This document shows, piece by piece, positions 1 to 62,606 of a stretch of DNA of 62,606 nucleotides (positions within the stretch are counted from its first letter, which is position 1; every line of letters starts with the position of its first letter). Under the pieces are notes generated by a model that saw only the letters and a program-made list of their open reading frames with translations, had not been told where the DNA came from and did not search any database. The DNA comes from an uncultured bacterium (GTDB lineage Bacteria; Verrucomicrobiota; Kiritimatiellia; CAIQIC01; Lenti-01), in contig CACXEY010000254.1 in the NCBI GenBank assembly GCA_902766695.1, positions 1 through 62,606 of the forward strand. The letters run 5' to 3'. The position numbers were made by a program, and so were the translations under genes.

Positions 1-30
1 CTGTAGACATCCCTCCCGCCCCCCTTTCAT

Positions 31-529
31 TGTCCGCGAAGCGGTTTTCATGCTTTCCATGCCGAAACCCATTGTCAGGAATTGCCATCATTGTCTGACA
101 AGCCCCCCACGCTCCCGGGCAAAGGGAACCCTGTCGCATGTCCGCGACATCATCTCTGGCATTTTCATCGTCTCAAATCGACGATTTTTGTTTTCCGGCT
201 TGCCATCGATTGTAATCGATGGAATGCCGACGAGCCCGAACTCGACCGCGTGCCCGACCACTACCCGCGTTTCGTCGTCTCGATGGACCCCGTGGACCTG
301 TCCCGGGACGGCATCCGCCACCTCAACATCTGCGACTTCCTCGAAGAAGAGTGATTTCCGCGTCTCCTCGTCCCCACGTCTCCGCGCGGGCTTTTCTCCC
401 GTTTTCTGCCCGTACCCCATCCGTTTTCCCCCTTCCGAGTTCACGCAGCGGTTTTCAAGTCTTCCAATGTTTCTCTCTCCCCCATCCAAGCCGTTCCTGT
501 CCGCGCATCGGTTTTCTTGGGTTTCAATG
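31..529 (+). repeat. three direct copies of a ~31-nt motif (31-61, 439-469, 498-529)
   Basis: Read directly: tgtccgcgaagcggttttcatgctttccatg / gttcacgcagcggttttcaagtcttccaatg / tgtccgcgcatcggttttcttgggtttcaatg, all in apparently non-coding DNA at the left edge. Confidence 0.5.
190..354 (+). pseudogene. possible 3' remnant of an AAA-ATPase (AAA_14/DUF4143-type) gene
   Basis: The tail of ORF 82..354 reads DEPELDRVPDHYPRFVVSMDPVDLSRDGIRHLNICDFLEEE. This resembles the typical C-terminus of DUF4143 ATPases (..YPKYV.S.D....S..GI.H.NI.DFL). No ATPase body lies upstream in any frame. Confidence 0.25.
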
Positions 530-573
530 AAGACATCCCCTCGCACTTTTCCGCCCGTAGGGCGCACCGCATC

Positions 574-601
574 TTGTCACTCGTCACTTGCCACTTGTCA
601 C
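574..601. repeat. tandem heptamer array (TTGYSAC family) x4
   Basis: ttgtcac tcgtcac ttgccac ttgtcac, followed by tgcgcg. The same context (caccgcatc-array-tgcgcgc) recurs at 43452-43487. Confidence 0.8.
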
Positions 602-686
602 TGCGCGGCTGAAAGCCGCACCTCCCCAAAAACGGCGCCCCTCCACCTCACCCTCGTCCCCGCCCCCTGGCGCCCCGCGCCCCGGT

Positions 687-2027
687 TCAGTCCACGAACA
701 CCTCGTCGAAGCCTGCCGCGTCCAGGCGCCCAAGGCACTCCGCCAACGCCCCGAGCGAGACGTCCCCGTCCACCCGCAGCTCCACCGGAGCGCGCTCCCC
801 GGACAGAACCTCCTCCAGCGACGACGCGACCGCCAGCAGCGTCTCGTTCTCCGCCAGTCCCCTCCCGGCCAGCTCCGACGGCGCGAACGTCCGCAATTCG
901 CCCGCCAGACCCCCTTCCCGCGACAGCCGCAGGGCCCAGTACGGCGTTCCCGGCCGTAGATGAACGTCGGGCGACCGCACCGTCAAGACCCCCTCCGAAT
1001 GCGGACGGATGGAGTGCATCACCCCGCGCCGGATGGGCAGCAATCCCTCCGGCGTCCGGAAATAATACCCGCCGTAATGCCGCATCAGCGCGCTGTACGC
1101 CATCGCCGCGCCCACCTCCGCCTCCGGTCCCGCCGCCAGCGGCACAACGAACACCTCCCGCCCGCCCGTCCACGGCAAGTCAGACCGCTTCCGCAGCGCG
1201 CGCGCCGAAGGCGAATCCCCCAGCCGCGTCCCGAACTCGTTCCGCCCGTCCGTCCAGAACCACAGCCACGCATCCTCCCCGCCAACCTCCGGACGCTCCA
1301 CCCAGAGGTCGTACCACGCCAGCATCGCCGCATGCCGCCAACTCCGCACCGCCGGGAGCGGCTCCTGACCCGACCACAACCGCTGCCCCGCCCGCGGCGT
1401 CTGCCCGTCCCACGCCATGAACACCCAGAGCGCGACCGCCGCCGGCGCCAGCAGCAGCTTCCAGCCCAGCCGCCACCGGTGCCCGTCCAGCCACGCCGTC
1501 CACGCCACCGTCAACACCCCCGCCATCGCCACCGTGGCCAACAACACCCCCTCGTCGGCGACGCTCGAAGTATGCCACACATCCCTCCCTCCCATCACGA
1601 TGCCCAAAATCCACAGCGCCCCGCAAGCCACCCCATACGGCGCGAAAAACCACAGCGACCGGAGCGTCCTCTTCCCCCAAGCCGCCCCGTCCGGCGACTT
1701 CTTTCGCTCCGCCGCCATCCACAGCGTCAGCAGCCACGACGCCACGACCAGATACACCACCCCCGCCATCGCCACCGACGCATACATCGCCCCGCCGCCC
1801 TCGTCCGTCCCCCCTTGAAGGAACGGCATCCACTCCGCGTGCGGCCCCGTCTCCGCCGGAATCCACCCCGGTCCCGGCCAGATTCCGGCCCGCCCGGCCC
1901 GTCCGGCCACCCACGACACCCCCATCAACAGCACAAGCGCCACCAGCCCCCCGACCACCCCCAGCTTCACCAACCCGACCGCCCACCGCACCGCCCCCGT
2001 CTCCTTCCGTTTTCCCGTCGCATTCAT
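687..2027 (-). CDS. hypothetical multi-pass membrane protein with a weak ExbD/TolR-like C-terminal segment
   Basis: ORF 687..2063 begins with TTG; the first ATG is at 2027. It has several hydrophobic segments (VGLVKLGVVGGLVALVLLMGVSWVAG, VAMAGVVYLVVASWLLTLWMAA, WFFAPYGVACGALWILGIVMGG). The C-terminus VELRVDGDVSLGALAECLGRLDAAGFDEVFVD is loosely ExbD-like. No family was recognised. Confidence 0.6.
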   Translation of the reverse strand: MNATGKRKETGAVRWAVGLVKLGVVGGLVALVLLMGVSWVAGRAGRAGIWPGPGWIPAETGPHAEWMPFLQGGTDEGGGAMYASVAMAGVVYLVVASWLLTLWMAAERKKSPDGAAWGKRTLRSLWFFAPYGVACGALWILGIVMGGRDVWHTSSVADEGVLLATVAMAGVLTVAWTAWLDGHRWRLGWKLLLAPAAVALWVFMAWDGQTPRAGQRLWSGQEPLPAVRSWRHAAMLAWYDLWVERPEVGGEDAWLWFWTDGRNEFGTRLGDSPSARALRKRSDLPWTGGREVFVVPLAAGPEAEVGAAMAYSALMRHYGGYYFRTPEGLLPIRRGVMHSIRPHSEGVLTVRSPDVHLRPGTPYWALRLSREGGLAGELRTFAPSELAGRGLAENETLLAVASSLEEVLSGERAPVELRVDGDVSLGALAECLGRLDAAGFDEVFVD

Positions 2028-2495
2028 GTTACCATCCTGCCAATTTTTTCGCCCCTCTGTCAATCCCCGCCCCGCCCCCCTCCCGCCCCATCCCGGCCAC
2101 TTGCGATATCAAGGAAAAACAACGGCTTCCGCCCGATTTCCCCCTGCATCCCCTCCCATGGAATTTTCCCGCCCGCCCCCGTGTACGACGCCCTCTTTTC
2201 GATTCTCCCCACCCACGCCCTCTCCCGTCCATTTGCACCCACGCCACCTCGTCCGAACCACTCTTGGAAACAGGAAAAACCTTGAGTTTTCCCCCTGTTT
2301 TCCCCCACACCGGTGGACCATGAATGCGAGGGGGCCTTCCCGTCCCTCCGGCGGCGGAAAAACGGTTTACCTCCCCCCCTCCCCCCGGCATTGCCAAGGC
2401 CCCCTCCGCGGGGGTACAGTCGGGGCGTAACGATACGAGAGAAACACGGGTCCGCGGCGTTCGCGGGCCGAACAGCAGGAAGGAAGAGGTACGGC

Positions 2496-2732
2496 ATGGA
2501 GCAAGGGTCGCGGTCGCTGATGATCATATTGTGCGTGGCGCTGGTGCTGGGAGCGCTGGTGGTGGGGTTCCATCCGGCTTACCGGAACGCCCTGCTGTCC
2601 ATCGCCGGCGGCCACCCCGAGGAATCCCCCATCTGGCAGGCCAACCGCGACTACTATCCCGACGTCTCGCTCCCGGCCGCCCCCGCCGCCGCCGAAGCGG
2701 AAGCCCCGGCCGCCCCCGCCGAGTCCCTCTGA
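2496..2732 (+). CDS. small single-pass membrane protein (78 aa) with an Ala/Pro/Glu-rich tail
   Basis: Internal ATG of ORF 2313..2732, preceded by AGGAAGAGG. The product MEQGSRSLMIILCVALVLGALVVGFHP... has one TM helix. The gene lies 37 nt upstream of comEC on the same strand. Confidence 0.4.
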   Translation: MEQGSRSLMIILCVALVLGALVVGFHPAYRNALLSIAGGHPEESPIWQANRDYYPDVSLPAAPAAAEAEAPAAPAESL

Positions 2733-2769
2733 TTCCCGCCCGTTCCCCCCTGATACCCGGAGAGTCCCC

Positions 2770-5700
2770 ATGACCCAGAACAAGCTCATCGCATTCTGCT
2801 ACCTGTTCATCATCGGCATCGCCGTGGCGATGGCCTTCCCGCTGGCGGCCTCGGCCCTGGCGCCCCTGTGGCTGCTGACGGTGCTCCTCGGCGCGGCGAG
2901 CCTGGCGGCGCTGGCGCTGCTACGCAAGTGGCGTCCCCCGGTGGAGAGCGAGAGCGTGTACGACGCGCCGTTCCGCTTCGACGGCCTCCAGACGGGCGTA
3001 TGGGCGCTGGTCCTCGTGACGGGCTTCGTCTTCGGCTACACCCGCTACCTGGCGATGATCCAGTCCCCCGACCGCCTCATCGCGCACGTGACGGTGGAAG
3101 ACGGCCGCGCCATGATGGAGGAGCCCCGCGACCTGGGCGAGACCGGTTTCCTGGCCATCCGCCTGGCGTCGCGGGCGGAGAGCGAAATCCGCCTGCGCCT
3201 GGTGGGCGAGACGGACGCGCTCCTGCCGGTCCCGGACGCCGCGGGCAAGCCGACCCTCGACGCCGACGGCCGCTGGGCCTTCACCCAGACGACGCTCCCG
3301 CAGCCGGGCAACGAGATCGTGATTCCCGAGGGCGCGCGCCCCGGGACGGTGGTCGTGGTCGAGCAGCCCTACACGCGCCTGAAAGGCATCGAAGTGGTGT
3401 CGGCTCCCGCGCGCGCGCGTTTCGATATCGTGAAGCCGGTGAACACGGTCTCGCTCTTCGCCCGCCACGGCCGCAACGTGGTGCCGGTGCGCGTGTTGGG
3501 ACGGATCACGGCGGACCCGTGGGTGTACTCCTTCAAGACGGTGCTCTCCATCACGCCGGCCTTCATCCAGTACCAGCCCGACGGCCCCTACCTCCCGATC
3601 GACCGCCAGACCATCCGCGTCACCGTCGAGCCCGACCTCCCCGGCTACTCCGAAATCGCCCGCAGCGCCGCCTACGGCTACGATGTCGCCTTCGGCGGCC
3701 AGCTCATCTCCCCCTCCGGCGCCGCGACGGCGGGCTCCTTCGACCAGGCCAAGTACCTGCGCAACTACAACATCGGCGGCCAGGTCACCCTCAAGGCCAC
3801 CCAGAACGCGTTCGACGTGATCGTCCCCCGCGGCGCCACCGCCCCGCGCGAAGGCAACGGCCTCGTCGAGTTCTCCCTGTACCTGCGCGACGAAATCGTG
3901 CGGGTGATCAAGCAGACCATGCCGCAGCCGAACAGCGCCTTCCTGGGCGCCCTGACCCTCGGCCTCCGCTACGGCATGCAGAACACCCGCTCCATCGCCT
4001 CGGGCGACTACGACGACGCGACCGTCGCGCCCATCCTGGACTTCGGGTCCGACAGCGACGAACTGATCGCCGACGAATTCAAGGCGTCCGGCATCAACCA
4101 CGTCCTGGCCGTCTCCGGCCTGCACGTCACCATCATCACCATCATGTTCATGGGCATCTTCACCCTGCTGAAGATTTCCAAGAAGGTGTACGTCCCCTTC
4201 GTCGTCTTCGCCCTCGTCGTCTTCGCGATCATCACCGGCGCCCGTCCCTCGACCCTGCGCGCGGTCATCATGAACTCCCTCTTCCTTCTCACCTGGGGCT
4301 ACATGGGCCAGGGCGTCCGCTCCTCCGCCCTGCTCGGCGTGCCGGTCGCGGCGTTCATCATCCTGATCCAGAACCCCGCGATGGCGGTCGACCCGTCCTT
4401 CACCCTCTCCTTCGGCGCCATCCTCTCCCTGGCGTTGCTCACGCAACCCTTCTTCGACCTCTTCAAGAAGGCGCAGGGCAACGACTTCATCGCCCTGTGC
4501 ATCCTCGTGGCGGTCCTCACGTGGGTCTTCGCCGCGCACTGGCTGCTGGCGACGACGGTCCGCTTCTGGATCCTCTTCGCGGTGCTGGCGGCGGTGCTCT
4601 TCGGGCTCTCCAAGGCCCTGACGAAGCACGGCTTCACGCCCATCGGCAACTACGGCTTCGCGGACATCCCCGTCGGCATCTCCGGCTTCATCGCCGCGCA
4701 GTTCGGCATGCAGATCGGCATGATGATCCCCCTGAGCGCCTACTACTTCTACCGCTGGCCCGTCGCCGGCGCCTACGCCAACCTCCTGGCCATCCCGCTT
4801 GTCGGCGTCGTCCTGCAGCTCTCCATGCTGGCGGGCCTCATCGGCCTCATCCCGGGGATCGGCATCTACATCGCCCTCTTCCTGAACGCCGCCAACTGGA
4901 TCTTCTCCACCGGCTTCCTCCTCATCGGCCGCTACTTCTCCAGCTGGTTCGTGTACCCCTTCGTGACCAAGCCCACCCTCGCCTGGCTCTTCGCCTACTA
5001 CGCCTGCTGCGCCCTCTTCGTCTGGTGGCGTCCCCTCTGGTACCGCCACGCCCGGCCCGTCTGGCGCCGCGCCTCCGCCTCCGCCCGCGTCTTCTCCGTC
5101 GCGGCCCTGCTGGCCGTCGTCCTGCTGGCCGCGTGCGGCCTGCGCGCCCAGAAGACCGCCATGCTCGACGAAGGCCGCCTCGACGTCGCCGTCCTCTCCG
5201 TCGGCTACGGCTCCGGCATCTACGTCGGCACCCCCGACGGCAAATCCATCCTGATCGACACCGCGTTCGTCCAGACCGACCGCGGCCGCCGCAACGACGC
5301 CGAGCGCACCATCATGCCCTTCCTCTGCTCCCGCCAGATCAAGCGCCTAGACGCCCTGATCCTCACCTCCGGTGCCCCCGAGCACACCGCCGGCCTGCCG
5401 ACCCTCCTCGAATACCTCGACATCGACGAACTCCTCTATCCCGCCTCCGCCGCCTCCGCCCTCGACCGGCCCGAAATCGCGTCCATCCTGACCGAGCGCA
5501 CCGCCTTCCGTCACCATCTCTCCGACACCGAGATCCCGCGCCGTGTCCTGGCCGCCGGCGAACGCCTCTTCGAGACCGAATACGACGGCAAGCCCTTCGC
5601 CATCGAAGTCCTCGGCCCGGCCGCCGGCGACGCTTCGGCCCCCCTCACCCTCCGCCTCGTCTACGGCGACGCCTCCCTCCTCCTCTGCGGCGAACTGACC

Positions 5701-6126
5701 TTCGCCCAGCAGCAGGCCCTCCTCGACCGCGTCCCCGCCGACGCCCTTGCCTCCGACGTCGTCATCGCCCCCGCCCACGGCACCGCGGGCCTCGACGAAG
5801 TGACCGTCGGCATGCCCAATGACTACGACACCCGCCTCGCCACCGTCACCGGCGAACTCCTCAAGCGCAGCGGCGCCGACACCGTCATCTACGAATTCGG
5901 CAACCCGCGTCCCGTCGTCCAGGACAAATACAAGATCGCCGTCCGCCTCCACGGCGCCGCCAAGCGCGCCGCCGAAGAAGCCCTGCCCGATGCCGACATC
6001 CTGGCGACCGACATCGCCGGCTCCATCACCCTCCTCACCGACGGCACCGCCTGGACCGTCTCCACCCGCTTCCTCACCGAAGCCGGCGACACCGACGCCC
6101 CCACCTCCCTCGAAGTCGGCTGGTAA
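2770..6126 (+). CDS. comEC: ComEC/Rec2 family DNA-internalisation competence protein
   Basis: Competence-domain signature GINHVLAVSGLHVTIITIMF and more than 10 hydrophobic segments. The C-terminal metallo-beta-lactamase-like domain reads VAVLSVGYGSGIYVGTPDGKSILIDT...LILTSGAPEHTAGL. GGAGAG lies upstream of the ATG. Confidence 0.9.
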   Translation: MTQNKLIAFCYLFIIGIAVAMAFPLAASALAPLWLLTVLLGAASLAALALLRKWRPPVESESVYDAPFRFDGLQTGVWALVLVTGFVFGYTRYLAMIQSPDRLIAHVTVEDGRAMMEEPRDLGETGFLAIRLASRAESEIRLRLVGETDALLPVPDAAGKPTLDADGRWAFTQTTLPQPGNEIVIPEGARPGTVVVVEQPYTRLKGIEVVSAPARARFDIVKPVNTVSLFARHGRNVVPVRVLGRITADPWVYSFKTVLSITPAFIQYQPDGPYLPIDRQTIRVTVEPDLPGYSEIARSAAYGYDVAFGGQLISPSGAATAGSFDQAKYLRNYNIGGQVTLKATQNAFDVIVPRGATAPREGNGLVEFSLYLRDEIVRVIKQTMPQPNSAFLGALTLGLRYGMQNTRSIASGDYDDATVAPILDFGSDSDELIADEFKASGINHVLAVSGLHVTIITIMFMGIFTLLKISKKVYVPFVVFALVVFAIITGARPSTLRAVIMNSLFLLTWGYMGQGVRSSALLGVPVAAFIILIQNPAMAVDPSFTLSFGAILSLALLTQPFFDLFKKAQGNDFIALCILVAVLTWVFAAHWLLATTVRFWILFAVLAAVLFGLSKALTKHGFTPIGNYGFADIPVGISGFIAAQFGMQIGMMIPLSAYYFYRWPVAGAYANLLAIPLVGVVLQLSMLAGLIGLIPGIGIYIALFLNAANWIFSTGFLLIGRYFSSWFVYPFVTKPTLAWLFAYYACCALFVWWRPLWYRHARPVWRRASASARVFSVAALLAVVLLAACGLRAQKTAMLDEGRLDVAVLSVGYGSGIYVGTPDGKSILIDTAFVQTDRGRRNDAERTIMPFLCSRQIKRLDALILTSGAPEHTAGLPTLLEYLDIDELLYPASAASALDRPEIASILTERTAFRHHLSDTEIPRRVLAAGERLFETEYDGKPFAIEVLGPAAGDASAPLTLRLVYGDASLLLCGELTFAQQQALLDRVPADALASDVVIAPAHGTAGLDEVTVGMPNDYDTRLATVTGELLKRSGADTVIYEFGNPRPVVQDKYKIAVRLHGAAKRAAEEALPDADILATDIAGSITLLTDGTAWTVSTRFLTEAGDTDAPTSLEVGW

Positions 6127-6136
6127 GCCCCCCCAA

Positions 6137-6217
6137 GGACTTGCGACTTGCGACGGGCGACTTGTTTTTCCCCGAGCCCCTCCAAGCCCAAGTCGCAAGT
6201 CGCAAGTCGCCAAGTCC
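6137..6217. repeat. long hairpin built from inverted heptamer arrays (GACTTGC)n / (CAAGTCG)n; possible terminator between comEC and the prepilin peptidase gene
   Basis: The left arm ggacttgcgacttgcgacgggcgacttg (6137-6164) is followed by ttttt. The right arm caagtcgcaagtcgcaagtcgccaagtcc (6189-6217) is its near-perfect reverse complement. Confidence 0.6.
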
Positions 6218-6227
6218 TTCCCATCCC

Positions 6228-7055
6228 ATGCTCCCCCTCCCCCCCCCCGCCTACGCCGTCGCCTCCGCCTTCGTCTTCCTGACCGGCCTCTGCATCGGCA
6301 GCTTCCTGAACGTCTGCATCTGGCGCATCCCCCGCGACGAATCCATCGCCTGGCCCGGCTCCCACTGTCCCGCGTGCAACCACCCCCTCTCCGTCCTCGA
6401 CAACATCCCCCTGCTCTCCTGGCTGTTCCTGCGCGGACGCTGCCGCTACTGCAAGGCCCCCATCACCCCGCGCTACTTCCTCGTCGAACTCCTGACCGGC
6501 CTCCTCTTCTTCCTCCTCTGGTGGACCCGCGGCATCACCTGGACGACCCCCGTCTACATCCTCTACGCCTGCGCCCTCGTGGTCGGCGCCTTCATCGACA
6601 TCGAGCACCTGATCCTACCCGACCGCATCACCCTCGGCGGCATGGTCACCGGCCTCGTCCTCTCCCCCCTCTGGCCGCCCCTCCAAGGCGAAACCGCCCG
6701 CCTTCCCGCTTTCTGCTCATCCCTCGTCGGCCTCGTCCTCGGCTACGGCCTCCTCTGGCTGGTGGCGGTCCTCGGCCGTGCCGCCCTCAAGCGCGAAGCC
6801 ATGGGCATGGGCGACTGGAAACTCCTCGGCGCCATCGGTGCCTGCCTCGGCTGGAAGGCGGTCCTCTTCACCGTCCTCGTCTCCTCCCTGACCGGCACCC
6901 TCACCGGCTTCGCGTTCATCCTCCTCGGCCGCAAGGAATGGCAAAGCCGCATCCCCTACGGCCCCCACCTCTCCCTCGCCGCCATCCTCTGGCTCCTCTG
7001 CGGCCCCGAACTCCTCTCCCTCTACCTCTCCTGGGCCCTCCCCCCCGTCTCATGA
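6228..7055 (+). CDS. pilD: prepilin peptidase (peptidase A24, PilD/GspO type)
   Basis: LCIGSFLNVCIWRIP; zinc-knuckle CPACNHPL...CRYCKAPI; catalytic Asp boxes GAFIDIEHLILPD and GMGDWKLLGAIG. The ATG at 6228 was chosen because the upstream part of ORF 6141..7055 lies inside the hairpin repeat. Confidence 0.9.
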   Translation: MLPLPPPAYAVASAFVFLTGLCIGSFLNVCIWRIPRDESIAWPGSHCPACNHPLSVLDNIPLLSWLFLRGRCRYCKAPITPRYFLVELLTGLLFFLLWWTRGITWTTPVYILYACALVVGAFIDIEHLILPDRITLGGMVTGLVLSPLWPPLQGETARLPAFCSSLVGLVLGYGLLWLVAVLGRAALKREAMGMGDWKLLGAIGACLGWKAVLFTVLVSSLTGTLTGFAFILLGRKEWQSRIPYGPHLSLAAILWLLCGPELLSLYLSWALPPVS

Positions 7056-7125
7056 CGGTGGGCGGTCCCGCCCGCCGCTTCTCCCCATGTCCCGCGCCCC
7101 GCCGGAAACGGCGGGATTCCCTCCC

Positions 7126-8145
7126 TCACCACACCCTTCTCGTCTCCCCCGGGAACAGCCGCCCGAACAGCAAATCCTTCAGCTCCTCCACGCCCTCCCC
7201 CAGCGCCGCCGAAATCGGCAGCACCGGCTCCTTGATCTTCCGCTTGAACGCCGCGAGGTTCTTCTTCGCCCCCGGGTCGTCCATCTTGTTCGCGACAATC
7301 GCGTACGGCCTCTCCGCCAGCTCCGGATTGTACAGCCGCAGCTCCTCCCGCAGGCTCGCGTAGTCCTCCGCCGGCTTCCGCCCGTCCACCCCGGCCATGT
7401 CGATCACGAACAGCAGGAAATGCGTCCGCTCGATGTGCCGCAGGAAGTCGTGCCCCAGCCCCACCCCCTCGTGCGCCCCCTTGAGGAGACCGGGGATGTC
7501 GGCCACGCGCGTCCGGTGGAAATCGTCGAAGATCACCGTCCCCACCTGCGGATGCAGCGTCGTGAACGGATACGCCGCCACCTTCGGCCGCGCCGCGCTC
7601 AGCTGCGAAAGCAACGTGGACTTCCCCGCGTTCGGGTAGCCCACCAGCCCGACTTCCGCGACCGTCTTCATCGTGAGCCGCAGCGTCTTGATCTCGCCCG
7701 GCGTCCCCTCCGTGTACTCCGTCGGCGCCTGGTGCGTGCTGCTGATGAAGTGGAGGTTCCCCTTTCCCCCGCGCCCGCCCTGCGCGACCTTGAGCCGGTC
7801 CCCGTCCGCGAGAACCTCGCCGACGAACTCGCCGGTATCCAGGTCCACGACCTCGGTCCCGAGCGGCACCGGCACGACCTTGTCGGCCCCGCCCTTGCCG
7901 TACTGCTGGCGGTTCCGCCCCTTCTCGCCGTGCTGCGCGCGCACGATGGGCGCGAAATGCAGGTCGAGCAGCGACGACACGTCCTTGCTCGCCTGCAGCC
8001 ACACGCTGCCGCCGTTGCCGCCGTCGCCGCCGTCCGGCCCCCCGTGGGGCAGGAACTTGGCCCGCAGGAACGTCGCCGCCCCGTCGCCGCCGTTGCCGGC
8101 GAACGCCTGGATGCGCACCATGTCCACGAACGTGATCGGTTTCAC
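7126..8145 (-). CDS. obg: GTPase Obg/CgtA
   Basis: Glycine-rich Obg fold FVDMVRIQAFAGNGGDGAATFLRAKFLPHGGPDGGDGGNGGSVW. G motifs GYPNAGKST, DIPGL and NKMD are present. GTG start. Confidence 0.95.
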   Translation of the reverse strand: MKPITFVDMVRIQAFAGNGGDGAATFLRAKFLPHGGPDGGDGGNGGSVWLQASKDVSSLLDLHFAPIVRAQHGEKGRNRQQYGKGGADKVVPVPLGTEVVDLDTGEFVGEVLADGDRLKVAQGGRGGKGNLHFISSTHQAPTEYTEGTPGEIKTLRLTMKTVAEVGLVGYPNAGKSTLLSQLSAARPKVAAYPFTTLHPQVGTVIFDDFHRTRVADIPGLLKGAHEGVGLGHDFLRHIERTHFLLFVIDMAGVDGRKPAEDYASLREELRLYNPELAERPYAIVANKMDDPGAKKNLAAFKRKIKEPVLPISAALGEGVEELKDLLFGRLFPGETRRVW

Positions 8146-8191
8146 CGCCGCACTCCTTCCGCACTGCGCCGCGCACCGGCGGCGCGGCCGT

Positions 8192-9457
8192 TCAGGCCAC
8201 GCCCTCCGTCGCCGCCATCGCCGCGTCCGCGTTGCACTCCACGGGGATCGGCTCGCCGGCCGCCTTGCGCGCCGACGCGATGTCCTTGAGCCCGTTGCCC
8301 GTGCACATCAAGACCACTTCCTCGTCCGCGCCGACGATTCCCGCCGCCGCCGCGCGCTTGAGCCCGCCCCATGCGCACGCCGCCGCCGGCTCCGCGAAGA
8401 CCCCGCTGTGCCGCGCGATTTCCGGGATCGCGGCCAGGATCTCCGCATCCGGGACCTGCACCGCCCTCCCGCCCGACTCCCATACCGCGCGCACCGCGGC
8501 CAGCCCGTCGCGCGGGATGTCCACCGATATCGAGTCCGCGACCGTCGTCGCCTGCACCGGCGCCACCTCCACCGACTTCCAGTCCGGGGTGCCGCCCTTC
8601 TCGCGCAGCCTGTCGAACGCCAGCGCGATCGCGTTGCTGGCCTCCGACTGCGCGCAAAGCAGCTTCGGCAGCTTGTCCGTGATGCCCGCATCCTTCAAAT
8701 CCCGGAACCCCTTCCACACGCCCGATATGATGTTCCCGTCGCCGACCGGCACCGCGACCCATTCCGGCACGTGCCCCAGCTCGTCGACGATCTCGAACGC
8801 CACCGTCTTCTTCCCCTCGCGCGTGAACGGATTGTACCCGGTGTTCCGGTTGAACCACCCGCGCTTCGCGCAAACGTCCATGCACAGGTCGAACGCGTCG
8901 TCGTACGTCCCCTTCACCGCGAGCACGCGCGCCCCGAACGTCAGCAGCTGCGCGATTTTCGCCGCCGGCGCCGCCTCGGGCACGAAGATCACGCACGGCA
9001 TCCCCACGCTCGCCGCGAGGCACGCCATCGAGCTGCCCGCGTTGCCCGTGCTCGCCCCGCAGACCACCGACGCCCCCGTCTCGCGCGCCCGCGCCAGCGC
9101 CACCGCGCCCGCCCGGTCCTTGAACGACGCGCTCGGATTCTGCCCGTCGTCCTTGATCCGCAGGTTCTTGAGCCCCGCCAGTTCCCCGAGCCGAGGCGCG
9201 TCGATCAGCGGCGTGAGCCCGACCCGCAGCGGCGGCACCAAATCCAGCCTCGACACCGGCATCAGCGCCGCGTACCGGAACACGTTCCGCCGCGCGACCT
9301 CCTTCCACCAGTCCGGCACGGGCCGCACGCGCGGCCACTCGTACACCACCTCGAGGTTCCCCCCGCACGCCGGGCACACGTACCCGTTGAAATCCCTGTC
9401 CTGCACCGCTCCGCACCGGAAGCACCTGAAACCGTTGAAATGCGTCTTGTAGTTCAT
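8192..9457 (-). CDS. thrC: threonine synthase (PLP-dependent) with N-terminal zinc ribbon
   Basis: PLP-lysine motif PSASFKDRAG, GASTGNAGSS, and N-terminal CFRCGAV...CPACGG. The start was taken at ATG 9457 (MNYKTHF), inside ORF 8192..9526. Confidence 0.9.
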   Translation of the reverse strand: MNYKTHFNGFRCFRCGAVQDRDFNGYVCPACGGNLEVVYEWPRVRPVPDWWKEVARRNVFRYAALMPVSRLDLVPPLRVGLTPLIDAPRLGELAGLKNLRIKDDGQNPSASFKDRAGAVALARARETGASVVCGASTGNAGSSMACLAASVGMPCVIFVPEAAPAAKIAQLLTFGARVLAVKGTYDDAFDLCMDVCAKRGWFNRNTGYNPFTREGKKTVAFEIVDELGHVPEWVAVPVGDGNIISGVWKGFRDLKDAGITDKLPKLLCAQSEASNAIALAFDRLREKGGTPDWKSVEVAPVQATTVADSISVDIPRDGLAAVRAVWESGGRAVQVPDAEILAAIPEIARHSGVFAEPAAACAWGGLKRAAAAGIVGADEEVVLMCTGNGLKDIASARKAAGEPIPVECNADAAMAATEGVA

Positions 9458-9550
9458 GCCGCCAGTATGGCCGCACCGCTCCCCGCACGCAAACAAAATC
9501 CGCCGCGTTCCCGTTTTCCCCCGCACCTCCGGGCCCCCCCCTTCCGCGCC

Positions 9551-10741
9551 TCAGGGCGCGGCGCGGAGAATGCGGGCGGCGGCGTGGTCGAGGGCGGACT
9601 GCGGATCCTCCTGGCCGGCGGTCACGTTCGAGAGGGTGGACTCCATCGCGCTCCAGAAGGAGCCCATCTGCGGGATGTTCGGCATCAGCATGCCGGCTTC
9701 GACGTTCTGCATCGCGCCCGCGATGAGCGGGTCGGCGGCGAGTTCCTCGGCGTAGGCCTTGAGGGCGGGGACGCCGAGGGCGACGTGGCGGTTCATCGCG
9801 GCCAGGCCTTCGGGCGTGACGAGGTAGTGTTCGAGGAATTCCTGCGCGAGTTCGAGGTCGGGGCTGGAGCGGTTGTACATCGCGCCGACGATCCCCACGA
9901 ACGGGCGCGCGGGCTTGCCGTGGATGCCCGGGATCGTCGCGACGCCGAAGTCGATCCCGCTCTTGCGCAGGTTCGCCCACGCGAAGGGGCCCGAGATGAA
10001 CATCGCCAGCCGCCCAGTCGCCATGCGTTCCTCCGCGATGGAGTAGCTCAGGGCCGACGGCATCGTGCCGTTCTCGATGAGGCCGCGGATGGCGGAGAGC
10101 GCTTCGACGGCGCCCGGGGCGTTGACGCCGATGTCGCGGACGTCGTAGTCGCCGGCGGCGTCGCGGCCGAAGACGTAGCCGCCGTCGGAGGCGAGGATGC
10201 CGAAGGTGAAGTAGCTGTTGTTGTAGTCCCACATGATGGGGGAGGCGTTCTTCGCGGCGAGCGGCTTGGCGAGGGCCGCGCAACCGGCGAGGTCGGCGGG
10301 GATTTCGCCGGGGGAGATGAGCGCCTTGTTGTAGATCAGGCCGGTGACCTCCATCGCGATGGGGTAGCCCCAGAGGCGGCCGCGGTGGGTGAAGCCTTCC
10401 CACGCCTTCGGGTAGATGCGGTTGGTGAAGGCCGGATCGGGGTCGATCGGCAGCAGCAGCCCCGCGTCCGCCCACTCGCCGAGGCGGTCGTGCGCCCAGA
10501 TCAGGATGTCGGGCCCGCGGCCGCTCTTCGCGGCGTTGAAGAACTTGTCGGGCACGCCGTCGGGATGCTCCACGACCACGGGCACGCCCGTGTTCTCCGT
10601 GAAGACCTTCCCGATCTCCTCGATGCCCTGGTATCCCTTGTCGCCGTTGATCCAGATGCGGAGGAGGCCTTCCTCGTCCGCCCGGACCCGCGGCGCGGCC
10701 GCCAGCAGCACGGCGGCGGCTACGGTCCGAAACAATTGCAT
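9551..10741 (-). CDS. malE: maltose/maltodextrin-binding periplasmic protein (MalE-like ABC solute-binding protein)
   Basis: Collinear with E. coli MalE by eye: LRIWINGDKGYQGIEEIGKVF..GVPVVVEHPD...GPDILIWAHDRLGEWADAGLL...GRLWGYPIAMEVTGLIYNK...ISGPFAWANL...MPNIPQMGSFWSA. The signal peptide MQLFRTVAAAVLLAAAPRVRA starts at ATG 10741; an alternative ATG lies at 10768. Confidence 0.85.
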   Translation of the reverse strand: MQLFRTVAAAVLLAAAPRVRADEEGLLRIWINGDKGYQGIEEIGKVFTENTGVPVVVEHPDGVPDKFFNAAKSGRGPDILIWAHDRLGEWADAGLLLPIDPDPAFTNRIYPKAWEGFTHRGRLWGYPIAMEVTGLIYNKALISPGEIPADLAGCAALAKPLAAKNASPIMWDYNNSYFTFGILASDGGYVFGRDAAGDYDVRDIGVNAPGAVEALSAIRGLIENGTMPSALSYSIAEERMATGRLAMFISGPFAWANLRKSGIDFGVATIPGIHGKPARPFVGIVGAMYNRSSPDLELAQEFLEHYLVTPEGLAAMNRHVALGVPALKAYAEELAADPLIAGAMQNVEAGMLMPNIPQMGSFWSAMESTLSNVTAGQEDPQSALDHAAARILRAAP

Positions 10742-11042
10742 GGTGCGCGGTGTGTTCACGGGACGCATCCTATCCCGCGGAGCCGCCCCGGCAAAGGAAA
10801 AAGCGCCGGCGCCCCGCGGGAAACCCTCCCTCGGAGAATCGAAAGCATGGAAAACCGCCGGTTTCGCGCAAGAATGAAATAATCTCATTTGACGGGCCGC
10901 CGGCTTCCCGCCGGGCACGGGACAGGGCGCGGAGACGCCGCGACGCATGGGCAGGGAGGCGAGCCCCCTCGCCTACCCGCGGTCGGGGCCTGCATCTTGG
11001 CGAAAGCGCGGAGGGAATGCACCGGGCGCCTTGCCGCCCCCC

Positions 11043-13172
11043 TCAGAAGTCGTCGAGGAGTTCGTCTTCGGCGTCGGGGAAGCCGAACAGACCGCCGTCC
11101 CCGTCGCCGTCGCCGTCTTCTTCGCCGGAGAGCGGGTCGGCGGAATCCGGGGCGGGCGTCGCGGCGGCCCCCCCTTCGGGCAGTTCGAGGCCGAGGGATT
11201 CGGCGCGGGAGAGGGCGTCGCGGAGGTGGTCGGTGATGGTTTCGTCGCCCGGACGGAGGCGGGCGGCGCGGTGGAGATGGCGGACGGCTTCGGGAATGTT
11301 CCCCATCTGGTAGTGAATCCAGCCGAGGGTGTCGAGGTAGGCCGCGTTGTCGGGGTCGCCGGCCAGGGAGCGGAGGCTGTAGTCGAGGGCTTCGTCGAGG
11401 TTTTCGCCGGCTTCCGCCCAGACGTACGCGAGATGGTTGAGGGCTTCGGCGAAGTCGGGGTCGAGTTCGAGGCAGCGCCGCAGGACGTCGAGGGAGGCGT
11501 CGCACTCGCCGGCGCCTTCGAGGGCCACGCCGTACCAGTAGAGGGTGCGCGGAGTCTGGTTGCGCGCCTTCTCGAAGGGATGCTTCTCCATGGTGTCGAA
11601 GGCGCGGCGGAAGGCGCGGACGGCACCCGGCGCGTCGGCGGCATCCATCAGCAGCGCGGCCTGCGCGATGGACAGGGCGGCGTTTTCGTGGCCGGTGAGC
11701 TTGTCGGCGCGGCGCAGGACGGAGAGGACGTTGCGCCGCTGGGTCCGCGAGGAATAGCGGTCGAGGGCGAGGGCGATGTAGCGGAGGTGGAGGTCGGGTT
11801 CGGCTTCCATGCCGCGGACGAGCCAGGCCGCGGCTTCGTCGAGCCGCCGCACGCGGGTGAGGGCCAGGGCGTAGTTGTTGCAGAAGGAGGCGGAGAGGGG
11901 GGCGACGTCGTCGTCCCCGCCGTCGGCCCCGGCGGCCCGTTCGTGGAGTTCCGCGGCGCGCTCGAAGAGGGCGATGGCCTCGGACGGACGGTCGAGGGCG
12001 AGGGTGAACCCGGCGAGCATCTCGATGATGCCGGGGTCGTCGGGAAGGTGCGCGGCGGCGAGCCGGAGGGTCTCGGCGGCTTCGGCGGGATCGTCGCGGT
12101 ACTGGAGGGCGGCGAGGCAGAGCCAGCCGTCGGGATACCCGGGGTCGAGTTCGGTGGCACGCCGGAACTGGGCCTCGGCTTCGTCGGGAAGGCGGTTTTT
12201 CAGGTAGAGGCGGCCCTGCCGGACGCAGGTGGCGGCGTCGGGGGCCTCGGGCAGGGGCGCTTCGGCGGAGTCATCGCCGCCGGCGCCGGCGAGGCGGAAG
12301 CGGGTGAGCAGGATGCGCTCCCGGAGCGCGCTGTCGTCGGGGCGGAGCTTGAGGGCTTCCTCGAAGCAGGTCAGCGCCTCCGCGGGATTCCCCGCGCGCA
12401 GATACAGGGACCCGAGGCCGATCCAGGGGGCGCCGTCGCCGGGCTCCGCCTCGGTGGCGATGCGCAGGTGCGCGATGGCGGCGTCGAGGGAGCGGCGGGC
12501 GTCTTCTTCGCGTCCGGCCCCGAGGGCGTCGAGGCGGGCGAGCTGGATGCGGGCCGCGAGGCGGTGGAGGTCGAGGGCGGGCGGCGCGGCGGCGATGCCG
12601 CGGTCGAGGACGGACTGGACGGCGGCGACCGCCGCGTCGTCGGTCGGCGAGTCGCCGTGTTCGGCAGCGGCCGCGGCGGAGAGGAGCATCCAGTTGGATT
12701 CCGTGGCGGGGTCGAGCGCGACGAGGCGTTCGAGGAGTTCGCGGGCGCGTCCGGGTTCGTCGTTGGTCGCGTAGTACTGGCCGAGCCAGCCGAGGACCCG
12801 GTCGGAATCGGGATGCCCGGCGAGGAAATCCTCGGCGAGTTCCAGGGCTTCGCGCTCGCGGTGCAGCCGCACCAGCATGGACGCGGCGCCGAGGGCGGCG
12901 CGGGAGGACCCGGGATCGAGGGCGAGGGCGCGGCGGTAGGCGTCGCAGGCGGCGGCGAAGTCGGCCTCCCGCTCCGCGCCCGCCGCGGTGGCGTACCAGG
13001 CGTGGGCCCCGGCGCGGCGCACGGCCGCATCGTCGAGGGGCATTGCCACGAACCCTCCGTCCTGCAGGGGCGGAGGGTTCTGGATGGAGCGGCAACCGGT
13101 TCCCCACGCGGCGACGAGGCCGCAGAGGAGGAACGCGGCGGCCGCCCGGGGCGTGCCGGGAAGGCCGCGCAT
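11043..13172 (-). CDS. TPR-repeat lipoprotein with acidic C-terminal tail
   Basis: Signal/lipobox-like N-terminus MRGLPGTPRAAAAFLLCGLVAAWGTGC. TPR-like helical pairs occur throughout (A..YY..A...P....A...LG). The tail reads EEDGDGDGDGGLFGFPDAEDELLDDF. Confidence 0.8.
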   Translation of the reverse strand: MRGLPGTPRAAAAFLLCGLVAAWGTGCRSIQNPPPLQDGGFVAMPLDDAAVRRAGAHAWYATAAGAEREADFAAACDAYRRALALDPGSSRAALGAASMLVRLHREREALELAEDFLAGHPDSDRVLGWLGQYYATNDEPGRARELLERLVALDPATESNWMLLSAAAAAEHGDSPTDDAAVAAVQSVLDRGIAAAPPALDLHRLAARIQLARLDALGAGREEDARRSLDAAIAHLRIATEAEPGDGAPWIGLGSLYLRAGNPAEALTCFEEALKLRPDDSALRERILLTRFRLAGAGGDDSAEAPLPEAPDAATCVRQGRLYLKNRLPDEAEAQFRRATELDPGYPDGWLCLAALQYRDDPAEAAETLRLAAAHLPDDPGIIEMLAGFTLALDRPSEAIALFERAAELHERAAGADGGDDDVAPLSASFCNNYALALTRVRRLDEAAAWLVRGMEAEPDLHLRYIALALDRYSSRTQRRNVLSVLRRADKLTGHENAALSIAQAALLMDAADAPGAVRAFRRAFDTMEKHPFEKARNQTPRTLYWYGVALEGAGECDASLDVLRRCLELDPDFAEALNHLAYVWAEAGENLDEALDYSLRSLAGDPDNAAYLDTLGWIHYQMGNIPEAVRHLHRAARLRPGDETITDHLRDALSRAESLGLELPEGGAAATPAPDSADPLSGEEDGDGDGDGGLFGFPDAEDELLDDF

Positions 13173-13183
13173 GCGCGTTCGCC

Positions 13184-13273
13184 CTACTTGTTCTTGTGGC
13201 GGTCCGCGCGGAGGCGTTTGCGGCGTTTGTGCTTGGCCATCTTGACGCGGCGTTTCTTCTTTACCGAACCCAT
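13184..13273 (-). CDS. 29-aa basic micro-protein resembling ribosomal protein bS22
   Basis: Not in the ORF track. The reverse complement reads ATG GGT TCG GTA AAG AAG AAA CGC ... TAG, giving MGSVKKKRRVKMAKHKRRKRLRADRHKNK. AGGAG lies 5 nt upstream. It resembles mycobacterial bS22 ([21 protein letters not shown]...). Confidence 0.65.
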   Translation of the reverse strand: MGSVKKKRRVKMAKHKRRKRLRADRHKNK

Positions 13274-13315
13274 GTATTGACTCCTGTTGGTTTTTGAAAG
13301 GATTGTCTTGCCATC

Positions 13316-14188
13316 CTACGGCACGACCTTGTTCAATGCAAGCTCAATCATGCCTTCCGCGCCCGCCGCCTTCAGCTTGGGCAGGATCTCGCGGACGACC
13401 GATTCGTCCACCACCGCCTCGATCGCGACCCAGCTGGGGTCGGAGAGGGTGTTGACGGTCGGCGAATGCAGCGCGGGCAGGACGGACGCGACGGCGGCCA
13501 CGTCGCCCTTCTTGGCGTTCATCTTCAGCAGGACCTTGCTTTCCGCGCGGAGGGCGCCGGAGAGGAGCATCGCGAGCTGTTCGAGCTTGGCGCGCTTGGC
13601 GGGGTCCGCCCAGGACTCCTTGTTGGCGATCAGGCGGGTGGTGCTGGTCAGCACCGTGTCGATGATGCGCAGGTGGTTGGCGCGCAGGGAGCTGCCCGTC
13701 TCGGTCAGTTCGACGATCGCGTCGACCAGCTCGGGCGCCTTGACTTCGGTCGCGCCCCAGGAGAATTCGACTTCGGCGTGGACGCCGTGTTCGGCGAGGT
13801 AGCGCTTGGTGAGGCCGACGGCTTCGGTGGCGATGCGCTTGCCTTCGAGGTCCTCGACCTTCTGGATGGGGGAGGCTTCGGGGACGGCGACGACCCAGCG
13901 GACGGGATGGCTGGTGGCCTTGGAGTAGCAGAGTTCGGCGACTTCGACGACGTCGGCGCCGTTCTCGTAGATCCAGTCGTAGCCGGTGAGGCCGGCGTCG
14001 AGGAGGCCCAGCGAGACGTAGCGGGCGATTTCCTGGGGACGGACCAGGCGGGCGGCGATGTCGGGATCGTCGATCGTGGGCACGTACGAGCGCGAACCGC
14101 ACGTGCAATTCCAGCCCGCGCGCTTGAGCAACGCAAAGGTGCTTTCCTGCAGGCTGCCCTTCGGCAGCGCCAATTTCAATGTCGCCAT
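13316..14188 (-). CDS. hisG: ATP phosphoribosyltransferase, long form
   Basis: [22 protein letters not shown]; PRPP-loop-like [14 protein letters not shown]; a C-terminal regulatory domain is present (290 aa). Confidence 0.9.
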
Positions 14189-14357
14189 GGGATGTCTCCT
14201 CTTCTTCTACTACTGCTTCTTCTTCGTCTTTCGCTTCTTGCTTGCGTTCCGGGGAACCGCGGCGCACGGCCCGGTCCCGACGGATTGGCCGCGCATGATA
14301 CGCCCTCCCCCCGCCGCAATCAACTCCCGATTCCGACTCTTTCCCGCCGCGCGGGAT

Positions 14358-14386
14358 TTGACGTTTCGGGAAACCGTGGGTATCTT
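14358..14386 (+). promoter_or_regulatory. candidate sigma70-type promoter for grpE (TTGACG-17 nt-TATCTT)
   Basis: ttgacg (14358-14363), a 17-nt spacer, then tatctt (14381-14386), about 30 nt upstream of the grpE ATG. No CIRCE element was seen. Confidence 0.3.
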
Positions 14387-14415
14387 TGCCGGATGACAAG
14401 GAAACAGGACCGCCC

Positions 14416-15018
14416 ATGAAGAAACACACCCATCCGCACGAACACCCGTCCAAAACCGAGGAAGAGGCCGCCGTCCGCGAACCGGCGGAGGAAGAACCCA
14501 TGCCCGCCGGGGAGGCGGAACCCGAAGCCGCCCCGGAGGTCCCCGCCGATGCGCCCGACGGCGCCGGAGACGCCGCCCCGTCCGCCGAAGACGCCCTCCG
14601 GGACCAGTTGCTCCGCCTCCAGGCCGACTTCGACAACTACCGCAAGCGCATCGACCGCGAGCGCAAGGACTGGGCCGTCTTCGCCAACGAAAAGCTCCTC
14701 AAGGACCTGCTCCCCGCCCTCGACAACTTCGAACTCGGCCTCGCCAACGGCGTCAAGGCCAACGCTCCCGAACCCCTCCTCGAAGGCCTCCGCCTGGTCA
14801 AGGGACAGCTCGAAGGCGCCCTCGCCAAGTCCGGAGTCACCCCCGTCGACGCCGAAGGTCTCCCCTTCGACCCCAACCTCCACGAAGCCATCACCCACAT
14901 GCCTTCTCCCGACGTTCCCGAAGGCACCGTCCTCGCCCAGACCCGCCGCGGCTACAAGATGGGCGACAAGCTCCTCCGCCCCGCCCAGGTCGTCGTCTCC
15001 TCCGGCCCCCCCGCCTGA
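14416..15018 (+). CDS. grpE: nucleotide exchange factor GrpE
   Basis: LRDQLLRLQADFDNYRKRIDRERKD...LLKDLLPALDNFELGL...HEAI. ATG 14416 is preceded by AAGGAAACAGGA; the ORF-track start at 14386 is a TTG inside the putative -10 box. Confidence 0.9.
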   Translation: MKKHTHPHEHPSKTEEEAAVREPAEEEPMPAGEAEPEAAPEVPADAPDGAGDAAPSAEDALRDQLLRLQADFDNYRKRIDRERKDWAVFANEKLLKDLLPALDNFELGLANGVKANAPEPLLEGLRLVKGQLEGALAKSGVTPVDAEGLPFDPNLHEAITHMPSPDVPEGTVLAQTRRGYKMGDKLLRPAQVVVSSGPPA

Positions 15019-15138
15019 GCCCGGACCAGCCGGCGTCGGTTCTTTTCGCACACCGCCTCTTTTCAACCCCGTCCCTTTCCGCGGAGAACAGACCTCCAAG
15101 GAACGATGGAGTTGTCAGGTTTCGTGCGAAGCCGTGTT

Positions 15139-15340
15139 GGTAGGGCGGCGAGTCCCCTCGCCGCCGGAAACTGGAACGCGCAAGCGAATGTCATCGGAGG
15201 TGCGGATGCAATCCGGCCAGGCCCCGGAAAAACAGGCCTCCGCGCATCTCCGGCGTGCTCCGTCGGCATTCCTCTCTCCGGCGGGCAGGGACTGCCCGCC
15301 CTACCCTTCCCTGCACACGGGGAATCGCAGGGGTTTCGCC
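15139..15340. repeat. cluster of dispersed intergenic repeats, including two TAGGGCGG-type palindromes
   Basis: ggtagggcggcgagtcccctcgccgcc (15139-15165); perfect palindrome ggcgggcag-gga-ctgcccgcc (15280-15300); cccttccctgcacacggggaatcgcaggggtttcgcc (15304-15340). All three have copies at 60.0-60.5 kb. Confidence 0.75.
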
Positions 15341-15464
15341 TGACGACTCCCCGTGTCCCATTCGGGGGGTACCCTTGCACGCTCTCCGGCATGCCGGGAC
15401 GGCAACAATGCGAGTGACAAAAGGGGACGGCCATGCGAAATTCCGGCAACGTCCAAGGTGCGAC

Positions 15465-16652
15465 ATGGAAGAATCCACTGAACAAACGGGAGGGAACGGG
15501 GGGATGGCCCCGAAAACGGCAGGCTCCATCCGGCCCCCCGCGAGTTCCGGGCTCTACGTCCACGTCCCGTTCTGCGTGCGGAAGTGCGCGTATTGCGCTT
15601 TCTTCTCGGAGGTGCGCGCTTCGGACGGCGGCCTCGCACGGGAGTGGTTGAGGGGAATCGGGAGGGAGATGAGGGACGTCCCGGAGGGGTTTGCGCCGGA
15701 CACGGTGTTCATCGGCGGAGGGACGCCGACGGCGTTGCCGGAAGACGCCTTCGCACGGCTCCTGGCGATGATCGCGGAGAGATGGGGCGGGCCGGGCGTG
15801 CGGGAATGGACGGTGGAGGCCAATCCGGGGACGCTGACGCCGGGCAAATTGCGGATCATGCGGGAGGCGGGGGTGACGCGGCTGTCCCTGGGGGCGCAAT
15901 CGTTTTCGGAGAAGGCGCTGGCGGCGCTGGGACGCATCCACACGCCGGGACAGATCCGCGAGGCGGCGGCCCTGGCGAGGGATGCCGGAATCGGGCAGGT
16001 GTCGCTCGATCTCATGTACGGGTGGGCGGCGGCCTCCGCGAAGGAGGCGCTCGACACGGTGCGCGCCGACCTCGACGCGGCGCTGGCGCTGGCGCCGGAC
16101 CACCTCTCGGCCTACTGCCTCGAAATCGAAGAAGGGACGCCCCTCGCCGCCCGCCGCGGCGCGGGCGGGACCGTGACCGCCCCGCCGGCCTGGCAGCGGC
16201 GCGCCTACGACCTGATCCGGCGGCGCCTCGCGGCGGCCGGATTCGTGCACTACGAACTCTCCAACTTCGCCCGTCCGGGCCGTGAATGCCGCCACAACCT
16301 GCTTTACTGGACGGGCGGCGCCTACATCGGCCTCGGCCCCGCCGCGCATTCCCACTGGAACGGTGAACGGCGGGGCAACTCCCCCACCCTGCCGGCCTGG
16401 TCGGTCGCCTTCCGCGAGACGCTCCCCCCCCGGCGCAAGGCGTGCGAAACCCTGGTGATGGGACTGCGCCGGACCGCGGGCTGGACACGGGAGGGATTCC
16501 GCGCCGCCACGGGATTCGACTACCTGGACCTGCGGGGACCGGAAATCCGGCGGCTGGCGGCCGACGGGCTCCTGCTCGCCTCCCCGGACCGAATCCGCCT
16601 CCCCGCCTCGGCCTACTTCACCAGCGACGCCGTCTTCGCCGCGCTCGTCTGA
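15465..16652 (+). CDS. hemW: radical SAM heme chaperone HemW / oxygen-independent coproporphyrinogen oxidase-like protein
   Basis: GLYVHVPFCVRKCAYCAFF (CxxxCxxC radical-SAM cluster), GGGTPT, and about 395 aa. ATG 15465 (MEESTEQ) lies inside ORF 15255..16652. Confidence 0.85.
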   Translation: MEESTEQTGGNGGMAPKTAGSIRPPASSGLYVHVPFCVRKCAYCAFFSEVRASDGGLAREWLRGIGREMRDVPEGFAPDTVFIGGGTPTALPEDAFARLLAMIAERWGGPGVREWTVEANPGTLTPGKLRIMREAGVTRLSLGAQSFSEKALAALGRIHTPGQIREAAALARDAGIGQVSLDLMYGWAAASAKEALDTVRADLDAALALAPDHLSAYCLEIEEGTPLAARRGAGGTVTAPPAWQRRAYDLIRRRLAAAGFVHYELSNFARPGRECRHNLLYWTGGAYIGLGPAAHSHWNGERRGNSPTLPAWSVAFRETLPPRRKACETLVMGLRRTAGWTREGFRAATGFDYLDLRGPEIRRLAADGLLLASPDRIRLPASAYFTSDAVFAALV

Positions 16653-16792
16653 CGGCGTCCGCCGCGTCTTCCGCCCCGCCCTGCAAAGCGCCCGGCGGCG
16701 CCGTCTGCGCGCCACCGGGCTCTCCGCCCCTCCCCGTCCTTTCCCCGGGCTCAGTCCCCTCCGCCACCGCCGGACGCCGGCTCTTCGACACG

Positions 16793-19700
16793 CTAACGGC
16801 CCATGTTGCGCGTCGGCGGCTGGTAGAAGTCTTCCGGGCTGTACGTCCAGTTCCACGTATCCCCCGCACCCTCTTCCTTTTTGCCCGAAATCAGCACGAT
16901 CATGTCGTTGGGGTGGATGGGCGTGTCCGTGGACGCGATTTCCGCGCGGTTCTTGTTGTAGCGCCACGTGCCGTTGGCATCGCAGTACATCGTCGTGTCG
17001 CCGCGGGGCTCCTTCGTCTCGGTATCGACCACGTACAGCTTGTCCGTCGTCGCATCCCACGGATTGCCCGCCTTCATCTTCCCGGACGTCGGCTCTCCGG
17101 TTTCCTTGTCGAATTCCACCAGCATCAGCTTGCTCGGGTGCACCGCCACCGGCAGGTTCAGCGACAGCAGGTTGTACACGCCCTTTCCGCGTACGACGGT
17201 CTGCTGGAACACCTGTTTCGACGCCGTACCGTCCCGTGCCCCCGGCTTGGCGGAGGACGTGGACGCGGTGGCGGCCACGGGCACCCCGTTCGTCGGCACC
17301 TGCATGATGGGATGCCACAGCATCGCCAGCACGGTCCGGTTCCTCCCGTATTGCGACTTCAGCTCCGTATGGTCCTTCCACCAGCCGTTGGTCTCCACCG
17401 TCCCGTTGTTCGTGGTGATGTTGGCCTTCGGCAGCAGGATTCCGAACGGCCTGGCGAAGAAGTTGGCGGGAAGGTCCTTATCCGTCACATCCGCACCCTT
17501 GTCATCGAACCACCGGAACTTCTTGTCCGCTTCCGTGGCCTTCTTGTCATAAGCGAAGAAGTAGGAACCGTTCGTCATCGTCGTCGTCCCGGACGAATAG
17601 AACTCGACTTTCGTCACGTCGTCGTCCGAAGCGGCCCCGTTCGTTGCCGCCGGCCACATCGACGGGTCCGTCCCGAAGACCCCGCGGAACGTGTTCGTCC
17701 ACGGCACGCCCTGCAGGCTCACGTAGTTGAACCCTTCGGACAGCACCACGTTGTTCATCGAGTACACTTCCATGCTCGCGAGCGGAATCTGCTTTTCGTC
17801 CGTCCCCGGCTTCGTGTCCTGCCACCGCCCCGTGTAGCTTGCGCGGTAGAAGCGCAGGCGTCCGGGCGTCGCGAGCCCCTCGTCCGCCTGGTAGTTCCAG
17901 TTCGTCTTGGACGTGCCGGAGTTGCCGGCGGTCGAGGCCATGTTCCACTGCTCCGTCCCCTTCTCGGTGAAGCTGGAGGCGTCGCGGTAGATCAGGTCGT
18001 ATTGCTTGTTCACGGCGTGCTTGAACTCGCCGGTCTTCGCGTCCTGCCCCGCCGCCAGCCAATGCAGCACCGCGGCCTTCGAAGGAGCACCCTCTCCGGG
18101 GACCGCCATCCCGATGTCCTCGAGATCGGCGGACTCGAGCATCCCGGAGATGGCCGCCGTCGTCCGTACCACGCCCGCGGTCACCGCGAACTTGATGGTG
18201 TTGTTCGTCGCCCAGCTCCACATTCCCGCGGGCCCTTCGTTGCCGGCCTTGTCCACGCCGACGATGATCACGATGTAGTGGTTGTCGAAGTCAAGGTCGT
18301 ACAGGCGGACGGACTGGTTCGTCGTCCCGACGTTCGCGGCGACCCGTCCCAGCGAATCGTACGCGGTGGACCGGCCGGTCCCCGTATCCTTCGGCGCCGT
18401 CGGATCCTGCACCGGGCTGTTCGTCATCACGAAGGCCCAGTTCGTGTAGTAGTTGGCGGCCGTCGGGTCGGACATGAACGTCTGGTACACCCAGCTCTTG
18501 GCCTCCACGTCGGGATTGTCGTCCGACGCGATCGCCGATTCCTCGTAGTTCGTGAAGTAGATCTTGTAGCTGTACCACGGCGACAGGGTTTCGTAGGCGC
18601 TGGCCTTGTACGTCGTCTCGATGTAGTTCGGGTCTGCCGGATCGTCCGGTCCCACTCCGTAAATCGGCCAGCTCAGGTCGAACTGCGTCGTCGGGTCGTC
18701 CGTGTTGTCCGGATTCGCCGTCAGGCGGCGCGGCGAACCGCCCGACACGTACCCGATCTTCGTCGGCTTCGTGATGTCGTATGCCAAAGGCACGTCGACC
18801 GGATCGCTGGCCAGACCGTCGCCCGGGCGGTCGTTGTCGCCGTCCACCGCGAACAGCTGGTACTTGCCGAAGCCCTGGTCCATCGTCACGGCCCCGAGAT
18901 TCGCCTTCAGCTTCTCGCCGTCGACGCTCGTCGTGATCTTCTTGCCGGCGTTCGTCGAAGTATGCGTGATGGTCGCATCCTCGCCCGCCAGGTGGTACCG
19001 CACCACGCCGGACTTCTTGGTGTCAAGTCCGGTCGGATCCTGGTCCGTCGCCGCCGTGAACCGCACGTTCACGTTGCCCAGGTTGTTCGTCCACGGCGCC
19101 GTCTCGCGCGTCATCTCCCCGACCGTCGTCACCGGAGTCCCGTTCACCTCGAGGCCCGTCGGCGGGTTCGGCCACAGGGTGTCGTTGTCGCGGACCGTGA
19201 TCTTGGGTCCGGCCAGCTGGGCATACTTCTGGTCCTCCTGGCGGTCGGCATCGGCGTCGTAGGCGTGGATGCGCAGCCAGAGGTCGCGGTAGTCCTGTCC
19301 GCCTGGCAGGAGGTTCCCGACGTCATCGTAGGTGAACTCGTCCCACGTCCACGTCGTGAACGAGACGGAGGCGGCCATCTTCGTCTGCCCGTCGGAGCTG
19401 CTCCAGCCGGTTCCGGGGAGCTGGTAGTGCGCCAGGGCGTTGGAGACCACGATTCCGTTGGTGGCGGCGGTTTCCCACGCCAGGTAGGTGTTGGTCAGCG
19501 TGATGGAGGAGGCGAGGGCGGAGGACGCGCCTTCCGTTGCCGCCGTCCCGCGCTTCACCCCCGTGTTGGAGCGGCCGCTCGTCCGGTCGGACGGGTCGAC
19601 CAGGTCGGCCGTGACGGCAAACTGCTTGCTCGCGGAGACCTCGCGCAGTTCTCCGTCGTAGATGGTGAACGCGCGGGTGGCGATGTCGTCGAGGGACCCG

Positions 19701-22700
19701 TTGTGGGCGCTCAGGCTGCCGCCCAGCGCGTAGTGCCCGTAATCCGCGGAGTCGAGGTCCTGCAGCGTCGCCCCGTCGGCCACGTTCGTCGCCACCAGGA
19801 TGCCCTTGAACTTGGAGGTGGACGCGTTCCGGTAGTGCGGCGCGCTCACGTCCTGGTCCATCACGCGGAAGTTGCCCACGTGGGCGATGCCGGTGGCGAG
19901 CGTGTCGCCCGCGCGGTCGTTGTCGCGGTCGGTCACGCCGGCGTACACCGCGTTCGTCACGATGGCGTCGGACGCGAATTCCGCCGCGTGGAGGGTGTAG
20001 AAGTCCAGCACCGCCTGCTCCCAGCCCACGGTGGCGCTCGGCACGTTGGCCTCGCCGAGGTCGCCCGTGTTCCCGGCATCGCGGGAATACCCGCCGGCGA
20101 GGGTGCCCGCCGCGTCGACGGTCCCGCCGGACAGGACGGTGGTCGTCCCGGCCTCGGCCCCGGTCGCCGGGTTCAGCTTGCGGAACTGGAGGTCGGTGAC
20201 GCGCCAGCCGCTGTAGTCATAGTAGTCGAGCGCGAAGCCGAGCTTGGAGTTTGCGCTGCTGCCGGCCGCCTCGGCGATCGAGTGGTCGCTCAGGGCCCAG
20301 ACGGAGGCCGCCCCGCTGTTGATGCGCTGCTTGGTGGGCAGGAGGGTGCCGTTCACCTTGACGCCGAACGGCCCCCCGAACTGGCTGCCCGTCTGCGGGG
20401 CCGCCTCGTCGTTGTCGTAGAGCCAGAACGCGTTGGTCACGGCCGCGGCGCGGGCGTCCGCGGTCCGGTCGTGGTCGTAGTCGTACACCCGGCTCACGAT
20501 CTTGTAGTGCTGGTTGTCCGGCTGCGTGCTGCCAGACTTCACCGAGAGCGGCATCCCCTTCGCCAGCGTCTCGGCGCTCAACCCCTGCGTCCGCACCTTC
20601 AGCTGGGCCGACACCATCTCGCCGTTCTTTCCGGTGCCCGGAGCCGAATTCACCATCGGCGCAAAGGCCGAGACGGAGATGACCACGCTGTCCACCTCCA
20701 GGCCCGTGCCGGCGGTGGTCTCCTCGGCAATCGATACCGCCACCTTGCCCACGCTCGAGTTCGCCACGGAAACCGGCCCCAGCGTGTATTCCCGCCAGGC
20801 CTTCGTCGCGCTGAACGTCTCCTCTTCGCCGATGGAGAGGGTGTCCCCGGCGGAGGTCTGGAAGTCCACGCCCAGCGTGAACCCGTTGGCGGCCCCGTCC
20901 GCCCCGGCGGCGAGCACCGAGCGGACCTTGGCCTGCACGATGACCGTCACGCCTTCGAGACCGCGTTCCGGCGCCGCCACGACGATGGTCTGCGAAGCGG
21001 AGGCCGCCTTCGAATCGCCACCGGGCAGCGAGAGCCAGTTCCGGCTTTCGGTCGTCCCCGCCACGATCTCCGCCCCGCTGGCCAGCGTCCAGCTGCCATC
21101 GTCGTCGGCGAACTGCGGATCCCCGCCGCTGGCCAGTTCCGCTTCCGCGTAGGCCAGTTCCACGAGGTTCGAGCTCCAGAACTCGGCCCCCTCCTTGGCC
21201 GACGCCGCGGGATAGTACACCGTGAAGTCCGGCACCCAGGCGTGGCAGTTGTCCGCCGAGTTCGAGGCGACCCACAGGCCGCTCCGCACCGTGTCGTACC
21301 CCGTCACCAGCCCGTCCTGGACCTCCAGCGTGTTCGTCCACGCCCCCTGGTTCAGGTCGTGGTCCGTCACTTCCTGGCCCTTCGGACCGGACAGGATTCC
21401 GTGCAGCTCCAGGTTGTTGATGCCCCAGTTGCCGTTGCCCGAGAACGTATCGTCCGCCTCGTCCTCGGCCACGCTCCCCGTCGCGCGCCAGCCGTACAGG
21501 CGGAACGTCTTCTTCTGCGTCCCCGTCGCCTCCACCGACTGCGAGAACACGATGCTCACCAGGTTCGTCGAAGCGAAGTACTGGCCTTCCCCGTTTTCTT
21601 CCTTGTCCACCACGACCGTCCCCAGTTCCGTCTCCACGGCGGTTCCCTTCACCGTCGTCACCTTCGGATTCCAGAGATTGAAGCCGGCATTGCCGTTGAC
21701 GCCGCTGTCGACGCCTTCATTGTTGGAAGCATACCAGCGAACCAGCATCTGCCCCGTGCGGGGGACCAGCGGGGAACCGGAAATCCTGATGTCGGAGAAA
21801 TTCTTGACATAGGCTTTCTGTTCGCCTGTTGCCGCGCTCTCCGACGGTTTGATGGTCGTCACATCCGTCCAACTCGCCCCGTTGTCCAAGCTGATTTGCA
21901 GTTTCAACGTCCGGTTGTCGGTGCGGTTGTACCGTGCGCCGGCATCATAGGAAATCGTCCCGGACGAAATCGAAGTCAGGGGAATCGAGACGGACTGCAC
22001 CGCAGCCGTGTGGACGCTGCTGGACCCCTTCAATGCCACCTGGTTCGTCGCCGTCAACTCGGCGCTGGTGGCGGCGCCGTTCTGCCAAACCGTCCATTTC
22101 TGGGAGGCACTCGGCGTATACACCGTCTCCGTCACCTCGCCCTGCACGGTCAGCGTGTAGCGGGTGGGGCCGTACGCGGTGACATAGCTCTTGAAGGTGA
22201 GGTTGTCGGCCAGCCAGTACGCCGTCTCGGTTCCGCCCAGCACCCACTCGAAGTACTTCGAGGAGGCCAGGTAGCTGGCGCCGTTCATTCCGCTTTCCAT
22301 GTAGGCCACGCCCGGATTCTCCGTCGCAGTGTAGTACAGCGTCGCCGAACCCGTCGTGCCGTTCGCGGCCTTGCTCTTCACGGCCACGGAGCCGTCCTGC
22401 ACGACCTGCGCGGTGCCCAGGGTCATCCCCTCGAAGGCCTGGAGCGCCCCGTAATGCGGGTTGCTCCCGCTTCCGATGGCATCTCCCTTCGAGAACGTGT
22501 CGAGCGCCAGCGTCCCGAACTTCACCATGTTCGTCCCGGTGCCCAGCAGGTTGGAGCGGGAGATTTCCGGCGCCGTCGCGTCGTCGTCGCTGAAGAGCAG
22601 GCGGCCGAAGGTGATTTCGGCGTCGGCCTGGTCGTTCGCGCGGTTGTCGTCGCTGTCCCAGGCGTGCAGCTGGACGACGTTCGTCACGCCGTCGCTGTGG

Positions 22701-25700
22701 GTGCCGATGTAGGAGAGGATGTCCGTCATGCCGAACAGGCTGTTGATGTCGGAGGTGGCGAAGTCCCAGCGCAGGACCGTGCTCGGCCCGGTACCCTTCG
22801 TCCCGGCGGCCTCGTGCCAGCCGGAGCCGTCGTGGACCATGTCGGAGATGTAGCTGCCGTCGGCGACGAAGTTGCCCGTGTTCTCCGTGGAGGCGACCCA
22901 GGCGCCGGCGCCCTCGTTCAGGGCGGGATCCCAGGTCTTGACCACGAACGCGGAGTTCGTCAGCGTGTGCCCGGTGGAGGCGGGCGTCGTCGTCTGCGTC
23001 GCCCCGCGCTGCGTGCCGCTCTCGATGTAGTCGTCGAAGACGTTGAAGAAGAAGGAGAGCGGGCGGGTGCCGCCGACCATCATCGCGTCGGTCAGCTGGT
23101 ACATCGTGTCGCGCTGCACGCCTTCGCGCCGCGGCAGCTTGCCGGTGATGGTCGCCCACGTCGTGTTGGCGGAGCTCTTCGCGATGTTGTTGGTGCTCAC
23201 CAGCATCGAGGGCTTGAACTCCGTCCCATCCTCATCGACAGCCGTAGCGGCCCACCGCTCCGTGGAGGCGATCGGCGGGACCACGTCGTTGTCCTTGACG
23301 TTGATCTTGATCAGCTGGTTGACCGTCACGTTGCGCGCCGGGTTCGGCCCGTCCGCGCACCAACCGCCGGTCAGAACGTTTACTTCGTTGCAGGAGAGCC
23401 CGCGGTAGCTGCCCTGGTGGTCGCGTTCGGTGGAAGGCGGCCACGGATCCCACGGCTGTTCGCCCCACTGGTCGCTGGTGCAGCAGTCTTCCGCCGACAG
23501 CGTCAGGTACAGGTCCACTTCCGGATCGTACTCCGGCAGGCCGAACACGCCGCTGACGTAGTTCGTCAGGTACTGCACCCCGTTGCAGCTGATTTCGGTT
23601 CCGCCGTCGTACGCCCGCAGCGTCTGTCCCGAGAACGTGGTGCCGCTTTCGGTGCCCACGCCCAGGAAAGCGTCGTCATAGCCCCACTGGATGACCCACC
23701 CTTGCGCCGGCTGGTACTCGCCCATCGCGTCGGGAATCAGCAGTTCCGGTTCGCCCGTCCCGCCGTGGTGTTCCCACGTCAGCGTCTTTTCGCCGCCGCT
23801 GGTGTGCACCGTGATGTTCAAGGGGCTCGGCGGATTGGCCGACGTCCGGTTCGTGTTGACCATCATCAGGTCCCAGTTCGGCGAGACGCGCCCGAACACC
23901 GTCCCGTCGCCGTTCGTCGCCAGGATGTTCCACGTGTAGTCGCCTTCAACCTTCCCTGCCGGCCACTTGCTGGGCCCGATATCACAGTCGTCCACGCCGT
24001 CGTAATCGTTCACCCACCCGCGCATGTGGTTCGTCGCGTACACGCCGTTGATGTCGTACCACTCGATGACGAACCCGAATTCCGCGCTGCTGCCGCCGAA
24101 TTCGCTGTCCAGGATGGAGTAGGCCTCGCCGTTGCGTTCCACCTCGGCGCGGTACTCGGAATCGCCCAAGAACTTCCCGACCTGCGATCCGACGTACTTC
24201 AGCGTCGCCACCGGCCCGTCGTTGTCCTGCTTGCCGGTCACGGTGTAGTGCTGGACCGTCGCCGCGGAGAGCTGCCCGGCGTTGTCGCGGGCGCGCACGC
24301 GCCACCAGAATTCCTTGCAGTTGGTCATCGGCTTGAAGGAGATCTTCCGCGACGGGGTGGCCGCGATCGCCGCCGCCAGCTCGGGCGTCATCTCGATGTT
24401 CACGCGGTAGAGGACGGGGCCGTTCTCGGTGTGCCCGCCGTCGCCGCCGAAGTTCGGCGTGTCGGCGACTTCGAGCAGCCAGCCCGTCACGAAGCCTTCC
24501 GCGTCGGTGCTGTTGCTCCACTGGAGCACCGGGTTGCCGGCGCCGGTGCCGTCGTTGGCGGGCTCGGGGTTGGCGGGCGTAGAGGGCGCCGTGTCGGACA
24601 GCAGCGCCGTGGCGCCGAACCGCGCGTCCATCCAGAAGTCCACGTTGTTGTTCTTGAGGCCTTCGTCCCAGGCGCCCAGCGCGTAGTCCTTGTCGTTCGA
24701 CCCGTACGGCGCGATCGCCAGCGCGTCGACCGCCGCGCAGCTGTTGCTCGCGATGAGCACCACGCCCACGGCCTCGTTGTTCCAGGAGCCGCTGTTGAGG
24801 AACGTCGCCACGCTGAAGCGGCCGGTCACCGCCGCGTCGCCGGTCACGCCGTCCAGCCCGAGTTCGTTGCGCGGCACCACCCATTCCACGCACGGGGTGG
24901 CGCTGGCGACGGGATTGCCGCTGCCGTCCAGCGCCGACGACGCCTTCCACCAGAGCGGGGCGTGCCAGCTGGCGCTGTCGGTGTCGTAGAGTTCGACCTG
25001 CCACTCGTTCCGGTCGCCGCCGACCCAGTGGACGGCCATCTGGATCTTCGGATAGTGGAACGCCGGGCTGTTCGTGTAGTACGCCCCGCCCAGGAACGTG
25101 TACGACTCGTCGGCCAGCCAGTTCAAGTCCGTGCTTTCCGTCGAGAGCCGCGTGTCCAGGCCCACCGCGACGTGCGCGTTCGTCGGCATCGTCGCCGTCC
25201 CGCCGTTCAGCTGCAGCAGGAAGTACACGTTCGTCGAGTCCGCCTTCACGCGGAATTCCGTGATGTCCGCCGACGGACACCTCTCCGGATTATCCGTCCG
25301 TTCCTCGCCCCGCTTGTCGGTCCAGATCAGTTCCCCTTCGCTGAAGATCGAGCTGTTCCACGGTTCGGCGGGCGTCCCCACCCAGTCCGTCGGGTCGCCG
25401 TCGATGTCGATGTCGCCGCCCGTGTTGCTGGGCGTCGCGTCGGCCACCGCGCTGCGCGGCGAGTAGTAGCTGTTGTTCACCGTGTACGCCGCGTAGTACG
25501 AGTGGCTCGAGCAGGGCCGGTTCGTGTAGTACTGCGCCGTCCCGCGGTAGATCACCGTCATGTAGTTTTCGGGATTGCTGTGGTAGATGACGTCACCGGC
25601 GTAGTACGCCTTGCCGTCTTCAGGCTTCAGGTTGTTCGCGCTGATGGTGTTCGCCGCATACGCGCTGGAATACTTCACCACCATGACCTCCTCGAACGTC

Positions 25701-28700
25701 CGCCCGCCGGAAGACCCGCGGTCCCAACCCAGCGGAACCCTGTAGCTCGCGTCGTTGGTCGCGTGGAGCACCGGCGCCGGCAGCGCCGCGACCGTGTACG
25801 TGTTCCTCTTGTAGCGGTCGTCGCCGTGCTGCCACGAGTACACCGTCTCGCCGTCGCCCGTCGCGGACCCGTAGGCGTACAGCGTGCCCGTTGTCTTGAA
25901 CTGGTTCGTCGCGATCCACTCCGTCTGTGGCGGCGTTTCGGTCGTGATGTTCCGCACCCACGCCGCGTCCACCCCGGCGGCCCAGGCGGCACCCGACGGC
26001 TCCGCCGCACCGCTCAGCAGGTGCTTCGCGCTCTGGCCGGGGCCCTGCGGCTTGCTCGTGATGTTGTTGACCACGTAGTCGCCGAGGAACACGTCCTCGC
26101 TGAGCCCGGCCATCCACACGTCCGTGGGAACCTTCGGTCCCAGCAGGTCGTCCCAGCTGCCGCCGAAGCGGATTTCGTCGAAGTACGTGTCGCCCGGCGT
26201 CACGTCGCTGCCGGTCCCGCCGGCCAGCAGCTCGATCATGTGCACCCCGGAGAACGTCATGTTGATCCACTGCGCGTTCCACCCGGTCGTCGGCTCTTCC
26301 TCGGGGAACTCGGTCTCCCCGTCCGCGTACTTCGCCATCGCGTACACGTTCACCTTGTCCGCCGCGGTCCACTGGACCTTCGCCACCACCACGTAGGCGT
26401 TCCCGGCGCCCGCGTTCAGCGAGTAGTTGCCGAAGCCGATTCCGAGGCCCCCGCCCGGATCGATCGACAGCAGGTTCTGCTTCGACGAGTCGCTTGTCCC
26501 CGGTTTGCCGACGAACACCCCGCGGTGGCTCCCGCTGTTGTCGATCAGCTTCAGCCCCGCCCACTTGTTCACCCCGTCGTACGTGTACGCCATCCGGTAG
26601 GCGATGTAGAACGTCTTCCCGGCCTCCCCGCCCCAGTCCTGCGCCAGCGTCCGGCCCAGCGAGGCCGACGTGTTCGCCGACGGGCTCACCTTCATCACGT
26701 TGCCCGCGCTCACCTTGTAGTTCGGGATTTCAGTACCCATCTTGGCGGGCGCATCGGCCGGCTTCACCGGCGTCCACGTCGCCGCGTTCGCCGTCGTCCC
26801 GTTCTGCCCGTCACCCGTCGCCCAGAAGTGCACCGTGTTCCCCGCCGTGTTCGTGAACCCGTTGCCGCCCCGCCACTCCGTGTGCGTCCCGCTCCCGCTC
26901 ACCTCGAACGAATTCGTGTAGCTGAACGGGTTGACGTATTCCGTCTCCCCGTACTTGTCCATCGTCAGCGGCCCGCCGGTGTTCGAGTCCGTGCTCACTT
27001 CCAGCGCGCTCTCCGCGTACACGCCCGAGGCGTAGCTGATGAACGCGTAGCGGTGCGACGTCCCCGGCAGCACCACGTGCTCCAGTTCCGTCCCGCTGCC
27101 GTTGTAGAGGAGCGTGACGACCGCATCGCCGATTTCGGAACTCTCGCCCACCCCGTGCGTCTTCCACGCCAGCTGGTCCGCCGTGAAGGGGCTGTTCACG
27201 TTCTTTTCAAGGACGTAGACCCGCGTCGCCGCCGGGCGCTCCACGTCCGGGTCGGGCGCCGTGTCCGTCCCCGCCGCGGGCTTCACCCAGTCGAGGCGGA
27301 TCATTTCCTTCCCGTCCATCACCGCGTGCGCCGTCGCCACCGGGAACGGCGGCACCGGCTCCTTGCCCACCAGCTCTTCCCAGCTGCTGCCGATGCGGAT
27401 TTCGTCGAACCACACCGGGTACAGCAACCCGCTGCCGTTCTCGGCCACCAGCCGGATGGCGTGGATGTCGTCCATCGACAGCGTCTCGGACACGTCGAAT
27501 CCCGGGAACGTCGCCGTCCGCGCCCATTGCGGCTCGGTGTCGCTGCCGCGGTAGAACGTCTTCAGCCACATCTTGCTGCCGTCCCACTTGAAGACGACCA
27601 CGCACGTCTGGCCGTCGTTCAGCACGTAGTTGCTGGCCTTCGTGGTGCTGCCCTGCTGGAAGCCGATGACCTTGCCTTCGTTGGCGTTGCTGGAATCCTT
27701 CGCGTTCCACAGCTTGCCGATGCTCACCTTGCTCGCGCCGGACTCGTCCAGCAGCTGGATGCCCGCCCACTTGTTGGGGCCGCTGTAGTATATCTTCATG
27801 GTGAACATGCCCCACCACTCCGAGCTCTTGGAGAGCGGCGTCGCCAGGGTGCGCTTGATTTCGACCTTCTTGTTCTCGTTGGTCGGGTACAGCACCAGCA
27901 TGTTCCCGCCGGTGCCCCACAGCTGGTTCGTCTCCAGCAGGCCGTACGGACGCGAATCGTTCCGCGTTTCCTGCCCCGCCCACGCACCGGACCACGGCAC
28001 GGTCTCCACGTGCCAGGGACCGGCCCACCCCTTGCCGGTGTTGAACGCCGCCTGGTCCCCGGTCGCCGGCATCGACGTGCCGTTCGTCACGGCGAACGCG
28101 TCCGCCGCCGCGCACACGTACGTGTTCAGCACCACGTTCGTCTCCAGCCGCCCCTCCCAGTAGCTGCCGTGCTTCCAGTACACCACGTACTTCTGGTCCA
28201 CCGCGTCCGTCCGCGACCCGTAGGGCACCACGTGCTCGAAGCCCGCCCCGCTCTGCGCGCTGGTCGTCCGGGCAATCACCACGCCCTGACCGACCGCCGA
28301 ACCCACCGCGGGCGTCCCCGTCGGCGCCGGCACGTCGGAGAACGCCTTGCCGTCGTTGACGGCGATGACGGCGATGCCGCTGCCGGGGTTGCCCCACGTC
28401 GAGCGGGTCATTTCGAACCCGTCGGCCGCGACCGCGAAGTCGCCCGCCGTCCAGTCCGCCGTCTCGCCCCACGCGCTGCGCACCACCACGCCAGCCGGGG
28501 CCCCCACCGCGCGCACGTGCGCCAGGTACCGCTTGCCGCTCGCCAGGCCCGTCACGACCTGGTTCGTCGCGGACACGCCCGGGAAGCTCTTCACGCCCGC
28601 GACCGTGTACACGCCCTCGCCGTGGAACTCGATGTCGTCCACGTAGATGCTGTCGGAGGTGCCCGACCCGCCCTCGCGGCGGAACCGCACCTGCGTCCAC

Positions 28701-31700
28701 TGCCGGTTCGGCAGCGAGTTCGTGTACCCCTTCCACGAGCCCGTCAGCTGCGCGGCCGTCCACGACCCGATTTCCTCCCATTCCGTGTCCTTGTCCCCCT
28801 TCGCCTCCACGATCAGCTTCGCCGACCCGGACGCGTTGTACGCCTTCGCGTAGAACTGCAGGTTCGTCGTCCCGCCGACCTCCGGGCTGGTGAGCGCGCC
28901 GCTCCCGCCGCTGAGGTTCAGGCCGTGGTCGTGCGCCGTCCCGGAGACGCTGGCGTACAGGCGGCTCGCCGTCTTCGTGAACGTCGCGCCGCTGGAACTC
29001 GCTTCCCAGTCCTTCGGGCAGCCGTCCACCACGAACGCCTGCGCGAGCTTGATCTTCGACTCGTCGCACACCTCCGTGACTTCCACGTCGTACGTGTCCG
29101 CGTCCGCGACCGGCTCCCAGTGCACCATGAACTGGTTCTTGCCGATTTCGGAGATGTACGGCTTCGGCGCCTCGATGGCCACTTCGCCCGTCAACCGCAC
29201 TTCGTCCACGAAGATCAGCGCCTTGCGCTGGTCGACCGCCGTCGTGTCGAAGAACGTCAGCCGCACCGTCAGCTGCGTCACCGCGTCCGGCACCTGCAGG
29301 ACGAACGGGTTGCCGTACGGCGCGCGCGACTCGTCGTAGAAGTCCACGTTCCCGCCCGAGAAGTCCCCGGTCATCGTCTGCAGCTGCAGGCCGTAGTCGC
29401 GGCTCGTGTCCGTCCGCTGCCGCCACATGCCGTCGTTCTTGTTGTCGTACGACATCCATGTCCCGTCCGCCCCGTTCCCGTTCGTGCTGATGGCCACGTG
29501 CATGTAGTTGCCGCCGCCGCTGTACGTCTGCGCGTAGTGGAAGCTGAACTCCACGTTCTTGTACCCGCTCAGGTCGATCGTGTCGAACTGGATTGCCGGG
29601 TTGTTCGTGTTGATGACGATGTCCGTCCCCGTCTTGACCTGCCCCTCGTTGTTCGTCCACGTGTGCGGCCCGTACCACGTCCAGCCCGAACCGCCGCTCA
29701 GGCGGAAGCAGTTCGTCCCGAAGTAGTTCGTGTAGCTGCTCACGCCCAGCTGGTTCGTGCAGTCCGGGTCCGTCCGCCCCGCCGGCCCGTACGTCTTGCC
29801 CGCCCCGTAGTAGTACGCGTAGTCCTTCACCCCGCTCGGCACGACCCCCTTCGACGTGTTGCGCCCCGTCTGCCCGTCGTATTCCCACGACCCCTCGACG
29901 AAGTGCGCCCACTCGTACGGCAGCGTGTCCCCGCTCTGGTTGTACGCCCAGTACCCGCAGTCGCCCGCGCGGCCCGGGTTCGTCGTGCGGCCCTTCTTGT
30001 AGCCCCACGGGTGCACGTCCCAGCCGTCCCAGCCCTGGGAGGCGATGGCTTCGACCATGCCGCGCACGATGACCTCGCGCTGCACGCACTCCTTGCTCAG
30101 CGTGTACGTCCCGTCACCGTTGTCCAGCGCCCCGTAGAAGTAGTAGAAGTACTTCCAGCCGCCGGTCACGCCCGGGTCGGTCGCCGTCGCGTGCACGCCC
30201 GGATCGGCGGTGTTCACCCAGTAGTTCCCGCCCGTGTCGTTCGTCACCACCTCGTATCCGTGCGGCAGGCTGTTCAGGTCGAGGCTCGCCGGCGGATTGC
30301 GCATGTCCTGCCCGCGGATGACGACCACGCTCTGCCCGCCCGCCGGCGTCCAGCCCAGGTCCACCGTCCCGTGCGTGTTGGCGGAGGCCGTCACGTCCGT
30401 CGGCGGCGTCGCCAGCCGTTCCAGCTTCACCTCGTCGATGTAGAAGTAGTGCTTCGCGCCGCCGCTGTTGCCGCAGAACGCCACCCGCACCGCCAGCTGC
30501 CGGATGCCGTGCAGCTCGAACGAGTACGCGTCCCCGGCCGGCCGCGTCGTGCTGTTCGTCCCGCGGTTGTACGGCCAGTTCTGGTTCATCACGTCGCCCC
30601 CGCCACGCCCGATCTTGCCCATCGTCCACCCGCCCTTCGTGAGCGTCGCCAGCCCCTCCGGCGCCACCCATGCCGTCCCGCCGTCCGTGCTGTAGCTCAC
30701 CCACAGGTTTTCCCCTTCCGCCAGGTCGCACGCCGCGAACGGGATCGTGACCACCACGTTCTCCGAGTGCCCGGCCCCGAAGTCCTTGTTCGCGAACTCC
30801 ACCACCCCGTACGTCCCCGCCGCCGCGCTGCCGCTCATCCGCAGCGCGCGGTCGCCGTACATCGGGTTCTCCCCGTCCACCACCTTCACCTCCGGGTCGG
30901 TGGAGAGCCGCTGCGACTCCGTCCGCCACGTCGTCGTCCCCACGACGTTGTACTTGATGTCGTACCCCCACGCCGTCGTGTCCAGCGCGCCGTTTTCGCC
31001 CGCCCCTTCGAAGCCCTGGCTCTGCACCACGCCCGCGGTCTTCTGCCGCGTCGCCGCCGTCTGCACCGCTTCCGCCGTGAACGTCTGGCTGTTGTACGTC
31101 TCCGTCGCCGTCAGGCGGAACCAGTACCGCCGCCCGATGGCCAGCCCGGACAGGTTCTGGATCCCGCCGCTCACGGTGCCGCTGAACGTGCTCGCGCTCT
31201 GCGGATACGCTTCCAGCTTGATCCGCAGGTCCTTGATTTCCGCCCCGTACCCGTAGCTGCCGCCCGCCGCCGCGTCCGGCGCCTGCACGCGGATTGCCAC
31301 CGTCCGCTGCCCCAGCGCGCGTTCCGGCAGCGCGAACCGCGTCACCGTCTTCTCCCCGCCCGACGCCGCGCTCCCCGGCACCGCGTTCGCCGTCGAAGCG
31401 ATGTCGCCCGCCAGCGTCCACGTCGTCCCGCCGTCGATGCTGTAGAACACCTGCAAGGCCGAGTTCTTCCCGTCGTTGAACCAGCGCCCGTGCAGGAACT
31501 CGATTGTCGCGCTCTTCGCGCCGAACGTGCTGAACCACCGGCTCTGGATCCCCGGCGCCCCCGCGCTGCTGTACGACAGCACGTGCCCCTGGTCTTCCGC
31601 CTTCTGCGCCGCCGTCCCGCTCGACTTCACGTAGTACTTCGGATAGTTCGCGTTCCCGCCCAGGTAGAACCACCCGTTCCCCTTGTCGCTGCGCGCCAGC

Positions 31701-34700
31701 GTCGTCGCCGGGCACTCGATCGTCTCGTACAGCGCCCCCGTCGCCCCGTCCGTCGTCATCGGCCCCACTTCCAGCGTGTACGCCGTGTCCGCCACGTTGT
31801 CCCACTTCACCGACAGGCTCGTGTCCAGGATGTTCGTCACGCAGAAGCCCGTCACCGCCAGGCTCGCGCTCGTCGTCCCCGTGCAGTTCGCCGTCCCGCT
31901 GCTCGACTCCCCGTCCGCCTTGGACTGGATCGTGTAGTAGTACTGCCTCTGCGCGTCCAGTCCCGTCACCGTCAGGCTCGTCGAAGCGGTTTCGATCGTC
32001 TGCTTCAACGTGCCGCTCGCGCTGCTGCCCTGGTACACCTTGACCACGTACGTCTCCGCGTCGGCCACCGCGTCCCACTGCACCGTCATCGCGTGGCGTC
32101 CGATGCTCTCCGGCACCACCCACGCGCTCGCCGGGGCCGCCGGCGCCGACTTCGTCGTCGCCATCGACTCCGTCCACGCCCCGTACTGCGGTGCGCCGCC
32201 CACCAGCACCCCGTCGCTCGCCGCGACGTGGAAGTAGTACGCGTGCCCCGCTTCGAGCTCTTCCAGCTCCGCCGACAGCTTGTCGGCCGTCAACCCGGTC
32301 CCGCTCGAAATCACGCACCCGCTCCCCGAGTAGTCCCCGCCCTGCTTCGTCAGCGTCACCTTCGCCTTCTTCAGCGCCGCCCCCACCGGCTTCGTCACCG
32401 TCCCTACCGAATCCGCGGCCGCCCGCGCTTCCAGCCGCACCTTCACGTGCGCGTGGCCCAGCGCCCCGGACGGCAGCGCCAGCGAACGCGAATACGTCGC
32501 GTACGCCGTCGAGATGTCCGTCGCCGACTGCACCGGACCGTCCGTCCAGCTGTCGCCCCCGTCGATGCTGTAGCTCAGCGTCACCGCCGCCGTCGCCAGG
32601 TAGCCATCGTTGTACCACCGCCCGTGCAGGAACGTCACCGTCCCCGCGCTCGCCCCCACCGTGCTGAACTCCGCGCTCTCGATGCCCGGACTGCCCGCGC
32701 CCGCCAGCACGATCGAGTTCTCGCTCAGCCGCGCCCACGCCGGATACGTCTCCCGCAGGAACCCGTAAGTCGACTGCTGCGTCGCCTCCGGCGCCGTCCC
32801 CCCGCCCGTGTACGTCCAGTCGTCCACCCCTTCCTCCAGGTCCCCGTCCGTCCGCGTCTCCTGCGCCGCCACTTCCGTCGAGGTCGCCCCTCCGCACTTC
32901 GTCACCTCGTACTTGTACAGCGTGCCCGCCGACGCCCCCGGAGCCTCGCTCCAGGCCACCGTCATGTGGTTCTGCCGGATGCTCTCGCCCCAGATTTCCT
33001 CCGGCGGCGGCTGCGGCACCGCCGTCGAGGCCGGGATTTCCGTCCACGCGCTCCGCTCCGCCGCGCCCCCGCCGACCGGCGTCAGAACCGTCCGCACCCG
33101 GATGTAGTATTCGCCGCCCGCGGAGAGGCCGCTGAAAATCTTGCTCGTCGAAGACTGCGGCCCTTGTATTGCCGTCGCCGTCCCGCACTCGTAATCACCG
33201 CCGCCGACCCCGCGCGCCGTCACCTTCAGGTTCGCGATGCTCGCCCCCTGCGCCCGCCAATCCTCGTTCGGCGGATTCAGGTCGTAGTTCGTCGCGTGCT
33301 TCGTCCGCAGCAACAGCTTCACGCCGCCCGCCAGCGCCTCCGCCGGCAGCGGGATGCTCCGGCTGCTCGCCGTCGCCGCCGTCGCCCCGGCCGCCGTCCC
33401 CGTCTCCTGCACCAGCGTCCAGTTCGCCCCCTCGTCCAGCGAATAGTACAGCGCCACCTCCGACATCGTGCTCCGGTTCACGTACATGTGCGAGAACTCC
33501 ACGTTCGCGCTCACGTACCCCGCCAGGTCCAGTTCCGGCGACAGGATGCCCGGCTCGATGCTCGTGCTGCTGTACTGCCCCCACAGCTTGTGCACCCCGT
33601 TCTCGTACTTCGGATAGCTGCTCGCCGTGCTCCCGCTGTACTCCCGCTGGTACGTCCAGTCCGTCGCGCTCGTCCCGAACGCCAGGTTCTGCGCCGGGCA
33701 CTCCCCCGCCGTCGCCGCTTCCGCCCCGGCCTTCGCGCACGGCGTCAGCTGCACCTCGTACTGCGTCGTGTACCCGCTCTCCGCGTACGCGTCCCACCCC
33801 GCCGTCAGCGTGTACCGCCCCGCCTCCGTGATGGCCAGCCCCGTCGGGCCGTTGAACGGCGTCGTGCTGCTGCTCCCCGCCGTCCACGTGCTTCCCGCGC
33901 CGTCACCGCTCCCCACCGCCTGCACGCGGAAGTAGTACAGCGTCTCCGGCGCCAGCCCCGTCAGCACCGTCGTCGTCCCCGGCACGTTCCGGCTCTGCGT
34001 CGCCGCGCACTCGTAGTCCCCGCCCGTCCGGTACTTGTACACCTTGATGTCCTTGATTCCCGCCCCCGCCGGCTTGTATGCCGACACCGACGTGTCGTAG
34101 TACGCCGCCGCCTTGTCCGCGCGCAGCTGCAAGCGCACGTTCTTCCGCCCCAGGACCACGGCGGGCAGCGCGATTGTCTTCGTCACCCAGCTCCCCGTCC
34201 CCTCCGAGCAGCTGCTCACGTTCGTCCACCCCGCCCCGCCGTCCAGGCTGTAGTACAGCGTCACCGGCGAGAACTTCGCCAGCGTGTTCGTCCCGTCGTT
34301 CGCCTTCCGGTGGGCGAACTCGATGTACCCGCTCGCCGCGTCGCTCAGGTCCAGCGCCGGCGTCTCCACGCCCGGCTTGTACGTCGTGTTCACGTACTGC
34401 CCCGCCAGCCAGTGGCCGAACGTTGAATGCCAGTACGGATACGCCCCCGCCGCGTACCCCGCGCTCGAACTGTACCCCTTCCGGTACGTCCAGTCCGTCG
34501 CCGAATGCGTGTCGTACGCCCGCGTGCTGCTCGGGCACGTATCCCCCTCCTGCACCGGCGTGTCCGAATCCAGACCGCACGTCGTCCACTCCACGTTGTA
34601 GCTCGCCGCCCCGCTCACCGCGTCCCACGCCAGCGTCATCCCGTTCCGCGTCTCCCCGCTCGCCGCCACCGTCGCCGGCCCCGGGAACCCGCTCGTCGTC

Positions 34701-37700
34701 TGGTTCGCCGTCGGGCTCCAGGCGCTCTCCTGCCCGTCCGTCCCCACCGCCTTCACCCGGTAGTAGTACTTCGTGCTCGCCGCCAACCCCGTGATGGCCT
34801 GGCTCGTCCCGCCCGTCACGTCGTAGCTCGTCACCCCCGACGAGAAGTCGGACGCCGTGCTCCGCTGCAACACGTATTTGCCCAAGTCCGTCGTGTTCCC
34901 CGCCGTCCAGCTCACCGTCATGCTGTTGCGCGTCACGCTGCTGAACGTGATGGCCGACGGCGCCGTGTACGCCGCCGTCGTCGCGTTCCCGGTGGACGAC
35001 CACGCGCTCTCCTGCGAATCCGTCCCCACCGCCTTCACCCGGAAGTAGTACTTCGTGCTCGCCGTCAGCCCCGTGAGGCTCTTCGTCAGCGTCCCCGCCG
35101 CCACGTTCGCGCTCGAAACCCCGCTCGCGAACGTGCTGCTCGTGCTCCACTGCAGCACGTAGTGGTCCAGGTCCGTCGTGTCCCCCGCCGTCCACGTTAG
35201 CGTCATCGCGTTCCGCAGGATTCCGCTCGCCGCGGGCGTCCCCGGCGCCGTGTACGCCGTCGCCGTCCCCGTCGCCTCCACCCACACGCTCTTCGCCGTC
35301 GGATTCGCCGCGCTCCCCTGCAGCGCCTGTACCCGGAAGTACACCGTCTCGCCCGCCGTCAGCCCCGTCACCGTGTAGCTCGTCCCCGATGTCGTGCCCT
35401 CGACCGTCTTGTAGCTCGTCCAGCTCTCGCTCGTCCCCGTCCCGCTGTAGTCCCCGCTCCCCTTGCTCAGCCGAGAAACCTTGACGTTCGTGAGCCTCGG
35501 GCTGATGAAATACGCCGTCCCGTACGCATGTGCGTTCGGCGCAACCAACTTGAACGCCACCCGGTCTCCTTCCCCCCAAGCCCCGGCAGGCACGTCGAAC
35601 TGGGCGGTTGTCGGGACGTCCGTCGACTCGGGCGCAGCCGCCCCAAGATAGCACCACGGCCCATCGTCGATCTGGTAGTAAACCTCCACCGTCCCGTCCG
35701 ACAGCTGTCCGTCCCCGATTCCCAGGTTGAACGACGCCACCGTGAACGACACCCGAATCCCCGTCATTCCCGCAATCGGGAAGCTTTTGCTTTCGAGGCC
35801 ATTCCCCGCAACGCCCGGAATGTGGCCCGAAGCATACCCCGGTGCGGTGCTCAACGTGGAGCTCGTGGTGGTCGCCGTCGTTCCGATGTACTTCCAGTCC
35901 TTCGTCCCGAAGCTGCCCAGCGCCAGCGCCGCCGTCCCCGCGCTCTTGTCAGCCCACGTCGACGGCGCCGCCGTCTTCGTCACCTGCACCCCGTACCCGA
36001 CAGCCCCGCTCTGGACGTCCGTCCACGTGAACGTCACCGCGTTGCGCACCGCGCTCGCGCTGACCGTGTTCGGCCTCACCCCGGCCTTCACCCCCAGCTC
36101 GTCGCTCCAGTCCCCGTCCGGAGCCTTCCGCACCCGCGCGTAATACGTGCTCCCGCTCGTCAGCCCCGTCACCTCCTTGGCATATCCCGGAATTCCGCTC
36201 GTCCCCGGCGTGTACGTGTACGAAATCTCGCTGAGCATCGCCAGATATTCGTTGTTGTCCGGCTTCGCCCAGCGCAACCGCACGCCCTGCTCCCCGCCCT
36301 TCAGGGAACTCGTGCTGTACGTGAACGTCGAAAATGCCGTCTGGCTCGCCGGCTCGTACGTGTCCAGTTTCGTCCAGCTCGCCCCGCCGTCGTAGCTCAC
36401 GCTGAAATCCAGATGCCGTTTGGCGTTGTTGCCGTCCCCGCCGGCGCGCATCTTCGTCGTCACCGACGTCACCTCCCCGTAAATGGGTTCCGTGTAGATG
36501 CACGAACCGACCGCGCTGAACCGGATTTCCCCGTCGTAAGTCGTGCTCTGGTTGTTCCTCGGGCAGGTGTTCGCGCTGCTCACCCCCAGCGTGTTGCTGA
36601 ACGTGTACACATGCCCCGCGCTCGTGATGTTCCGCGCCGCCGTCGGATACGAACTCTCGTTCGCCCAGACCGAATCGCTGTCGAACGTTTCCGTCACTGT
36701 CGACGAAGAGAACGAGCTGCTCGTCCCCGTCTGCACGTCATACCCCGCCGAGTCGCTCGACAGCTGGCTCCAGTTCAGCAGGTAACTCGTCCCGTCCACC
36801 CCCGTCGCCCACACGTTCGGCCCCTGGGACGCGATGGTCGTGATGCTCCGCGACGCCGGGCTCGTCGCCAGGTAGTTCGCCGTCGTCCCGTCACCGCCCT
36901 CCGCGTACGCGTACGCGTAAATGGTATAGGTCTGCTCCGGCGTCAGTCCCGTCACCTCCGCGCTCGTCCCCGCCCCCGCGAACGCCACCGTCCCCGCCCC
37001 GATTGCGTCACCCGCCGAATACGCCACCCCGTCCGTCGGCGCCGTCACGCTGCTCCCGCTCGGCACCACGATCAGCAACGTCTTCAGCGACGCCGTTTCC
37101 CCGCTAGCCGCCGCCCAGCTCCCCGCCGTCCACGTCATCGACGCCTTCCGGCTCCCCACCGTCCCCGCCGTCAACCCGCTCGCCTGCCCGCTCGGCTCCG
37201 TCGCCAGCGTCCAGAAATCGCTCGTCGCCGGAGTGGTAGCATACGAGGAGAATTTCAGGTTTGCGGAAGTAGCGGAATTCGGGGTGCGCCCGTACAACGC
37301 CAGATAATAATGCGTTGCAGGCGTTGCCCCCGACACCGCGATGTTCGCGCTCGCTATGGCCCGGTGGACGAGGGCCTTGGTCCCGCTGGAGGCCGGATAT
37401 TCCTCTGCGCTGCCCCATGCGATGCTGGCCTCCGTCTGCGCCGCCGGCCCCGACCCGTCCGTGGGCGCCGTCGGCGAACTCCCCGCCTTTGCCAGCAACA
37501 CGTTGTGGGTCGCCCCCGTCCCGCGCGAATATGCCACCGTGAACTGATTCACGCCCACGCCCGTCACGCTCGTGATGCTACCGCTCGTCGACGGCCGCAC
37601 CCCCATCACCTTCACCGTGCAAGTTGCCGTCTGCCCCAGATAATTGTCCGTCGCCGCCGCCGTCGCCGTGATTGTCACGTTCCCGTACCCCGTGCTGCCC

Positions 37701-40027
37701 CTGGTCACCTCGCCGCTGCTCGACCCTACCCCGGCCACCGCAGTCTTCCCGCTCGTGTACGTGATGGTCGGGCTTCCATGCCCTGCCGTCGCCGTCACCG
37801 TCACGCTGGAGTGGTCACCGTCCAGCGTCACCGACGAAGGCGAAAAGCTCAGCGTCTGCGCCGCCTTGTTCACCGTCAGCGTCGCCGTCACGTTGTCCGC
37901 CGCGTTCCACAGGCCGTTCCCCGCCTGGCTCGCCGTGATGGTCGCCGACCCCGCCCCGGCAATCGTCACCGTGCTTCCGCTCACCGTCGCCACGCTCGAA
38001 GGGCTGATGCTGTACGTCACCGTCCCCCCCTGCGCCGTCGCGCTCAGCGTGAACGTCGCGTCCCCGTACGTCTTCTCGACGTTACTCAGCCCCGTGATGG
38101 ACTGATTCCCCTTGTTCACCGTGATCGTCACCTCGTCCGTCCGCGCGGTGTAGCCCGTGCTCGCCGCCCGGGTCACGTCGAACACGAACTTCCCGGCCTT
38201 CGTCACCGTCAGCACGCCCGCGCTCGTCAAGGACCCCGTTCCCGTGGTCCCGGTCTTCAGCGTTGTCCCGAACGTGTACACCGCCGTCCCTGTCCCGTTC
38301 CCTCCGGTTCCCACCAGCGTGATCGTGCGCCCCGCGTACGTGTGCGTCAACTCCGTCACCGACACCGCCGTCGACTGCGGCACGTCCGCCGGCCTGTACG
38401 TCACCACGATGGACTTGCCGCTGATGGATTTCGTGAAACAGCTCTCCGACAGCCCCGAAAACGCCGTCGTGTCCAGCTTGACATGCCCCAAATCGGTAGA
38501 ATTGAAGCTCCCCTGCGTCGTCAGAATCGTCCATGTTGCCGTACTCCCCGAGTCGAACGATGACCCCGGCGTCAGCTTCAAATTAAAGTCCGAGCTGATT
38601 GCCCACCCACCGTCATTCATGGTGGTCAGGCTTTCGCTCACGTTCTGCCCCGTCGTTCCGACATCCACCTTGATGGTCGTCGACGCCTTGATGTTCATCA
38701 CCCCGACTTTGACCGCCCCATTCAAATCGATGTACGTCCCTGCCGTCGCGTTTGTAATGGCCAAGTTCGTCACAACCCCTGCCGACGTCAGCGCCAGCTT
38801 ACCGCCATTCAGGACCAGCCCCTGCCTGTCCGCCTTCTTCGTTAGGCTCGTCAGCGTCAACGTCCCCGCCCCTGTCTTGTACATTTCAGGTGCATCTACC
38901 TTGGGCTTCCAATTTGCAATCGTGATGTTCCCCGCCCCGCCGACCGTCGTCGACACCGTGTTCGAAAATGTCCCCGAAAGGTTCAGCGAGGATCCCGATG
39001 ACACCAGCAACGACCCTGCCGTGCTTTGGTTGTAAATGAGTCCACTCAAAGTGTTGTTCCCCGACGAACTCAAAATCGCACCCTTGCTGCTGGGCCCCAC
39101 ACCTTTGTACAGGATTTTCTCCGCCACGGTGATCCCCCCCGTCAGCTCCAGCTCGCCGCCCGATTGGATGGTCGTCATGCCCGCCCCGCTTCCCAGCGCG
39201 CTGTTGTTCGAAACCCGCAGGACGCCCCCTGTGACCGTGACTGCATTCGTGAACGTGTTCGCCCCGCTCAAAACGACCGTACCAGTTCTGGAACTCTTCG
39301 AAAGCTTCCCGACGTTGTTGGCGATCACACCGCTGATGGTAATCGTCTTTCCAGAGGCCGCATCCAAGGTCACATCTGCATTCAAATAGCAAGTATCGCT
39401 GAACGTCAAATTCCCGTTGTCTGCCCAAACATACTGGGAATTGTCGAATGAAACGGGTGCGGCGAACTCGTGTTTGACCGTCGCAAGGTTCTTTATGCCG
39501 TATTTGATGTTGATACCGCCATCGCTGCCCTTGTTGATGGTTCTGGCCGTCGATGCCCCTGATTCGAATTCAAGGTAATTAACTTTATACCATGCATCAA
39601 GCCACATGGTGGTCTGGGCATTGTTGTTGAAGTGGATGTCTCGGTAAGTGCTGCTGGCATCTTGATTGGCGGTAGTAGCATCAGGCCGCTTGTAATAAGT
39701 GCCGCCACCACCAGATCCAGTGCACCACGGATACGGATCCCAGTACCAATTCCCGGCACTCGGATCTGGCCTCCAATAAATTGTCTCTGCCTCTGCCTCC
39801 CTCGCGCCCCCCACCCACGCCCCGGCCACGACCGCCGCGACGGCGGCCCACCGCGCCACAAGTCCCATGCGTTCCCCGGGGGCTCTGCGTGTTTTCATTC
39901 CGTCCATTGTGCATTGTGCATTGTGCATTGTGCATTGCTCTTTGTGCATGTTCATCGTCTTTTCCTCCGTCGTTGCGGTCGTGGTGTGCATGTCGATTCG
40001 GCGAAAAACTTTGAAAAACCGGTTCAT
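16793..40027 (-). CDS. giant secreted multi-domain surface protein 1 (~7,744 aa): PATR beta-helix, Ig-like, many FN3, jelly-roll modules with Asp-boxes, LamG-like and cadherin-like Ca-motif modules, unknown C-terminal domain
   Basis: Uninterrupted minus-strand frame. Domain grammar is present throughout (see findings) and there is a signal peptide. The ATG at 40027 overlaps the DUF1016 stop (ATGA) and follows AGGAGG plus 7 nt. Alternative in-frame starts lie at 39955 (GGAGGAAAAGACG-ATG), 39907 and 39898. The ORF-track extension to 40981 is rejected. Confidence 0.9.
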   Translation of the reverse strand: MNRFFKVFRRIDMHTTTATTEEKTMNMHKEQCTMHNAQCTMDGMKTRRAPGERMGLVARWAAVAAVVAGAWVGGAREAEAETIYWRPDPSAGNWYWDPYPWCTGSGGGGTYYKRPDATTANQDASSTYRDIHFNNNAQTTMWLDAWYKVNYLEFESGASTARTINKGSDGGINIKYGIKNLATVKHEFAAPVSFDNSQYVWADNGNLTFSDTCYLNADVTLDAASGKTITISGVIANNVGKLSKSSRTGTVVLSGANTFTNAVTVTGGVLRVSNNSALGSGAGMTTIQSGGELELTGGITVAEKILYKGVGPSSKGAILSSSGNNTLSGLIYNQSTAGSLLVSSGSSLNLSGTFSNTVSTTVGGAGNITIANWKPKVDAPEMYKTGAGTLTLTSLTKKADRQGLVLNGGKLALTSAGVVTNLAITNATAGTYIDLNGAVKVGVMNIKASTTIKVDVGTTGQNVSESLTTMNDGGWAISSDFNLKLTPGSSFDSGSTATWTILTTQGSFNSTDLGHVKLDTTAFSGLSESCFTKSISGKSIVVTYRPADVPQSTAVSVTELTHTYAGRTITLVGTGGNGTGTAVYTFGTTLKTGTTGTGSLTSAGVLTVTKAGKFVFDVTRAASTGYTARTDEVTITVNKGNQSITGLSNVEKTYGDATFTLSATAQGGTVTYSISPSSVATVSGSTVTIAGAGSATITASQAGNGLWNAADNVTATLTVNKAAQTLSFSPSSVTLDGDHSSVTVTATAGHGSPTITYTSGKTAVAGVGSSSGEVTRGSTGYGNVTITATAAATDNYLGQTATCTVKVMGVRPSTSGSITSVTGVGVNQFTVAYSRGTGATHNVLLAKAGSSPTAPTDGSGPAAQTEASIAWGSAEEYPASSGTKALVHRAIASANIAVSGATPATHYYLALYGRTPNSATSANLKFSSYATTPATSDFWTLATEPSGQASGLTAGTVGSRKASMTWTAGSWAAASGETASLKTLLIVVPSGSSVTAPTDGVAYSAGDAIGAGTVAFAGAGTSAEVTGLTPEQTYTIYAYAYAEGGDGTTANYLATSPASRSITTIASQGPNVWATGVDGTSYLLNWSQLSSDSAGYDVQTGTSSSFSSSTVTETFDSDSVWANESSYPTAARNITSAGHVYTFSNTLGVSSANTCPRNNQSTTYDGEIRFSAVGSCIYTEPIYGEVTSVTTKMRAGGDGNNAKRHLDFSVSYDGGASWTKLDTYEPASQTAFSTFTYSTSSLKGGEQGVRLRWAKPDNNEYLAMLSEISYTYTPGTSGIPGYAKEVTGLTSGSTYYARVRKAPDGDWSDELGVKAGVRPNTVSASAVRNAVTFTWTDVQSGAVGYGVQVTKTAAPSTWADKSAGTAALALGSFGTKDWKYIGTTATTTSSTLSTAPGYASGHIPGVAGNGLESKSFPIAGMTGIRVSFTVASFNLGIGDGQLSDGTVEVYYQIDDGPWCYLGAAAPESTDVPTTAQFDVPAGAWGEGDRVAFKLVAPNAHAYGTAYFISPRLTNVKVSRLSKGSGDYSGTGTSESWTSYKTVEGTTSGTSYTVTGLTAGETVYFRVQALQGSAANPTAKSVWVEATGTATAYTAPGTPAASGILRNAMTLTWTAGDTTDLDHYVLQWSTSSTFASGVSSANVAAGTLTKSLTGLTASTKYYFRVKAVGTDSQESAWSSTGNATTAAYTAPSAITFSSVTRNSMTVSWTAGNTTDLGKYVLQRSTASDFSSGVTSYDVTGGTSQAITGLAASTKYYYRVKAVGTDGQESAWSPTANQTTSGFPGPATVAASGETRNGMTLAWDAVSGAASYNVEWTTCGLDSDTPVQEGDTCPSSTRAYDTHSATDWTYRKGYSSSAGYAAGAYPYWHSTFGHWLAGQYVNTTYKPGVETPALDLSDAASGYIEFAHRKANDGTNTLAKFSPVTLYYSLDGGAGWTNVSSCSEGTGSWVTKTIALPAVVLGRKNVRLQLRADKAAAYYDTSVSAYKPAGAGIKDIKVYKYRTGGDYECAATQSRNVPGTTTVLTGLAPETLYYFRVQAVGSGDGAGSTWTAGSSSTTPFNGPTGLAITEAGRYTLTAGWDAYAESGYTTQYEVQLTPCAKAGAEAATAGECPAQNLAFGTSATDWTYQREYSGSTASSYPKYENGVHKLWGQYSSTSIEPGILSPELDLAGYVSANVEFSHMYVNRSTMSEVALYYSLDEGANWTLVQETGTAAGATAATASSRSIPLPAEALAGGVKLLLRTKHATNYDLNPPNEDWRAQGASIANLKVTARGVGGGDYECGTATAIQGPQSSTSKIFSGLSAGGEYYIRVRTVLTPVGGGAAERSAWTEIPASTAVPQPPPEEIWGESIRQNHMTVAWSEAPGASAGTLYKYEVTKCGGATSTEVAAQETRTDGDLEEGVDDWTYTGGGTAPEATQQSTYGFLRETYPAWARLSENSIVLAGAGSPGIESAEFSTVGASAGTVTFLHGRWYNDGYLATAAVTLSYSIDGGDSWTDGPVQSATDISTAYATYSRSLALPSGALGHAHVKVRLEARAAADSVGTVTKPVGAALKKAKVTLTKQGGDYSGSGCVISSGTGLTADKLSAELEELEAGHAYYFHVAASDGVLVGGAPQYGAWTESMATTKSAPAAPASAWVVPESIGRHAMTVQWDAVADAETYVVKVYQGSSASGTLKQTIETASTSLTVTGLDAQRQYYYTIQSKADGESSSGTANCTGTTSASLAVTGFCVTNILDTSLSVKWDNVADTAYTLEVGPMTTDGATGALYETIECPATTLARSDKGNGWFYLGGNANYPKYYVKSSGTAAQKAEDQGHVLSYSSAGAPGIQSRWFSTFGAKSATIEFLHGRWFNDGKNSALQVFYSIDGGTTWTLAGDIASTANAVPGSAASGGEKTVTRFALPERALGQRTVAIRVQAPDAAAGGSYGYGAEIKDLRIKLEAYPQSASTFSGTVSGGIQNLSGLAIGRRYWFRLTATETYNSQTFTAEAVQTAATRQKTAGVVQSQGFEGAGENGALDTTAWGYDIKYNVVGTTTWRTESQRLSTDPEVKVVDGENPMYGDRALRMSGSAAAGTYGVVEFANKDFGAGHSENVVVTIPFAACDLAEGENLWVSYSTDGGTAWVAPEGLATLTKGGWTMGKIGRGGGDVMNQNWPYNRGTNSTTRPAGDAYSFELHGIRQLAVRVAFCGNSGGAKHYFYIDEVKLERLATPPTDVTASANTHGTVDLGWTPAGGQSVVVIRGQDMRNPPASLDLNSLPHGYEVVTNDTGGNYWVNTADPGVHATATDPGVTGGWKYFYYFYGALDNGDGTYTLSKECVQREVIVRGMVEAIASQGWDGWDVHPWGYKKGRTTNPGRAGDCGYWAYNQSGDTLPYEWAHFVEGSWEYDGQTGRNTSKGVVPSGVKDYAYYYGAGKTYGPAGRTDPDCTNQLGVSSYTNYFGTNCFRLSGGSGWTWYGPHTWTNNEGQVKTGTDIVINTNNPAIQFDTIDLSGYKNVEFSFHYAQTYSGGGNYMHVAISTNGNGADGTWMSYDNKNDGMWRQRTDTSRDYGLQLQTMTGDFSGGNVDFYDESRAPYGNPFVLQVPDAVTQLTVRLTFFDTTAVDQRKALIFVDEVRLTGEVAIEAPKPYISEIGKNQFMVHWEPVADADTYDVEVTEVCDESKIKLAQAFVVDGCPKDWEASSSGATFTKTASRLYASVSGTAHDHGLNLSGGSGALTSPEVGGTTNLQFYAKAYNASGSAKLIVEAKGDKDTEWEEIGSWTAAQLTGSWKGYTNSLPNRQWTQVRFRREGGSGTSDSIYVDDIEFHGEGVYTVAGVKSFPGVSATNQVVTGLASGKRYLAHVRAVGAPAGVVVRSAWGETADWTAGDFAVAADGFEMTRSTWGNPGSGIAVIAVNDGKAFSDVPAPTGTPAVGSAVGQGVVIARTTSAQSGAGFEHVVPYGSRTDAVDQKYVVYWKHGSYWEGRLETNVVLNTYVCAAADAFAVTNGTSMPATGDQAAFNTGKGWAGPWHVETVPWSGAWAGQETRNDSRPYGLLETNQLWGTGGNMLVLYPTNENKKVEIKRTLATPLSKSSEWWGMFTMKIYYSGPNKWAGIQLLDESGASKVSIGKLWNAKDSSNANEGKVIGFQQGSTTKASNYVLNDGQTCVVVFKWDGSKMWLKTFYRGSDTEPQWARTATFPGFDVSETLSMDDIHAIRLVAENGSGLLYPVWFDEIRIGSSWEELVGKEPVPPFPVATAHAVMDGKEMIRLDWVKPAAGTDTAPDPDVERPAATRVYVLEKNVNSPFTADQLAWKTHGVGESSEIGDAVVTLLYNGSGTELEHVVLPGTSHRYAFISYASGVYAESALEVSTDSNTGGPLTMDKYGETEYVNPFSYTNSFEVSGSGTHTEWRGGNGFTNTAGNTVHFWATGDGQNGTTANAATWTPVKPADAPAKMGTEIPNYKVSAGNVMKVSPSANTSASLGRTLAQDWGGEAGKTFYIAYRMAYTYDGVNKWAGLKLIDNSGSHRGVFVGKPGTSDSSKQNLLSIDPGGGLGIGFGNYSLNAGAGNAYVVVAKVQWTAADKVNVYAMAKYADGETEFPEEEPTTGWNAQWINMTFSGVHMIELLAGGTGSDVTPGDTYFDEIRFGGSWDDLLGPKVPTDVWMAGLSEDVFLGDYVVNNITSKPQGPGQSAKHLLSGAAEPSGAAWAAGVDAAWVRNITTETPPQTEWIATNQFKTTGTLYAYGSATGDGETVYSWQHGDDRYKRNTYTVAALPAPVLHATNDASYRVPLGWDRGSSGGRTFEEVMVVKYSSAYAANTISANNLKPEDGKAYYAGDVIYHSNPENYMTVIYRGTAQYYTNRPCSSHSYYAAYTVNNSYYSPRSAVADATPSNTGGDIDIDGDPTDWVGTPAEPWNSSIFSEGELIWTDKRGEERTDNPERCPSADITEFRVKADSTNVYFLLQLNGGTATMPTNAHVAVGLDTRLSTESTDLNWLADESYTFLGGAYYTNSPAFHYPKIQMAVHWVGGDRNEWQVELYDTDSASWHAPLWWKASSALDGSGNPVASATPCVEWVVPRNELGLDGVTGDAAVTGRFSVATFLNSGSWNNEAVGVVLIASNSCAAVDALAIAPYGSNDKDYALGAWDEGLKNNNVDFWMDARFGATALLSDTAPSTPANPEPANDGTGAGNPVLQWSNSTDAEGFVTGWLLEVADTPNFGGDGGHTENGPVLYRVNIEMTPELAAAIAATPSRKISFKPMTNCKEFWWRVRARDNAGQLSAATVQHYTVTGKQDNDGPVATLKYVGSQVGKFLGDSEYRAEVERNGEAYSILDSEFGGSSAEFGFVIEWYDINGVYATNHMRGWVNDYDGVDDCDIGPSKWPAGKVEGDYTWNILATNGDGTVFGRVSPNWDLMMVNTNRTSANPPSPLNITVHTSGGEKTLTWEHHGGTGEPELLIPDAMGEYQPAQGWVIQWGYDDAFLGVGTESGTTFSGQTLRAYDGGTEISCNGVQYLTNYVSGVFGLPEYDPEVDLYLTLSAEDCCTSDQWGEQPWDPWPPSTERDHQGSYRGLSCNEVNVLTGGWCADGPNPARNVTVNQLIKINVKDNDVVPPIASTERWAATAVDEDGTEFKPSMLVSTNNIAKSSANTTWATITGKLPRREGVQRDTMYQLTDAMMVGGTRPLSFFFNVFDDYIESGTQRGATQTTTPASTGHTLTNSAFVVKTWDPALNEGAGAWVASTENTGNFVADGSYISDMVHDGSGWHEAAGTKGTGPSTVLRWDFATSDINSLFGMTDILSYIGTHSDGVTNVVQLHAWDSDDNRANDQADAEITFGRLLFSDDDATAPEISRSNLLGTGTNMVKFGTLALDTFSKGDAIGSGSNPHYGALQAFEGMTLGTAQVVQDGSVAVKSKAANGTTGSATLYYTATENPGVAYMESGMNGASYLASSKYFEWVLGGTETAYWLADNLTFKSYVTAYGPTRYTLTVQGEVTETVYTPSASQKWTVWQNGAATSAELTATNQVALKGSSSVHTAAVQSVSIPLTSISSGTISYDAGARYNRTDNRTLKLQISLDNGASWTDVTTIKPSESAATGEQKAYVKNFSDIRISGSPLVPRTGQMLVRWYASNNEGVDSGVNGNAGFNLWNPKVTTVKGTAVETELGTVVVDKEENGEGQYFASTNLVSIVFSQSVEATGTQKKTFRLYGWRATGSVAEDEADDTFSGNGNWGINNLELHGILSGPKGQEVTDHDLNQGAWTNTLEVQDGLVTGYDTVRSGLWVASNSADNCHAWVPDFTVYYPAASAKEGAEFWSSNLVELAYAEAELASGGDPQFADDDGSWTLASGAEIVAGTTESRNWLSLPGGDSKAASASQTIVVAAPERGLEGVTVIVQAKVRSVLAAGADGAANGFTLGVDFQTSAGDTLSIGEEETFSATKAWREYTLGPVSVANSSVGKVAVSIAEETTAGTGLEVDSVVISVSAFAPMVNSAPGTGKNGEMVSAQLKVRTQGLSAETLAKGMPLSVKSGSTQPDNQHYKIVSRVYDYDHDRTADARAAAVTNAFWLYDNDEAAPQTGSQFGGPFGVKVNGTLLPTKQRINSGAASVWALSDHSIAEAAGSSANSKLGFALDYYDYSGWRVTDLQFRKLNPATGAEAGTTTVLSGGTVDAAGTLAGGYSRDAGNTGDLGEANVPSATVGWEQAVLDFYTLHAAEFASDAIVTNAVYAGVTDRDNDRAGDTLATGIAHVGNFRVMDQDVSAPHYRNASTSKFKGILVATNVADGATLQDLDSADYGHYALGGSLSAHNGSLDDIATRAFTIYDGELREVSASKQFAVTADLVDPSDRTSGRSNTGVKRGTAATEGASSALASSITLTNTYLAWETAATNGIVVSNALAHYQLPGTGWSSSDGQTKMAASVSFTTWTWDEFTYDDVGNLLPGGQDYRDLWLRIHAYDADADRQEDQKYAQLAGPKITVRDNDTLWPNPPTGLEVNGTPVTTVGEMTRETAPWTNNLGNVNVRFTAATDQDPTGLDTKKSGVVRYHLAGEDATITHTSTNAGKKITTSVDGEKLKANLGAVTMDQGFGKYQLFAVDGDNDRPGDGLASDPVDVPLAYDITKPTKIGYVSGGSPRRLTANPDNTDDPTTQFDLSWPIYGVGPDDPADPNYIETTYKASAYETLSPWYSYKIYFTNYEESAIASDDNPDVEAKSWVYQTFMSDPTAANYYTNWAFVMTNSPVQDPTAPKDTGTGRSTAYDSLGRVAANVGTTNQSVRLYDLDFDNHYIVIIVGVDKAGNEGPAGMWSWATNNTIKFAVTAGVVRTTAAISGMLESADLEDIGMAVPGEGAPSKAAVLHWLAAGQDAKTGEFKHAVNKQYDLIYRDASSFTEKGTEQWNMASTAGNSGTSKTNWNYQADEGLATPGRLRFYRASYTGRWQDTKPGTDEKQIPLASMEVYSMNNVVLSEGFNYVSLQGVPWTNTFRGVFGTDPSMWPAATNGAASDDDVTKVEFYSSGTTTMTNGSYFFAYDKKATEADKKFRWFDDKGADVTDKDLPANFFARPFGILLPKANITTNNGTVETNGWWKDHTELKSQYGRNRTVLAMLWHPIMQVPTNGVPVAATASTSSAKPGARDGTASKQVFQQTVVRGKGVYNLLSLNLPVAVHPSKLMLVEFDKETGEPTSGKMKAGNPWDATTDKLYVVDTETKEPRGDTTMYCDANGTWRYNKNRAEIASTDTPIHPNDMIVLISGKKEEGAGDTWNWTYSPEDFYQPPTRNMGR
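38600..39450 (-). other. autotransporter-associated beta-strand (PATR-type) beta-helix region of giant protein 1 (approximate limits)
   Basis: TGTVVLSGANTFTNAVTVTGGVLRVSNNSALGSGAGMTTIQSGGELELTGG...KTGAGTLTLTS...LVLNGGKLALTS. The phrase VTVTGGVLRVSNNSALGS maps to 39181-39240. Confidence 0.7.
39788..39898 (-). other. predicted Sec signal peptide of giant protein 1
   Basis: MKTRRAPGERMGLVARWAAVAAVVAGAWVGGAREAEA / ETIYW: a basic n-region, an Ala/Val h-region and an AEA cleavage-like site. Confidence 0.7.
39905..39939 (-). repeat. perfect tandem heptamer (plus strand cattgtg x4 plus cattgct; coding strand CAATGCA) inside the 5' leader of giant gene 1
   Basis: Read directly. It encodes QCTMHNAQCTM. 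Each unit carries an ATG, so ATGs occur in all three frames. Confidence 0.9.
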
Positions 40028-41118
40028 GGGCAAACCTCCTGGGCGGGGTTGTTCAGTGTCTGGCACGGATGCTGTGCCTCGAAAATCGCCTTTTGGGCCT
40101 CGATTTCGGCCCGGAGCGCCTCCGCGCTGGGAAGGACCAGCACGTATTTGGAGGCGAAAAGCTGCTCGCTCCCCTTGAGCACCGAATAGCGCGCCACGTC
40201 GGAATCCGTGTCCGCGCACAGGAGGATGCCGAGCGTCGGGTTGTCCCCCTCCCCGCGGCGCTTCTCGTCGAACATCCGCACGTACATGTCCATCTGCCCC
40301 ACGTCCTGGTGCGTGATCTTCGACGTCTTCAAGTCCACCAGCACGAAGCACTTCAGCAGGTAGTTGTAGAACACCAGGTCGATGAAATAGTCTTCCTTCT
40401 CCGTGTGGATCCGGTGCTGGCGCGCCACGAAAGCGTAGCCTTTCCCCATCTCCATCAGGAACTTGCCCAGATTGTCCAGGATGCGCGTCTCCAAATCGCT
40501 TTCCGTGAAGTCCGTCCGCGGCGCCAGCCCCAGGAACTCCGCCACCACCGGGTTCTTCACGAACTCCAGCCGGTCCTGCAACGGCGCCGTCAGCCGCCGC
40601 ATCTCCGCCTTCACCGCCCCCTTCGACTGCGACAGCAGCGTCCGCTCGTAGTACTGCGACGAAATGTTCCGCTGCAGCGTCCTGACGCTCCACGTTTCCG
40701 ACGCGGCCTCGTCCAGATACCACTTCCGCGCCTCGGCGTTCTCCACCTGCAGAAGCTTCAGGTAATGCGACCATCCCAGAAGCCCGCCGGATTTTGGCGA
40801 CAGTGTCTCCAAAATTGGGAAAGTGCGGTAAAACTGCACATATTTGTATAGGCTCCCGAAGTCGAACCCAGCTCCGTATTCTTCGGTCAATTGCGCCGCC
40901 AGCTCCTTGACAGCCTGCCGCCCGTATTCCGCCCTCTCCCCCTTCAACTCCTCTTCGGCGATGCGCTTCCCGAGCAGCCAATTCCGCTGCACCAGCGCCG
41001 CGTTGACGGCCCGGTACGCGCCCGTGCGCGCCGACTCGATGATTTCCCGCGCGTCCGCGAGCAACCCCTTGCCGGCGGCGGCCGCCGCCCGGACATCCTT
41101 CTGGAGCGTCCCGCCCAC
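40024..41118 (-). CDS. DUF1016 / YhcG-like PDDEXK-family nuclease
   Basis: N-terminal YhcG-type region (NAALVQRNWLLGKRI, GWSHYLKLL). PDDEXK core IDLVFYNYLLKCFVLVDLKTSKITHQDVGQMDMYV. GTG start overlapping the upstream TAG (TAGTG); its stop overlaps the next ATG (ATGA). Confidence 0.85.
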   Translation of the reverse strand: MGGTLQKDVRAAAAAGKGLLADAREIIESARTGAYRAVNAALVQRNWLLGKRIAEEELKGERAEYGRQAVKELAAQLTEEYGAGFDFGSLYKYVQFYRTFPILETLSPKSGGLLGWSHYLKLLQVENAEARKWYLDEAASETWSVRTLQRNISSQYYERTLLSQSKGAVKAEMRRLTAPLQDRLEFVKNPVVAEFLGLAPRTDFTESDLETRILDNLGKFLMEMGKGYAFVARQHRIHTEKEDYFIDLVFYNYLLKCFVLVDLKTSKITHQDVGQMDMYVRMFDEKRRGEGDNPTLGILLCADTDSDVARYSVLKGSEQLFASKYVLVLPSAEALRAEIEAQKAIFEAQHPCQTLNNPAQEVCP

Positions 41119-41231
41119 TATGCGACCTCCGCCTCCCTCCGGGCCTCCGCGTCTCCGCGCGGAGCGCTCTCCGCGTCTCTGCCTATCCGCGCCTCCGCGT
41201 GCCCGAAAACCTTCTCAAAGAATGCGTTCAT
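41118..41231 (-). CDS. 37-codon leader ORF (MNAFFEKVFGHAEARIGRDAESAPRGDAEARREAEVA)
   Basis: Not in the ORF track. Its ATG lies 3 nt after the A1 stop, in the same conserved AAGGAGAATGAGAG-ATG context as the giant gene 2 start. Its first residues resemble the giant-gene N-termini (MNRFFKVF, MSAFSNNF). Confidence 0.35.
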   Translation of the reverse strand: MNAFFEKVFGHAEARIGRDAESAPRGDAEARREAEVA

Positions 41232-41253
41232 CTCTCATTCTCCTTCCGCGCCC
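41219..41253 (-). promoter_or_regulatory. conserved 35-nt cassette/leader junction (stop + Shine-Dalgarno + ATG), copy 1
   Basis: agaatgcgttcatctctcattctccttccgcgccc is identical, except for one base, to 58679-58713. Confidence 0.8.
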
Positions 41254-41447
41254 CGGCGGGCCGAATCCGTCTCCCCGTTTGGCAGTTTGGTGGGGTGGTG
41301 GTTTGACGGCACCCCTGCCGCCTGCCGGGCCAACCGCTCCGCACGGTGCCGCCGCAGATACTCGCACACGCCGTGGAGGGTTCCCCCGCCCTTTTCCCAG
41401 AGGCGACGCCGCGGAGCCATGATTTCCTCGTAGATTTCCCTATTCAT
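41235..41447 (-). CDS. small PIN-associated protein A1 (70 aa), unknown family; putative antitoxin/partner
   Basis: MNREIYEEIMAPRRRLWEKGGGTLHGVCEYL.... It is a paralog of A2 and A3 (MN..DPV..E....R.K.WE..GGT..G). Its start overlaps the PIN-1 stop by 8 nt (ATGAATAG). Confidence 0.5.
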   Translation of the reverse strand: MNREIYEEIMAPRRRLWEKGGGTLHGVCEYLRRHRAERLARQAAGVPSNHHPTKLPNGETDSARRGAEGE

Positions 41448-42225
41448 CGATCCGCTCCTCCAGACGTTGCTCCGGTGTCGCGATGGCCGGACAGGCATAC
41501 CCGGCCACCGCCAACGTCGCGGCCACCTTCGGAATCGTAGCCGAATTGGCGATGTGCCTGCAGTTCCACGACAACAGCAAATCCGCTTTCCGGATGGCAG
41601 CCAACGCCATGTGCATGGCATCCGTCCGGTACTTTGCATCCAGCTTGGTCGCCGACATCAACATGTCAGCCACTGTCTCGGCCTCCCTGGAAATGTCCAT
41701 CGACTCGAAACCCTTGATGAACTCCAAGCGCCTTGCCACCGCCTCGGAGTCGCCATCCTCCGCCTCCGTCCAGACGGCCTCCGACACCACGGGATGCCAC
41801 TTTTCCCCCTCCTCTTTCCACCAGCGGAGCGTCGCCTCCCTCATTTGCGCCTTGCGGGGATCTTTCGATGGCCGTCCCGTCAAATAGCTGACGAAGCTCG
41901 TCTCCAAGTACACCACCGGCTTCCCCTCCCGCGCACCGTACTCCGGCCCCTCCCCTTCGCAAACCATCATGGACTCCCCCGTTTCCCGGCCCATGAATTG
42001 CCCCCAGTCCCCGCGCAGCAGCCCCGCCAACGACAAATCCTCGTCGATGTCCGGCCAATGCATCCCCGTTTCGTCCACCTCGACGTGGACGAGCTGTTCC
42101 GGCGTCGCATTCTCCAGGCGCGGATTCCCCGCAATCGGGAACGAGAACAACACGCTGCCCCCGGGCCGGACAGCGATCCGCCCGTCCTCGAACGACACGT
42201 CAACCTTGTGCCGGATGCTCGGCAT
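41440..42225 (-). CDS. DUF2442 domain fused in frame to PIN-domain (VapC-like) toxin PIN-1 (261 aa)
   Basis: The N-terminal part MPSIRHKVDVSFEDGRIAVRP...NPRLENATPEQLVHVEVDETGMHWPDIDEDLSLAGLL is DUF2442-like. No stop precedes MMVCEGEGPEYGAREGKPVVYLETSFV...TDAMHMALAAIRKADLLLSWNCRHI (PIN, from about 41970). An internal start at 41970 is possible. Confidence 0.7.
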   Translation of the reverse strand: MPSIRHKVDVSFEDGRIAVRPGGSVLFSFPIAGNPRLENATPEQLVHVEVDETGMHWPDIDEDLSLAGLLRGDWGQFMGRETGESMMVCEGEGPEYGAREGKPVVYLETSFVSYLTGRPSKDPRKAQMREATLRWWKEEGEKWHPVVSEAVWTEAEDGDSEAVARRLEFIKGFESMDISREAETVADMLMSATKLDAKYRTDAMHMALAAIRKADLLLSWNCRHIANSATIPKVAATLAVAGYACPAIATPEQRLEERIDE

Positions 42226-42527
42226 CAACCTTCTCCCACCACGCCTTTCCCGGCCCCCGCTGCGTACCCCGGCGCATCCTCGCACACCATCATCGCGCCA
42301 TCAGCCAACGCGGCCGTTCCCTCGGCGGCACCGTCTCCCGACGCTCCGGCGCGTGTCCACGTCCCCGCCGCCTTCTTCCGCGCGACCTCGGCGGCGACGC
42401 GCGCGCGGAACTCCCGCGCGACCTCCTCGCAATGCCTGCTGTAGCCTTCCAGCGTCCCGTCGCATTCATCCCAGAGCTTGCGCCGGGCCTCGTGGATTTC
42501 CTCGATGACCGGATCGATGACGTTCAT
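42225..42527 (-). CDS. small PIN-associated protein A2 (100 aa)
   Basis: MNVIDPVIEEIHEARRKLWDECDGTLEGYSRHCEE.... ATGA overlap with the PIN-2 stop and TGATG overlap with the DUF2442 start. The tail MMVCEDAPGYAAGAGKGVV copies the linker that precedes PIN-1. Confidence 0.5.
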   Translation of the reverse strand: MNVIDPVIEEIHEARRKLWDECDGTLEGYSRHCEEVAREFRARVAAEVARKKAAGTWTRAGASGDGAAEGTAALADGAMMVCEDAPGYAAGAGKGVVGEG

Positions 42528-43024
42528 GGCATGGCCTCCAACTGGTCCTTGGGCGAAACGAGCAACGGACAGCGGTATCCGGCCTGTTCCACCACGCTTT
42601 GGATGAGAGGCAACTTCCTCTCGTTCACGATGTCCTGGAAATTCCAGCTCAGCAGGATGTCCGCCCCCCACACCGACGCCAAGGCGATGTGCGTAGCATC
42701 GTTGTCTTTTTTCCTCTTTACGGCTCCCGAGTCCAGCAACACGCCCGCCAGCACGTCGGCCTCGGCGCGGGGAGACCACGACTCCATCCCGGAAATCATC
42801 TTGCCCCTCCGCAACGCATCCGCAGCATTCTTTCCCTTGGAAATCTCGGCCCAAACGAGATATGACACCACGGGCCGCACCTTTCCCGACATTTGCCGCC
42901 ACCACGCCACCGACATCTCGTGCCTCTCCTCCTGCAACGGGTCATCCAAATCCTGTCCCGCCCAATGGCTGACGAAGCAGGCGTCCAGGTACACGACGGG
43001 CTTCTTCTGTCCATTCCCGCTCAT
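42524..43024 (-). CDS. PIN-domain (VapC-like) toxin PIN-2 (166 aa)
   Basis: MSGNGQKKPVVYLDACFVSHW...PVVSYLVWAEI...NDATHIALASVWGADILLSWNFQDIVN...GYRCPLLVSP. Acidic positions D/E/D/D are conserved. ATG 43024 follows a GGAGG-rich tract. Confidence 0.75.
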   Translation of the reverse strand: MSGNGQKKPVVYLDACFVSHWAGQDLDDPLQEERHEMSVAWWRQMSGKVRPVVSYLVWAEISKGKNAADALRRGKMISGMESWSPRAEADVLAGVLLDSGAVKRKKDNDATHIALASVWGADILLSWNFQDIVNERKLPLIQSVVEQAGYRCPLLVSPKDQLEAMP

Positions 43025-43264
43025 GCCGCCCCCTCCCCTCCGCGCCTCCGCGTCTCCGCGCGAGCCCTCTCCGCCCCGCCCGATCCCCTCCGGGCAAAGT
43101 CCATGCGGACAAGACCGCGCGGCCCTGTCGAGGCAAGCAGTTTTGGAATAGGATTGGGCATGGACTCTCTCCATGTAAATTTACCCCCTCCCCCATCCCC
43201 GCGCAACCCCGGCCCGCCCCCCACGCGGTAAAACGCTCTACCGGAAGGCGCCCTGCGGGCGCAG

Positions 43265-43481
43265 AGACGAGTGACGAGAGACGAGTGACGAGTTGCGGTG
43301 CGCCCGCTGCGCGGGCGGGATGGGAGGGAATGGGGCGCGGCTGGAAGCCGCACCTCCGGAAGTGGCGCGGAACTTCATCCACAAGTAGGGCGGAGCTTCC
43401 GGGGGTGCGGCATCTTGCCGCGCCTCGGCACGGCGCGCCCGAAGGCGCGCCCACCGCATCTTGTCACTTGTCACTTGTCAC
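43265..43481. repeat. imperfect inverted heptamer arrays flanking a GC-rich palindromic segment, between the giant gene 2 stop and the PIN-2 start
   Basis: (WGACGAG)x4 at 43265-43292 and (TTGTCAC)x3 at 43461-43481. Between them lie short palindromes such as gcgcgcccgaaggcgcgc. Confidence 0.6.
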
Positions 43482-43526
43482 TGCGCGCCCGCAGGGCGCG
43501 TCGCCGCGGCCGTGCGGCCGCCCCCC

Positions 43527-46500
43527 CTACCGGCCCATGTGGCGGGTCGGGGGCTTGTAGAAGTCGGTCGGCGAGTAGGTCCAGACCCAGTCCACCGTCG
43601 CGCCTTTCTCGCCGTTGCCGCCGGCGGAGATGAGCACGAGCATGTCGTTCGGATGGATGGGCGTGCCCGTCACTTCCAGCCTGTTCTTGTTGTAGCGCCA
43701 GGTGCCTTCGGCATCGCAGTACATCGTCGACTTCTCGCGGATTTCCTTCGTGGCGGTGTCGATCACGTACAGCTTGTCCGCGTCCACCCAGTTGCCCGCC
43801 TTCATCCGGCCCGGCTGGGGCACGCCTGCCGCGTTGGTCGCGACCAGGCGCAGCTGCTTCGGATGCACGGACACCGGCAGGTTCAGCGACAGGGTGTTGT
43901 ACACGCCCTTCGTCGCCGTGACGGACTGGCGGAAGACCAGCGCCCCGGACGCCGTCCCGTCCCGGCCCCCCGGCTTGGCGGAGGACGTGGACGCGGAGGC
44001 GACCGCGACCACCTCGTTCGTCGGCGGCACCTGCAGGATCGGATGCCACAGGATGGCGTTGAGCCGGTTGGTGCCCTTCGTGGCCGTGATCGACGGGTCG
44101 TTGTGCTCCGTCCACCACGGGAGGTCCGTGCCATCCGCCTTCTTGCCGCTCGGCAGGTTGATGGAGAACGGCCGCATGAAGAAGTGGTCGGCCAGCACCT
44201 TCGTGGTCACGTCCTCCACGGCCGCGTTGTTCTCGCATTTCCACCACTTCCCGTCGCTGGCGAAGAAGTACTGCTCCTTGGTGCTGCCGCGGACGTGGTC
44301 GGCATCCCCGGCCGTGTAGAACTCGATGACGACGGCGCCGTTGGTGGATGCCGGGCTGTCGGCGTTGGGCGGCCACATGTCCGTGTCCGTCCCGAACACC
44401 CCGGCGAACGTGTTGGTGTAGGGCACGCCCTGCAGGCTCACGTAGTTGAACCCTTCGGACAGCACCACGTTGTTCATCGAGTACACTTCCTCGCTCGCCA
44501 GCGGTTTCTCGCCCTGCCACCGTCCCTTGTAGCTCGCGCGGAAGAACCGCAGGTTGTCGTTCACCGTGTCCAGACCGTCCGTCTGGTAGTTCCAGTTGGT
44601 CTTGACCGTCCCGACGAGGTTCCAGCCTTCGTCGCCTTCCTCGGTGAAGCTCGGCGCGTCGCGGTAGATCAAGTCGTACTCCTTGCTCACCTTCCCGACA
44701 CCGTCCTTCTGCCCGGCCGCCATCCAGTACAGGGCGGCTCCGCGCTTGGCCTGCGGATTGATGGGCTTCATTCCGGTGTCGCCCGAGGCGGGGATGTCGG
44801 CGGCGATGTCCGCGCTCGCCCGGACGAGGCCCTGCGTGACGGCGAACTTGATCGTGTTGTTCGTCGCCCAGCTGGAGTCGTTGACGGGGCCTTCGTTGCC
44901 GGCCTTGTCCACGCCGACGACCACGAACAGGTATTCACGGTCGAAGTCCAGGTCGTACACCCGCACCGACGGGGTCGAGACCTCGTCCAGGCCGCTGTAC
45001 TTCCTCTGGGTCGTCGACGGATCCGCGATCGGCGCGTCGTTCGTCACCGCGAGCCAGCCCGCGGCCTCCGAGCCGAAGGTGTCCGCCTCGACGTAGTCGC
45101 GGAGGATGATCTGGGCCGCCGACATCTCTTCGGACGCCGCCTGCGCTTCGACCGCCTGCGGATCGTACTCGCGGTAGTACACCTTGTACGTCCGCCACGG
45201 CGAGAGGATGTCCGTCGCCGCGCGGCCCTTGGCCTTCGCATCCGCCTTCACCGCGTCCGGAATCTTGTCGTAGTTCGTCTTGTCGCCCGTCGGATCGTCC
45301 GGCCCGACTCCGCTCGGGGTCCAGGTGATGTCCATCTGCGTCGTCGGGTCGTCCACCGCGTCGGTGCTGGCCCCGGCGCCATGGCCGCCCGGGAGGGCGA
45401 CCGCGGTCGGCTTGGTGAAGTCGAGCGCCAGCGGGACGTTCGCGGCGGCCCCGGCGAGCGCGTCGCCGGCGCGGTCCGCGTCCTTGTCGACGGCGAACAG
45501 CTGGTAGTTGCCGAAGCCCTGGTCGATGGCAAGGCCGGTAAGGGTCTTGGTGACCTTGTGCTCGGCCGTGTTGGTGGTAGTGCCGGTCAGATCGGTCCCT
45601 TCGGCGACTCCGGGGGTCGTCCCCGGCGCCACCAGACGGTACCCGGCGATCCCGGCGACCTTGATGTCGTTCCCGGCCGTCCCGAAGCCCGCCGGTTCCG
45701 GGTCGACGGCCTCGGTCCACGCCACCGTCACGCTCGACAGGCTCTGCTTCCACGGCGCGTTGTCACGCGTGATCTCCCCGGACGCCACCGCATCCCCGTT
45801 CAGCCAGACGCTGGCGGGCGCCTGCGGCGCCGTGGTGTCGTCGTCGCGGATCCGCAGCGTCGGGTCTTCCAGACGCGCGTGGGCCTGGTCCGACGGGCGG
45901 TTCGTGTCGCTGTCGAAGGCTTCGACGAGGACGCGGAAGTCGAGGGATGTCGACTCGGGCGGCAGGAGGAAGCCCACCTCGTTCGTGGTCATCCCGGTCG
46001 GCCAGTACCACGTCTGCGGCGCGGCCGCGGTACCGCCGCGCGTGGTCTTGAACGCGGAGCTGTAGCCCTCGTTGAAGTGCGTCGCCAGGTTCGTCACGAT
46101 TGTCGCGGAGTTCGAGAGAACCATCGTCGTGTTCGAGACGGCGATCGTGTCGTTGAAGCCGTTCTGGATGCTCTTGGAAACCGCGTTGCCGCGCTGCAAC
46201 CCGGAGATGGAGACCCCGGTGCCGCTCTGGAGGGCGTCGCCGACGTTGGCCATCAGGTAGAACGGGGCGCTGCGGCAGAGTTCGCCGTCGTAGATTAGCT
46301 GCAGCCGCTCCGAGGCCGTGTCGCTGGCGGTGAGGGTCAGCACCTCGTACTCCGACTTCGCGCTCCAGTCCTTGTTGCTGACGCCGCTCAACGCCGTCTC
46401 GATCGAACCGCTCGGCGGGTTCGTGGCGATGAACATGCCCTTGAGCGAACCGCTCGTGCGCATCGCGGGGGCCGTCGTGTCGTTGTCCATGAACTTCAGG

Positions 46501-49500
46501 AAGCCCAGCTGCGAAACCGTGTCCAGCGAATCGTCGGCCCGGTCATCGTCCTGGTCGGTCAGCGTGGCGTTGACGGTCATGTTTGCGGTGTACGCGGCGA
46601 ACTGGTTCTTGACGAACGTGTTGGCCCACAGGGTGGAGAGGGAGTAGTGGAACGTGTTGGTGGCCGAAGGCAACCCCGCGGCCCCTTCCGTGACGTCGGC
46701 GCCGTCGTAGGCCAGAGACTTGGCGCTCCCGCCCTCCGTGTAGTTGAGCGTCAGTGCCGCCGTTGTCCACCCGCTCTGGTCGTATCCGTCGATGTCGAGG
46801 TACGCGAGCGACTGCCCGTCCCGCTTCGCCGCATCCATCTGATGGTCGGTCACCACGACCTGCACGTCCGTGCCGCTGGCGTTGTACGGCAGGCCCGACC
46901 GGTTCCCCAGCCGCATCCCCACCGGTCCGCCGAACTTCGCCCCCAGGGACGGCGCCTGGGTGTCGTCGTCGTGCAGCTCGAAACCGGTCGCGATTGTGAC
47001 GGCGAGCGCGTCGTCCGTCCGGTCGCGGTCGTAGTCGTGGACCGTGCTGGCGAGGACGTACTCCTTACTGCCCTCGCCCGTCAGTTCGCTCGAGAGCTTG
47101 AGCGTCTTGCCGGCGGCCACTTCCTGCGTCTGGAGTTCCAGTTTCGCGCCGGGCTCGCCGTTGTCGAAGTCGCCGGTCGGCGCGCCCCACGTCGCCAGCT
47201 GCAGCGCCACGTTGGCGACCAGCAGCTCCGTGCCCTCGGCCGTCGTCTGCGCGATTTCCGCTTCCGCCTTGCGCACCAGCGCGTTGTCGGCGGTCCACGG
47301 CCCGATTTCCAGCTGCCGCCACGCCGCCACCGGCGCGTACTCGAACGTCTTCGCCAGCAGCACGTTCCCGCCGGCATCCTTCAGCCGCACCGTCACGGTC
47401 AGGCCGTTCACGCCCCCGCTCCCTTCCGCGACCGACGCCTTCGCCTCGAAGCCGCCGCTGACCGTCACGCCCGACACATCGGCCGCGGCGATGCTCCCGA
47501 GGGAGACGTCGAAGCCCTTCGTCGCCGACGAAACCGCCGAATCCTCGCCGGCCAGCTTCAGCACCCGCTCGCGGGTCCCGCTGCCGGTCCCGATCGTCGC
47601 GCCGGACAGCGTCCACGCCGTCGGATCGGCCTCGAACGTCCCGTCCGGGAGGACGGAGTAGGCCGCCTTGCGGATCTTGCCGTCCTTGTAGGCGAACGTC
47701 CCGCTGGCGACCGCGGTCCCGGCGCGGCCCGCCGCGTCCGCCTCGGGGTACGAGATGACGTACGCGGGGGCGTTGTCGCCCTTGAGCCACAGGCCCGACT
47801 TCTCGGTGTCCCAGCCCGACTTCTCGCCGTCCACGACTTCCAGCGAGTTGACCCACGTCGCGTGCCGCAGGTCCCCGTCCGTCACGTCCATCCCGCGCGG
47901 CGACATCGTGATGCCGAGCAGCTTGATCTTGTTGATGCCCCAGTTCCCGGTCCCGTCCGCCCCGTAGGCATACAGCCGGTACCGCCACGTCGTCCCCTCC
48001 GCGTTCTCCGTGCCGGCCCAGGACATCACCACGTTCTTGATCGTCTCCTGGCTCCCGTCCGTGGACGAATCCACCGCCTTTTCGACCAACAGGTCTTGCA
48101 CCAGCGGGTGTTCCGTGTTGAACGAGTTCTGCATCACCACGCTCACGTCCGTCAGCAGGAAGCCCTGCGACCCGTTGATGCCGCTCGCCTCCCACGTCAC
48201 CGTGAAGTCCCCCGCCTGGTCCGTCGGCAAATCGAAGCTCACCACTTCGTAGTTCGCGAATTTGTTCGCCGCGGACTCCGCGAAGTCCGCACTCGCGTGC
48301 GTCTTCACCACCGTCCGCGTTCCGCTCCCGATCCGGTACCCCACCGTCAGGGTCGCCCCGTCCTTGACGCCCCCGATCCGCCCCACGCGGTACTGCACCC
48401 GCGTCATCGCGCGGCCGTTCGAGTTCGGTTGGAACGACGGGCTCGCCAGCGACGCCGTCCCCCCGGTGCTCTCCAGCGTGAACCGCAGGATGCCGTTCGC
48501 CTTCTCGAACAGCCCGCCCGACACGTTCCAGGCCGGATCCTTCTGCCCGTCGGCGGTCACCGCGGCCAGCGTCGTCACGTTGGCCGCCTCCTGCACCGTC
48601 AGCGTGTACAACGTCGGCCCCTTCGCCGTCACGCGGTTGTCGAACTGCAGCGTGTCCGCCGTCCAGCGCGCCCCGTTCTCCCCGCACACGTCGAACTGGA
48701 AGTACTTCGCCCCGCCCGCCGTCTGGTACGTCGCGCCCTGCATCCCGCCTTCCAGCGACATGTATCGCCGGCTCATGGCCGACCAGTCCTGGCCCTCCGG
48801 AACGCTGCTCGCCCGTTCGGTCCATTTCACGCTGTCCCCCGTGATGGCCGTGTCGCCGGACGACCCCACGCTCCACGCGCTCATCTCCGTCGCGTCGATC
48901 CCCTTCAGCCCCGTGTTCGTGGACCAGCTGGCCGGCTTGCCGCTCGTCGACCATTCCCACGACGCCAGCGCCCCGAAATCCACGTAGTTCGTCCCCGACC
49001 CCAGCAGCGCGTATCCCGGGCTCGTCGGCTCCGTCGCGTCGTCGTCCGTCAGCATCAGCGTACCGAAGGTGATTTCCGCCTCGGTCTGGTCGCCGGTGCG
49101 GTCGTTGTCGCAATCCCAGGCGTGGAGCTGGACGAGGTTGGTGACGCCGTCGCTGTGGTGGCCGATGTAGTCGAGGACGTTGGGCACGCCGAAGAGATGG
49201 CCGAGGCTTGCCTCTGTGAGTTCGCCGAACTCCCAGGCGAGGATCGTGCCGTCGCCGGTTCCGGGGCCGTGGAGTTTGGTGTCGTCCTTGTAGTACTTGA
49301 TCGTGCTCTTGTCCGAGTTGAACTTGTCCACGTTCTCCTCGGAAGTCACCCACCCGTCTTCCGAGCGCGTGTAGTAGGTCGTCCCCGCCTGCACGCTCGT
49401 GTCCTCCGCCGGCACGTACTTCCCGCCCGCGAGCACGTACCATCCCTGTTCCTTCGGGTTCGCCGCGCCCGGCGACACCACCGCGGAATACGGGTACCCG

Positions 49501-52500
49501 GTCGAGTTCCACGACCGCGTCCGGAACGCCGTGTTCGTCCAGGTCCAGGTCTTGACGGACTCGCTTGCGGCCGTTCCGTACTTCAGCCCGCTGGTGATGT
49601 GCTGGTCGTACACGTTGAAGAGGAACGTCAGCGGCGCTCCCAGCATCGCGTCCGTCAGCTGGTACGTCACGCCCTGCCCCGTCCCGTCCAGGCGCGGCAG
49701 CAGCTTCTGGTTCGTGTACATCGCCGACCAGCTCGCGGCCTGCGCCTTCGTCACGGCCTGCGTGGCGATGACGAGCGAGGGGGCGAACGGCTCGCCGTCG
49801 TTGGCGCCCGCCCAGGCCGTGGTCGCGGCCTCGGGGCCGGCGCTGTCGTCGTCGCGCACCGGGATGAGGATCAGCCGGTTCGTCGTGATGTTCCGGGCGT
49901 AGGCCGGCCCGTCGTTGCACGAGCCGCTCGACTCGGCGGTGTCGGCCGAGTAGTGGGCATGGCTCACGCCGCCTTCGGGCGTGTCGTCGTACCAGTTGTC
50001 GATCCACCCGTCGGGGACCGTGTTCCCGTTGCCGTACGTGTTGCCGTCCTCGGCCGAGACCGTCAGGTACAGCGACACGTCCGGGTCGTACGCGGGCAGC
50101 TTGAACGCCTGCGACACGAAGTTCGTGATGCACGTCGCCAGGTTCGCGTTCGGCGTCGCCGTCGTGTCCCAGAGCGTCTGGCTCGGCAGGAAGGGCAGGT
50201 CCTTGTCGTACACGTGCGTCCACCCTTCCGTCACGATCTTCTTGTCCGGGTCTTCCTCAGTTGGCAGCTCCAGGTGTGCTTCGTACACCCAGTGGATGCC
50301 GGTCTCCTGCAGGTTCGGCTCGGCCCCGGACGCCATCTTGTAGTAGCTGGTCAGGCCCGACTCGGAGGCCGACAGCTTCGTGTACGTCCAGCCCAGGAAC
50401 TCGTACCACCCTTCCGCCGACGGATTCTTCCCCGACGGGTTCGCCACCTTCGTGTACGTCCCGCCCGACTCCGTGTAGTAGTCCTTCCCGGCGGCCACGC
50501 TCGTGTCCGCCGTCTTCTTGTACGAAGCCCCCCGCTTCCAGACATAGCCGCCCGAGGTGCTCCAACCGCTCGGGCCGGTGAACGTCGCCGTGTGCTTCGT
50601 GTCCACCAGCATCAGGTCCCAGTTCGGGCTGACGCGCCCGAAGGGCGACCCGTCGCCCTTCTCGCCCAGGATGTTCCACGTGAAGGCGCCCGCCCCGCCG
50701 CCCAGCGTGTAACCGTCCGTCCCCAGCCCCTGGGAGACGCGCGCGTCGTACCGCGTCGTCTTCGTGTAGCTGCTGTCCCACGACCGGTTCGTCGCGTACA
50801 CCCCGGCATCGTCCGACCATTGCAGCACAAACCCGAACGTCGGCTTCGACCCCTCGCTGTACACGCTGTCCACGACGGCCAGCGCGTCCCCTTCCGCCTC
50901 CACCTCGTCGCGGTAGCCGATGCCGGTCTCCGGATCCGGGGTGTTGGCGAGGAAGTCCGCCACCTGCGTCCCCACGTACAGCAGCTCCGGCTTCGGCCCG
51001 TCCATGTCCTTCTGCCCCTCGACGCTGTAGCGGCGGATGGTGCCGGCCGAGAGCTGGCCGCCGTTGTCGCGCGCGCGGACCCGCCACCAGAACTGCGCCG
51101 CCGTCGTCTGCGGGCGGTAGCTCGTGTTGTCGGCCCCCTTGAGGTTGATGCGGTAGAGCACGCTGCCGTTCTCCGTGCCGCCGTCGCGGCCGTTGAGCGT
51201 CGCGCTGTCCTCGGCGAGTTCGAACAGGTAGCCCGTCACGAACCCCTTCGCGTCCGTGTCCGTGCTCGCCGTCCAGTTCAGCGTCGGGCTGCCGTGCCCC
51301 GTGTCCGCGCCCGAGAAGCCCGGCTCGTTCGGCAGGCCGTTCGGCACCACGCCGTCCTTGTCGAAGCCCACGTCGGCCCAGAAGTTCACCGTCTTGTCCT
51401 TCAGCCCCTCGTCCCACGCCCCCAGGTTCGCGTCCTTGTCGTTCACCCCGTACGGCGCGATTTCCATCGCGTCCACCGCCGCGCTCTTGCCCGGGTCGAT
51501 GTCCACCGTCGCCTTCGTGTCCTGGTTCCACCCCTGCGCGTTGACGAACGTCGCCACGGAAAAGCGCCCCGTCGTCACCGCCGTCCCGGAGGCACCCAGG
51601 CCGAGGTCGGCGCGGGAGACCCTCCATTCCACGCACGGGTCGGTGGTCCCGGCGGCGGCGGCCTGCCAGCCTTCCGTCGGCGGCTCGTACCACCGCGCCC
51701 CGTCTTCCGCGTACATCTCGACCTGCCACGTGTTCTCGCTGCCGCCCACGTAGTGCACCGCCATCTGGCGCGAGGCATACCGCTCCGCCGCCGTCCCGTG
51801 GTACGCCCCGCCCAGCTCCGTCGCGCTCTCGTCGCCCAGCCAGTTCATCGCCGTGCTACCCTCGCTCAGCCGCGTGTCCACGCCCACCGACACGTACGTC
51901 TTGTGCAGGTCCACGCTCTTGCCCGCCGGAACGTTGCCGTTCAGCCGCAGCAGGAAGTACACCCACTCCCCGTCCGCCTTCACCCGGAACTCGTCGATGT
52001 CCGCCGAGTAGCAGTCGTCCGTGTTCGACCGCAGGTCGCCCTTCTTGTCGTTCCAGACGAACTCGTTGTCGCTCGTGTCCGAACTGTTCCACGCCACCGC
52101 CGGCGCACCCGTCCAGTCGCTCCCGTCGCCGTTGACCTCCGGCATCGTCCCCGACGACCCCTCGGCCGTCGTCGCGTTCGCGTTCAGGCGCCCCGCCCCG
52201 CCCCCGGACGGCGGCTCCGAATAATAGCTGTTGTTGACCGTGTAGGCCGCGTAGTAGTAGGTCGTCTCCGGCGTCAGCCGCGTGTCGGTGAAGCCCGTCC
52301 CCGTCCCCCGGTAGATCACCGTCGCCGTGTACGAACCGTACTTGAACGTGTCGCCCACCGTGTACGCCGTCCCCTGCGCCGGATGCAGATGGGCTTCGGT
52401 CTGGGTCGACGCCCCCGCCGTCGCGAACCGCACCACCATCACCTCGTCGAACGTCCGCCCCCCGGCCGTCGCCGGCGTCCACGTCAGATTGATCTTCGTC

Positions 52501-55500
52501 GCCCCGCCCGATTCCGCGCTGAACGCCGCCGGCTTCGGCAGCACGCTCAGGTTGTACGTGTGCTTCCGCTGCGCCGTGTCGCTGTGGTCCATCGAATAGA
52601 CCGCCGTCCCGCCGCCCGACACCGCGCCGAACCCGTACAGCGGCGGCGTCGTCACGCTCGTGATCTGGTGCAGCCCGTGCCACACCGTCACCGTGTCGCC
52701 TTCCTCGCGCCCGAAGTACGTCGCGCCGACCGCCGCCGAGAACGCCGACGCCGCCGGCGAGTCGCTGCTGGTCAGCAGCGACTGCGCGCTCTGGCGGTCG
52801 CCCACCGGCCGGCTCTTCACCGCGTTCGTCACCCAGTCGCCCCGGTAGGCCGTCGTCGTCTGCCCGTCCAACCACACGAACTCCGGCGGCACCCCGCCCA
52901 GCAGGTCCTCCCACTTGCTGCCGAACCGCACCTCGTCGAAATACACGTCGCCGATCTGGTCCGTGCCGATCGACCCCGCCTGCAGCTGGATGACCCGCAC
53001 GTTCGCCAGGTACGCCCCTTCCCAGTGCGCCATCCCGTTGCCGGACGGCTCCGTTGTCGGGAGCGGCGTCCCTCCCTCCACCTTGTACGACCACGCGTCG
53101 ACCGTCGCGTGCGCCGTCGACGTCCACTTCACCCGCGCCACCACCAGGTACGCATTGTTGGCCCCGCCCGTGTCGTTCAGCGCGTACAGCGTCCCGCTCG
53201 CCGCCGACCCCACCGAAGGCGTCCCGCCCGACGACGTCGCCGCCTCGATCCCCAGCTTCGAGTGCTTCACGCTCGCCCCCGTGTCGTCCTTCATCGTGCG
53301 GCCGATGAACACCCCCTTGCTCCCGTCCGTCGTGTCGATCAGCTTGAGCCCCGCCCACCGGTTCGGGTCGTTCCACGAATACGCCATCCGGAACGCCACG
53401 TAGAACGTGTTGTTGTACCCCCCGCCCCACGCGTCGCCGCCCGTCGTGCGCTCCAGCGTCCCCGCCCCGCCCTCGCCCGGGTTCGTCAGCTTCACCGCGT
53501 TGCCCACCGCCGTCGAGTTCGCGATCGTCCCCGCGATGTTCACCGTCGAAGCGATTTCCGTCGGCCGCACCGCCGTCCACGTCCCCGCGTCCGTGTGCCA
53601 CCAGTTCGCGCCCCACCCCTGGCCGCCCTTCCAGCTGTTCCCCGACGACGCTTCCGTCGTCCCGTTCGTGTAGCTGAACGTGTCCAGGTACTCCGACGCG
53701 TCGTACGACCCCGTCTCCACCGGATTCCCCGTCGCCGCCGTGTAGCTCGGCGAATACTCCGTCGAATTCTTCGCGTACGCGAAATACCCGTGCTGCGATC
53801 CCGTCGCCACCACGTGGTCCGCCGTGCAGTACGACCCCGCCGTCGCGTCCAGCACCGCGATCACCTCCGCGTTCCCCGCCGTCGCCCCCGGTGCCCTGCT
53901 CTTCAGCGTCTGTTCCGTGGTCGACAGCGTCGTCAGCGTCCCGCCCGACTTCGCGATGAACACGATCTGCCGCGCGTTCGCCGGCGCCAGCGCCCTCACC
54001 CGCACCAATTCCTTCCCGTCCGCGGCCGCCGTCAGCTCCGCGATGTTCTCCGGCACCGCCACCGTCCCGCCCAGCAGCGCCTCCCAGCTCGTCGCCACGC
54101 GCACCTCGTCGAAGTACACGTCGCCGACCGCACCCCCGTCGGTCGCCCCCGCCAGCAATCCGAACCGCGACAGGCTGCCCGGACGGCTCCCGCTGGGAAC
54201 CGTGTACGTCACGTCCCACAAATTCGCCGCCGGCTCGCCCTCCGGCACCGCGGCCCCGTGGTAGTACCCCTTCACCGAAATCTTTCCCGTCGAGAACTCG
54301 TACTTCAGGATCACCAGATATTCGTTGTCGGTGTCCCACTGGTACGGATTGATCTCGAACGAACCGGAGTACTCCTTGTGGTCGTACGCATCGATTCCCA
54401 GGTGGTAGTCCGCCGAACTGGACCAGATGTGGCCCGCCTTGATGGCGACCCCGCTGCCGTTCCCCAGGCCGATCTGGGCCCATTTCTTCGCCCCCTCGTA
54501 CTGGTAGCTCAAAATCGCCGCCGCGTAGATCGCCCCGCTCGACACCGCCGTGAAATCCCGTGTCGCTTCCGTCTGCCAGTTCGCCTCCCCCAGCGATGTC
54601 TTGATCCGGTTCCCCGTGTTGTCCGGATACTCCGTGTAGTTCGGGAACACCGGGATGTCGCTCCCCGACTGGCTCACGATGGTCGGCGCCGTCGTCGCCC
54701 CCGTGTCCCACGCCCCGCTCCACCCGTGCTCCCCGTTCAGCCCGTTCAGGCTCACCCCGTTCGTGTAGCTGAACGTGTCCACGATTTCCTCCGCCCCGAA
54801 CGACCCCGTCGTCACCGGCTTCTCCAGCACTGCCGAATACGCATTCGCGCTGCTGTAGGCGTAGATCTTGTACGTGTGGGTGCTCCCCGAAGCCACCACG
54901 TGCTCCAGGCTCGTCCCGGTGCTCCGGTAGATGACGTGCCCGCCCAGCGTCGTGCTTCCCACCGTGTAGGTGGACCCCTGCGTCGGGGCCGTCGTCCCGT
55001 TGTCCACGACCATCACCCCGCTCGCCCCGCTCGGCTTCGTCCACGAAAGCCGGACCATCGTCTTCCCGTCCGCCGTCGCCGACGCCACCGTCACCGGGTT
55101 CGCCAGCGTGTAGCCGTTAGCGCTTCCGTAGGCTGTCGTGTAGTAGTTCGCCGCCCCCCCCGACCCGTTGAATGAGTACGCCCGGAAGTAATACCGCGTT
55201 CCCGCCGAAAGCCCCGTCACTTCAAGCGTCGTGCTCGCATCCGACCCCGCGTACACCACGTATCCCTTCGAATCGATCCTCGTCCCGCTCCCGTACCTCG
55301 CGTTCGCCGTGTACCCCGTCCCGTCCGCGGGGGCCGTGAACGAGTTTGCCGCATTGGCCTGGATCAGCGTGTACCCCGACCCGCTCGCGCGCGTGATGCT
55401 CAGCGTCAGCGTCCCCGTTGCGTTTGCCGTGATGGCAATCTCCGGTGCCGCCGCCGGCTCCGTCGAAAACGTGTACCCGTCGCATGTCGTCGCCGTCGCC

Positions 55501-58500
55501 CGGTAGTTCTCCCGGCCCGTCGCCCCGTTGTACGCGTACGCCGCGAAATAGTAGTGCGTTCCCGGCGTGAGGCCGCTGACCGTCACCGTCGTCCCGCTCG
55601 CCCCGCCAGTAGACGCGTACACCACCTTGCCCGCCCCAAGCGACGACGACGAAGCGCTCGTGAAATCGAGATTGGCCGTGTACGTCGTCCCGTCCGTCGG
55701 GGCCGTGTAACTCGGTGCCGACTCGCTCTGGTAGGCCACGATCAGCGTGTACCCCGCGCCGCTGGCCCGCGTCAGGTTCAGCTTGATGGTGCTGTCCGTC
55801 CTGCTGTTCACGCTCAGCGTGGGGGAAGCCGACGGCTCCGACGCCAGCGTGTACCCGTTCGCCGTCGCCGCCGACGAATACGCCAGCGAATTCAGTGCCG
55901 CCGTCGCGTTCGCCGTCCCCTTGTAGGCGTACGCCCGCACATAGTACCGCGTCCCCGCCGCCAGCCCCGTCACGTCCACGCTCGTCCCGCTCCCCACGTA
56001 CACGATCTTCCCGCTGCCCAGCGTCGACGCGCTCCCGTACGCCGCGTTCCCCGTGTACGTCTTCCGCGCCGTCGGCGCCGTCGTCGGGTCGCTCGTGTAC
56101 ATCACCACCATCGTCCCCGCGCTCCCGCTCGCCGCCGACCAGCTGACGTGCAGCGTGTTCACCCCGCCCGGCTGCGTCACCGCCAGCGCCGTCGGCGCCC
56201 CCGGCGCGCTCGCCGTCGTCCGGAACGTCGCGTCCGCCGTGTACCCCGTCTTGCCCGCGTCGTTCACCCCGTACCCCCGGTAGTGGTACACCGTGTCGGC
56301 CGAAAGCCCCGTCACCGCCTTCGTGTACGCCCCCGCCGCCGGCGAAGCCACGTTCGCCGTGCTCCCGTAGCTCGTCGTCTTTCCGTACTGCACCCCCAAG
56401 GTCGAGATGTTCGGCGACCCGATGGCCCCCAGCGTCGCACCCAGCGTCGCACCGCTCGACGAGAAGCCCGTCGCCGTCGGCGACGAAAGTGTCGGAGTCA
56501 CCCCGTTCACCGTCACCATCACGTCCGTGTACTGCTCCGCGTACGGGGCGTCCGCCGCCTTCGTCACCCGCACCTTGATCGTTCCGCACGCCGTCACCGT
56601 CAACTTGTCCCCGCTGATCGTCCCGGCCCCCGTCCCGCCGCTCTGCACGCTGTAGCTGAACGCCCCGCCCACGCTGCTGCCGCCCACCGTTCCGCCGTTC
56701 CCCACCAGCGTCAGCGCGCTCCCCGTGTAGTCGTACTCGTCATCAGCCAACCCCACCGCCGTCGGCGTCGAAAACGTCGCGTCGGGCGTGTAGGACGTGC
56801 CCACCCCGTTGATGGCATACCCCCGGTAATGGTACGTCGTGCCCGCGGACAGCCCCGTCGCGCTGAACGTGAACGGCGTCCCCGTCGTCGGCGCCCCCGT
56901 CGTATTGAATTTCAGGGTTGCACTCGTCGTCGGGGCCGCGCTCGTCGACACCACCACGCCGTATTCCGTGATCGTGTCGTTCCCGTCGCTCGTCACCGTC
57001 GCCCCCAGCGTCGCCGTCGTCGGCGCGATGTTCGCCGCCGTCGGACTCGCCACCGTCGGCTCCCGCGCCGCCGCCGTCGGCGTGAAGGGGCCGTAGGTGT
57101 CCCATCCGGTATCGCTGGTGCTGGTTTTGGCGCGCGCCCTGACGTGAATGTAATACGCCGTGCCGGTGGTAAGCCCGGTTTTCGTGATAGTGGTGTTGTT
57201 GTTGACCGCAGTGGTGCAATCGGTACTTGCCGTGTGGCTGGAACTTGTGGTGACAGTGTAGTGGTATGCCGTGTTGTCCCCGTTCCCGTTCGGGTTTACT
57301 TTGAAGGTGACGCTGGTCGCATCATAGGCAACATCGGTGATGGTAGGGGCAACCGGTTTCGTCGTTGCACTAATGGTGGTATCCGCCGTGCTCCCGCCGG
57401 CCGAAGCCCTCACCGTAAAGTAATACAATGTTCCCGGAGTGAGGGAACTTGTCTTTTTGTTGGTTCCCGGAGTGATGCTGGCGGATGGCGTTGCAGGGTT
57501 GGAAGTGCCGTATCCGTACGTGTGGGTAGTGGCAGCGCCATTCACACCTGTTGCGGCCAAAATGGTAATGTAGTCCGTAGATCGCGCCACAACCGAAACC
57601 GAGGGAGCCGTCGGCAGCGTCGTCACCGTCTCCGTGACCGTCGAGCTGTTGTTCCCTCCCGCCGTCGCCATCGCGGTGATGGTGTACGTCGTCCCCGGCG
57701 AAAGGCTGCTGACCGTCACGGCGGTTCCCGCCGTGCAGGCCTCTGTGGGCGTCCCCGAGCTCGTGCCCACGATGTACTTGTACGTCGCCGCGCTCCCGTT
57801 CCCGTTCGCGTTGACCGTGAACTTGACGCTCGTGCTGCTCGGTGCCGAAACGCTCGTGATGGTCGGCGCCTTCGGCGATGTCGTTCGTGTCGTGTTGCCG
57901 CTAGTGGCGCTTGAACCTCCCGCCGTGGCCGTGGCTTTGATATAATACGTCGTCCCTGGTGTCAGACTGCTCTTCGTCACGGCCGTTCCCGCCGTGCAAG
58001 CGGTGTCCGGCGTCCCGGAGCTGCTCGTCCCAAAATAGTACTTGTACGTCGTTGCACTCCCGTTTCCGTTCGCGTTGACCGTGAACTTGATACTTGTGGA
58101 ATCCGAGGAATTCACCGTGATGGTCGGTGCCGTCGGCGCCGTCGTGAAAGAGGCGTTGGGATTGTTATAGGCATAAATATTCCCATTATTCCAATCATCC
58201 CAACCATGGAAATAGTATTCAACCGTTGTCCCAGGAGGAAATGCGCTACTGGGCGTATACTGCCAAATCGAGTTCCCGTCATCGTGCTTGATGTAGCTCA
58301 TGCTGTGGGTACCCCATGAGCCGTCGTTGATACCCACTTCGGCATGCAAACCCGAATAGTCTTGGTTCATCGCAATGGTGAAGGTTCCCTTGTCTCTTCC
58401 ACTATACGTCGTATAGCTACCGAAAATACCCATCCAAGATGGGAACGCCTTCGCCACACCCGCGCCCCCCAGCAGCGTCCCGGCGGCCAAAATCCAAGCG

Positions 58501-58691
58501 GCGGCGGCGGCGGTCCACCGTCGTCCCGAGCGCACCTTCCGCGATTGGGCATTGAGCATGGAGCATGGTGCATGGATGGAAGTGGATTGAGCCTTCATGT
58601 TCGTTTCCTCCGTCATGGCGGTGGGTGGAATCGTGGGATCGTTGAATCGTTGGATCGTTGAATCGTTGAAATTGTTCGAGAATGCGCTCAT
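43527..58691 (-). CDS. giant secreted multi-domain surface protein 2 (~5,054 aa), paralog of giant protein 1
   Basis: Uninterrupted frame with a signal peptide. There is an N-terminal beta-sandwich-like domain and more than 15 FN3-like modules, followed by a part collinear with giant protein 1. ATG 58691 lies 3 nt after the antitoxin stop and follows AAGGAG plus 8 nt. Alternative in-frame starts are at 58616, 58598 (GGAGGAAACGAAC-ATG) and 58559. Confidence 0.9.
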   Translation of the reverse strand: MSAFSNNFNDSTIQRFNDPTIPPTAMTEETNMKAQSTSIHAPCSMLNAQSRKVRSGRRWTAAAAAWILAAGTLLGGAGVAKAFPSWMGIFGSYTTYSGRDKGTFTIAMNQDYSGLHAEVGINDGSWGTHSMSYIKHDDGNSIWQYTPSSAFPPGTTVEYYFHGWDDWNNGNIYAYNNPNASFTTAPTAPTITVNSSDSTSIKFTVNANGNGSATTYKYYFGTSSSGTPDTACTAGTAVTKSSLTPGTTYYIKATATAGGSSATSGNTTRTTSPKAPTITSVSAPSSTSVKFTVNANGNGSAATYKYIVGTSSGTPTEACTAGTAVTVSSLSPGTTYTITAMATAGGNNSSTVTETVTTLPTAPSVSVVARSTDYITILAATGVNGAATTHTYGYGTSNPATPSASITPGTNKKTSSLTPGTLYYFTVRASAGGSTADTTISATTKPVAPTITDVAYDATSVTFKVNPNGNGDNTAYHYTVTTSSSHTASTDCTTAVNNNTTITKTGLTTGTAYYIHVRARAKTSTSDTGWDTYGPFTPTAAAREPTVASPTAANIAPTTATLGATVTSDGNDTITEYGVVVSTSAAPTTSATLKFNTTGAPTTGTPFTFSATGLSAGTTYHYRGYAINGVGTSYTPDATFSTPTAVGLADDEYDYTGSALTLVGNGGTVGGSSVGGAFSYSVQSGGTGAGTISGDKLTVTACGTIKVRVTKAADAPYAEQYTDVMVTVNGVTPTLSSPTATGFSSSGATLGATLGAIGSPNISTLGVQYGKTTSYGSTANVASPAAGAYTKAVTGLSADTVYHYRGYGVNDAGKTGYTADATFRTTASAPGAPTALAVTQPGGVNTLHVSWSAASGSAGTMVVMYTSDPTTAPTARKTYTGNAAYGSASTLGSGKIVYVGSGTSVDVTGLAAGTRYYVRAYAYKGTANATAALNSLAYSSAATANGYTLASEPSASPTLSVNSRTDSTIKLNLTRASGAGYTLIVAYQSESAPSYTAPTDGTTYTANLDFTSASSSSLGAGKVVYASTGGASGTTVTVSGLTPGTHYYFAAYAYNGATGRENYRATATTCDGYTFSTEPAAAPEIAITANATGTLTLSITRASGSGYTLIQANAANSFTAPADGTGYTANARYGSGTRIDSKGYVVYAGSDASTTLEVTGLSAGTRYYFRAYSFNGSGGAANYYTTAYGSANGYTLANPVTVASATADGKTMVRLSWTKPSGASGVMVVDNGTTAPTQGSTYTVGSTTLGGHVIYRSTGTSLEHVVASGSTHTYKIYAYSSANAYSAVLEKPVTTGSFGAEEIVDTFSYTNGVSLNGLNGEHGWSGAWDTGATTAPTIVSQSGSDIPVFPNYTEYPDNTGNRIKTSLGEANWQTEATRDFTAVSSGAIYAAAILSYQYEGAKKWAQIGLGNGSGVAIKAGHIWSSSADYHLGIDAYDHKEYSGSFEINPYQWDTDNEYLVILKYEFSTGKISVKGYYHGAAVPEGEPAANLWDVTYTVPSGSRPGSLSRFGLLAGATDGGAVGDVYFDEVRVATSWEALLGGTVAVPENIAELTAAADGKELVRVRALAPANARQIVFIAKSGGTLTTLSTTEQTLKSRAPGATAGNAEVIAVLDATAGSYCTADHVVATGSQHGYFAYAKNSTEYSPSYTAATGNPVETGSYDASEYLDTFSYTNGTTEASSGNSWKGGQGWGANWWHTDAGTWTAVRPTEIASTVNIAGTIANSTAVGNAVKLTNPGEGGAGTLERTTGGDAWGGGYNNTFYVAFRMAYSWNDPNRWAGLKLIDTTDGSKGVFIGRTMKDDTGASVKHSKLGIEAATSSGGTPSVGSAASGTLYALNDTGGANNAYLVVARVKWTSTAHATVDAWSYKVEGGTPLPTTEPSGNGMAHWEGAYLANVRVIQLQAGSIGTDQIGDVYFDEVRFGSKWEDLLGGVPPEFVWLDGQTTTAYRGDWVTNAVKSRPVGDRQSAQSLLTSSDSPAASAFSAAVGATYFGREEGDTVTVWHGLHQITSVTTPPLYGFGAVSGGGTAVYSMDHSDTAQRKHTYNLSVLPKPAAFSAESGGATKINLTWTPATAGGRTFDEVMVVRFATAGASTQTEAHLHPAQGTAYTVGDTFKYGSYTATVIYRGTGTGFTDTRLTPETTYYYAAYTVNNSYYSEPPSGGGAGRLNANATTAEGSSGTMPEVNGDGSDWTGAPAVAWNSSDTSDNEFVWNDKKGDLRSNTDDCYSADIDEFRVKADGEWVYFLLRLNGNVPAGKSVDLHKTYVSVGVDTRLSEGSTAMNWLGDESATELGGAYHGTAAERYASRQMAVHYVGGSENTWQVEMYAEDGARWYEPPTEGWQAAAAGTTDPCVEWRVSRADLGLGASGTAVTTGRFSVATFVNAQGWNQDTKATVDIDPGKSAAVDAMEIAPYGVNDKDANLGAWDEGLKDKTVNFWADVGFDKDGVVPNGLPNEPGFSGADTGHGSPTLNWTASTDTDAKGFVTGYLFELAEDSATLNGRDGGTENGSVLYRINLKGADNTSYRPQTTAAQFWWRVRARDNGGQLSAGTIRRYSVEGQKDMDGPKPELLYVGTQVADFLANTPDPETGIGYRDEVEAEGDALAVVDSVYSEGSKPTFGFVLQWSDDAGVYATNRSWDSSYTKTTRYDARVSQGLGTDGYTLGGGAGAFTWNILGEKGDGSPFGRVSPNWDLMLVDTKHTATFTGPSGWSTSGGYVWKRGASYKKTADTSVAAGKDYYTESGGTYTKVANPSGKNPSAEGWYEFLGWTYTKLSASESGLTSYYKMASGAEPNLQETGIHWVYEAHLELPTEEDPDKKIVTEGWTHVYDKDLPFLPSQTLWDTTATPNANLATCITNFVSQAFKLPAYDPDVSLYLTVSAEDGNTYGNGNTVPDGWIDNWYDDTPEGGVSHAHYSADTAESSGSCNDGPAYARNITTNRLILIPVRDDDSAGPEAATTAWAGANDGEPFAPSLVIATQAVTKAQAASWSAMYTNQKLLPRLDGTGQGVTYQLTDAMLGAPLTFLFNVYDQHITSGLKYGTAASESVKTWTWTNTAFRTRSWNSTGYPYSAVVSPGAANPKEQGWYVLAGGKYVPAEDTSVQAGTTYYTRSEDGWVTSEENVDKFNSDKSTIKYYKDDTKLHGPGTGDGTILAWEFGELTEASLGHLFGVPNVLDYIGHHSDGVTNLVQLHAWDCDNDRTGDQTEAEITFGTLMLTDDDATEPTSPGYALLGSGTNYVDFGALASWEWSTSGKPASWSTNTGLKGIDATEMSAWSVGSSGDTAITGDSVKWTERASSVPEGQDWSAMSRRYMSLEGGMQGATYQTAGGAKYFQFDVCGENGARWTADTLQFDNRVTAKGPTLYTLTVQEAANVTTLAAVTADGQKDPAWNVSGGLFEKANGILRFTLESTGGTASLASPSFQPNSNGRAMTRVQYRVGRIGGVKDGATLTVGYRIGSGTRTVVKTHASADFAESAANKFANYEVVSFDLPTDQAGDFTVTWEASGINGSQGFLLTDVSVVMQNSFNTEHPLVQDLLVEKAVDSSTDGSQETIKNVVMSWAGTENAEGTTWRYRLYAYGADGTGNWGINKIKLLGITMSPRGMDVTDGDLRHATWVNSLEVVDGEKSGWDTEKSGLWLKGDNAPAYVISYPEADAAGRAGTAVASGTFAYKDGKIRKAAYSVLPDGTFEADPTAWTLSGATIGTGSGTRERVLKLAGEDSAVSSATKGFDVSLGSIAAADVSGVTVSGGFEAKASVAEGSGGVNGLTVTVRLKDAGGNVLLAKTFEYAPVAAWRQLEIGPWTADNALVRKAEAEIAQTTAEGTELLVANVALQLATWGAPTGDFDNGEPGAKLELQTQEVAAGKTLKLSSELTGEGSKEYVLASTVHDYDRDRTDDALAVTIATGFELHDDDTQAPSLGAKFGGPVGMRLGNRSGLPYNASGTDVQVVVTDHQMDAAKRDGQSLAYLDIDGYDQSGWTTAALTLNYTEGGSAKSLAYDGADVTEGAAGLPSATNTFHYSLSTLWANTFVKNQFAAYTANMTVNATLTDQDDDRADDSLDTVSQLGFLKFMDNDTTAPAMRTSGSLKGMFIATNPPSGSIETALSGVSNKDWSAKSEYEVLTLTASDTASERLQLIYDGELCRSAPFYLMANVGDALQSGTGVSISGLQRGNAVSKSIQNGFNDTIAVSNTTMVLSNSATIVTNLATHFNEGYSSAFKTTRGGTAAAPQTWYWPTGMTTNEVGFLLPPESTSLDFRVLVEAFDSDTNRPSDQAHARLEDPTLRIRDDDTTAPQAPASVWLNGDAVASGEITRDNAPWKQSLSSVTVAWTEAVDPEPAGFGTAGNDIKVAGIAGYRLVAPGTTPGVAEGTDLTGTTTNTAEHKVTKTLTGLAIDQGFGNYQLFAVDKDADRAGDALAGAAANVPLALDFTKPTAVALPGGHGAGASTDAVDDPTTQMDITWTPSGVGPDDPTGDKTNYDKIPDAVKADAKAKGRAATDILSPWRTYKVYYREYDPQAVEAQAASEEMSAAQIILRDYVEADTFGSEAAGWLAVTNDAPIADPSTTQRKYSGLDEVSTPSVRVYDLDFDREYLFVVVGVDKAGNEGPVNDSSWATNNTIKFAVTQGLVRASADIAADIPASGDTGMKPINPQAKRGAALYWMAAGQKDGVGKVSKEYDLIYRDAPSFTEEGDEGWNLVGTVKTNWNYQTDGLDTVNDNLRFFRASYKGRWQGEKPLASEEVYSMNNVVLSEGFNYVSLQGVPYTNTFAGVFGTDTDMWPPNADSPASTNGAVVIEFYTAGDADHVRGSTKEQYFFASDGKWWKCENNAAVEDVTTKVLADHFFMRPFSINLPSGKKADGTDLPWWTEHNDPSITATKGTNRLNAILWHPILQVPPTNEVVAVASASTSSAKPGGRDGTASGALVFRQSVTATKGVYNTLSLNLPVSVHPKQLRLVATNAAGVPQPGRMKAGNWVDADKLYVIDTATKEIREKSTMYCDAEGTWRYNKNRLEVTGTPIHPNDMLVLISAGGNGEKGATVDWVWTYSPTDFYKPPTRHMGR
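58446..58559 (-). other. predicted Sec signal peptide of giant protein 2
   Basis: MLNAQSRKVRSGRRWTAAAAAWILAAGTLLGGAGVAKA / FPSW. Confidence 0.7.
58547..58574 (-). repeat. degenerate heptamer array (coding strand CATGCAC CATGCTC CATGCTC AATGCCC) in the giant gene 2 leader
   Basis: Plus strand gggcatt gagcatg gagcatg gtgcatg. It occupies the same position relative to the signal peptide as the perfect heptamer array in giant gene 1, with an ATG every 7 nt. Confidence 0.75.
58628..58667 (-). repeat. tandem octamer array (RRATCGTK x5) in the giant gene 2 leader
   Basis: gaatcgtg ggatcgtt gaatcgtt ggatcgtt gaatcgtt. It encodes FNDSTIQRFNDPTI if translated from 58691. Confidence 0.85.
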
Positions 58692-58713
58692 CTCTCATTC
58701 TCCTTCCGCGCCC
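58679..58713 (-). promoter_or_regulatory. conserved 35-nt cassette/leader junction (stop + Shine-Dalgarno + ATG), copy 2
   Basis: agaatgcgctcatctctcattctccttccgcgccc; one mismatch to 41219-41253. Confidence 0.8.
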
Positions 58714-58916
58714 TTCCGGGCCTCTTCCCACGGCACGAACTTCGCTTCGCCCGATTCGGCGAGGCGGCGTCTCTCCGCCAGCACCTCCGCATGCCACGCG
58801 GGAGGCTCGGCCGTCGCCTCGCCCTCGGCGAGGCTGTCCCAGAGCCATTCCATCGCGCGGAGTTTCTCCTCGCGGGACATCTTCCCGATTTCTTCCTGCG
58901 TTGCCAACATCGTCAT
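58695..58916 (-). CDS. putative addiction module component (Unstab_antitox / TIGR02574-like antitoxin), 73 aa
   Basis: MTMLATQEEIGKMSREEKLRAMEWLWDSLAEGEATAEPPAWHAEVLAERRRLAESGEAKFVPWEEARK fits the L..ER..L...LWDSL....P.WH..EL..R......G.....W pattern. ATGA overlap with the A3 stop. Confidence 0.7.
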   Translation of the reverse strand: MTMLATQEEIGKMSREEKLRAMEWLWDSLAEGEATAEPPAWHAEVLAERRRLAESGEAKFVPWEEARKGAEGE

Positions 58917-59239
58917 TCTCCTTCCCCGCCCTCCCGGGCCGAACCGCCCGTATCCCCGGCCCCGTACTCCGGCGAATCCTCGTGCACGCACACGGCATTC
59001 TCCGCGTCCTTCCGCCCTCCCCGCCTCCGCGGCGTCTGCCTGGACGGCGCACTCCCCGCAGGTTCCGCAGGCATCCGCCCCACGCCGCGCCACCTGTCCC
59101 CGTACAAGGCATACTCCTCCAATGCCTGCTGCGCGACCCTGTGGCAGTAGTCGAAAACACCATCCACCGTTCCGCCCCCTGCTTCCCAAATCTTCCGCCC
59201 CGTTTCCTCCAACTCGACCAAAACAGGATCGTCGTTCAT
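58913..59239 (-). CDS. small PIN-associated protein A3 (108 aa)
   Basis: MNDDPVLVELEETGRKIWEAGGGTVDGVFDYCHRV.... ATGA overlap with the PIN-3 stop. The tail VCVHEDSPEYGAGDTGG again copies the pre-PIN linker. Confidence 0.5.
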   Translation of the reverse strand: MNDDPVLVELEETGRKIWEAGGGTVDGVFDYCHRVAQQALEEYALYGDRWRGVGRMPAEPAGSAPSRQTPRRRGGRKDAENAVCVHEDSPEYGAGDTGGSAREGGEGE

Positions 59240-59733
59240 GGCAAGTCCTCCAGCAGCGGTTTGTCGGGCGAAACGAGTTGCGGGCACCGGCATCCGGCCC
59301 GCTCCACCACGCTCTTGATGAGGGGCAGCTTCCTCTCGTTCACGATATCCTTGAAATTCCAGCTCAACAAAACGTCCGCCCCCCCTGCCGACGCCACGGC
59401 GATATGCAACGCGTCGTCCGGTTTGGACATCTTCACGCCCCCATTGTGCAACAATTCCCTGGCCAACGCCCTTGCCTTCGCGTCCGCCACCCAGACTGGC
59501 AATCCCGAAACAACCCCCATCCGCCGTGCCGCCCCATCCGCCGGCCCATCGGAGATTTCGGTCAGCACGACCTCCGACACCACGGGCGTCACTTTTCCCT
59601 CCATGCGCCGCAGCCATGCAACGGATTTCTCGTGCTTCGCGAGCTGCGCCGGATCTCCGAGATCCTGCCCCGCCAAATGGCTGACGAAGCTCGTCTCCAG
59701 GTACACGACCGGCTTCTGGACGGCTTTCGTCAT
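59236..59733 (-). CDS. PIN-domain (VapC-like) toxin PIN-3 (165 aa)
   Basis: MTKAVQKPVVYLETSFVSHLAGQDL...PVVSEVVLTEI...DDALHIAVASAGGADVLLSWNFKDIVNERKLPLIKSVVERAGCRCPQLVSP. Closest to PIN-2. Confidence 0.75.
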   Translation of the reverse strand: MTKAVQKPVVYLETSFVSHLAGQDLGDPAQLAKHEKSVAWLRRMEGKVTPVVSEVVLTEISDGPADGAARRMGVVSGLPVWVADAKARALARELLHNGGVKMSKPDDALHIAVASAGGADVLLSWNFKDIVNERKLPLIKSVVERAGCRCPQLVSPDKPLLEDLP

Positions 59734-59997
59734 GCCTTCGCCGCTCCCTTGCGTGCAACGGTTTTCCCTTGCGCGGGCGTCTTCCGCGTCCGCATTCCAA
59801 TCATTTCGGGGCCACCATCCATGTCCCATCCGGGCGCACGCCAAGCGCCGGGGGCCCCGCGCGCGGGGCTCCGGAAAAACGTTTCGACTGCAAGGCAACT
59901 AGACATGACCACTCCATTGCATACTGTACCCCTTCTCCGCCACCGATTGCAATCCGCCCCCGCCCCCGCCGGTAAACCGCTTTACCTGCGTCTCCGG

Positions 59998-60526
59998 TGA
60001 CGAGTGGCGAGTTGGCGAGCATCCCCTTCCCTGCCCACCGGGAATCGCAAGGTTTTCGCCAGCGAAGCCGCGGGCGGATGCCCCGCCCGTTTTTCCCTTT
60101 CCCTCCCGCCCGCGTTGCGGTCGCACCCCGGCTCGTCCCGCCACTCGCGATATCAAGGAAAACATGTGGAACATCCCCATGTTTTCCACATGATTACGCC
60201 CATGAACGTTCCCACCGCGCCCTTCCAACACGGCCCCGCGCCAGAAACGCACTCTCCGCCGGCTTTCCGCTGGTAGGGCGGGCAGTCCCTGCCCGCCGGA
60301 GACCGGAACGCCGAAGGAGGGCACCGGGAATTCGCGGACGCGTGTATTCCGTTGGTACAGGATGGATTGCATCCTGGCGAATTGCATCCGCGCCCCCGAC
60401 GGCATCCGCTTGCACGTTCCGGTTTCCGGCGGCGAAGGGACTCGCCGCCCTACCACCGCGCTTCGCGCAAGGAACGCTCTCTCCGCCGGATTTCCGCGGA
60501 TAGGGCGGGCAGTCCCAGCCCGCCGC
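59998..60526. repeat. repeat-rich non-coding region: heptamer array, hairpins and three TAGGGCGG-type palindromes
   Basis: tgacgag tggcgag ttggcgag (59998-60019). 60024-60060 is a copy of 15304-15340, and ccactcgcgatatcaaggaaaa (60141-60162) is a copy of 2098-2120. Hairpin ggaaaacatgtgg..ccatgttttcc. Palindromes at 60277-60297, 60428-60450 and 60502-60526. 60370-60450 is an inverted copy of 15139-15215. Confidence 0.75.
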
Positions 60527-60642
60527 GCGCATGGTTTTCCACTGCGCCGCAACCGGTTCGCGCGGACGCGATGGATTGTTCCCCCCCCCCGTACGGGACG
60601 TCGTGCCCGAACGGGAACCGGCCGCCGGCCCGGCGGGGCGGG

Positions 60643-62391
60643 TCAAGGCGGGGTGCAGCGGATGCCGAGGAGGCAGACGTCGTCTTCGAATTCGGTGCAG
60701 GAGCCGAATTCGGCGGCGTCGGAGACGATGGCGGAAAGCAGCGCGTCGAGGGGGGTGCCGCCGTGCGCCTGGAGGGAGTGGATGAGGCCTTCCTCGGAGA
60801 ATTCGTCCTGGGCGGCGTTGCGGGTCTCGGTCAGGCCGTCGGTGTAGAAGAGGTACTGGGCGCCGGGCGCCAGCGGGGCCGCGAACTGGGCGTAGGCGGC
60901 GTCGGGGAAGAGGCCGAGGGCCGGGCCGAGGACGTCTTCGGGCACCGCCGCTTCGTGCGCGGGGGCGTCGGCCGACATCACGATGGGGAGCGGATGGCCG
61001 GCGTGGGCGTAGGCGATGGCCCCGGCCGCGACGTCGATGCGCATACAGCTGGCCGTCGCGAACATCAGTTCGCCGGCGCGGCCGAAGATGCGGCAGTAGG
61101 CCGCGTTGAGGCGGGTCAGGAATTCACCGGGCTCCTGCGTCTCCTTCGCGATCTGTTCGAGCAGGCCGCGGAGGGTCGCGACGACCAGCGACGCGCGCAC
61201 GCCGTGGCCCATGACGTCGGCCACGAAGACCATGACGCGGCTGGGCGAGAGTTTCAGGAGGCTGAAGAAGTCGCCGCCGACCAGGCCGCTCGGGTGGTAG
61301 ACGTGCGCGAAGGAGAGGGTGCCGGCGGGGCCCGAGACGGCGGGGTAGCCGGCGGGGAGGAAGGCGTACTGGAGGTCGCGCGCCATGCGCAGGTCCGCCT
61401 CCATCTCCTCGTTCTTCTGGCGCAGCTGCGTGGCGTAGTGCTCCAGCTGCTGCTGGGCGGTGCGGGCGGGGGTCACGTCCACGAGGGAGATGACGATGCC
61501 GGTCATCGCGCCGTCGGGGTTCAGGTTGGGCGCGAGGGCCGCCTGCGCGAAGAACGGGGTGCCGTCGGTGCGGCGCATCTCGAGTTCGCCCGCCCAGGTG
61601 CCGCCCTGCTGCGCGCTCTCCAGCATGTCGGCCATCAGCGCGGGCTCGGCCATGAATTCGTCGAAGCGGTGCTGCATCGCCTCTTCGGCCGAGGCGAGGC
61701 CGAGGAGCTGCATCATGGCCGGGTTGACGTAGCCGGCGAGGACGCCTTCGACGTCCGCCACGGCGATGCCTCCGCCGGCGTTCTGCAAGGCGTTGAAGCC
61801 GGTCTGCAGGCGCTCCTCGCGCTCGCGCCGCAGCGTGATGTCGCGCACGAAGAAGCTCAGGTGCTGCTGGCCGCCGATCTTGAGGTGCGATACGGAGATT
61901 TCCGCCGGGAACATCGTCTCGTCGGTGCGGCGGCAGAGCGCCTGGATCAGCACGAAGCGGTTGTTCTGGAGCGTCCCCAGGATGGTGTCGAGCAGGCTGC
62001 GTTCGGCGCCGCAGAGCCAGTCGAAGATGTTCGTCTTGCGGAACTCGGCGCGGGTGGAGTGGAAGAACTGTTCCGCGCGCGCGTTGGCCGTCTGGATGGC
62101 GCCCGCGGGATCGGTGATGAAGACGGCGTCGTAGATGCTCTGGAGCAGGACCTGGAAATCCTCGCCGCCGAGCGGGCGCGCCACCGCGGAGGGGATGCGG
62201 ATGACGGCGGGCCCGCCGGGCCGTCCGGCGTAGGGGGAGGCCCCGGCGCCGCCGCGCGCGATGCGGGCGGTGGTGGTCGCGACGGGCGCCTGCTGGAGCT
62301 GTTCGAGCATCGCGGGCGTGATGTCGATCCGCATGGTGGCCTGGGATTGGGTGGACGCGTCTTCTTGGGGGTTCTGGCTCATGGGGGGCAT
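60643..62391 (-). CDS. PAS-PAS-PP2C (SpoIIE/RsbU-like) serine phosphatase
   Basis: Two PAS-like segments (SIYDAVFITDPAGAIQTANARAEQFF..; GGGIAVADVEGVLAGYVNPAMMQLLG..). A coiled linker follows, then PP2C/SpoIIE motifs ARDLQYAFLP...SGLVGGDFF...VFVADVMGHGVRASL...YTDGLTE. The start is ambiguous (ATG 62391 or 62382; the ORF-track start is 62424). Confidence 0.85.
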   Translation of the reverse strand: MPPMSQNPQEDASTQSQATMRIDITPAMLEQLQQAPVATTTARIARGGAGASPYAGRPGGPAVIRIPSAVARPLGGEDFQVLLQSIYDAVFITDPAGAIQTANARAEQFFHSTRAEFRKTNIFDWLCGAERSLLDTILGTLQNNRFVLIQALCRRTDETMFPAEISVSHLKIGGQQHLSFFVRDITLRREREERLQTGFNALQNAGGGIAVADVEGVLAGYVNPAMMQLLGLASAEEAMQHRFDEFMAEPALMADMLESAQQGGTWAGELEMRRTDGTPFFAQAALAPNLNPDGAMTGIVISLVDVTPARTAQQQLEHYATQLRQKNEEMEADLRMARDLQYAFLPAGYPAVSGPAGTLSFAHVYHPSGLVGGDFFSLLKLSPSRVMVFVADVMGHGVRASLVVATLRGLLEQIAKETQEPGEFLTRLNAAYCRIFGRAGELMFATASCMRIDVAAGAIAYAHAGHPLPIVMSADAPAHEAAVPEDVLGPALGLFPDAAYAQFAAPLAPGAQYLFYTDGLTETRNAAQDEFSEEGLIHSLQAHGGTPLDALLSAIVSDAAEFGSCTEFEDDVCLLGIRCTPP

Positions 62392-62606
62392 CCTACCAGC
62401 CGCGGGCGGGAGCGCAACCCCCAATGCGGGTGGAGAGGGACAAGATGAAATGCGGGAGACGAATGCAAGGGGAAAACCACGGCCGCGGGCCGCCGTACTT
62501 CATGTGGGGGACCATGACGGAAAAGGGGATGAAAGTCCAATGTTTTCCGTAATCTCAAATGCATGCCGCCCCCCCCGCCGGAACACCCCCCCTCCCCCAC
62601 CCCCCC

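What the first reader, a model, noticed from the sequence alone, without database searches (positions are those of the whole stretch)
40024..41231. DUF1016/YhcG PDDEXK nuclease gene sits inside the giant-gene leader, flanked by two similar leader starts
In unit 2 the conserved junction ATG (58691, MSAFSNNF...) opens the giant ORF directly. In unit 1 the same junction ATG (41231) opens only a 37-codon ORF (MNAFFEKVFGH...). Its TAG overlaps the GTG of the nuclease gene, and the nuclease TGA overlaps a second leader-like ATG (40027, MNRFFKVFRR...) that opens giant gene 1. MNAFFEKVF and MNRFFKVF look like the two halves of a duplicated leader start around an inserted gene. A stand-alone nuclease that is translationally wedged between a toxin cassette and a surface-protein gene is atypical. 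It could be a defence or selfish gene that has captured this expression context.
Basis: partly seen in the sequence, partly recalled or inferred. Interest (0 to 1): 0.6.

Follow-up and report, generated by a model that had tools for sequence, protein, structure and literature searches.

The report
Operon-embedded YhcG nuclease before giant gene
A predicted DNA-cutting enzyme gene of a common but untested "defence candidate" family sits, start and stop codons overlapping its neighbours, in a chain of small toxin-like genes that runs into a 7,700-residue surface-protein gene of a gut Kiritimatiellae bacterium. This layout recurs in relatives, so it is not a one-off insertion with a duplicated target.

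Summary
The sequence facts hold. The coordinates, the overlapping stop/start codons and the shared junction are real, and the locus assembles identically from two other datasets.

The gene is an intact DUF1016_N + YhcG_C PD-(D/E)XK nuclease. It matches PADLOC candidate PDC-S02 and is under purifying selection.

It splits a standard giant-gene leader. The junction plus a REP-like repeat lies upstream. The Shine-Dalgarno site, microsatellite and signal peptide lie downstream. The gap is 1,239 nt here, against 56 nt in unit 2.

The proposed duplication (MNAFFEKVF / MNRFFKVF) is not significant at the nucleotide level, and the window holds no recombinase.

Nucleases 76-95% identical also lie upstream of giant genes in four other contexts, and the giant genes are not orthologous in the three I could compare. 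More distant relatives (71-78%) sit in type I R-M, TIR or McrBC-like islands.

A 97%-identical copy in another genus has the same 5' junction but is fused to a PIN gene. Its flanks are only 75-84% identical.

Best reading: a promoter-less, operon-embedded nuclease module in a translationally chained PIN/partner/DUF2442 array, with modules reassorted by recombination at the shared junctions. The function is untested.

Earlier scan notes on this window had already suggested cassette shuffling.

The parts
40024..41118 (-). YhcG/DUF1016 PD-(D/E)XK nuclease gene (GTG start, 364 aa). Codons 1-351 are the conserved family body. Codons 352-364 (CQTLNNPAQEVCP) are a lineage-specific tail.
   Evidence: Pfam PF17761 and PF06250. 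PADLOC PDC-S02 E=9.7e-133. E240, D247 and D262-L-K264 are invariant in 12 homologues. 15 synonymous versus 8 non-synonymous codon changes against the G003 copy. GC3 is 0.87.
41118..41231 (-). 37-codon linker ORF (MNAFFEKVF...REAEVA*). It consists of the junction start, a REP-like dispersed repeat and the Shine-Dalgarno site for the nuclease.
   Evidence: Positions 41209-41126 match more than 10 other contigs of the genome and 43074-43026. G003 has a 21-codon version that keeps the same start, end and frame.
41219..41262 (-). Type-A junction: end of the upstream partner gene (..RRGAEGE*), AAGGAG Shine-Dalgarno site, TGAGAGATGA, and the first 4 codons of the linker ORF.
   Evidence: 91% identical to 58722-58679. 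The exact 19-mer is also present in G001 and G003.
39956..40041 (-). 3' boundary of the nuclease: CAGGAGGTTTGCCCATGAAC (Shine-Dalgarno site plus ATGA overlap) and the ORF start MNRFFKVFRRIDMHTTTATTEEKT.
   Evidence: No relative in 36 family genomes by DNA search. The pattern is shared only with two boundaries in G003:C150. The profile made from those two ranks this site first in the genome, but with E=0.76.
39788..39979 (-). Conserved 3' part of the giant-gene leader: GGAGGAA Shine-Dalgarno site plus ATG 39955, the (CAATGCA)x4 heptamer array, ATG 39898 and the signal peptide (..ARWAAVAAVVAGAWVGGAREAEA).
   Evidence: 72% identical over 87 nt to 58622-58537. The signal-peptide DNA has relatives only at giant-gene leaders and, five times, in the G003 array.
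16793..39787 (-). Giant gene 1, mature part (about 7,660 aa). It is the last ORF of the chain.
41235..43024 (-). Upstream chain: PIN1a (43024-42524), partner AT1a (42527-42225), DUF2442~PIN1b fusion (42225-41440), partner AT1b (41447-41235). Every boundary overlaps or leaves a gap of at most 3 nt.
58679..58722 (-). Unit-2 copy of the type-A junction. Here it opens the leader and ORF of giant gene 2 directly.

Best explanation
The nuclease is a promoter-less, operon-embedded DUF1016/YhcG module. It forms one link in a chain of seven ORFs: PIN1a, AT1a, DUF2442~PIN1b, AT1b, the 37-codon linker ORF, the nuclease and giant gene 1. All stop/start boundaries overlap or are at most 3 nt apart.

Inferred: it is transcribed from upstream of PIN1a and translated by termination-reinitiation coupling. 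The links are joined by a small set of conserved junction and spacer sequences: a stop, a Shine-Dalgarno site, an ATG, REP-like repeats, microsatellites and a signal-peptide segment. Because these sequences recur at several arrays and giant-gene leaders in related Kiritimatiellae, homologous recombination at them reassorts the modules. That places the nuclease between the 5' and 3' parts of a standard leader, without a transposition-type insertion or target duplication.

The protein itself is most likely an Mg-dependent DNA endonuclease of the defence-candidate or selfish 'hitchhiker' kind. This follows from the family and from the genomic context of relatives. It has not been tested.
For: Shown:
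- Domain content and an intact E-D-(D/E)xK motif (motif from PMC1189080).
- A PDC-S02 match.
- Purifying selection and host-like GC3.
- All boundaries overlap or have gaps of at most 3 nt.
- Promoter- and terminator-like sites in 39500-43700 do not exceed chance.
- The leader is split, 1,239 nt versus 56 nt.
- The G001 leader is uninterrupted and in frame.
- The G003 copy is 97% identical from the junction to codon 351, while the flanking PIN and partner genes are 75-84% identical. Downstream it is fused to a PIN.
- The identity break coincides with the natural C-terminus of the family (..EQHG*).
- Relatives at 95%, 85%, 84% and 76% identity lie upstream of giant genes. In the three with DNA available, the giant genes are non-orthologous.
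- A 76% relative is wedged by 4-nt overlaps between hsdM and hsdS.
- Across ten spacers from five genomes, the frame set by the junction ATG has 0 internal stops. The other two frames have 35 and 10. In that frame GC3 > GC1 > GC2.
Against: - Co-transcription and coupling are therefore inferred.
- No recombination intermediate was seen, and no orthologous giant-gene-1 locus was found. The direction of events (gain, loss or swap) is unknown.
- The spacers are T-poor repeats, and several are related by descent. Open frames are therefore less surprising than the raw counts suggest.
- The 3' boundary has no significant relative.
- No member of the family has a tested function.
Confidence: 0.55

Rival explanations
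1. First reader's model. A discrete insertion of the nuclease gene into a pre-existing giant-gene leader duplicated the leader start (MNAFFEKVF / MNRFFKVF), in the manner of a target-site duplication by a selfish element.
For: - The leader homology is split by 1,239 nt in unit 1 against 56 nt in unit 2.
- Both starts overlap the preceding stop and read M-N-x-F-F-(x)-K-V-F.
- The alignment score of 11 is reached by only 0.77% of genome windows.
Against: - The profile of junction-type starts does not find 40027.
- Much of the resemblance (..GTTTTCG..) is the usual 5' edge of the dispersed REP-like repeat.
- There is no recombinase in the window, and no terminal inverted repeats were noted.
- The same nuclease with the same 5' junction is followed by a PIN gene in G003 and in GCA_016648615.1.
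- The arrangement recurs in other lineages.
Confidence: 0.15
2. Deletion origin of the 3' boundary. The ancestor looked like GCA_016648615.1: nuclease fused to a PIN, then a partner gene, then the type-A junction, then the giant gene. Internal deletion removed the PIN body and most of the partner gene. This left a PIN C-terminal tail (CQTLNNPAQEVCP*) and a decayed partner-gene start (MNRFFKVFRR) fused to the leader.
For: - The two closest relatives carry the nuclease-PIN fusion starting at the same codon.
- PIN tails read C-P-x-L-x-S-P-x-x-x-L-E-x-x-P*, and PIN-to-partner junctions read TTGGAGGnnnTGCCATGAAC. The nuclease boundary reads CAGGAGGTTTGCCCATGAAC.
- Pairwise score against the L041 PIN/partner junction has p about 0.002 by shuffling.
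Against: - The nhmmer profile of seven PIN-to-partner junctions does not find the nuclease tail at E<=10.
- The other pairwise scores are marginal, p 0.02-0.9.
- The DNA of the key relative could not be fetched.
Confidence: 0.2
3. Functional linkage. The nuclease acts on or for the giant surface-protein genes, for example by cutting DNA to drive their recombination, mosaicism or phase variation. That, rather than hitchhiking, is why it is kept in front of them.
For: - It recurs upstream of giant genes in five contexts. In the three compared, the giant genes are non-orthologous.
- DUF1016 proteins are enriched (odds ratio 17) among neighbours of predicted programmed-inversion targets (PMC9881135).
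- The giant genes are mosaic paralogues, and leader 1 carries a heptamer array.
Against: - The same subfamily at 71-78% identity sits in type I R-M, TIR or McrBC-like islands, or behind an XRE gene, with no giant gene.
- G001 keeps its giant gene without the nuclease.
- The enrichment near inversions is explained by R-M hsdS shufflons.
Confidence: 0.1

Closest known systems
DUF1016/YhcG family (Pfam PF17761 + PF06250; COG4804), predicted PD-(D/E)XK nucleases (Kosinski et al. 2005, PMC1189080)
   Same: Both domains are present at full length. The E-D-(D/E)xK motif is intact (E240, D247, D262-L-K264). Identity is 56-88% to thousands of homologues across phyla.
   Different: The first 17 residues and the last 13 residues are lineage-specific. 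The natural stop after ..EQHG is lost, and the ORF runs on into junction sequence.
PADLOC PDC-S02, an untested single-gene 'phage defence candidate' found by embedding in BREX, DISARM or type I R-M systems (Payne et al., bioRxiv 10.1101/2024.01.29.577857)
   Same: Strong model match (E=9.7e-133). It shares the habit of sitting inside another operon with overlapping stop and start codons, as in the 76%-identical relative between hsdM and hsdS.
   Different: The host operon here is not a known defence system. It is a PIN/partner/DUF2442 chain that ends in a giant surface-protein gene.
Toxin-antitoxin cassette arrays, such as those in chromosomal integrons
   Same: Tandem small toxin-like modules separated by repeated sequence. 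Module content differs between close relatives.
   Different: There is no integron integrase in the genome and no attC-like sites were identified. Modules are translationally coupled rather than separate cassettes. The PIN genes precede their partners.
Extended signal-peptide regions (ESPR) of very large secreted proteins
   Same: A long N-terminal extension precedes a classical signal peptide on giant surface proteins. The start MNRFFKVF is loosely ESPR-like.
   Different: There is no Pfam ESPR match. The extension is built of REP-like repeats and microsatellites, varies in length between relatives, and also occurs in front of PIN genes in G003.

Membership tests
DUF1016/YhcG nuclease family | N-terminal DUF1016_N helical domain | tested here: met
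   PF17761 E=3.7e-40, residues 23-159, profile positions 2-137 of 137.
DUF1016/YhcG nuclease family | C-terminal YhcG_C PD-(D/E)XK domain with the E-D-(D/E)xK motif | tested here: met
   PF06250 E=1.4e-50, residues 185-336. E240, D247, D262 and K264 are invariant in 12 homologues. The motif is defined in PMC1189080.
DUF1016/YhcG nuclease family | PD-(D/E)XK fold shown by structure | tested here: inconclusive
   The AlphaFold2 model is poor (pLDDT 47). No PDB relative was found by sequence or by profile.
DUF1016/YhcG nuclease family | Nuclease activity | not testable with these tools
   No biochemical data were found for any member in the papers read.
PADLOC PDC-S02 (phage defence candidate) | Match to the PDC-S02 models | tested here: met
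   PDLC04807 E=9.7e-133 over residues 14-350.
PADLOC PDC-S02 (phage defence candidate) | Embedded in or next to a known defence system | tested here: not met
   The neighbours here are PIN, partner, DUF2442 and giant genes, which give no PADLOC hits. The feature is met only in relatives at 72-78% identity.
PADLOC PDC-S02 (phage defence candidate) | Protection against phage | not testable with these tools
   PDC systems are declared untested by their authors.
Mobile insertion with target-site duplication | Significant direct repeat at both ends | tested here: not met
   Smith-Waterman score 11, reached by 0.77% of genome windows. The profile search misses the second copy.
Mobile insertion with target-site duplication | Own recombinase or transposase | tested here: not met
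   None among the window's ORFs scanned against Pfam. There is no integron integrase in the genome.
Mobile insertion with target-site duplication | Empty site in an orthologous locus | tested here: inconclusive
   The same-genus genome G001 lacks the whole 26.7-kb unit 1. No orthologue of the giant-gene-1 N-terminus was found in 36 family genomes or in the protein collection.
Type II toxin-antitoxin pair (nuclease plus 37-codon ORF) | Conserved small partner protein | tested here: not met
   The 37-codon ORF is mostly a dispersed repeat, is 21 codons long in G003, and is absent from the 84-85% identical relatives.

The most novel reading that the evidence does not exclude
The PIN/partner/DUF2442/YhcG modules and the giant surface-protein genes of these Kiritimatiellae form a so far undescribed kind of modular operon. 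Every link, including long spacers built of REP-like repeats and microsatellites, is kept translatable in one frame and ends exactly at the next start. The shared junction and leader sequences act as recombination handles that move defence or toxin modules between the 5' ends of different giant genes. This may tie their expression to phase-variable leaders, such as the heptamer array.
Probability: 0.15. Interest if true: 0.7.

Novelty: new variant of a known kind. Interest (0 to 1): 0.4.

Why it matters
DUF1016/YhcG genes are among the commonest unexplained passengers inside restriction and BREX operons. Showing that the same subfamily rides in a quite different host operon (a toxin-like chain ahead of giant adhesin-like genes), with identical overlapping-codon wiring, supports the view that they are promoter-less hitchhikers. 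It also gives a second genetic context in which to test their function.

The chained architecture, with spacers that appear to be translated, could explain how very long operons in high-GC bacteria avoid polarity. It could also explain how accessory modules spread among giant surface-protein genes. None of this changes the family assignment, and the specific 'duplicated leader' idea does not hold.

Tried and rejected
- **Target duplication.** The alignment and profile tests were not significant.
- **Nuclease tail as a PIN remnant.** The multiple alignment looks collinear, but the nhmmer profile gives no hit. I kept it only as a weak rival.
- **Integron-like cassette array.** There is no integron integrase.
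- **Structured RNA in the linker or leader.** Folding z-scores are -1.3 and +0.2, and there is no Rfam match.
- **Own promoter or terminator.** The consensus scans are at chance level.
- **Empty-site search.**
  - No DNA relative of 40075-39956 in 36 family genomes.
  - No orthologue of the giant-gene-1 N-terminus.
  - The genome-contig scan returned only 56-69% identical homologues from other phyla.
- **Structure.** The AlphaFold2 model was too poor for a fold search, and there are no PDB relatives.
- **Key relative's DNA.** The GCA_016648615.1 contig could not be fetched.

Full report
**Setting**

The window is the whole longest contig (C254) of a 318-contig, 3.04-Mb, 67.5% G+C metagenome-assembled genome. 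Named close homologues of the nuclease come from Kiritimatiellae.

Everything relevant lies on the minus strand. Housekeeping genes flank the block: ComEC, a solute-binding protein, a TPR protein, HisG and a HemN-like radical-SAM gene on one side, and a PAS-SpoIIE phosphatase on the other. Neither flank holds a recombinase.

**Checking the observation**

The coordinates are right.
- The nuclease ORF runs 41118..40024 (GTG start, 364 aa).
- The 37-codon ORF runs 41231..41118. Its TAG shares one base with the nuclease GTG.
- The nuclease TGA overlaps ATG 40027 (ATGA), which is in frame with a 7,744-codon ORF.
- The 20-mer GGAAGGAGAATGAGAGATGA occurs only at 41247 and 58707 in the whole genome.
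- 41262-41219 matches 58722-58679 at 91% over 44 nt. 39979-39898 matches 58622-58537 at 72% over 87 nt.

So two consecutive parts of the unit-2 leader, 56 nt apart there, are 1,239 nt apart in unit 1, with the nuclease between them.

The locus is not an assembly artefact. A contig of ERZ27280006 is 99.99% identical over 21 kb, and a contig from run ERR3211459 is 100% identical over 43064-39910.

**The gene**
- Pfam gives DUF1016_N (E=3.7e-40) and YhcG_C (E=1.4e-50).
- PADLOC gives PDC-S02 (E=9.7e-133).
- In an alignment with 11 homologues (57-85% identical), E240, D247, D262 and K264 are invariant. This is the E-D-(D/E)xK motif described for the family (PMC1189080).
- Against the 97%-identical copy in genome G003, 15 codons differ synonymously and 8 non-synonymously, with no indels in 351 codons.
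- GC3 is 0.87, like host genes.

The gene is therefore intact, under selection and long resident in high-G+C hosts.

No solved structure is related by sequence. My AlphaFold2 model was too poor to use (pLDDT 47). PDC systems are explicitly untested candidates, found by 'guilt by embedding' (10.1101/2024.01.29.577857).

**The chain**

From ATG 43024 to the end of giant gene 1 (16793) there are seven ORFs:

PIN1a, partner AT1a, a DUF2442~PIN1b fusion, partner AT1b, the 37-codon ORF, the nuclease, and the leader plus giant gene 1.

Their boundaries are ATGA, TGATG, an 8-nt overlap, a 3-nt gap, TAGTG and ATGA. Unit 2 is wired the same way: PIN2, AT2, an Unstab_antitox gene, then the leader plus giant gene 2. 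Promoter-like and terminator-like sites in 39500-43700 do not exceed the shuffled expectation.

**What the 'leader starts' are**

Codons 10-33 of the 37-codon ORF are a copy of a dispersed REP-like repeat (..CACGCGGAGGCGCGGAG..). This repeat occurs on more than ten other contigs and just upstream of PIN1a. The heptamer and nonamer microsatellites of the two leaders are also dispersed.

In the same-genus genome G001, the junction ATG, a REP-like repeat (78% identical to 41265-41135), a microsatellite and a signal peptide form one uninterrupted frame into the giant gene. So the 37-codon ORF is indeed the 5' part of a standard leader.

The second start (40027) is a different matter.
- Its alignment with the first start scores 11, a value reached by 0.77% of all 48-nt windows of the genome.
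- A profile of junction-type starts from relatives finds 41231 (E=4e-18) and 58691 (E=1.5e-4) but not 40027.
- The shared ..GTTTTCG.. is the usual 5' edge of the REP-like unit.
- The boundary CAGGAGGnTnnnCCATGA recurs only at two module boundaries of G003:C150. A profile of those two ranks 40041-39996 first in the genome, but with E=0.76.

I therefore do not accept a duplication.

**Relatives**

G001 is syntenic on both sides. It has a single giant gene (79-81% identical to giant gene 2). It lacks window 16793-43526 entirely and also lacks PIN2-AT2. It shows the undisturbed leader, but it is not an empty site for the nuclease.

G003, assigned to another genus, carries the nuclease at 97% nucleotide identity from the junction to codon 351. 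The neighbouring PIN and partner genes are only 75-84% identical. Downstream, the nuclease runs in frame into a PIN gene. The identity break lies exactly where the family normally ends (..EQHG*).

Gene contexts of further relatives:

| Identity | Source | Context |
|---|---|---|
| 95% | GCA_016648615.1 | PIN, partner, DUF2442~PIN, partner, 117-nt gap, nuclease~PIN fusion, partner, giant gene |
| 85% | four metagenome scaffolds | nuclease, PIN, partner, giant gene |
| 84% | GCA_024712465.1 | nuclease; its stop overlaps ATG of an in-frame leader (MMLSKLFGFFG..) into a giant gene |
| 80% | | beside FitA-PIN |
| 78% | | type I R-M / RadC / TIR island |
| 76% | | nuclease, small genes, Fic, giant gene |
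| 76% | | between hsdM and hsdS, with 4-nt overlaps |
| 76% | | after an XRE gene |
| 72% | | McrBC-like island |

The giant genes in the three contexts with DNA available (85%, 84% and the 76% Fic context) are not orthologous to giant gene 1 or 2. No orthologue of the giant-gene-1 N-terminus exists in 36 family genomes or in the protein collection.

The nuclease is thus a mobile module whose usual habit is to sit inside other operons. In this Kiritimatiellae clade it recurrently sits at the head of giant-gene operons.

**Spacers look translated**

I examined ten spacers or leaders from five genomes, 3,072 nt in all.
- The frame opened by the stop-overlapping ATG has no internal stop. It either runs into the giant gene or ends at, or within 22 nt of, the next start.
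- The other two frames have 35 and 10 stops.
- In the open frame GC3 > GC1 > GC2.
- One G003 spacer stays open for 240 codons.

The elements are T-poor and several spacers are related by descent, so this is suggestive rather than proven. It fits a chain held together by translational coupling.

**Mechanism, with what is shown and what is inferred**

Shown:
- the gene is an intact member of the family;
- the boundaries overlap;
- the leader is split;
- the module has different neighbours in close relatives;
- the module boundaries coincide with shared junction sequence on the 5' side and with the end of the conserved coding body on the 3' side.

Inferred:
- expression by read-through transcription and termination-reinitiation;
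- reassortment by homologous recombination at the shared junction and leader sequences;
- a defence or selfish nuclease function.

A possible route to the present 3' boundary is deletion from a nuclease~PIN-partner ancestor. The tail resembles PIN tails, and the boundary resembles PIN-to-partner junctions. The profile test fails, however.

**Verdict**

The sequence observation is real. The 'duplicated leader around an inserted gene' reading is not supported. 'A selfish or defence gene using a captured expression context' is reasonable but typical for this family. What is new is the host operon, and possibly the architecture of that operon.

Noticed in passing
window 39905-39939: A perfect (CAATGCA)x4 heptamer array lies between the two in-frame Shine-Dalgarno/ATG starts of giant gene 1 (39955 and 39898). 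A change in copy number would shift the frame for the upstream starts, so it is a possible phase-variation switch. The independent contig L036 ends inside it. The same heptamer repeat occurs on at least five other contigs.
   Followed up: partly
window 43020-43530; sORF 41126-41209; many contigs of G000: A genome-wide family of REP-like, partly palindromic repeats (..CACGC[AG]GAG[AG]CGC[AG]GAG.. and others) has very many copies. It fills the 0.5-kb gap between giant gene 2 and PIN1a and forms the inter-module spacers.
   Followed up: partly
window 16793-43526 versus L021 (G001:C104): The same-genus genome has one giant gene where this genome has two. It lacks the whole 26.7-kb unit 1 and also PIN2-AT2 (window about 59005-59789). 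The C-terminal 1.5 kb of giant gene 1 is 69% identical to the G001 gene, and that of giant gene 2 is 90% identical.
   Followed up: partly
L013 (G003:C150) 1620-1890, 4650-5370, 6575-7072: Spacers between PIN/partner modules in G003 carry five copies of the giant-gene signal-peptide DNA (..RWAAVAAVAAGAW..GAREAEVA). They are open in one frame for up to 240 codons and end exactly at the next PIN start.
   Followed up: partly
window 41440-42225; L013 2750-4381; P0005: There are in-frame fusions of unrelated modules to PIN domains through a shared linker (..M.V/C.E.G.P.YG..KPVVYLE). DUF2442~PIN occurs here, and nuclease~PIN in G003 and GCA_016648615.1. The same linker motif ends AT1a and AT2, where no PIN follows.
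   Followed up: partly
window 41235-41447, 42225-42527, 58913-59239: The small proteins that follow each PIN gene share an N-terminal motif (..[ED]I.E.RR[KR][LI]W..GGT..G) and have no Pfam or NCBIfam family. The gene order is toxin-first.
   Followed up: no
leaders in window 39788-39870, 58449-58530; L021; L041; L045: Non-orthologous giant proteins of this clade share a homologous signal peptide (..RRFAARWAAVAAVAAG.W.G..A.A). Their N-terminal mature parts are unrelated.
   Followed up: no
G000 contigs C182, C308, C282: There are three further DUF1016 paralogues (26-35% identical) in the same genome. Their contexts were not examined.
   Followed up: no

Follow-up and report, generated by a model that had tools for sequence, protein, structure and literature searches.

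Two giant paralogous proteins of a Kiritimatiellia bacterium share a collinear C-terminal body and point to an undescribed family of secreted proteins with mosaic alleles

A stretch of 62,606 nucleotides from an uncultured Kiritimatiellia bacterium (hereafter, the window) codes for two giant proteins, g1 and g2, which are homologous and collinear over their C-terminal ~3,900-4,070 residues, and whose N-terminal parts are unrelated except for generic FN3 similarity (BLASTP), which bears out the paralogy claimed in the original prediction. Both are members, here in a rumen-type organism, of an undescribed family of giant proteins that Kiritimatiellia (PVC bacteria) secrete, with two subclasses of ~7,000 and ~5,000 aa, and the proteins of this family are probably surface proteins. 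The duplication that separates g1 from g2 is old, not recent and local, and the alleles of these genes are mosaics. As for their role, we consider it moderately probable that g1 and g2 are Sec-exported, adhesin-like surface fibres, held by the C-terminal module that defines the family. The relevant features of the window are the following:

16793..40981, minus strand: mechanical open reading frame (ORF) of g1, 8,062 aa (ORF list)
16793..40027, minus strand: coding sequence of g1 from its likeliest start, 7,744 aa plus stop
39791..40027, minus strand: g1 leader and signal peptide, ORF aa 319-397 (hydrophobic segment 372-390, then an AEA/E site)
39905..39949, minus strand: heptanucleotide tandem repeat CAATGCA, ~6 units, in the g1 leader, coding for ...QCTMHNAQCTM... 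(TRF, sequence)
34811..39790, minus strand: g1 variable N-terminal region, ORF aa 398-2057 (PATR-like beta-helix stretch and FN3/Ig-like modules)
28574..34810, minus strand: array specific to the g1 class, ORF aa 2058-4136 (~280-aa units of FN3 and a MAM/Reelin-B-like jelly roll; not in g2)
16796..28573, minus strand: part of g1 in common with g2, ORF aa 4137-8062 (BLASTP with controls, MAFFT)
16796..18880, minus strand: g1 C-terminal family module, ORF aa ~7368-8062, ending WNWTYSPEDFYQPPTRNMGR (family alignment)
40024-41118, minus strand: DUF1016/YhcG nuclease gene (Pfam, gene call on the identical ENA contig)
41440-42285, minus strand: DUF2442 protein gene (Pfam, gene call on the identical ENA contig)
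42524-43024, minus strand: possible PIN-like protein gene (Pfam match of 14.8 bits, below the 23.6-bit cut-off and with E=0.046 not significant; gene call on the identical ENA contig)
43527..58691, minus strand: complete coding sequence of g2, 5,054 aa plus stop (ORF list, GC3 0.92 in frame)
58446..58691, minus strand: g2 leader and signal peptide, aa 1-82 (sequence, hydrophobicity scan)
58628..58670, minus strand: octanucleotide tandem repeat AACGATYC, ~5 units, in the g2 leader (TRF, sequence)
58152..58445, minus strand: g2 N-terminal tip domain, aa 83-180 (FPSWMGIF...WDDWNNG; sequence)
55239..58151, minus strand: g2 variable FN3-like array, aa 181-1151, four ~88-aa units followed by four to five ~120-aa units (Pfam fn3, internal repeats)
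43530..55238, minus strand: part of g2 in common with g1, aa 1152-5054, non-repetitive (BLASTP with controls, MAFFT profile)
50592..52139, minus strand: best-conserved mid block of g2, aa ~2185-2700, starting EVNGDGSDWTG...DIDEFRVKAD (alignment, profile matches)
50217..50578, minus strand: g2-specific insertion, aa ~2705-2825 (gap block in the g1/g2 alignment)
43530..45530, minus strand: g2 C-terminal family module, aa ~4388-5054, ending WVWTYSPTDFYKPPTRHMGR (family alignment)
58695..58916, minus strand: antitoxin-like gene (Unstab_antitox, Pfam E=1.5e-16), its end 3 nt ahead of the g2 start

The most likely start of g1 is the ATG at 40027, since this codon shares bases with the stop of the DUF1016 gene upstream and an independent gene call on an identical ENA contig begins there too (7,744 aa); that contig also has an independent call of 5,054 aa for g2. 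Three small genes (40024..43024, minus strand) separate g1 from g2.

Without filtering, BLASTP aligns the two proteins in a single collinear segment (g2 983-5054 with g1 3979-8062, 34.9% identity, 4,353 columns, 2,061 bits) and, under SEG filtering and composition-based statistics, in two segments which are collinear with each other, g2 1152-2702 with g1 4137-5714 (35.5%, 731 bits) and g2 2822-5054 with g1 5760-8062 (35.7%, 1,037 bits). The global MAFFT alignment shows 39% identity over aligned columns, rising to 55-67% in g2 2194-2660, 3142-3240 and 4541-5054. This common part takes up three quarters of g2 and one half of g1, and its conservative limits, nt 55238 in g2 and nt 28573 in g1, lie within ~140 nt of those predicted (55100 and 28440). 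The predicted length difference of less than 1% also holds, since the common parts measure 4,072 aa (g2) and 4,084 aa (g1) in the unfiltered alignment, and all of the motifs quoted in support of the collinearity were found where they had been placed. Both proteins have a biased composition (T+S+G+A make up ~40-55% of the residues, and Cys is scarce), and their N-terminal FN3 arrays give rise to many weak off-diagonal matches with 21-24% identity, as would suit a collinearity that merely reflects the low-complexity, T/S/G/A-rich composition shared by repetitive surface proteins. This explanation is, however, ruled out by the controls: with g1 reversed, or shuffled locally in 50-aa blocks, BLASTP scores stay at or below 36 bits, so the similarity is one of homology, not of composition. 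Additionally, the two segments keep their 731 and 1,037 bits after masking and composition correction, internal repeats are nearly absent from the common part, and distant relatives such as L006 have their segments in the same order. Pairwise protein alignment, which had been proposed as a check, confirms the collinearity; the proposed per-module comparison of dN/dS was run and is uninformative (dN 0.45-1.09), because at a GC3 of ~0.9 the NG86 dS between g1 and g2 plateaus at 0.5-0.9 and is unreliable, so that the omega values are soft.

Relatives were searched for with three queries of 900-1,140 aa taken from the common part. Word-indexed searches gave 13, 6 and 1 matches, but the family is far larger, since an exhaustive profile search with the mid-core (g2 aa ~2100-3240) returned 1,460 matches, 183 of them at E<=1e-30; the family comprises ~30 clusters at 50% identity, and ~30 representatives, 2.4-7.7 kaa long, cover the whole 922-position mid-core profile (E from 0 to 1e-219). 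All named matches come from Kiritimatiellia or related MAGs, and RGIG6649, a MAG from sheep rumen, contributes L001 and L002. In ~20 relatives of full length, 1,430-2,065 aa lie between the mid-core and the C-terminus, and 1,945-4,929 aa precede the core; the constant C-terminus and variable N-terminus ascribed to the pair are thus found family-wide. The mid-core is followed by the C-terminal module in the same segment order in L006 and in the P0020-P0047 set. This module, of ~620 aa, could be aligned in g1, g2 and all 13 of the 13 word-search matches, and is also present in apparently shorter gene calls of ~1,300 aa; its alignment (A2) has 57 invariant columns, and a P[TDS]R..G ending, counted by eye, occurs in 26 of the 34 listed members (the two giant proteins end in ...FYKPPTRHMGR and ...FYQPPTRNMGR, with no hydrophobic segment). 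The mid block of g2 is 45-57% identical to g1, with invariant columns in alignment A3, and its domain (profile positions ~85-450) is also found in shorter proteins together with GH66, alpha-amylase (GH13), CBM53 or Por_Secre_tail. Neither g1 nor other family members have the g2 insertion, and all mid-region homologs skip g2 ~2700-2823. The array of the g1 class was delimited from Pfam fn3, Reelin_subrepeat-B and MAM matches and from internal repeats (which occur in g1 aa 1800-3300), and from ~aa 2058 onwards g1 is collinear with P0037, P0042, P0043, P0040 and P0046.

The pair had been explained by the duplication of a conserved stalk/base, followed by the swapping of head modules; of this, the paralogy stands and the local event with a subsequent swap does not. 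That a giant gene was duplicated recently in this genome, and one copy then exchanged its distal head modules, would suit two genes 2.5 kb apart on the same strand, with common parts of nearly equal length and unrelated N-terminal parts. Nevertheless, we regard it as very improbable, since identity across the common part is just 35-39% in protein and 75% at most in DNA, and since the tree of the C-terminal module joins g1 with g2 in 0/100 bootstraps and g2 with its ortholog L002 in 100/100. Both have closer relatives in other genomes, namely L002 (70% identity) and P0030 (78% over the C-terminal half) for g2, and P0172 (72.5% over 6,100 aa) for g1. The MAG RGIG6649 likewise holds, besides the clear g2 ortholog L002, a second copy, L001, which falls beside g1 weakly (20/100), and the extra 2,000 aa of g1 are common to the whole g1 class. 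The comparison with orthologs, originally put forward as a way to date the duplication, therefore places it as an old event and not a local one.

The N-terminal parts vary most. Between orthologs, the extreme N-terminus is 33-34% identical, compared with 70-72% for the remainder, and the variable N-terminal region of g1 shares 33% identity with that of P0172; g2 can be aligned with L002 only from ~aa 1130 onwards, and the L002 sequence is cut before the head. Internal repeats span g2 aa 181-1290, and an iterated HMM places nine FN3-like modules in aa 181-1185 (few of which pass the Pfam fn3 cut-off), where more than 15 had been predicted. The repeats of this array are 38-64% identical in protein, and the tandem copies predicted at 57721-57880 and 57975-58135 do have a high nucleotide identity (84% between 57700-57900 and 57955-58155). 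Because neighbouring units reach 84% identity in DNA and 48-64% in protein, the heads of g1 and g2 look as if they had grown in place by tandem module duplication; no sign of imported modules was found, which speaks against the predicted swap.

Nor is exchange confined to the distal head, as that prediction implied, since the supposedly conserved part is itself a patchwork between alleles, in which segments with 96-100% identity lie beside segments with 34-55%. Thus, g2 and P0030 are 96-99% identical at aa 3249-4330 and 41-54% identical at 1329-3100, L002 and P0030 are 99% identical at 4333-4600 and 63-74% afterwards, and g1 and P0172 are 98-100% identical at 4375-4573 and 7138-7538 and 34% identical at 3982-4179; this pattern leans partly on the metagenome-assembled P0030 and P0172, in which a chimeric assembly of coexisting alleles could exaggerate it. 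Over the final ~450 aa, identity is 80% between L001 and L002, which come from one MAG, compared with 68% between L002 and g2, so that the distinction between ortholog and paralog dissolves there, which suggests exchange between paralogs at the 3' end. The synonymous divergence between g2 and L002 is 0.31 (0.11-0.56 along the gene), compared with 0.023 and 0.033 for the adjoining HisG and TPR genes. The DNA common to the window and RGIG6649 is one 3.3-kb HisG-TPR block, on which the kinship of the two organisms depends, with non-homologous flanks on both sides; a simple deletion or inversion linking the two is ruled out, because different genes flank the block on either side. Within the window, we saw no silent cassette array (both copies are full-length genes) and no tRNA or Rfam family that might mark an integration site, and the surroundings of family members showed no conserved partners, for example a secretion system.

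At the N-terminus, g1 and g2 each have one hydrophobic segment followed by an AXA site, and the hydrophobicity scan shows no other transmembrane segment. In g2, the sole hydrophobic segment is aa 61-80, with an AKA/F cleavage-type site directly after it. Both cleavage sites are standard AXA sites without a lipobox Cys, so the mature N-terminus should be free. The leader of the P0030 allele is nearly identical to that of g2, and leaders homologous to that of g1 occur in L123 and in several family members. Downstream of the g2 octanucleotide repeat lie an internal Shine-Dalgarno-like ACGGAGGAAA and an ATG; the count of AACGATYC units is 0 in g1, 4 in g2 and 10 in the related locus L123. Phase variation through these 5' repeats was considered and found no support: an exact search of JGI metagenomes found no version of the g1 leader with a varied tract, the CAATGCA tract is equally long in g1 and L123, and (CAATGCA)x3 is not specific to the family, being present in >120 unrelated contigs of 33-69% GC. 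A Logan contig does end inside the g1 tract, but this is no evidence of polymorphism, since a 45-nt repeat is expected to interrupt an assembly from short k-mers.

Domain searches returned little. The common part gave only weak fn3 matches in Pfam (large pieces, and 450-aa pieces at E<=5), NCBIfam, and PDB sequence and profile searches. Pfam and NCBIfam found in g1 and g2 none of the known anchors (LPXTG, PEP-CTERM, autotransporter barrel, RTX, T9SS tail, SLH) and no known adhesive domain, and with PDB profiles included there was no catalytic or toxin domain either. The g2 tip domain has no significant Pfam match (the best is CBM_56, E=0.3), although P0028 has a first domain resembling it, and the PATR match of g1 (23.4 bits) lies below the Pfam cut-off of 27. 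Some relatives start with sub-threshold CBM53/CBM48-like matches (CBM53 reaches 26.3 of the 27.6 bits required, AMPK1_CBM 22.3 of 26.8). AlphaFold2 modelled the C-terminal 700 aa (15 sequences) as almost entirely beta at a pLDDT of 60, and Foldseek searches of PDB and BFVD with this model gave only generic FN3-tandem matches (TM 0.1-0.17); the model of the mid region (8 sequences, pLDDT 46) was judged unusable. Since both models are poor, a function cannot be assigned from the fold. The stalk/base label for the common part is a conjecture, since this part is non-repetitive, unlike a typical stalk, and the searches identified neither an anchor nor a ligand-binding domain.

Among known systems, the closest resemblance is to fibrillar adhesin-like proteins, which are long, secreted, multidomain and fast evolving, with tandem FN3/Ig-like modules and a variable terminal region, and nearly half of which have no known anchor (Monzon et al. 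2021, PMC8286594). Both proteins (5,054 and 7,744 aa) are likewise secreted, long and multidomain, with tandem FN3/Ig-like modules (Pfam fn3 at 98 and 146 bits) and a variable terminus. They differ in that Pfam detected no adhesive domain, and in having a conserved, unannotated and non-repetitive region of ~3,900 aa, larger than the FN3 stretch, and, as proposed anchor, an undescribed module of ~620 aa. Very large genes are frequent in the PVC phyla, including Verrucomicrobiota, with a proposed role in adhesion to other surfaces, and the giants of Omnitrophota, at more than 30,000 aa, have domains such as dockerin and peptidase (West-Roberts et al. 2023, bioRxiv 10.1101/2023.11.21.568195); the same work names Kiritimatiellae 0 times, and the family described here, with 2.4-7.7 kaa and a core of its own without known domains, is unlike the Omnitrophota giants. 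Periscope proteins have long arrays of near-identical repeats, while most repeats found here are 38-64% identical in protein. As surface proteins that become longer or shorter by gaining and losing tandem repeat modules (PMC9704523), they are comparable insofar as neighbouring units of the g2 head have 84% DNA identity.

As probable giant Gram-negative surface proteins, g1 and g2 also recall T1SS RTX adhesins (LapA/MpIBP type) and type V autotransporters, as does the sub-threshold PATR-like repeat of g1. They differ from the former in their Sec signal peptide and in having no HemolysinCabind (RTX) match, from the latter in having no Autotransporter, YadA or IAT_beta match and no C-terminal translocator, and from PEP-CTERM proteins in their ends, without a hydrophobic segment or an NCBIfam match. 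Large autotransporters have extended signal peptides, which the long leaders of g1 and g2 bring to mind, but no such autotransporter-type signal peptide was detected by Pfam. Neisserial pilE/pilS and Borrelia vlsE are mosaic surface-antigen genes that vary by segmental recombination; the alleles of the g1/g2 family are similar patchworks of near-identical and divergent segments, with the difference that here exchange is inferred between strains and not observed within one clone.

We infer the surface location, C-terminal anchoring and adhesin-like role from sequence. In the mechanism that we propose, Sec would export g1 and g2 by means of a cleavable signal peptide placed behind an unusually long leader, leaving the mature N-terminus free, while the last ~620 aa (...W.W.Y.P..FY..P(T/D)R.MG), common to every member, would most likely hold the protein at the cell envelope. 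The non-repetitive, mostly beta chain of domains (~3,900 aa in both paralogs) would form a constant body, and the N-terminal FN3-like arrays, variable in number and with a variable first domain, would form the distal part that meets the environment, so that a cell with two paralogs may display two fibres differing in reach and tip. Diversification would proceed by tandem duplication of head modules and by homologous exchange, in which alleles, and at the 3' end also paralogs, trade segments.

The polarity could also be the reverse, with the conserved C-terminal 3,900 aa as the distal working part (an enzyme, a toxin or a cell-contact apparatus) and the FN3 array as an adjustable, cell-proximal spacer. 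We find this rather doubtful: the common part is indeed non-repetitive and keeps its domain order over a long evolutionary distance, as would befit a machine and not a spacer, and its mid-block domain keeps company with glycoside hydrolases elsewhere, but Pfam, NCBIfam and PDB profiles returned neither a catalytic nor a toxin domain. The PATR-like beta-helix at the start of g1, of a kind found in surface-attached passenger domains, and the variable position of adhesive domains in Gram-negative fibrillar adhesins (PMC8286594) would allow such an arrangement, whereas the AXA sites without lipobox Cys predict a free N-terminus, and its being the most variable part between orthologs is expected of an exposed tip. 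Another reading takes the proteins as structural components of a coat (S-layer-like or a capsule scaffold) and not as adhesins, their variability serving escape from phages or grazers. A mosaic hypervariability along the entire length instead of at the tip alone, the lack of a recognised adhesive domain and the presence of two or more copies per genome agree with it, as do the toxin-antitoxin and nuclease genes that adjoin both giant genes, such genes being often found in variable islands. We hold it to be unlikely, however, given that Pfam recognises no SLH or other known S-layer anchoring domain, that a beads-on-string build of 5-8 kaa is commoner in fibres than in lattices, and that the hints of carbohydrate modules at the tips of relatives fit binding.

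Kiritimatiellia, which degrade polysaccharides in guts, rumen and sediments, are common but little understood, and their largest genes are annotated only as hypothetical proteins. A more far-reaching idea, which we put forward tentatively and with considerable doubt, is that g1 and g2 are the visible part of an unrecognised variation system in gut and rumen Kiritimatiellia, in which a body of about two dozen undescribed domains would be kept collinear so that any segment could be swapped, by homologous exchange, for its counterpart in another allele or in the paralog. Antigenic or ligand variation would then be cassette-like throughout the fibre, expression might additionally be tuned by the 7-nt and 8-nt leader repeats, and the 620-aa module would be a new outer-membrane or cell-wall anchor. 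If it is true that the C-terminal module anchors these proteins, it would fill part of the gap left by fibrillar adhesins without a known anchor. A family with a constant body of ~3,900 aa unseen by domain libraries, and with a universal C-terminal module, is a target for structural genomics, and its definition lets annotators join many fragments of broken giant genes. The segment mosaicism at the strain level makes it likely that these proteins are a principal interface to phages, hosts or substrates and, if so, they may serve as strain markers in rumen metagenomes.

Both giant genes lie in bacterial chromosome of about 68% GC across the window, and their arrangement is reproducible, since one ENA contig and several Logan contigs are identical to parts of it. 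The housekeeping genes in the flanks, recognized by their frame-specific GC3, encode ComEC, Obg, a PALP enzyme, a solute-binding protein, a TPR protein, HisG, GrpE, a HemN-like radical-SAM enzyme and a PAS/SpoIIE phosphatase. The features on which the analysis draws are the following:

16793-40981, minus strand: open reading frame of the first giant gene (g1), from the ORF list
43527-58691, minus strand: open reading frame of the second giant gene (g2), from the ORF list
16442-34426, plus strand: antisense open frame of 5,994 codons opposite g1
46647-55175, plus strand: antisense open frame of 2,842 codons opposite g2
40024-43024, directly upstream of g1: DUF1016/YhcG PD-(D/E)XK nuclease, DUF2442 protein and possible PIN-like protein
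58695-59898, directly upstream of g2: Unstab_antitox antitoxin and PIN protein
39905-39949, minus strand: about six copies of CAATGCA in the g1 leader
58628-58670, minus strand: about five copies of AACGATYC in the g2 leader
40004-40027 and 58668-58691: far-upstream starts in the window, with counterparts in family members P0028, P0039, P0043, P0044, P0023 and P0172

The g1 protein probably starts at the ATG at 40027 (giving 7,744 aa), which shares bases with the stop codon of the preceding DUF1016 gene (ATGA); the start codon of g2 lies 3 nt past the antitoxin stop. Toxin-antitoxin and nuclease-type genes adjoin the upstream side of both giant genes; the PIN protein next to g2 scores 24.8 bits (cut-off 23.6), and the match of the PIN-like protein next to g1 is not significant (E=0.046). 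The two giant plus-strand frames did not pass the GC3 test for real genes of this genome; they were rejected as genes, the best explanation being that high-GC coding DNA has few stops in its antisense frames.

The C-terminal parts of g1 and g2 had been predicted to run parallel module for module, and this collinearity reflects real homology. Unfiltered BLASTP gives a single collinear HSP (g2 983-5054 versus g1 3979-8062, in ORF residues; 34.9% identity, 2,061 bits), and after SEG masking and composition correction the alignment is still collinear, in two HSPs (g2 1152-2702 versus g1 4137-5714, 731 bits; g2 2822-5054 versus g1 5760-8062, 1,037 bits), whereas g1 reversed or shuffled in 50-aa blocks does not exceed 36 bits, which excludes shared low-complexity composition as the sole source of the pattern. 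Identity on aligned columns is 39%, with peaks of 55-67% at g2 2194-2660, 3142-3240 and 4541-5054. The peptides quoted in the original prediction are all in their places, and the tandem FN3-like neighbours near 57.7-58.1 kb, said to be highly similar, share 84% of their DNA sequence.

The history proposed for the pair, a local duplication of a constant stalk or base followed by swapping of the distal head modules, is not supported by the relatives of either gene. In the sheep-rumen metagenome-assembled genome 'Kiritimatiellae bacterium RGIG6649', the closest found, one giant gene (L002) is the ortholog of g2, with 70% protein and about 80% DNA identity over g2 1057-5054, and a second copy (L001), cut off by the contig end, is slightly nearer to g1. 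By neighbour joining on the C-terminal module (the last ~620 aa), g2 and L002 group in 100 of 100 bootstraps and g1 and g2 in none. The metagenomic protein P0172/P0020 is in turn an ortholog of g1 (72.5% identity over 6,100 aa), and no stretch of g1 and g2 DNA exceeds 75% identity. Taken together, these sequence comparisons date the duplication to before these strains or species diverged.

The heads do vary, as predicted: identity falls to 34% before aa ~1130 between g2 and L002, and to about 28-43% before aa ~1800 between g1 and P0172. They also hold recently duplicated adjacent units, and seem to expand and contract in place. Variation also reaches beyond the head. Between g2 and its allele P0030, an unphased metagenome assembly like P0172, identity is 96-99% at aa 3249-4330 (the stretch where g1 and g2 are least conserved) and 41-54% at 1329-3100; L002 is 99% identical to P0030 at 4333-4600 and 63-74% thereafter, and identity between g1 and P0172 switches back and forth between 98-100% and 34-58%. 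Relationships in the last ~450 aa become reticulate, the two RGIG6649 copies being 80% identical to one another and 68% and 73% to their window counterparts, and P0002 (75%) being a closer match to g1 than the ortholog P0172 (68%) is. Additionally, mean dS between g2 and L002 is 0.31, with five-fold variation along the gene, versus 0.023 for the adjoining HisG gene and 0.033 for the TPR gene (NG86 estimates, unreliable at GC3 ~0.9). The mosaic identities, the reticulate 3' end and the dS contrast together indicate that alleles have repeatedly exchanged homologous segments and that, at the 3' end, paralogs have probably done so as well.

The HisG-TPR block itself (3.3 kb, window 11047-14335, corresponding to L002 15527-18810 and to locus L004) matches contigs of the RGIG6649 lineage at 98.4-98.7% identity and does not establish genome-wide relatedness to RGIG6649. 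Both of its sides are non-homologous, with a UvrA-like gene and a hydrolase in RGIG6649 and with GrpE, the HemN-like gene, g1 and the solute-binding protein in the window. The g2 ortholog of RGIG6649 occupies the place held here by g1. Both arrangements occur in public data, locus L003 being organized like the window and L004 like RGIG6649. The block of the two giant genes has, just beyond each of its ends and in inverted orientation, a repeat of some 90-230 bp containing GC-rich hairpin-like motifs (15123-15350 and 60272-60466). This repeat recurs beside the RGIG6649 giant genes (L001 5638-5724; L002 12479-12701) at 73-92% identity, and could represent a REP-like element or serve as a recombination site.

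All named relatives come from Kiritimatiellia-type or related metagenome-assembled genomes. Word-indexed searches returned 13, 6 and 1 relatives, and an exhaustive profile search with the mid-core (g2 aa ~2100-3240) returned 1,460 proteins, 183 with E<=1e-30; about 30 representatives (50% identity clusters; 2,384-7,684 aa) span the entire profile. The low yield of the word-indexed searches is explained by frameshift fragmentation, which hides these genes in databases: on a 381-kb long-read contig, a homolog of at least 16 kb (L006 489-17136) is broken into about 12 consecutive ORFs and is still collinear with g2. Some gene calls with a length of only about 1,300 aa likewise contain the last ~620 aa, and at least part of these calls derive from giant genes split in this way. 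In full-length members, 1,430-2,065 aa separate the core from the C-terminus and 1,945-4,929 aa precede the core. The motif ...W.W.Y.P..FY..P(T/D)R.MG stands at the end, or at most 10 residues from it, in 26 of the 34 listed members (by eye); those without it mostly look truncated. Five proteins (P0037, P0040, P0042, P0043 and P0046) are collinear with g1 from aa ~2058 on, which makes g1 and g2 representatives of two subclasses. All descriptively named matches are 'hypothetical protein', except one 'uncharacterized repeat protein (TIGR01451 family)', and the family appears to be undescribed.

Each protein begins with a long leader, followed by its sole hydrophobic segment and an AXA-type signal-peptidase site; neither a lipobox Cys nor a C-terminal hydrophobic segment was found. 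In g2, a first domain of about 100 aa precedes FN3-type units (four of ~88 aa and four to five of ~120 aa), and g1 opens with a PATR-like beta-helix stretch that scores under the Pfam cut-off; FN3/Ig-like modules come next, and then a series of ~280-aa units, each made of an FN3 and a MAM/Reelin-B-like jelly roll. The ~3,900-aa shared part is nearly without internal repeats, the sole ones being a twice-repeated segment pair (g2 ~1204-1328 with 1554-1697; 1455-1575 with 1845-1967) and one short D-x-D-x-D-R motif. Searched in large or 450-aa pieces against Pfam (E<=5), and against NCBIfam, PDB sequences and PDB profiles, it gave no significant match and weak fn3 hits only. AlphaFold2 models of the last 700 aa and of aa 2100-3240 are almost entirely beta, at low pLDDT (60 and 46, respectively), and the Foldseek matches of the former are generic FN3-tandem chains only. 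Two insertions in g2 (~50217-50578 and 49350-49451), absent from g1 and other family members, hold short aromatic motifs (e.g. AEGWYEFLGWTYTKL, EQGWYVLAGGKYVP...TTYYTRSEDGW) resembling the repeats of cell-wall-binding or glucan-binding proteins.

The leader repeat units of both genes are not multiples of three. In the metagenome locus L123 (~3930-4280) both tracts occur in one leader, the octamer numbering 10 units there, four in g2 and none in g1; a conserved ACGGAGGAAA motif lies 69 nt (g1, L123) or 66 nt (g2) from the signal-peptide Met. These repeats could serve expression tuning or phase variation; within-population length variation was looked for and not found. The heptamer array is a widespread simple repeat: three or more copies of CAATGCA occur in >120 metagenome contigs (L009-L128; GC 33%-69%), one of them related to g1/g2, and ORF calls often read it as '...MHNAQCTMHNAQ...' or '...CIVHCALCIVH...'. 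In many family members the far-upstream start encodes a similar short peptide (MNRFFKVF, MSAFSNNF, MNWFFNNF, MKALFRMIF, MKNLFQLL) ~45-80 aa ahead of the signal peptide, a layout that resembles an extended signal-peptide region, undetected by Pfam.

Based on the cleavable Sec signals, the beta-rich modular bodies with FN3-type arrays, the extracellular-type composition and the extreme strain-level variability, we read g1 and g2 as putative cell-surface fibres of the fibrillar-adhesin kind (PMC8286594). Signal peptidase would free the N-terminus, and the last ~620 aa are the sole module common to all members, which makes the C-terminal module the best candidate for an envelope-proximal holdfast; the variable N-terminal array and first domain would then form the distal end, the same polarity as originally proposed. 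The core, being non-repetitive and conserved in domain order, fits a 'stalk' poorly, and these same properties leave room for a reversed polarity or for a structural-coat role. Of the four defining features of fibrillar adhesin-like proteins, g1 and g2 share two (secreted and long; repeat stalk) and lack a third, a known anchor; for the fourth, an adhesive domain, the signals are hints in relatives, given below. The defining features of autotransporters, RTX adhesins and PEP-CTERM proteins are missing. We found no anchor or adhesive domain in g1 or g2, and no partner secretion genes beside family members. Some relatives start with CBM53/CBM48-like modules (scoring just under Pfam cut-offs), and the domain starting at g2 aa 2185 (EVNGDGSDW...DIDEFRVKAD) turns up in smaller proteins as well, together with GH66, alpha-amylase, CBM53 or a T9SS tail. 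Such similarities hint at carbohydrate binding in the relatives and are no evidence on g1 or g2 themselves.

Very large genes of this broad type occur frequently in PVC bacteria (bioRxiv 10.1101/2023.11.21.568195). Giant, variable surface proteins are a known kind of thing in PVC bacteria, and the interest of this family comes chiefly from its long unannotated constant region and its clear segmental mosaicism.
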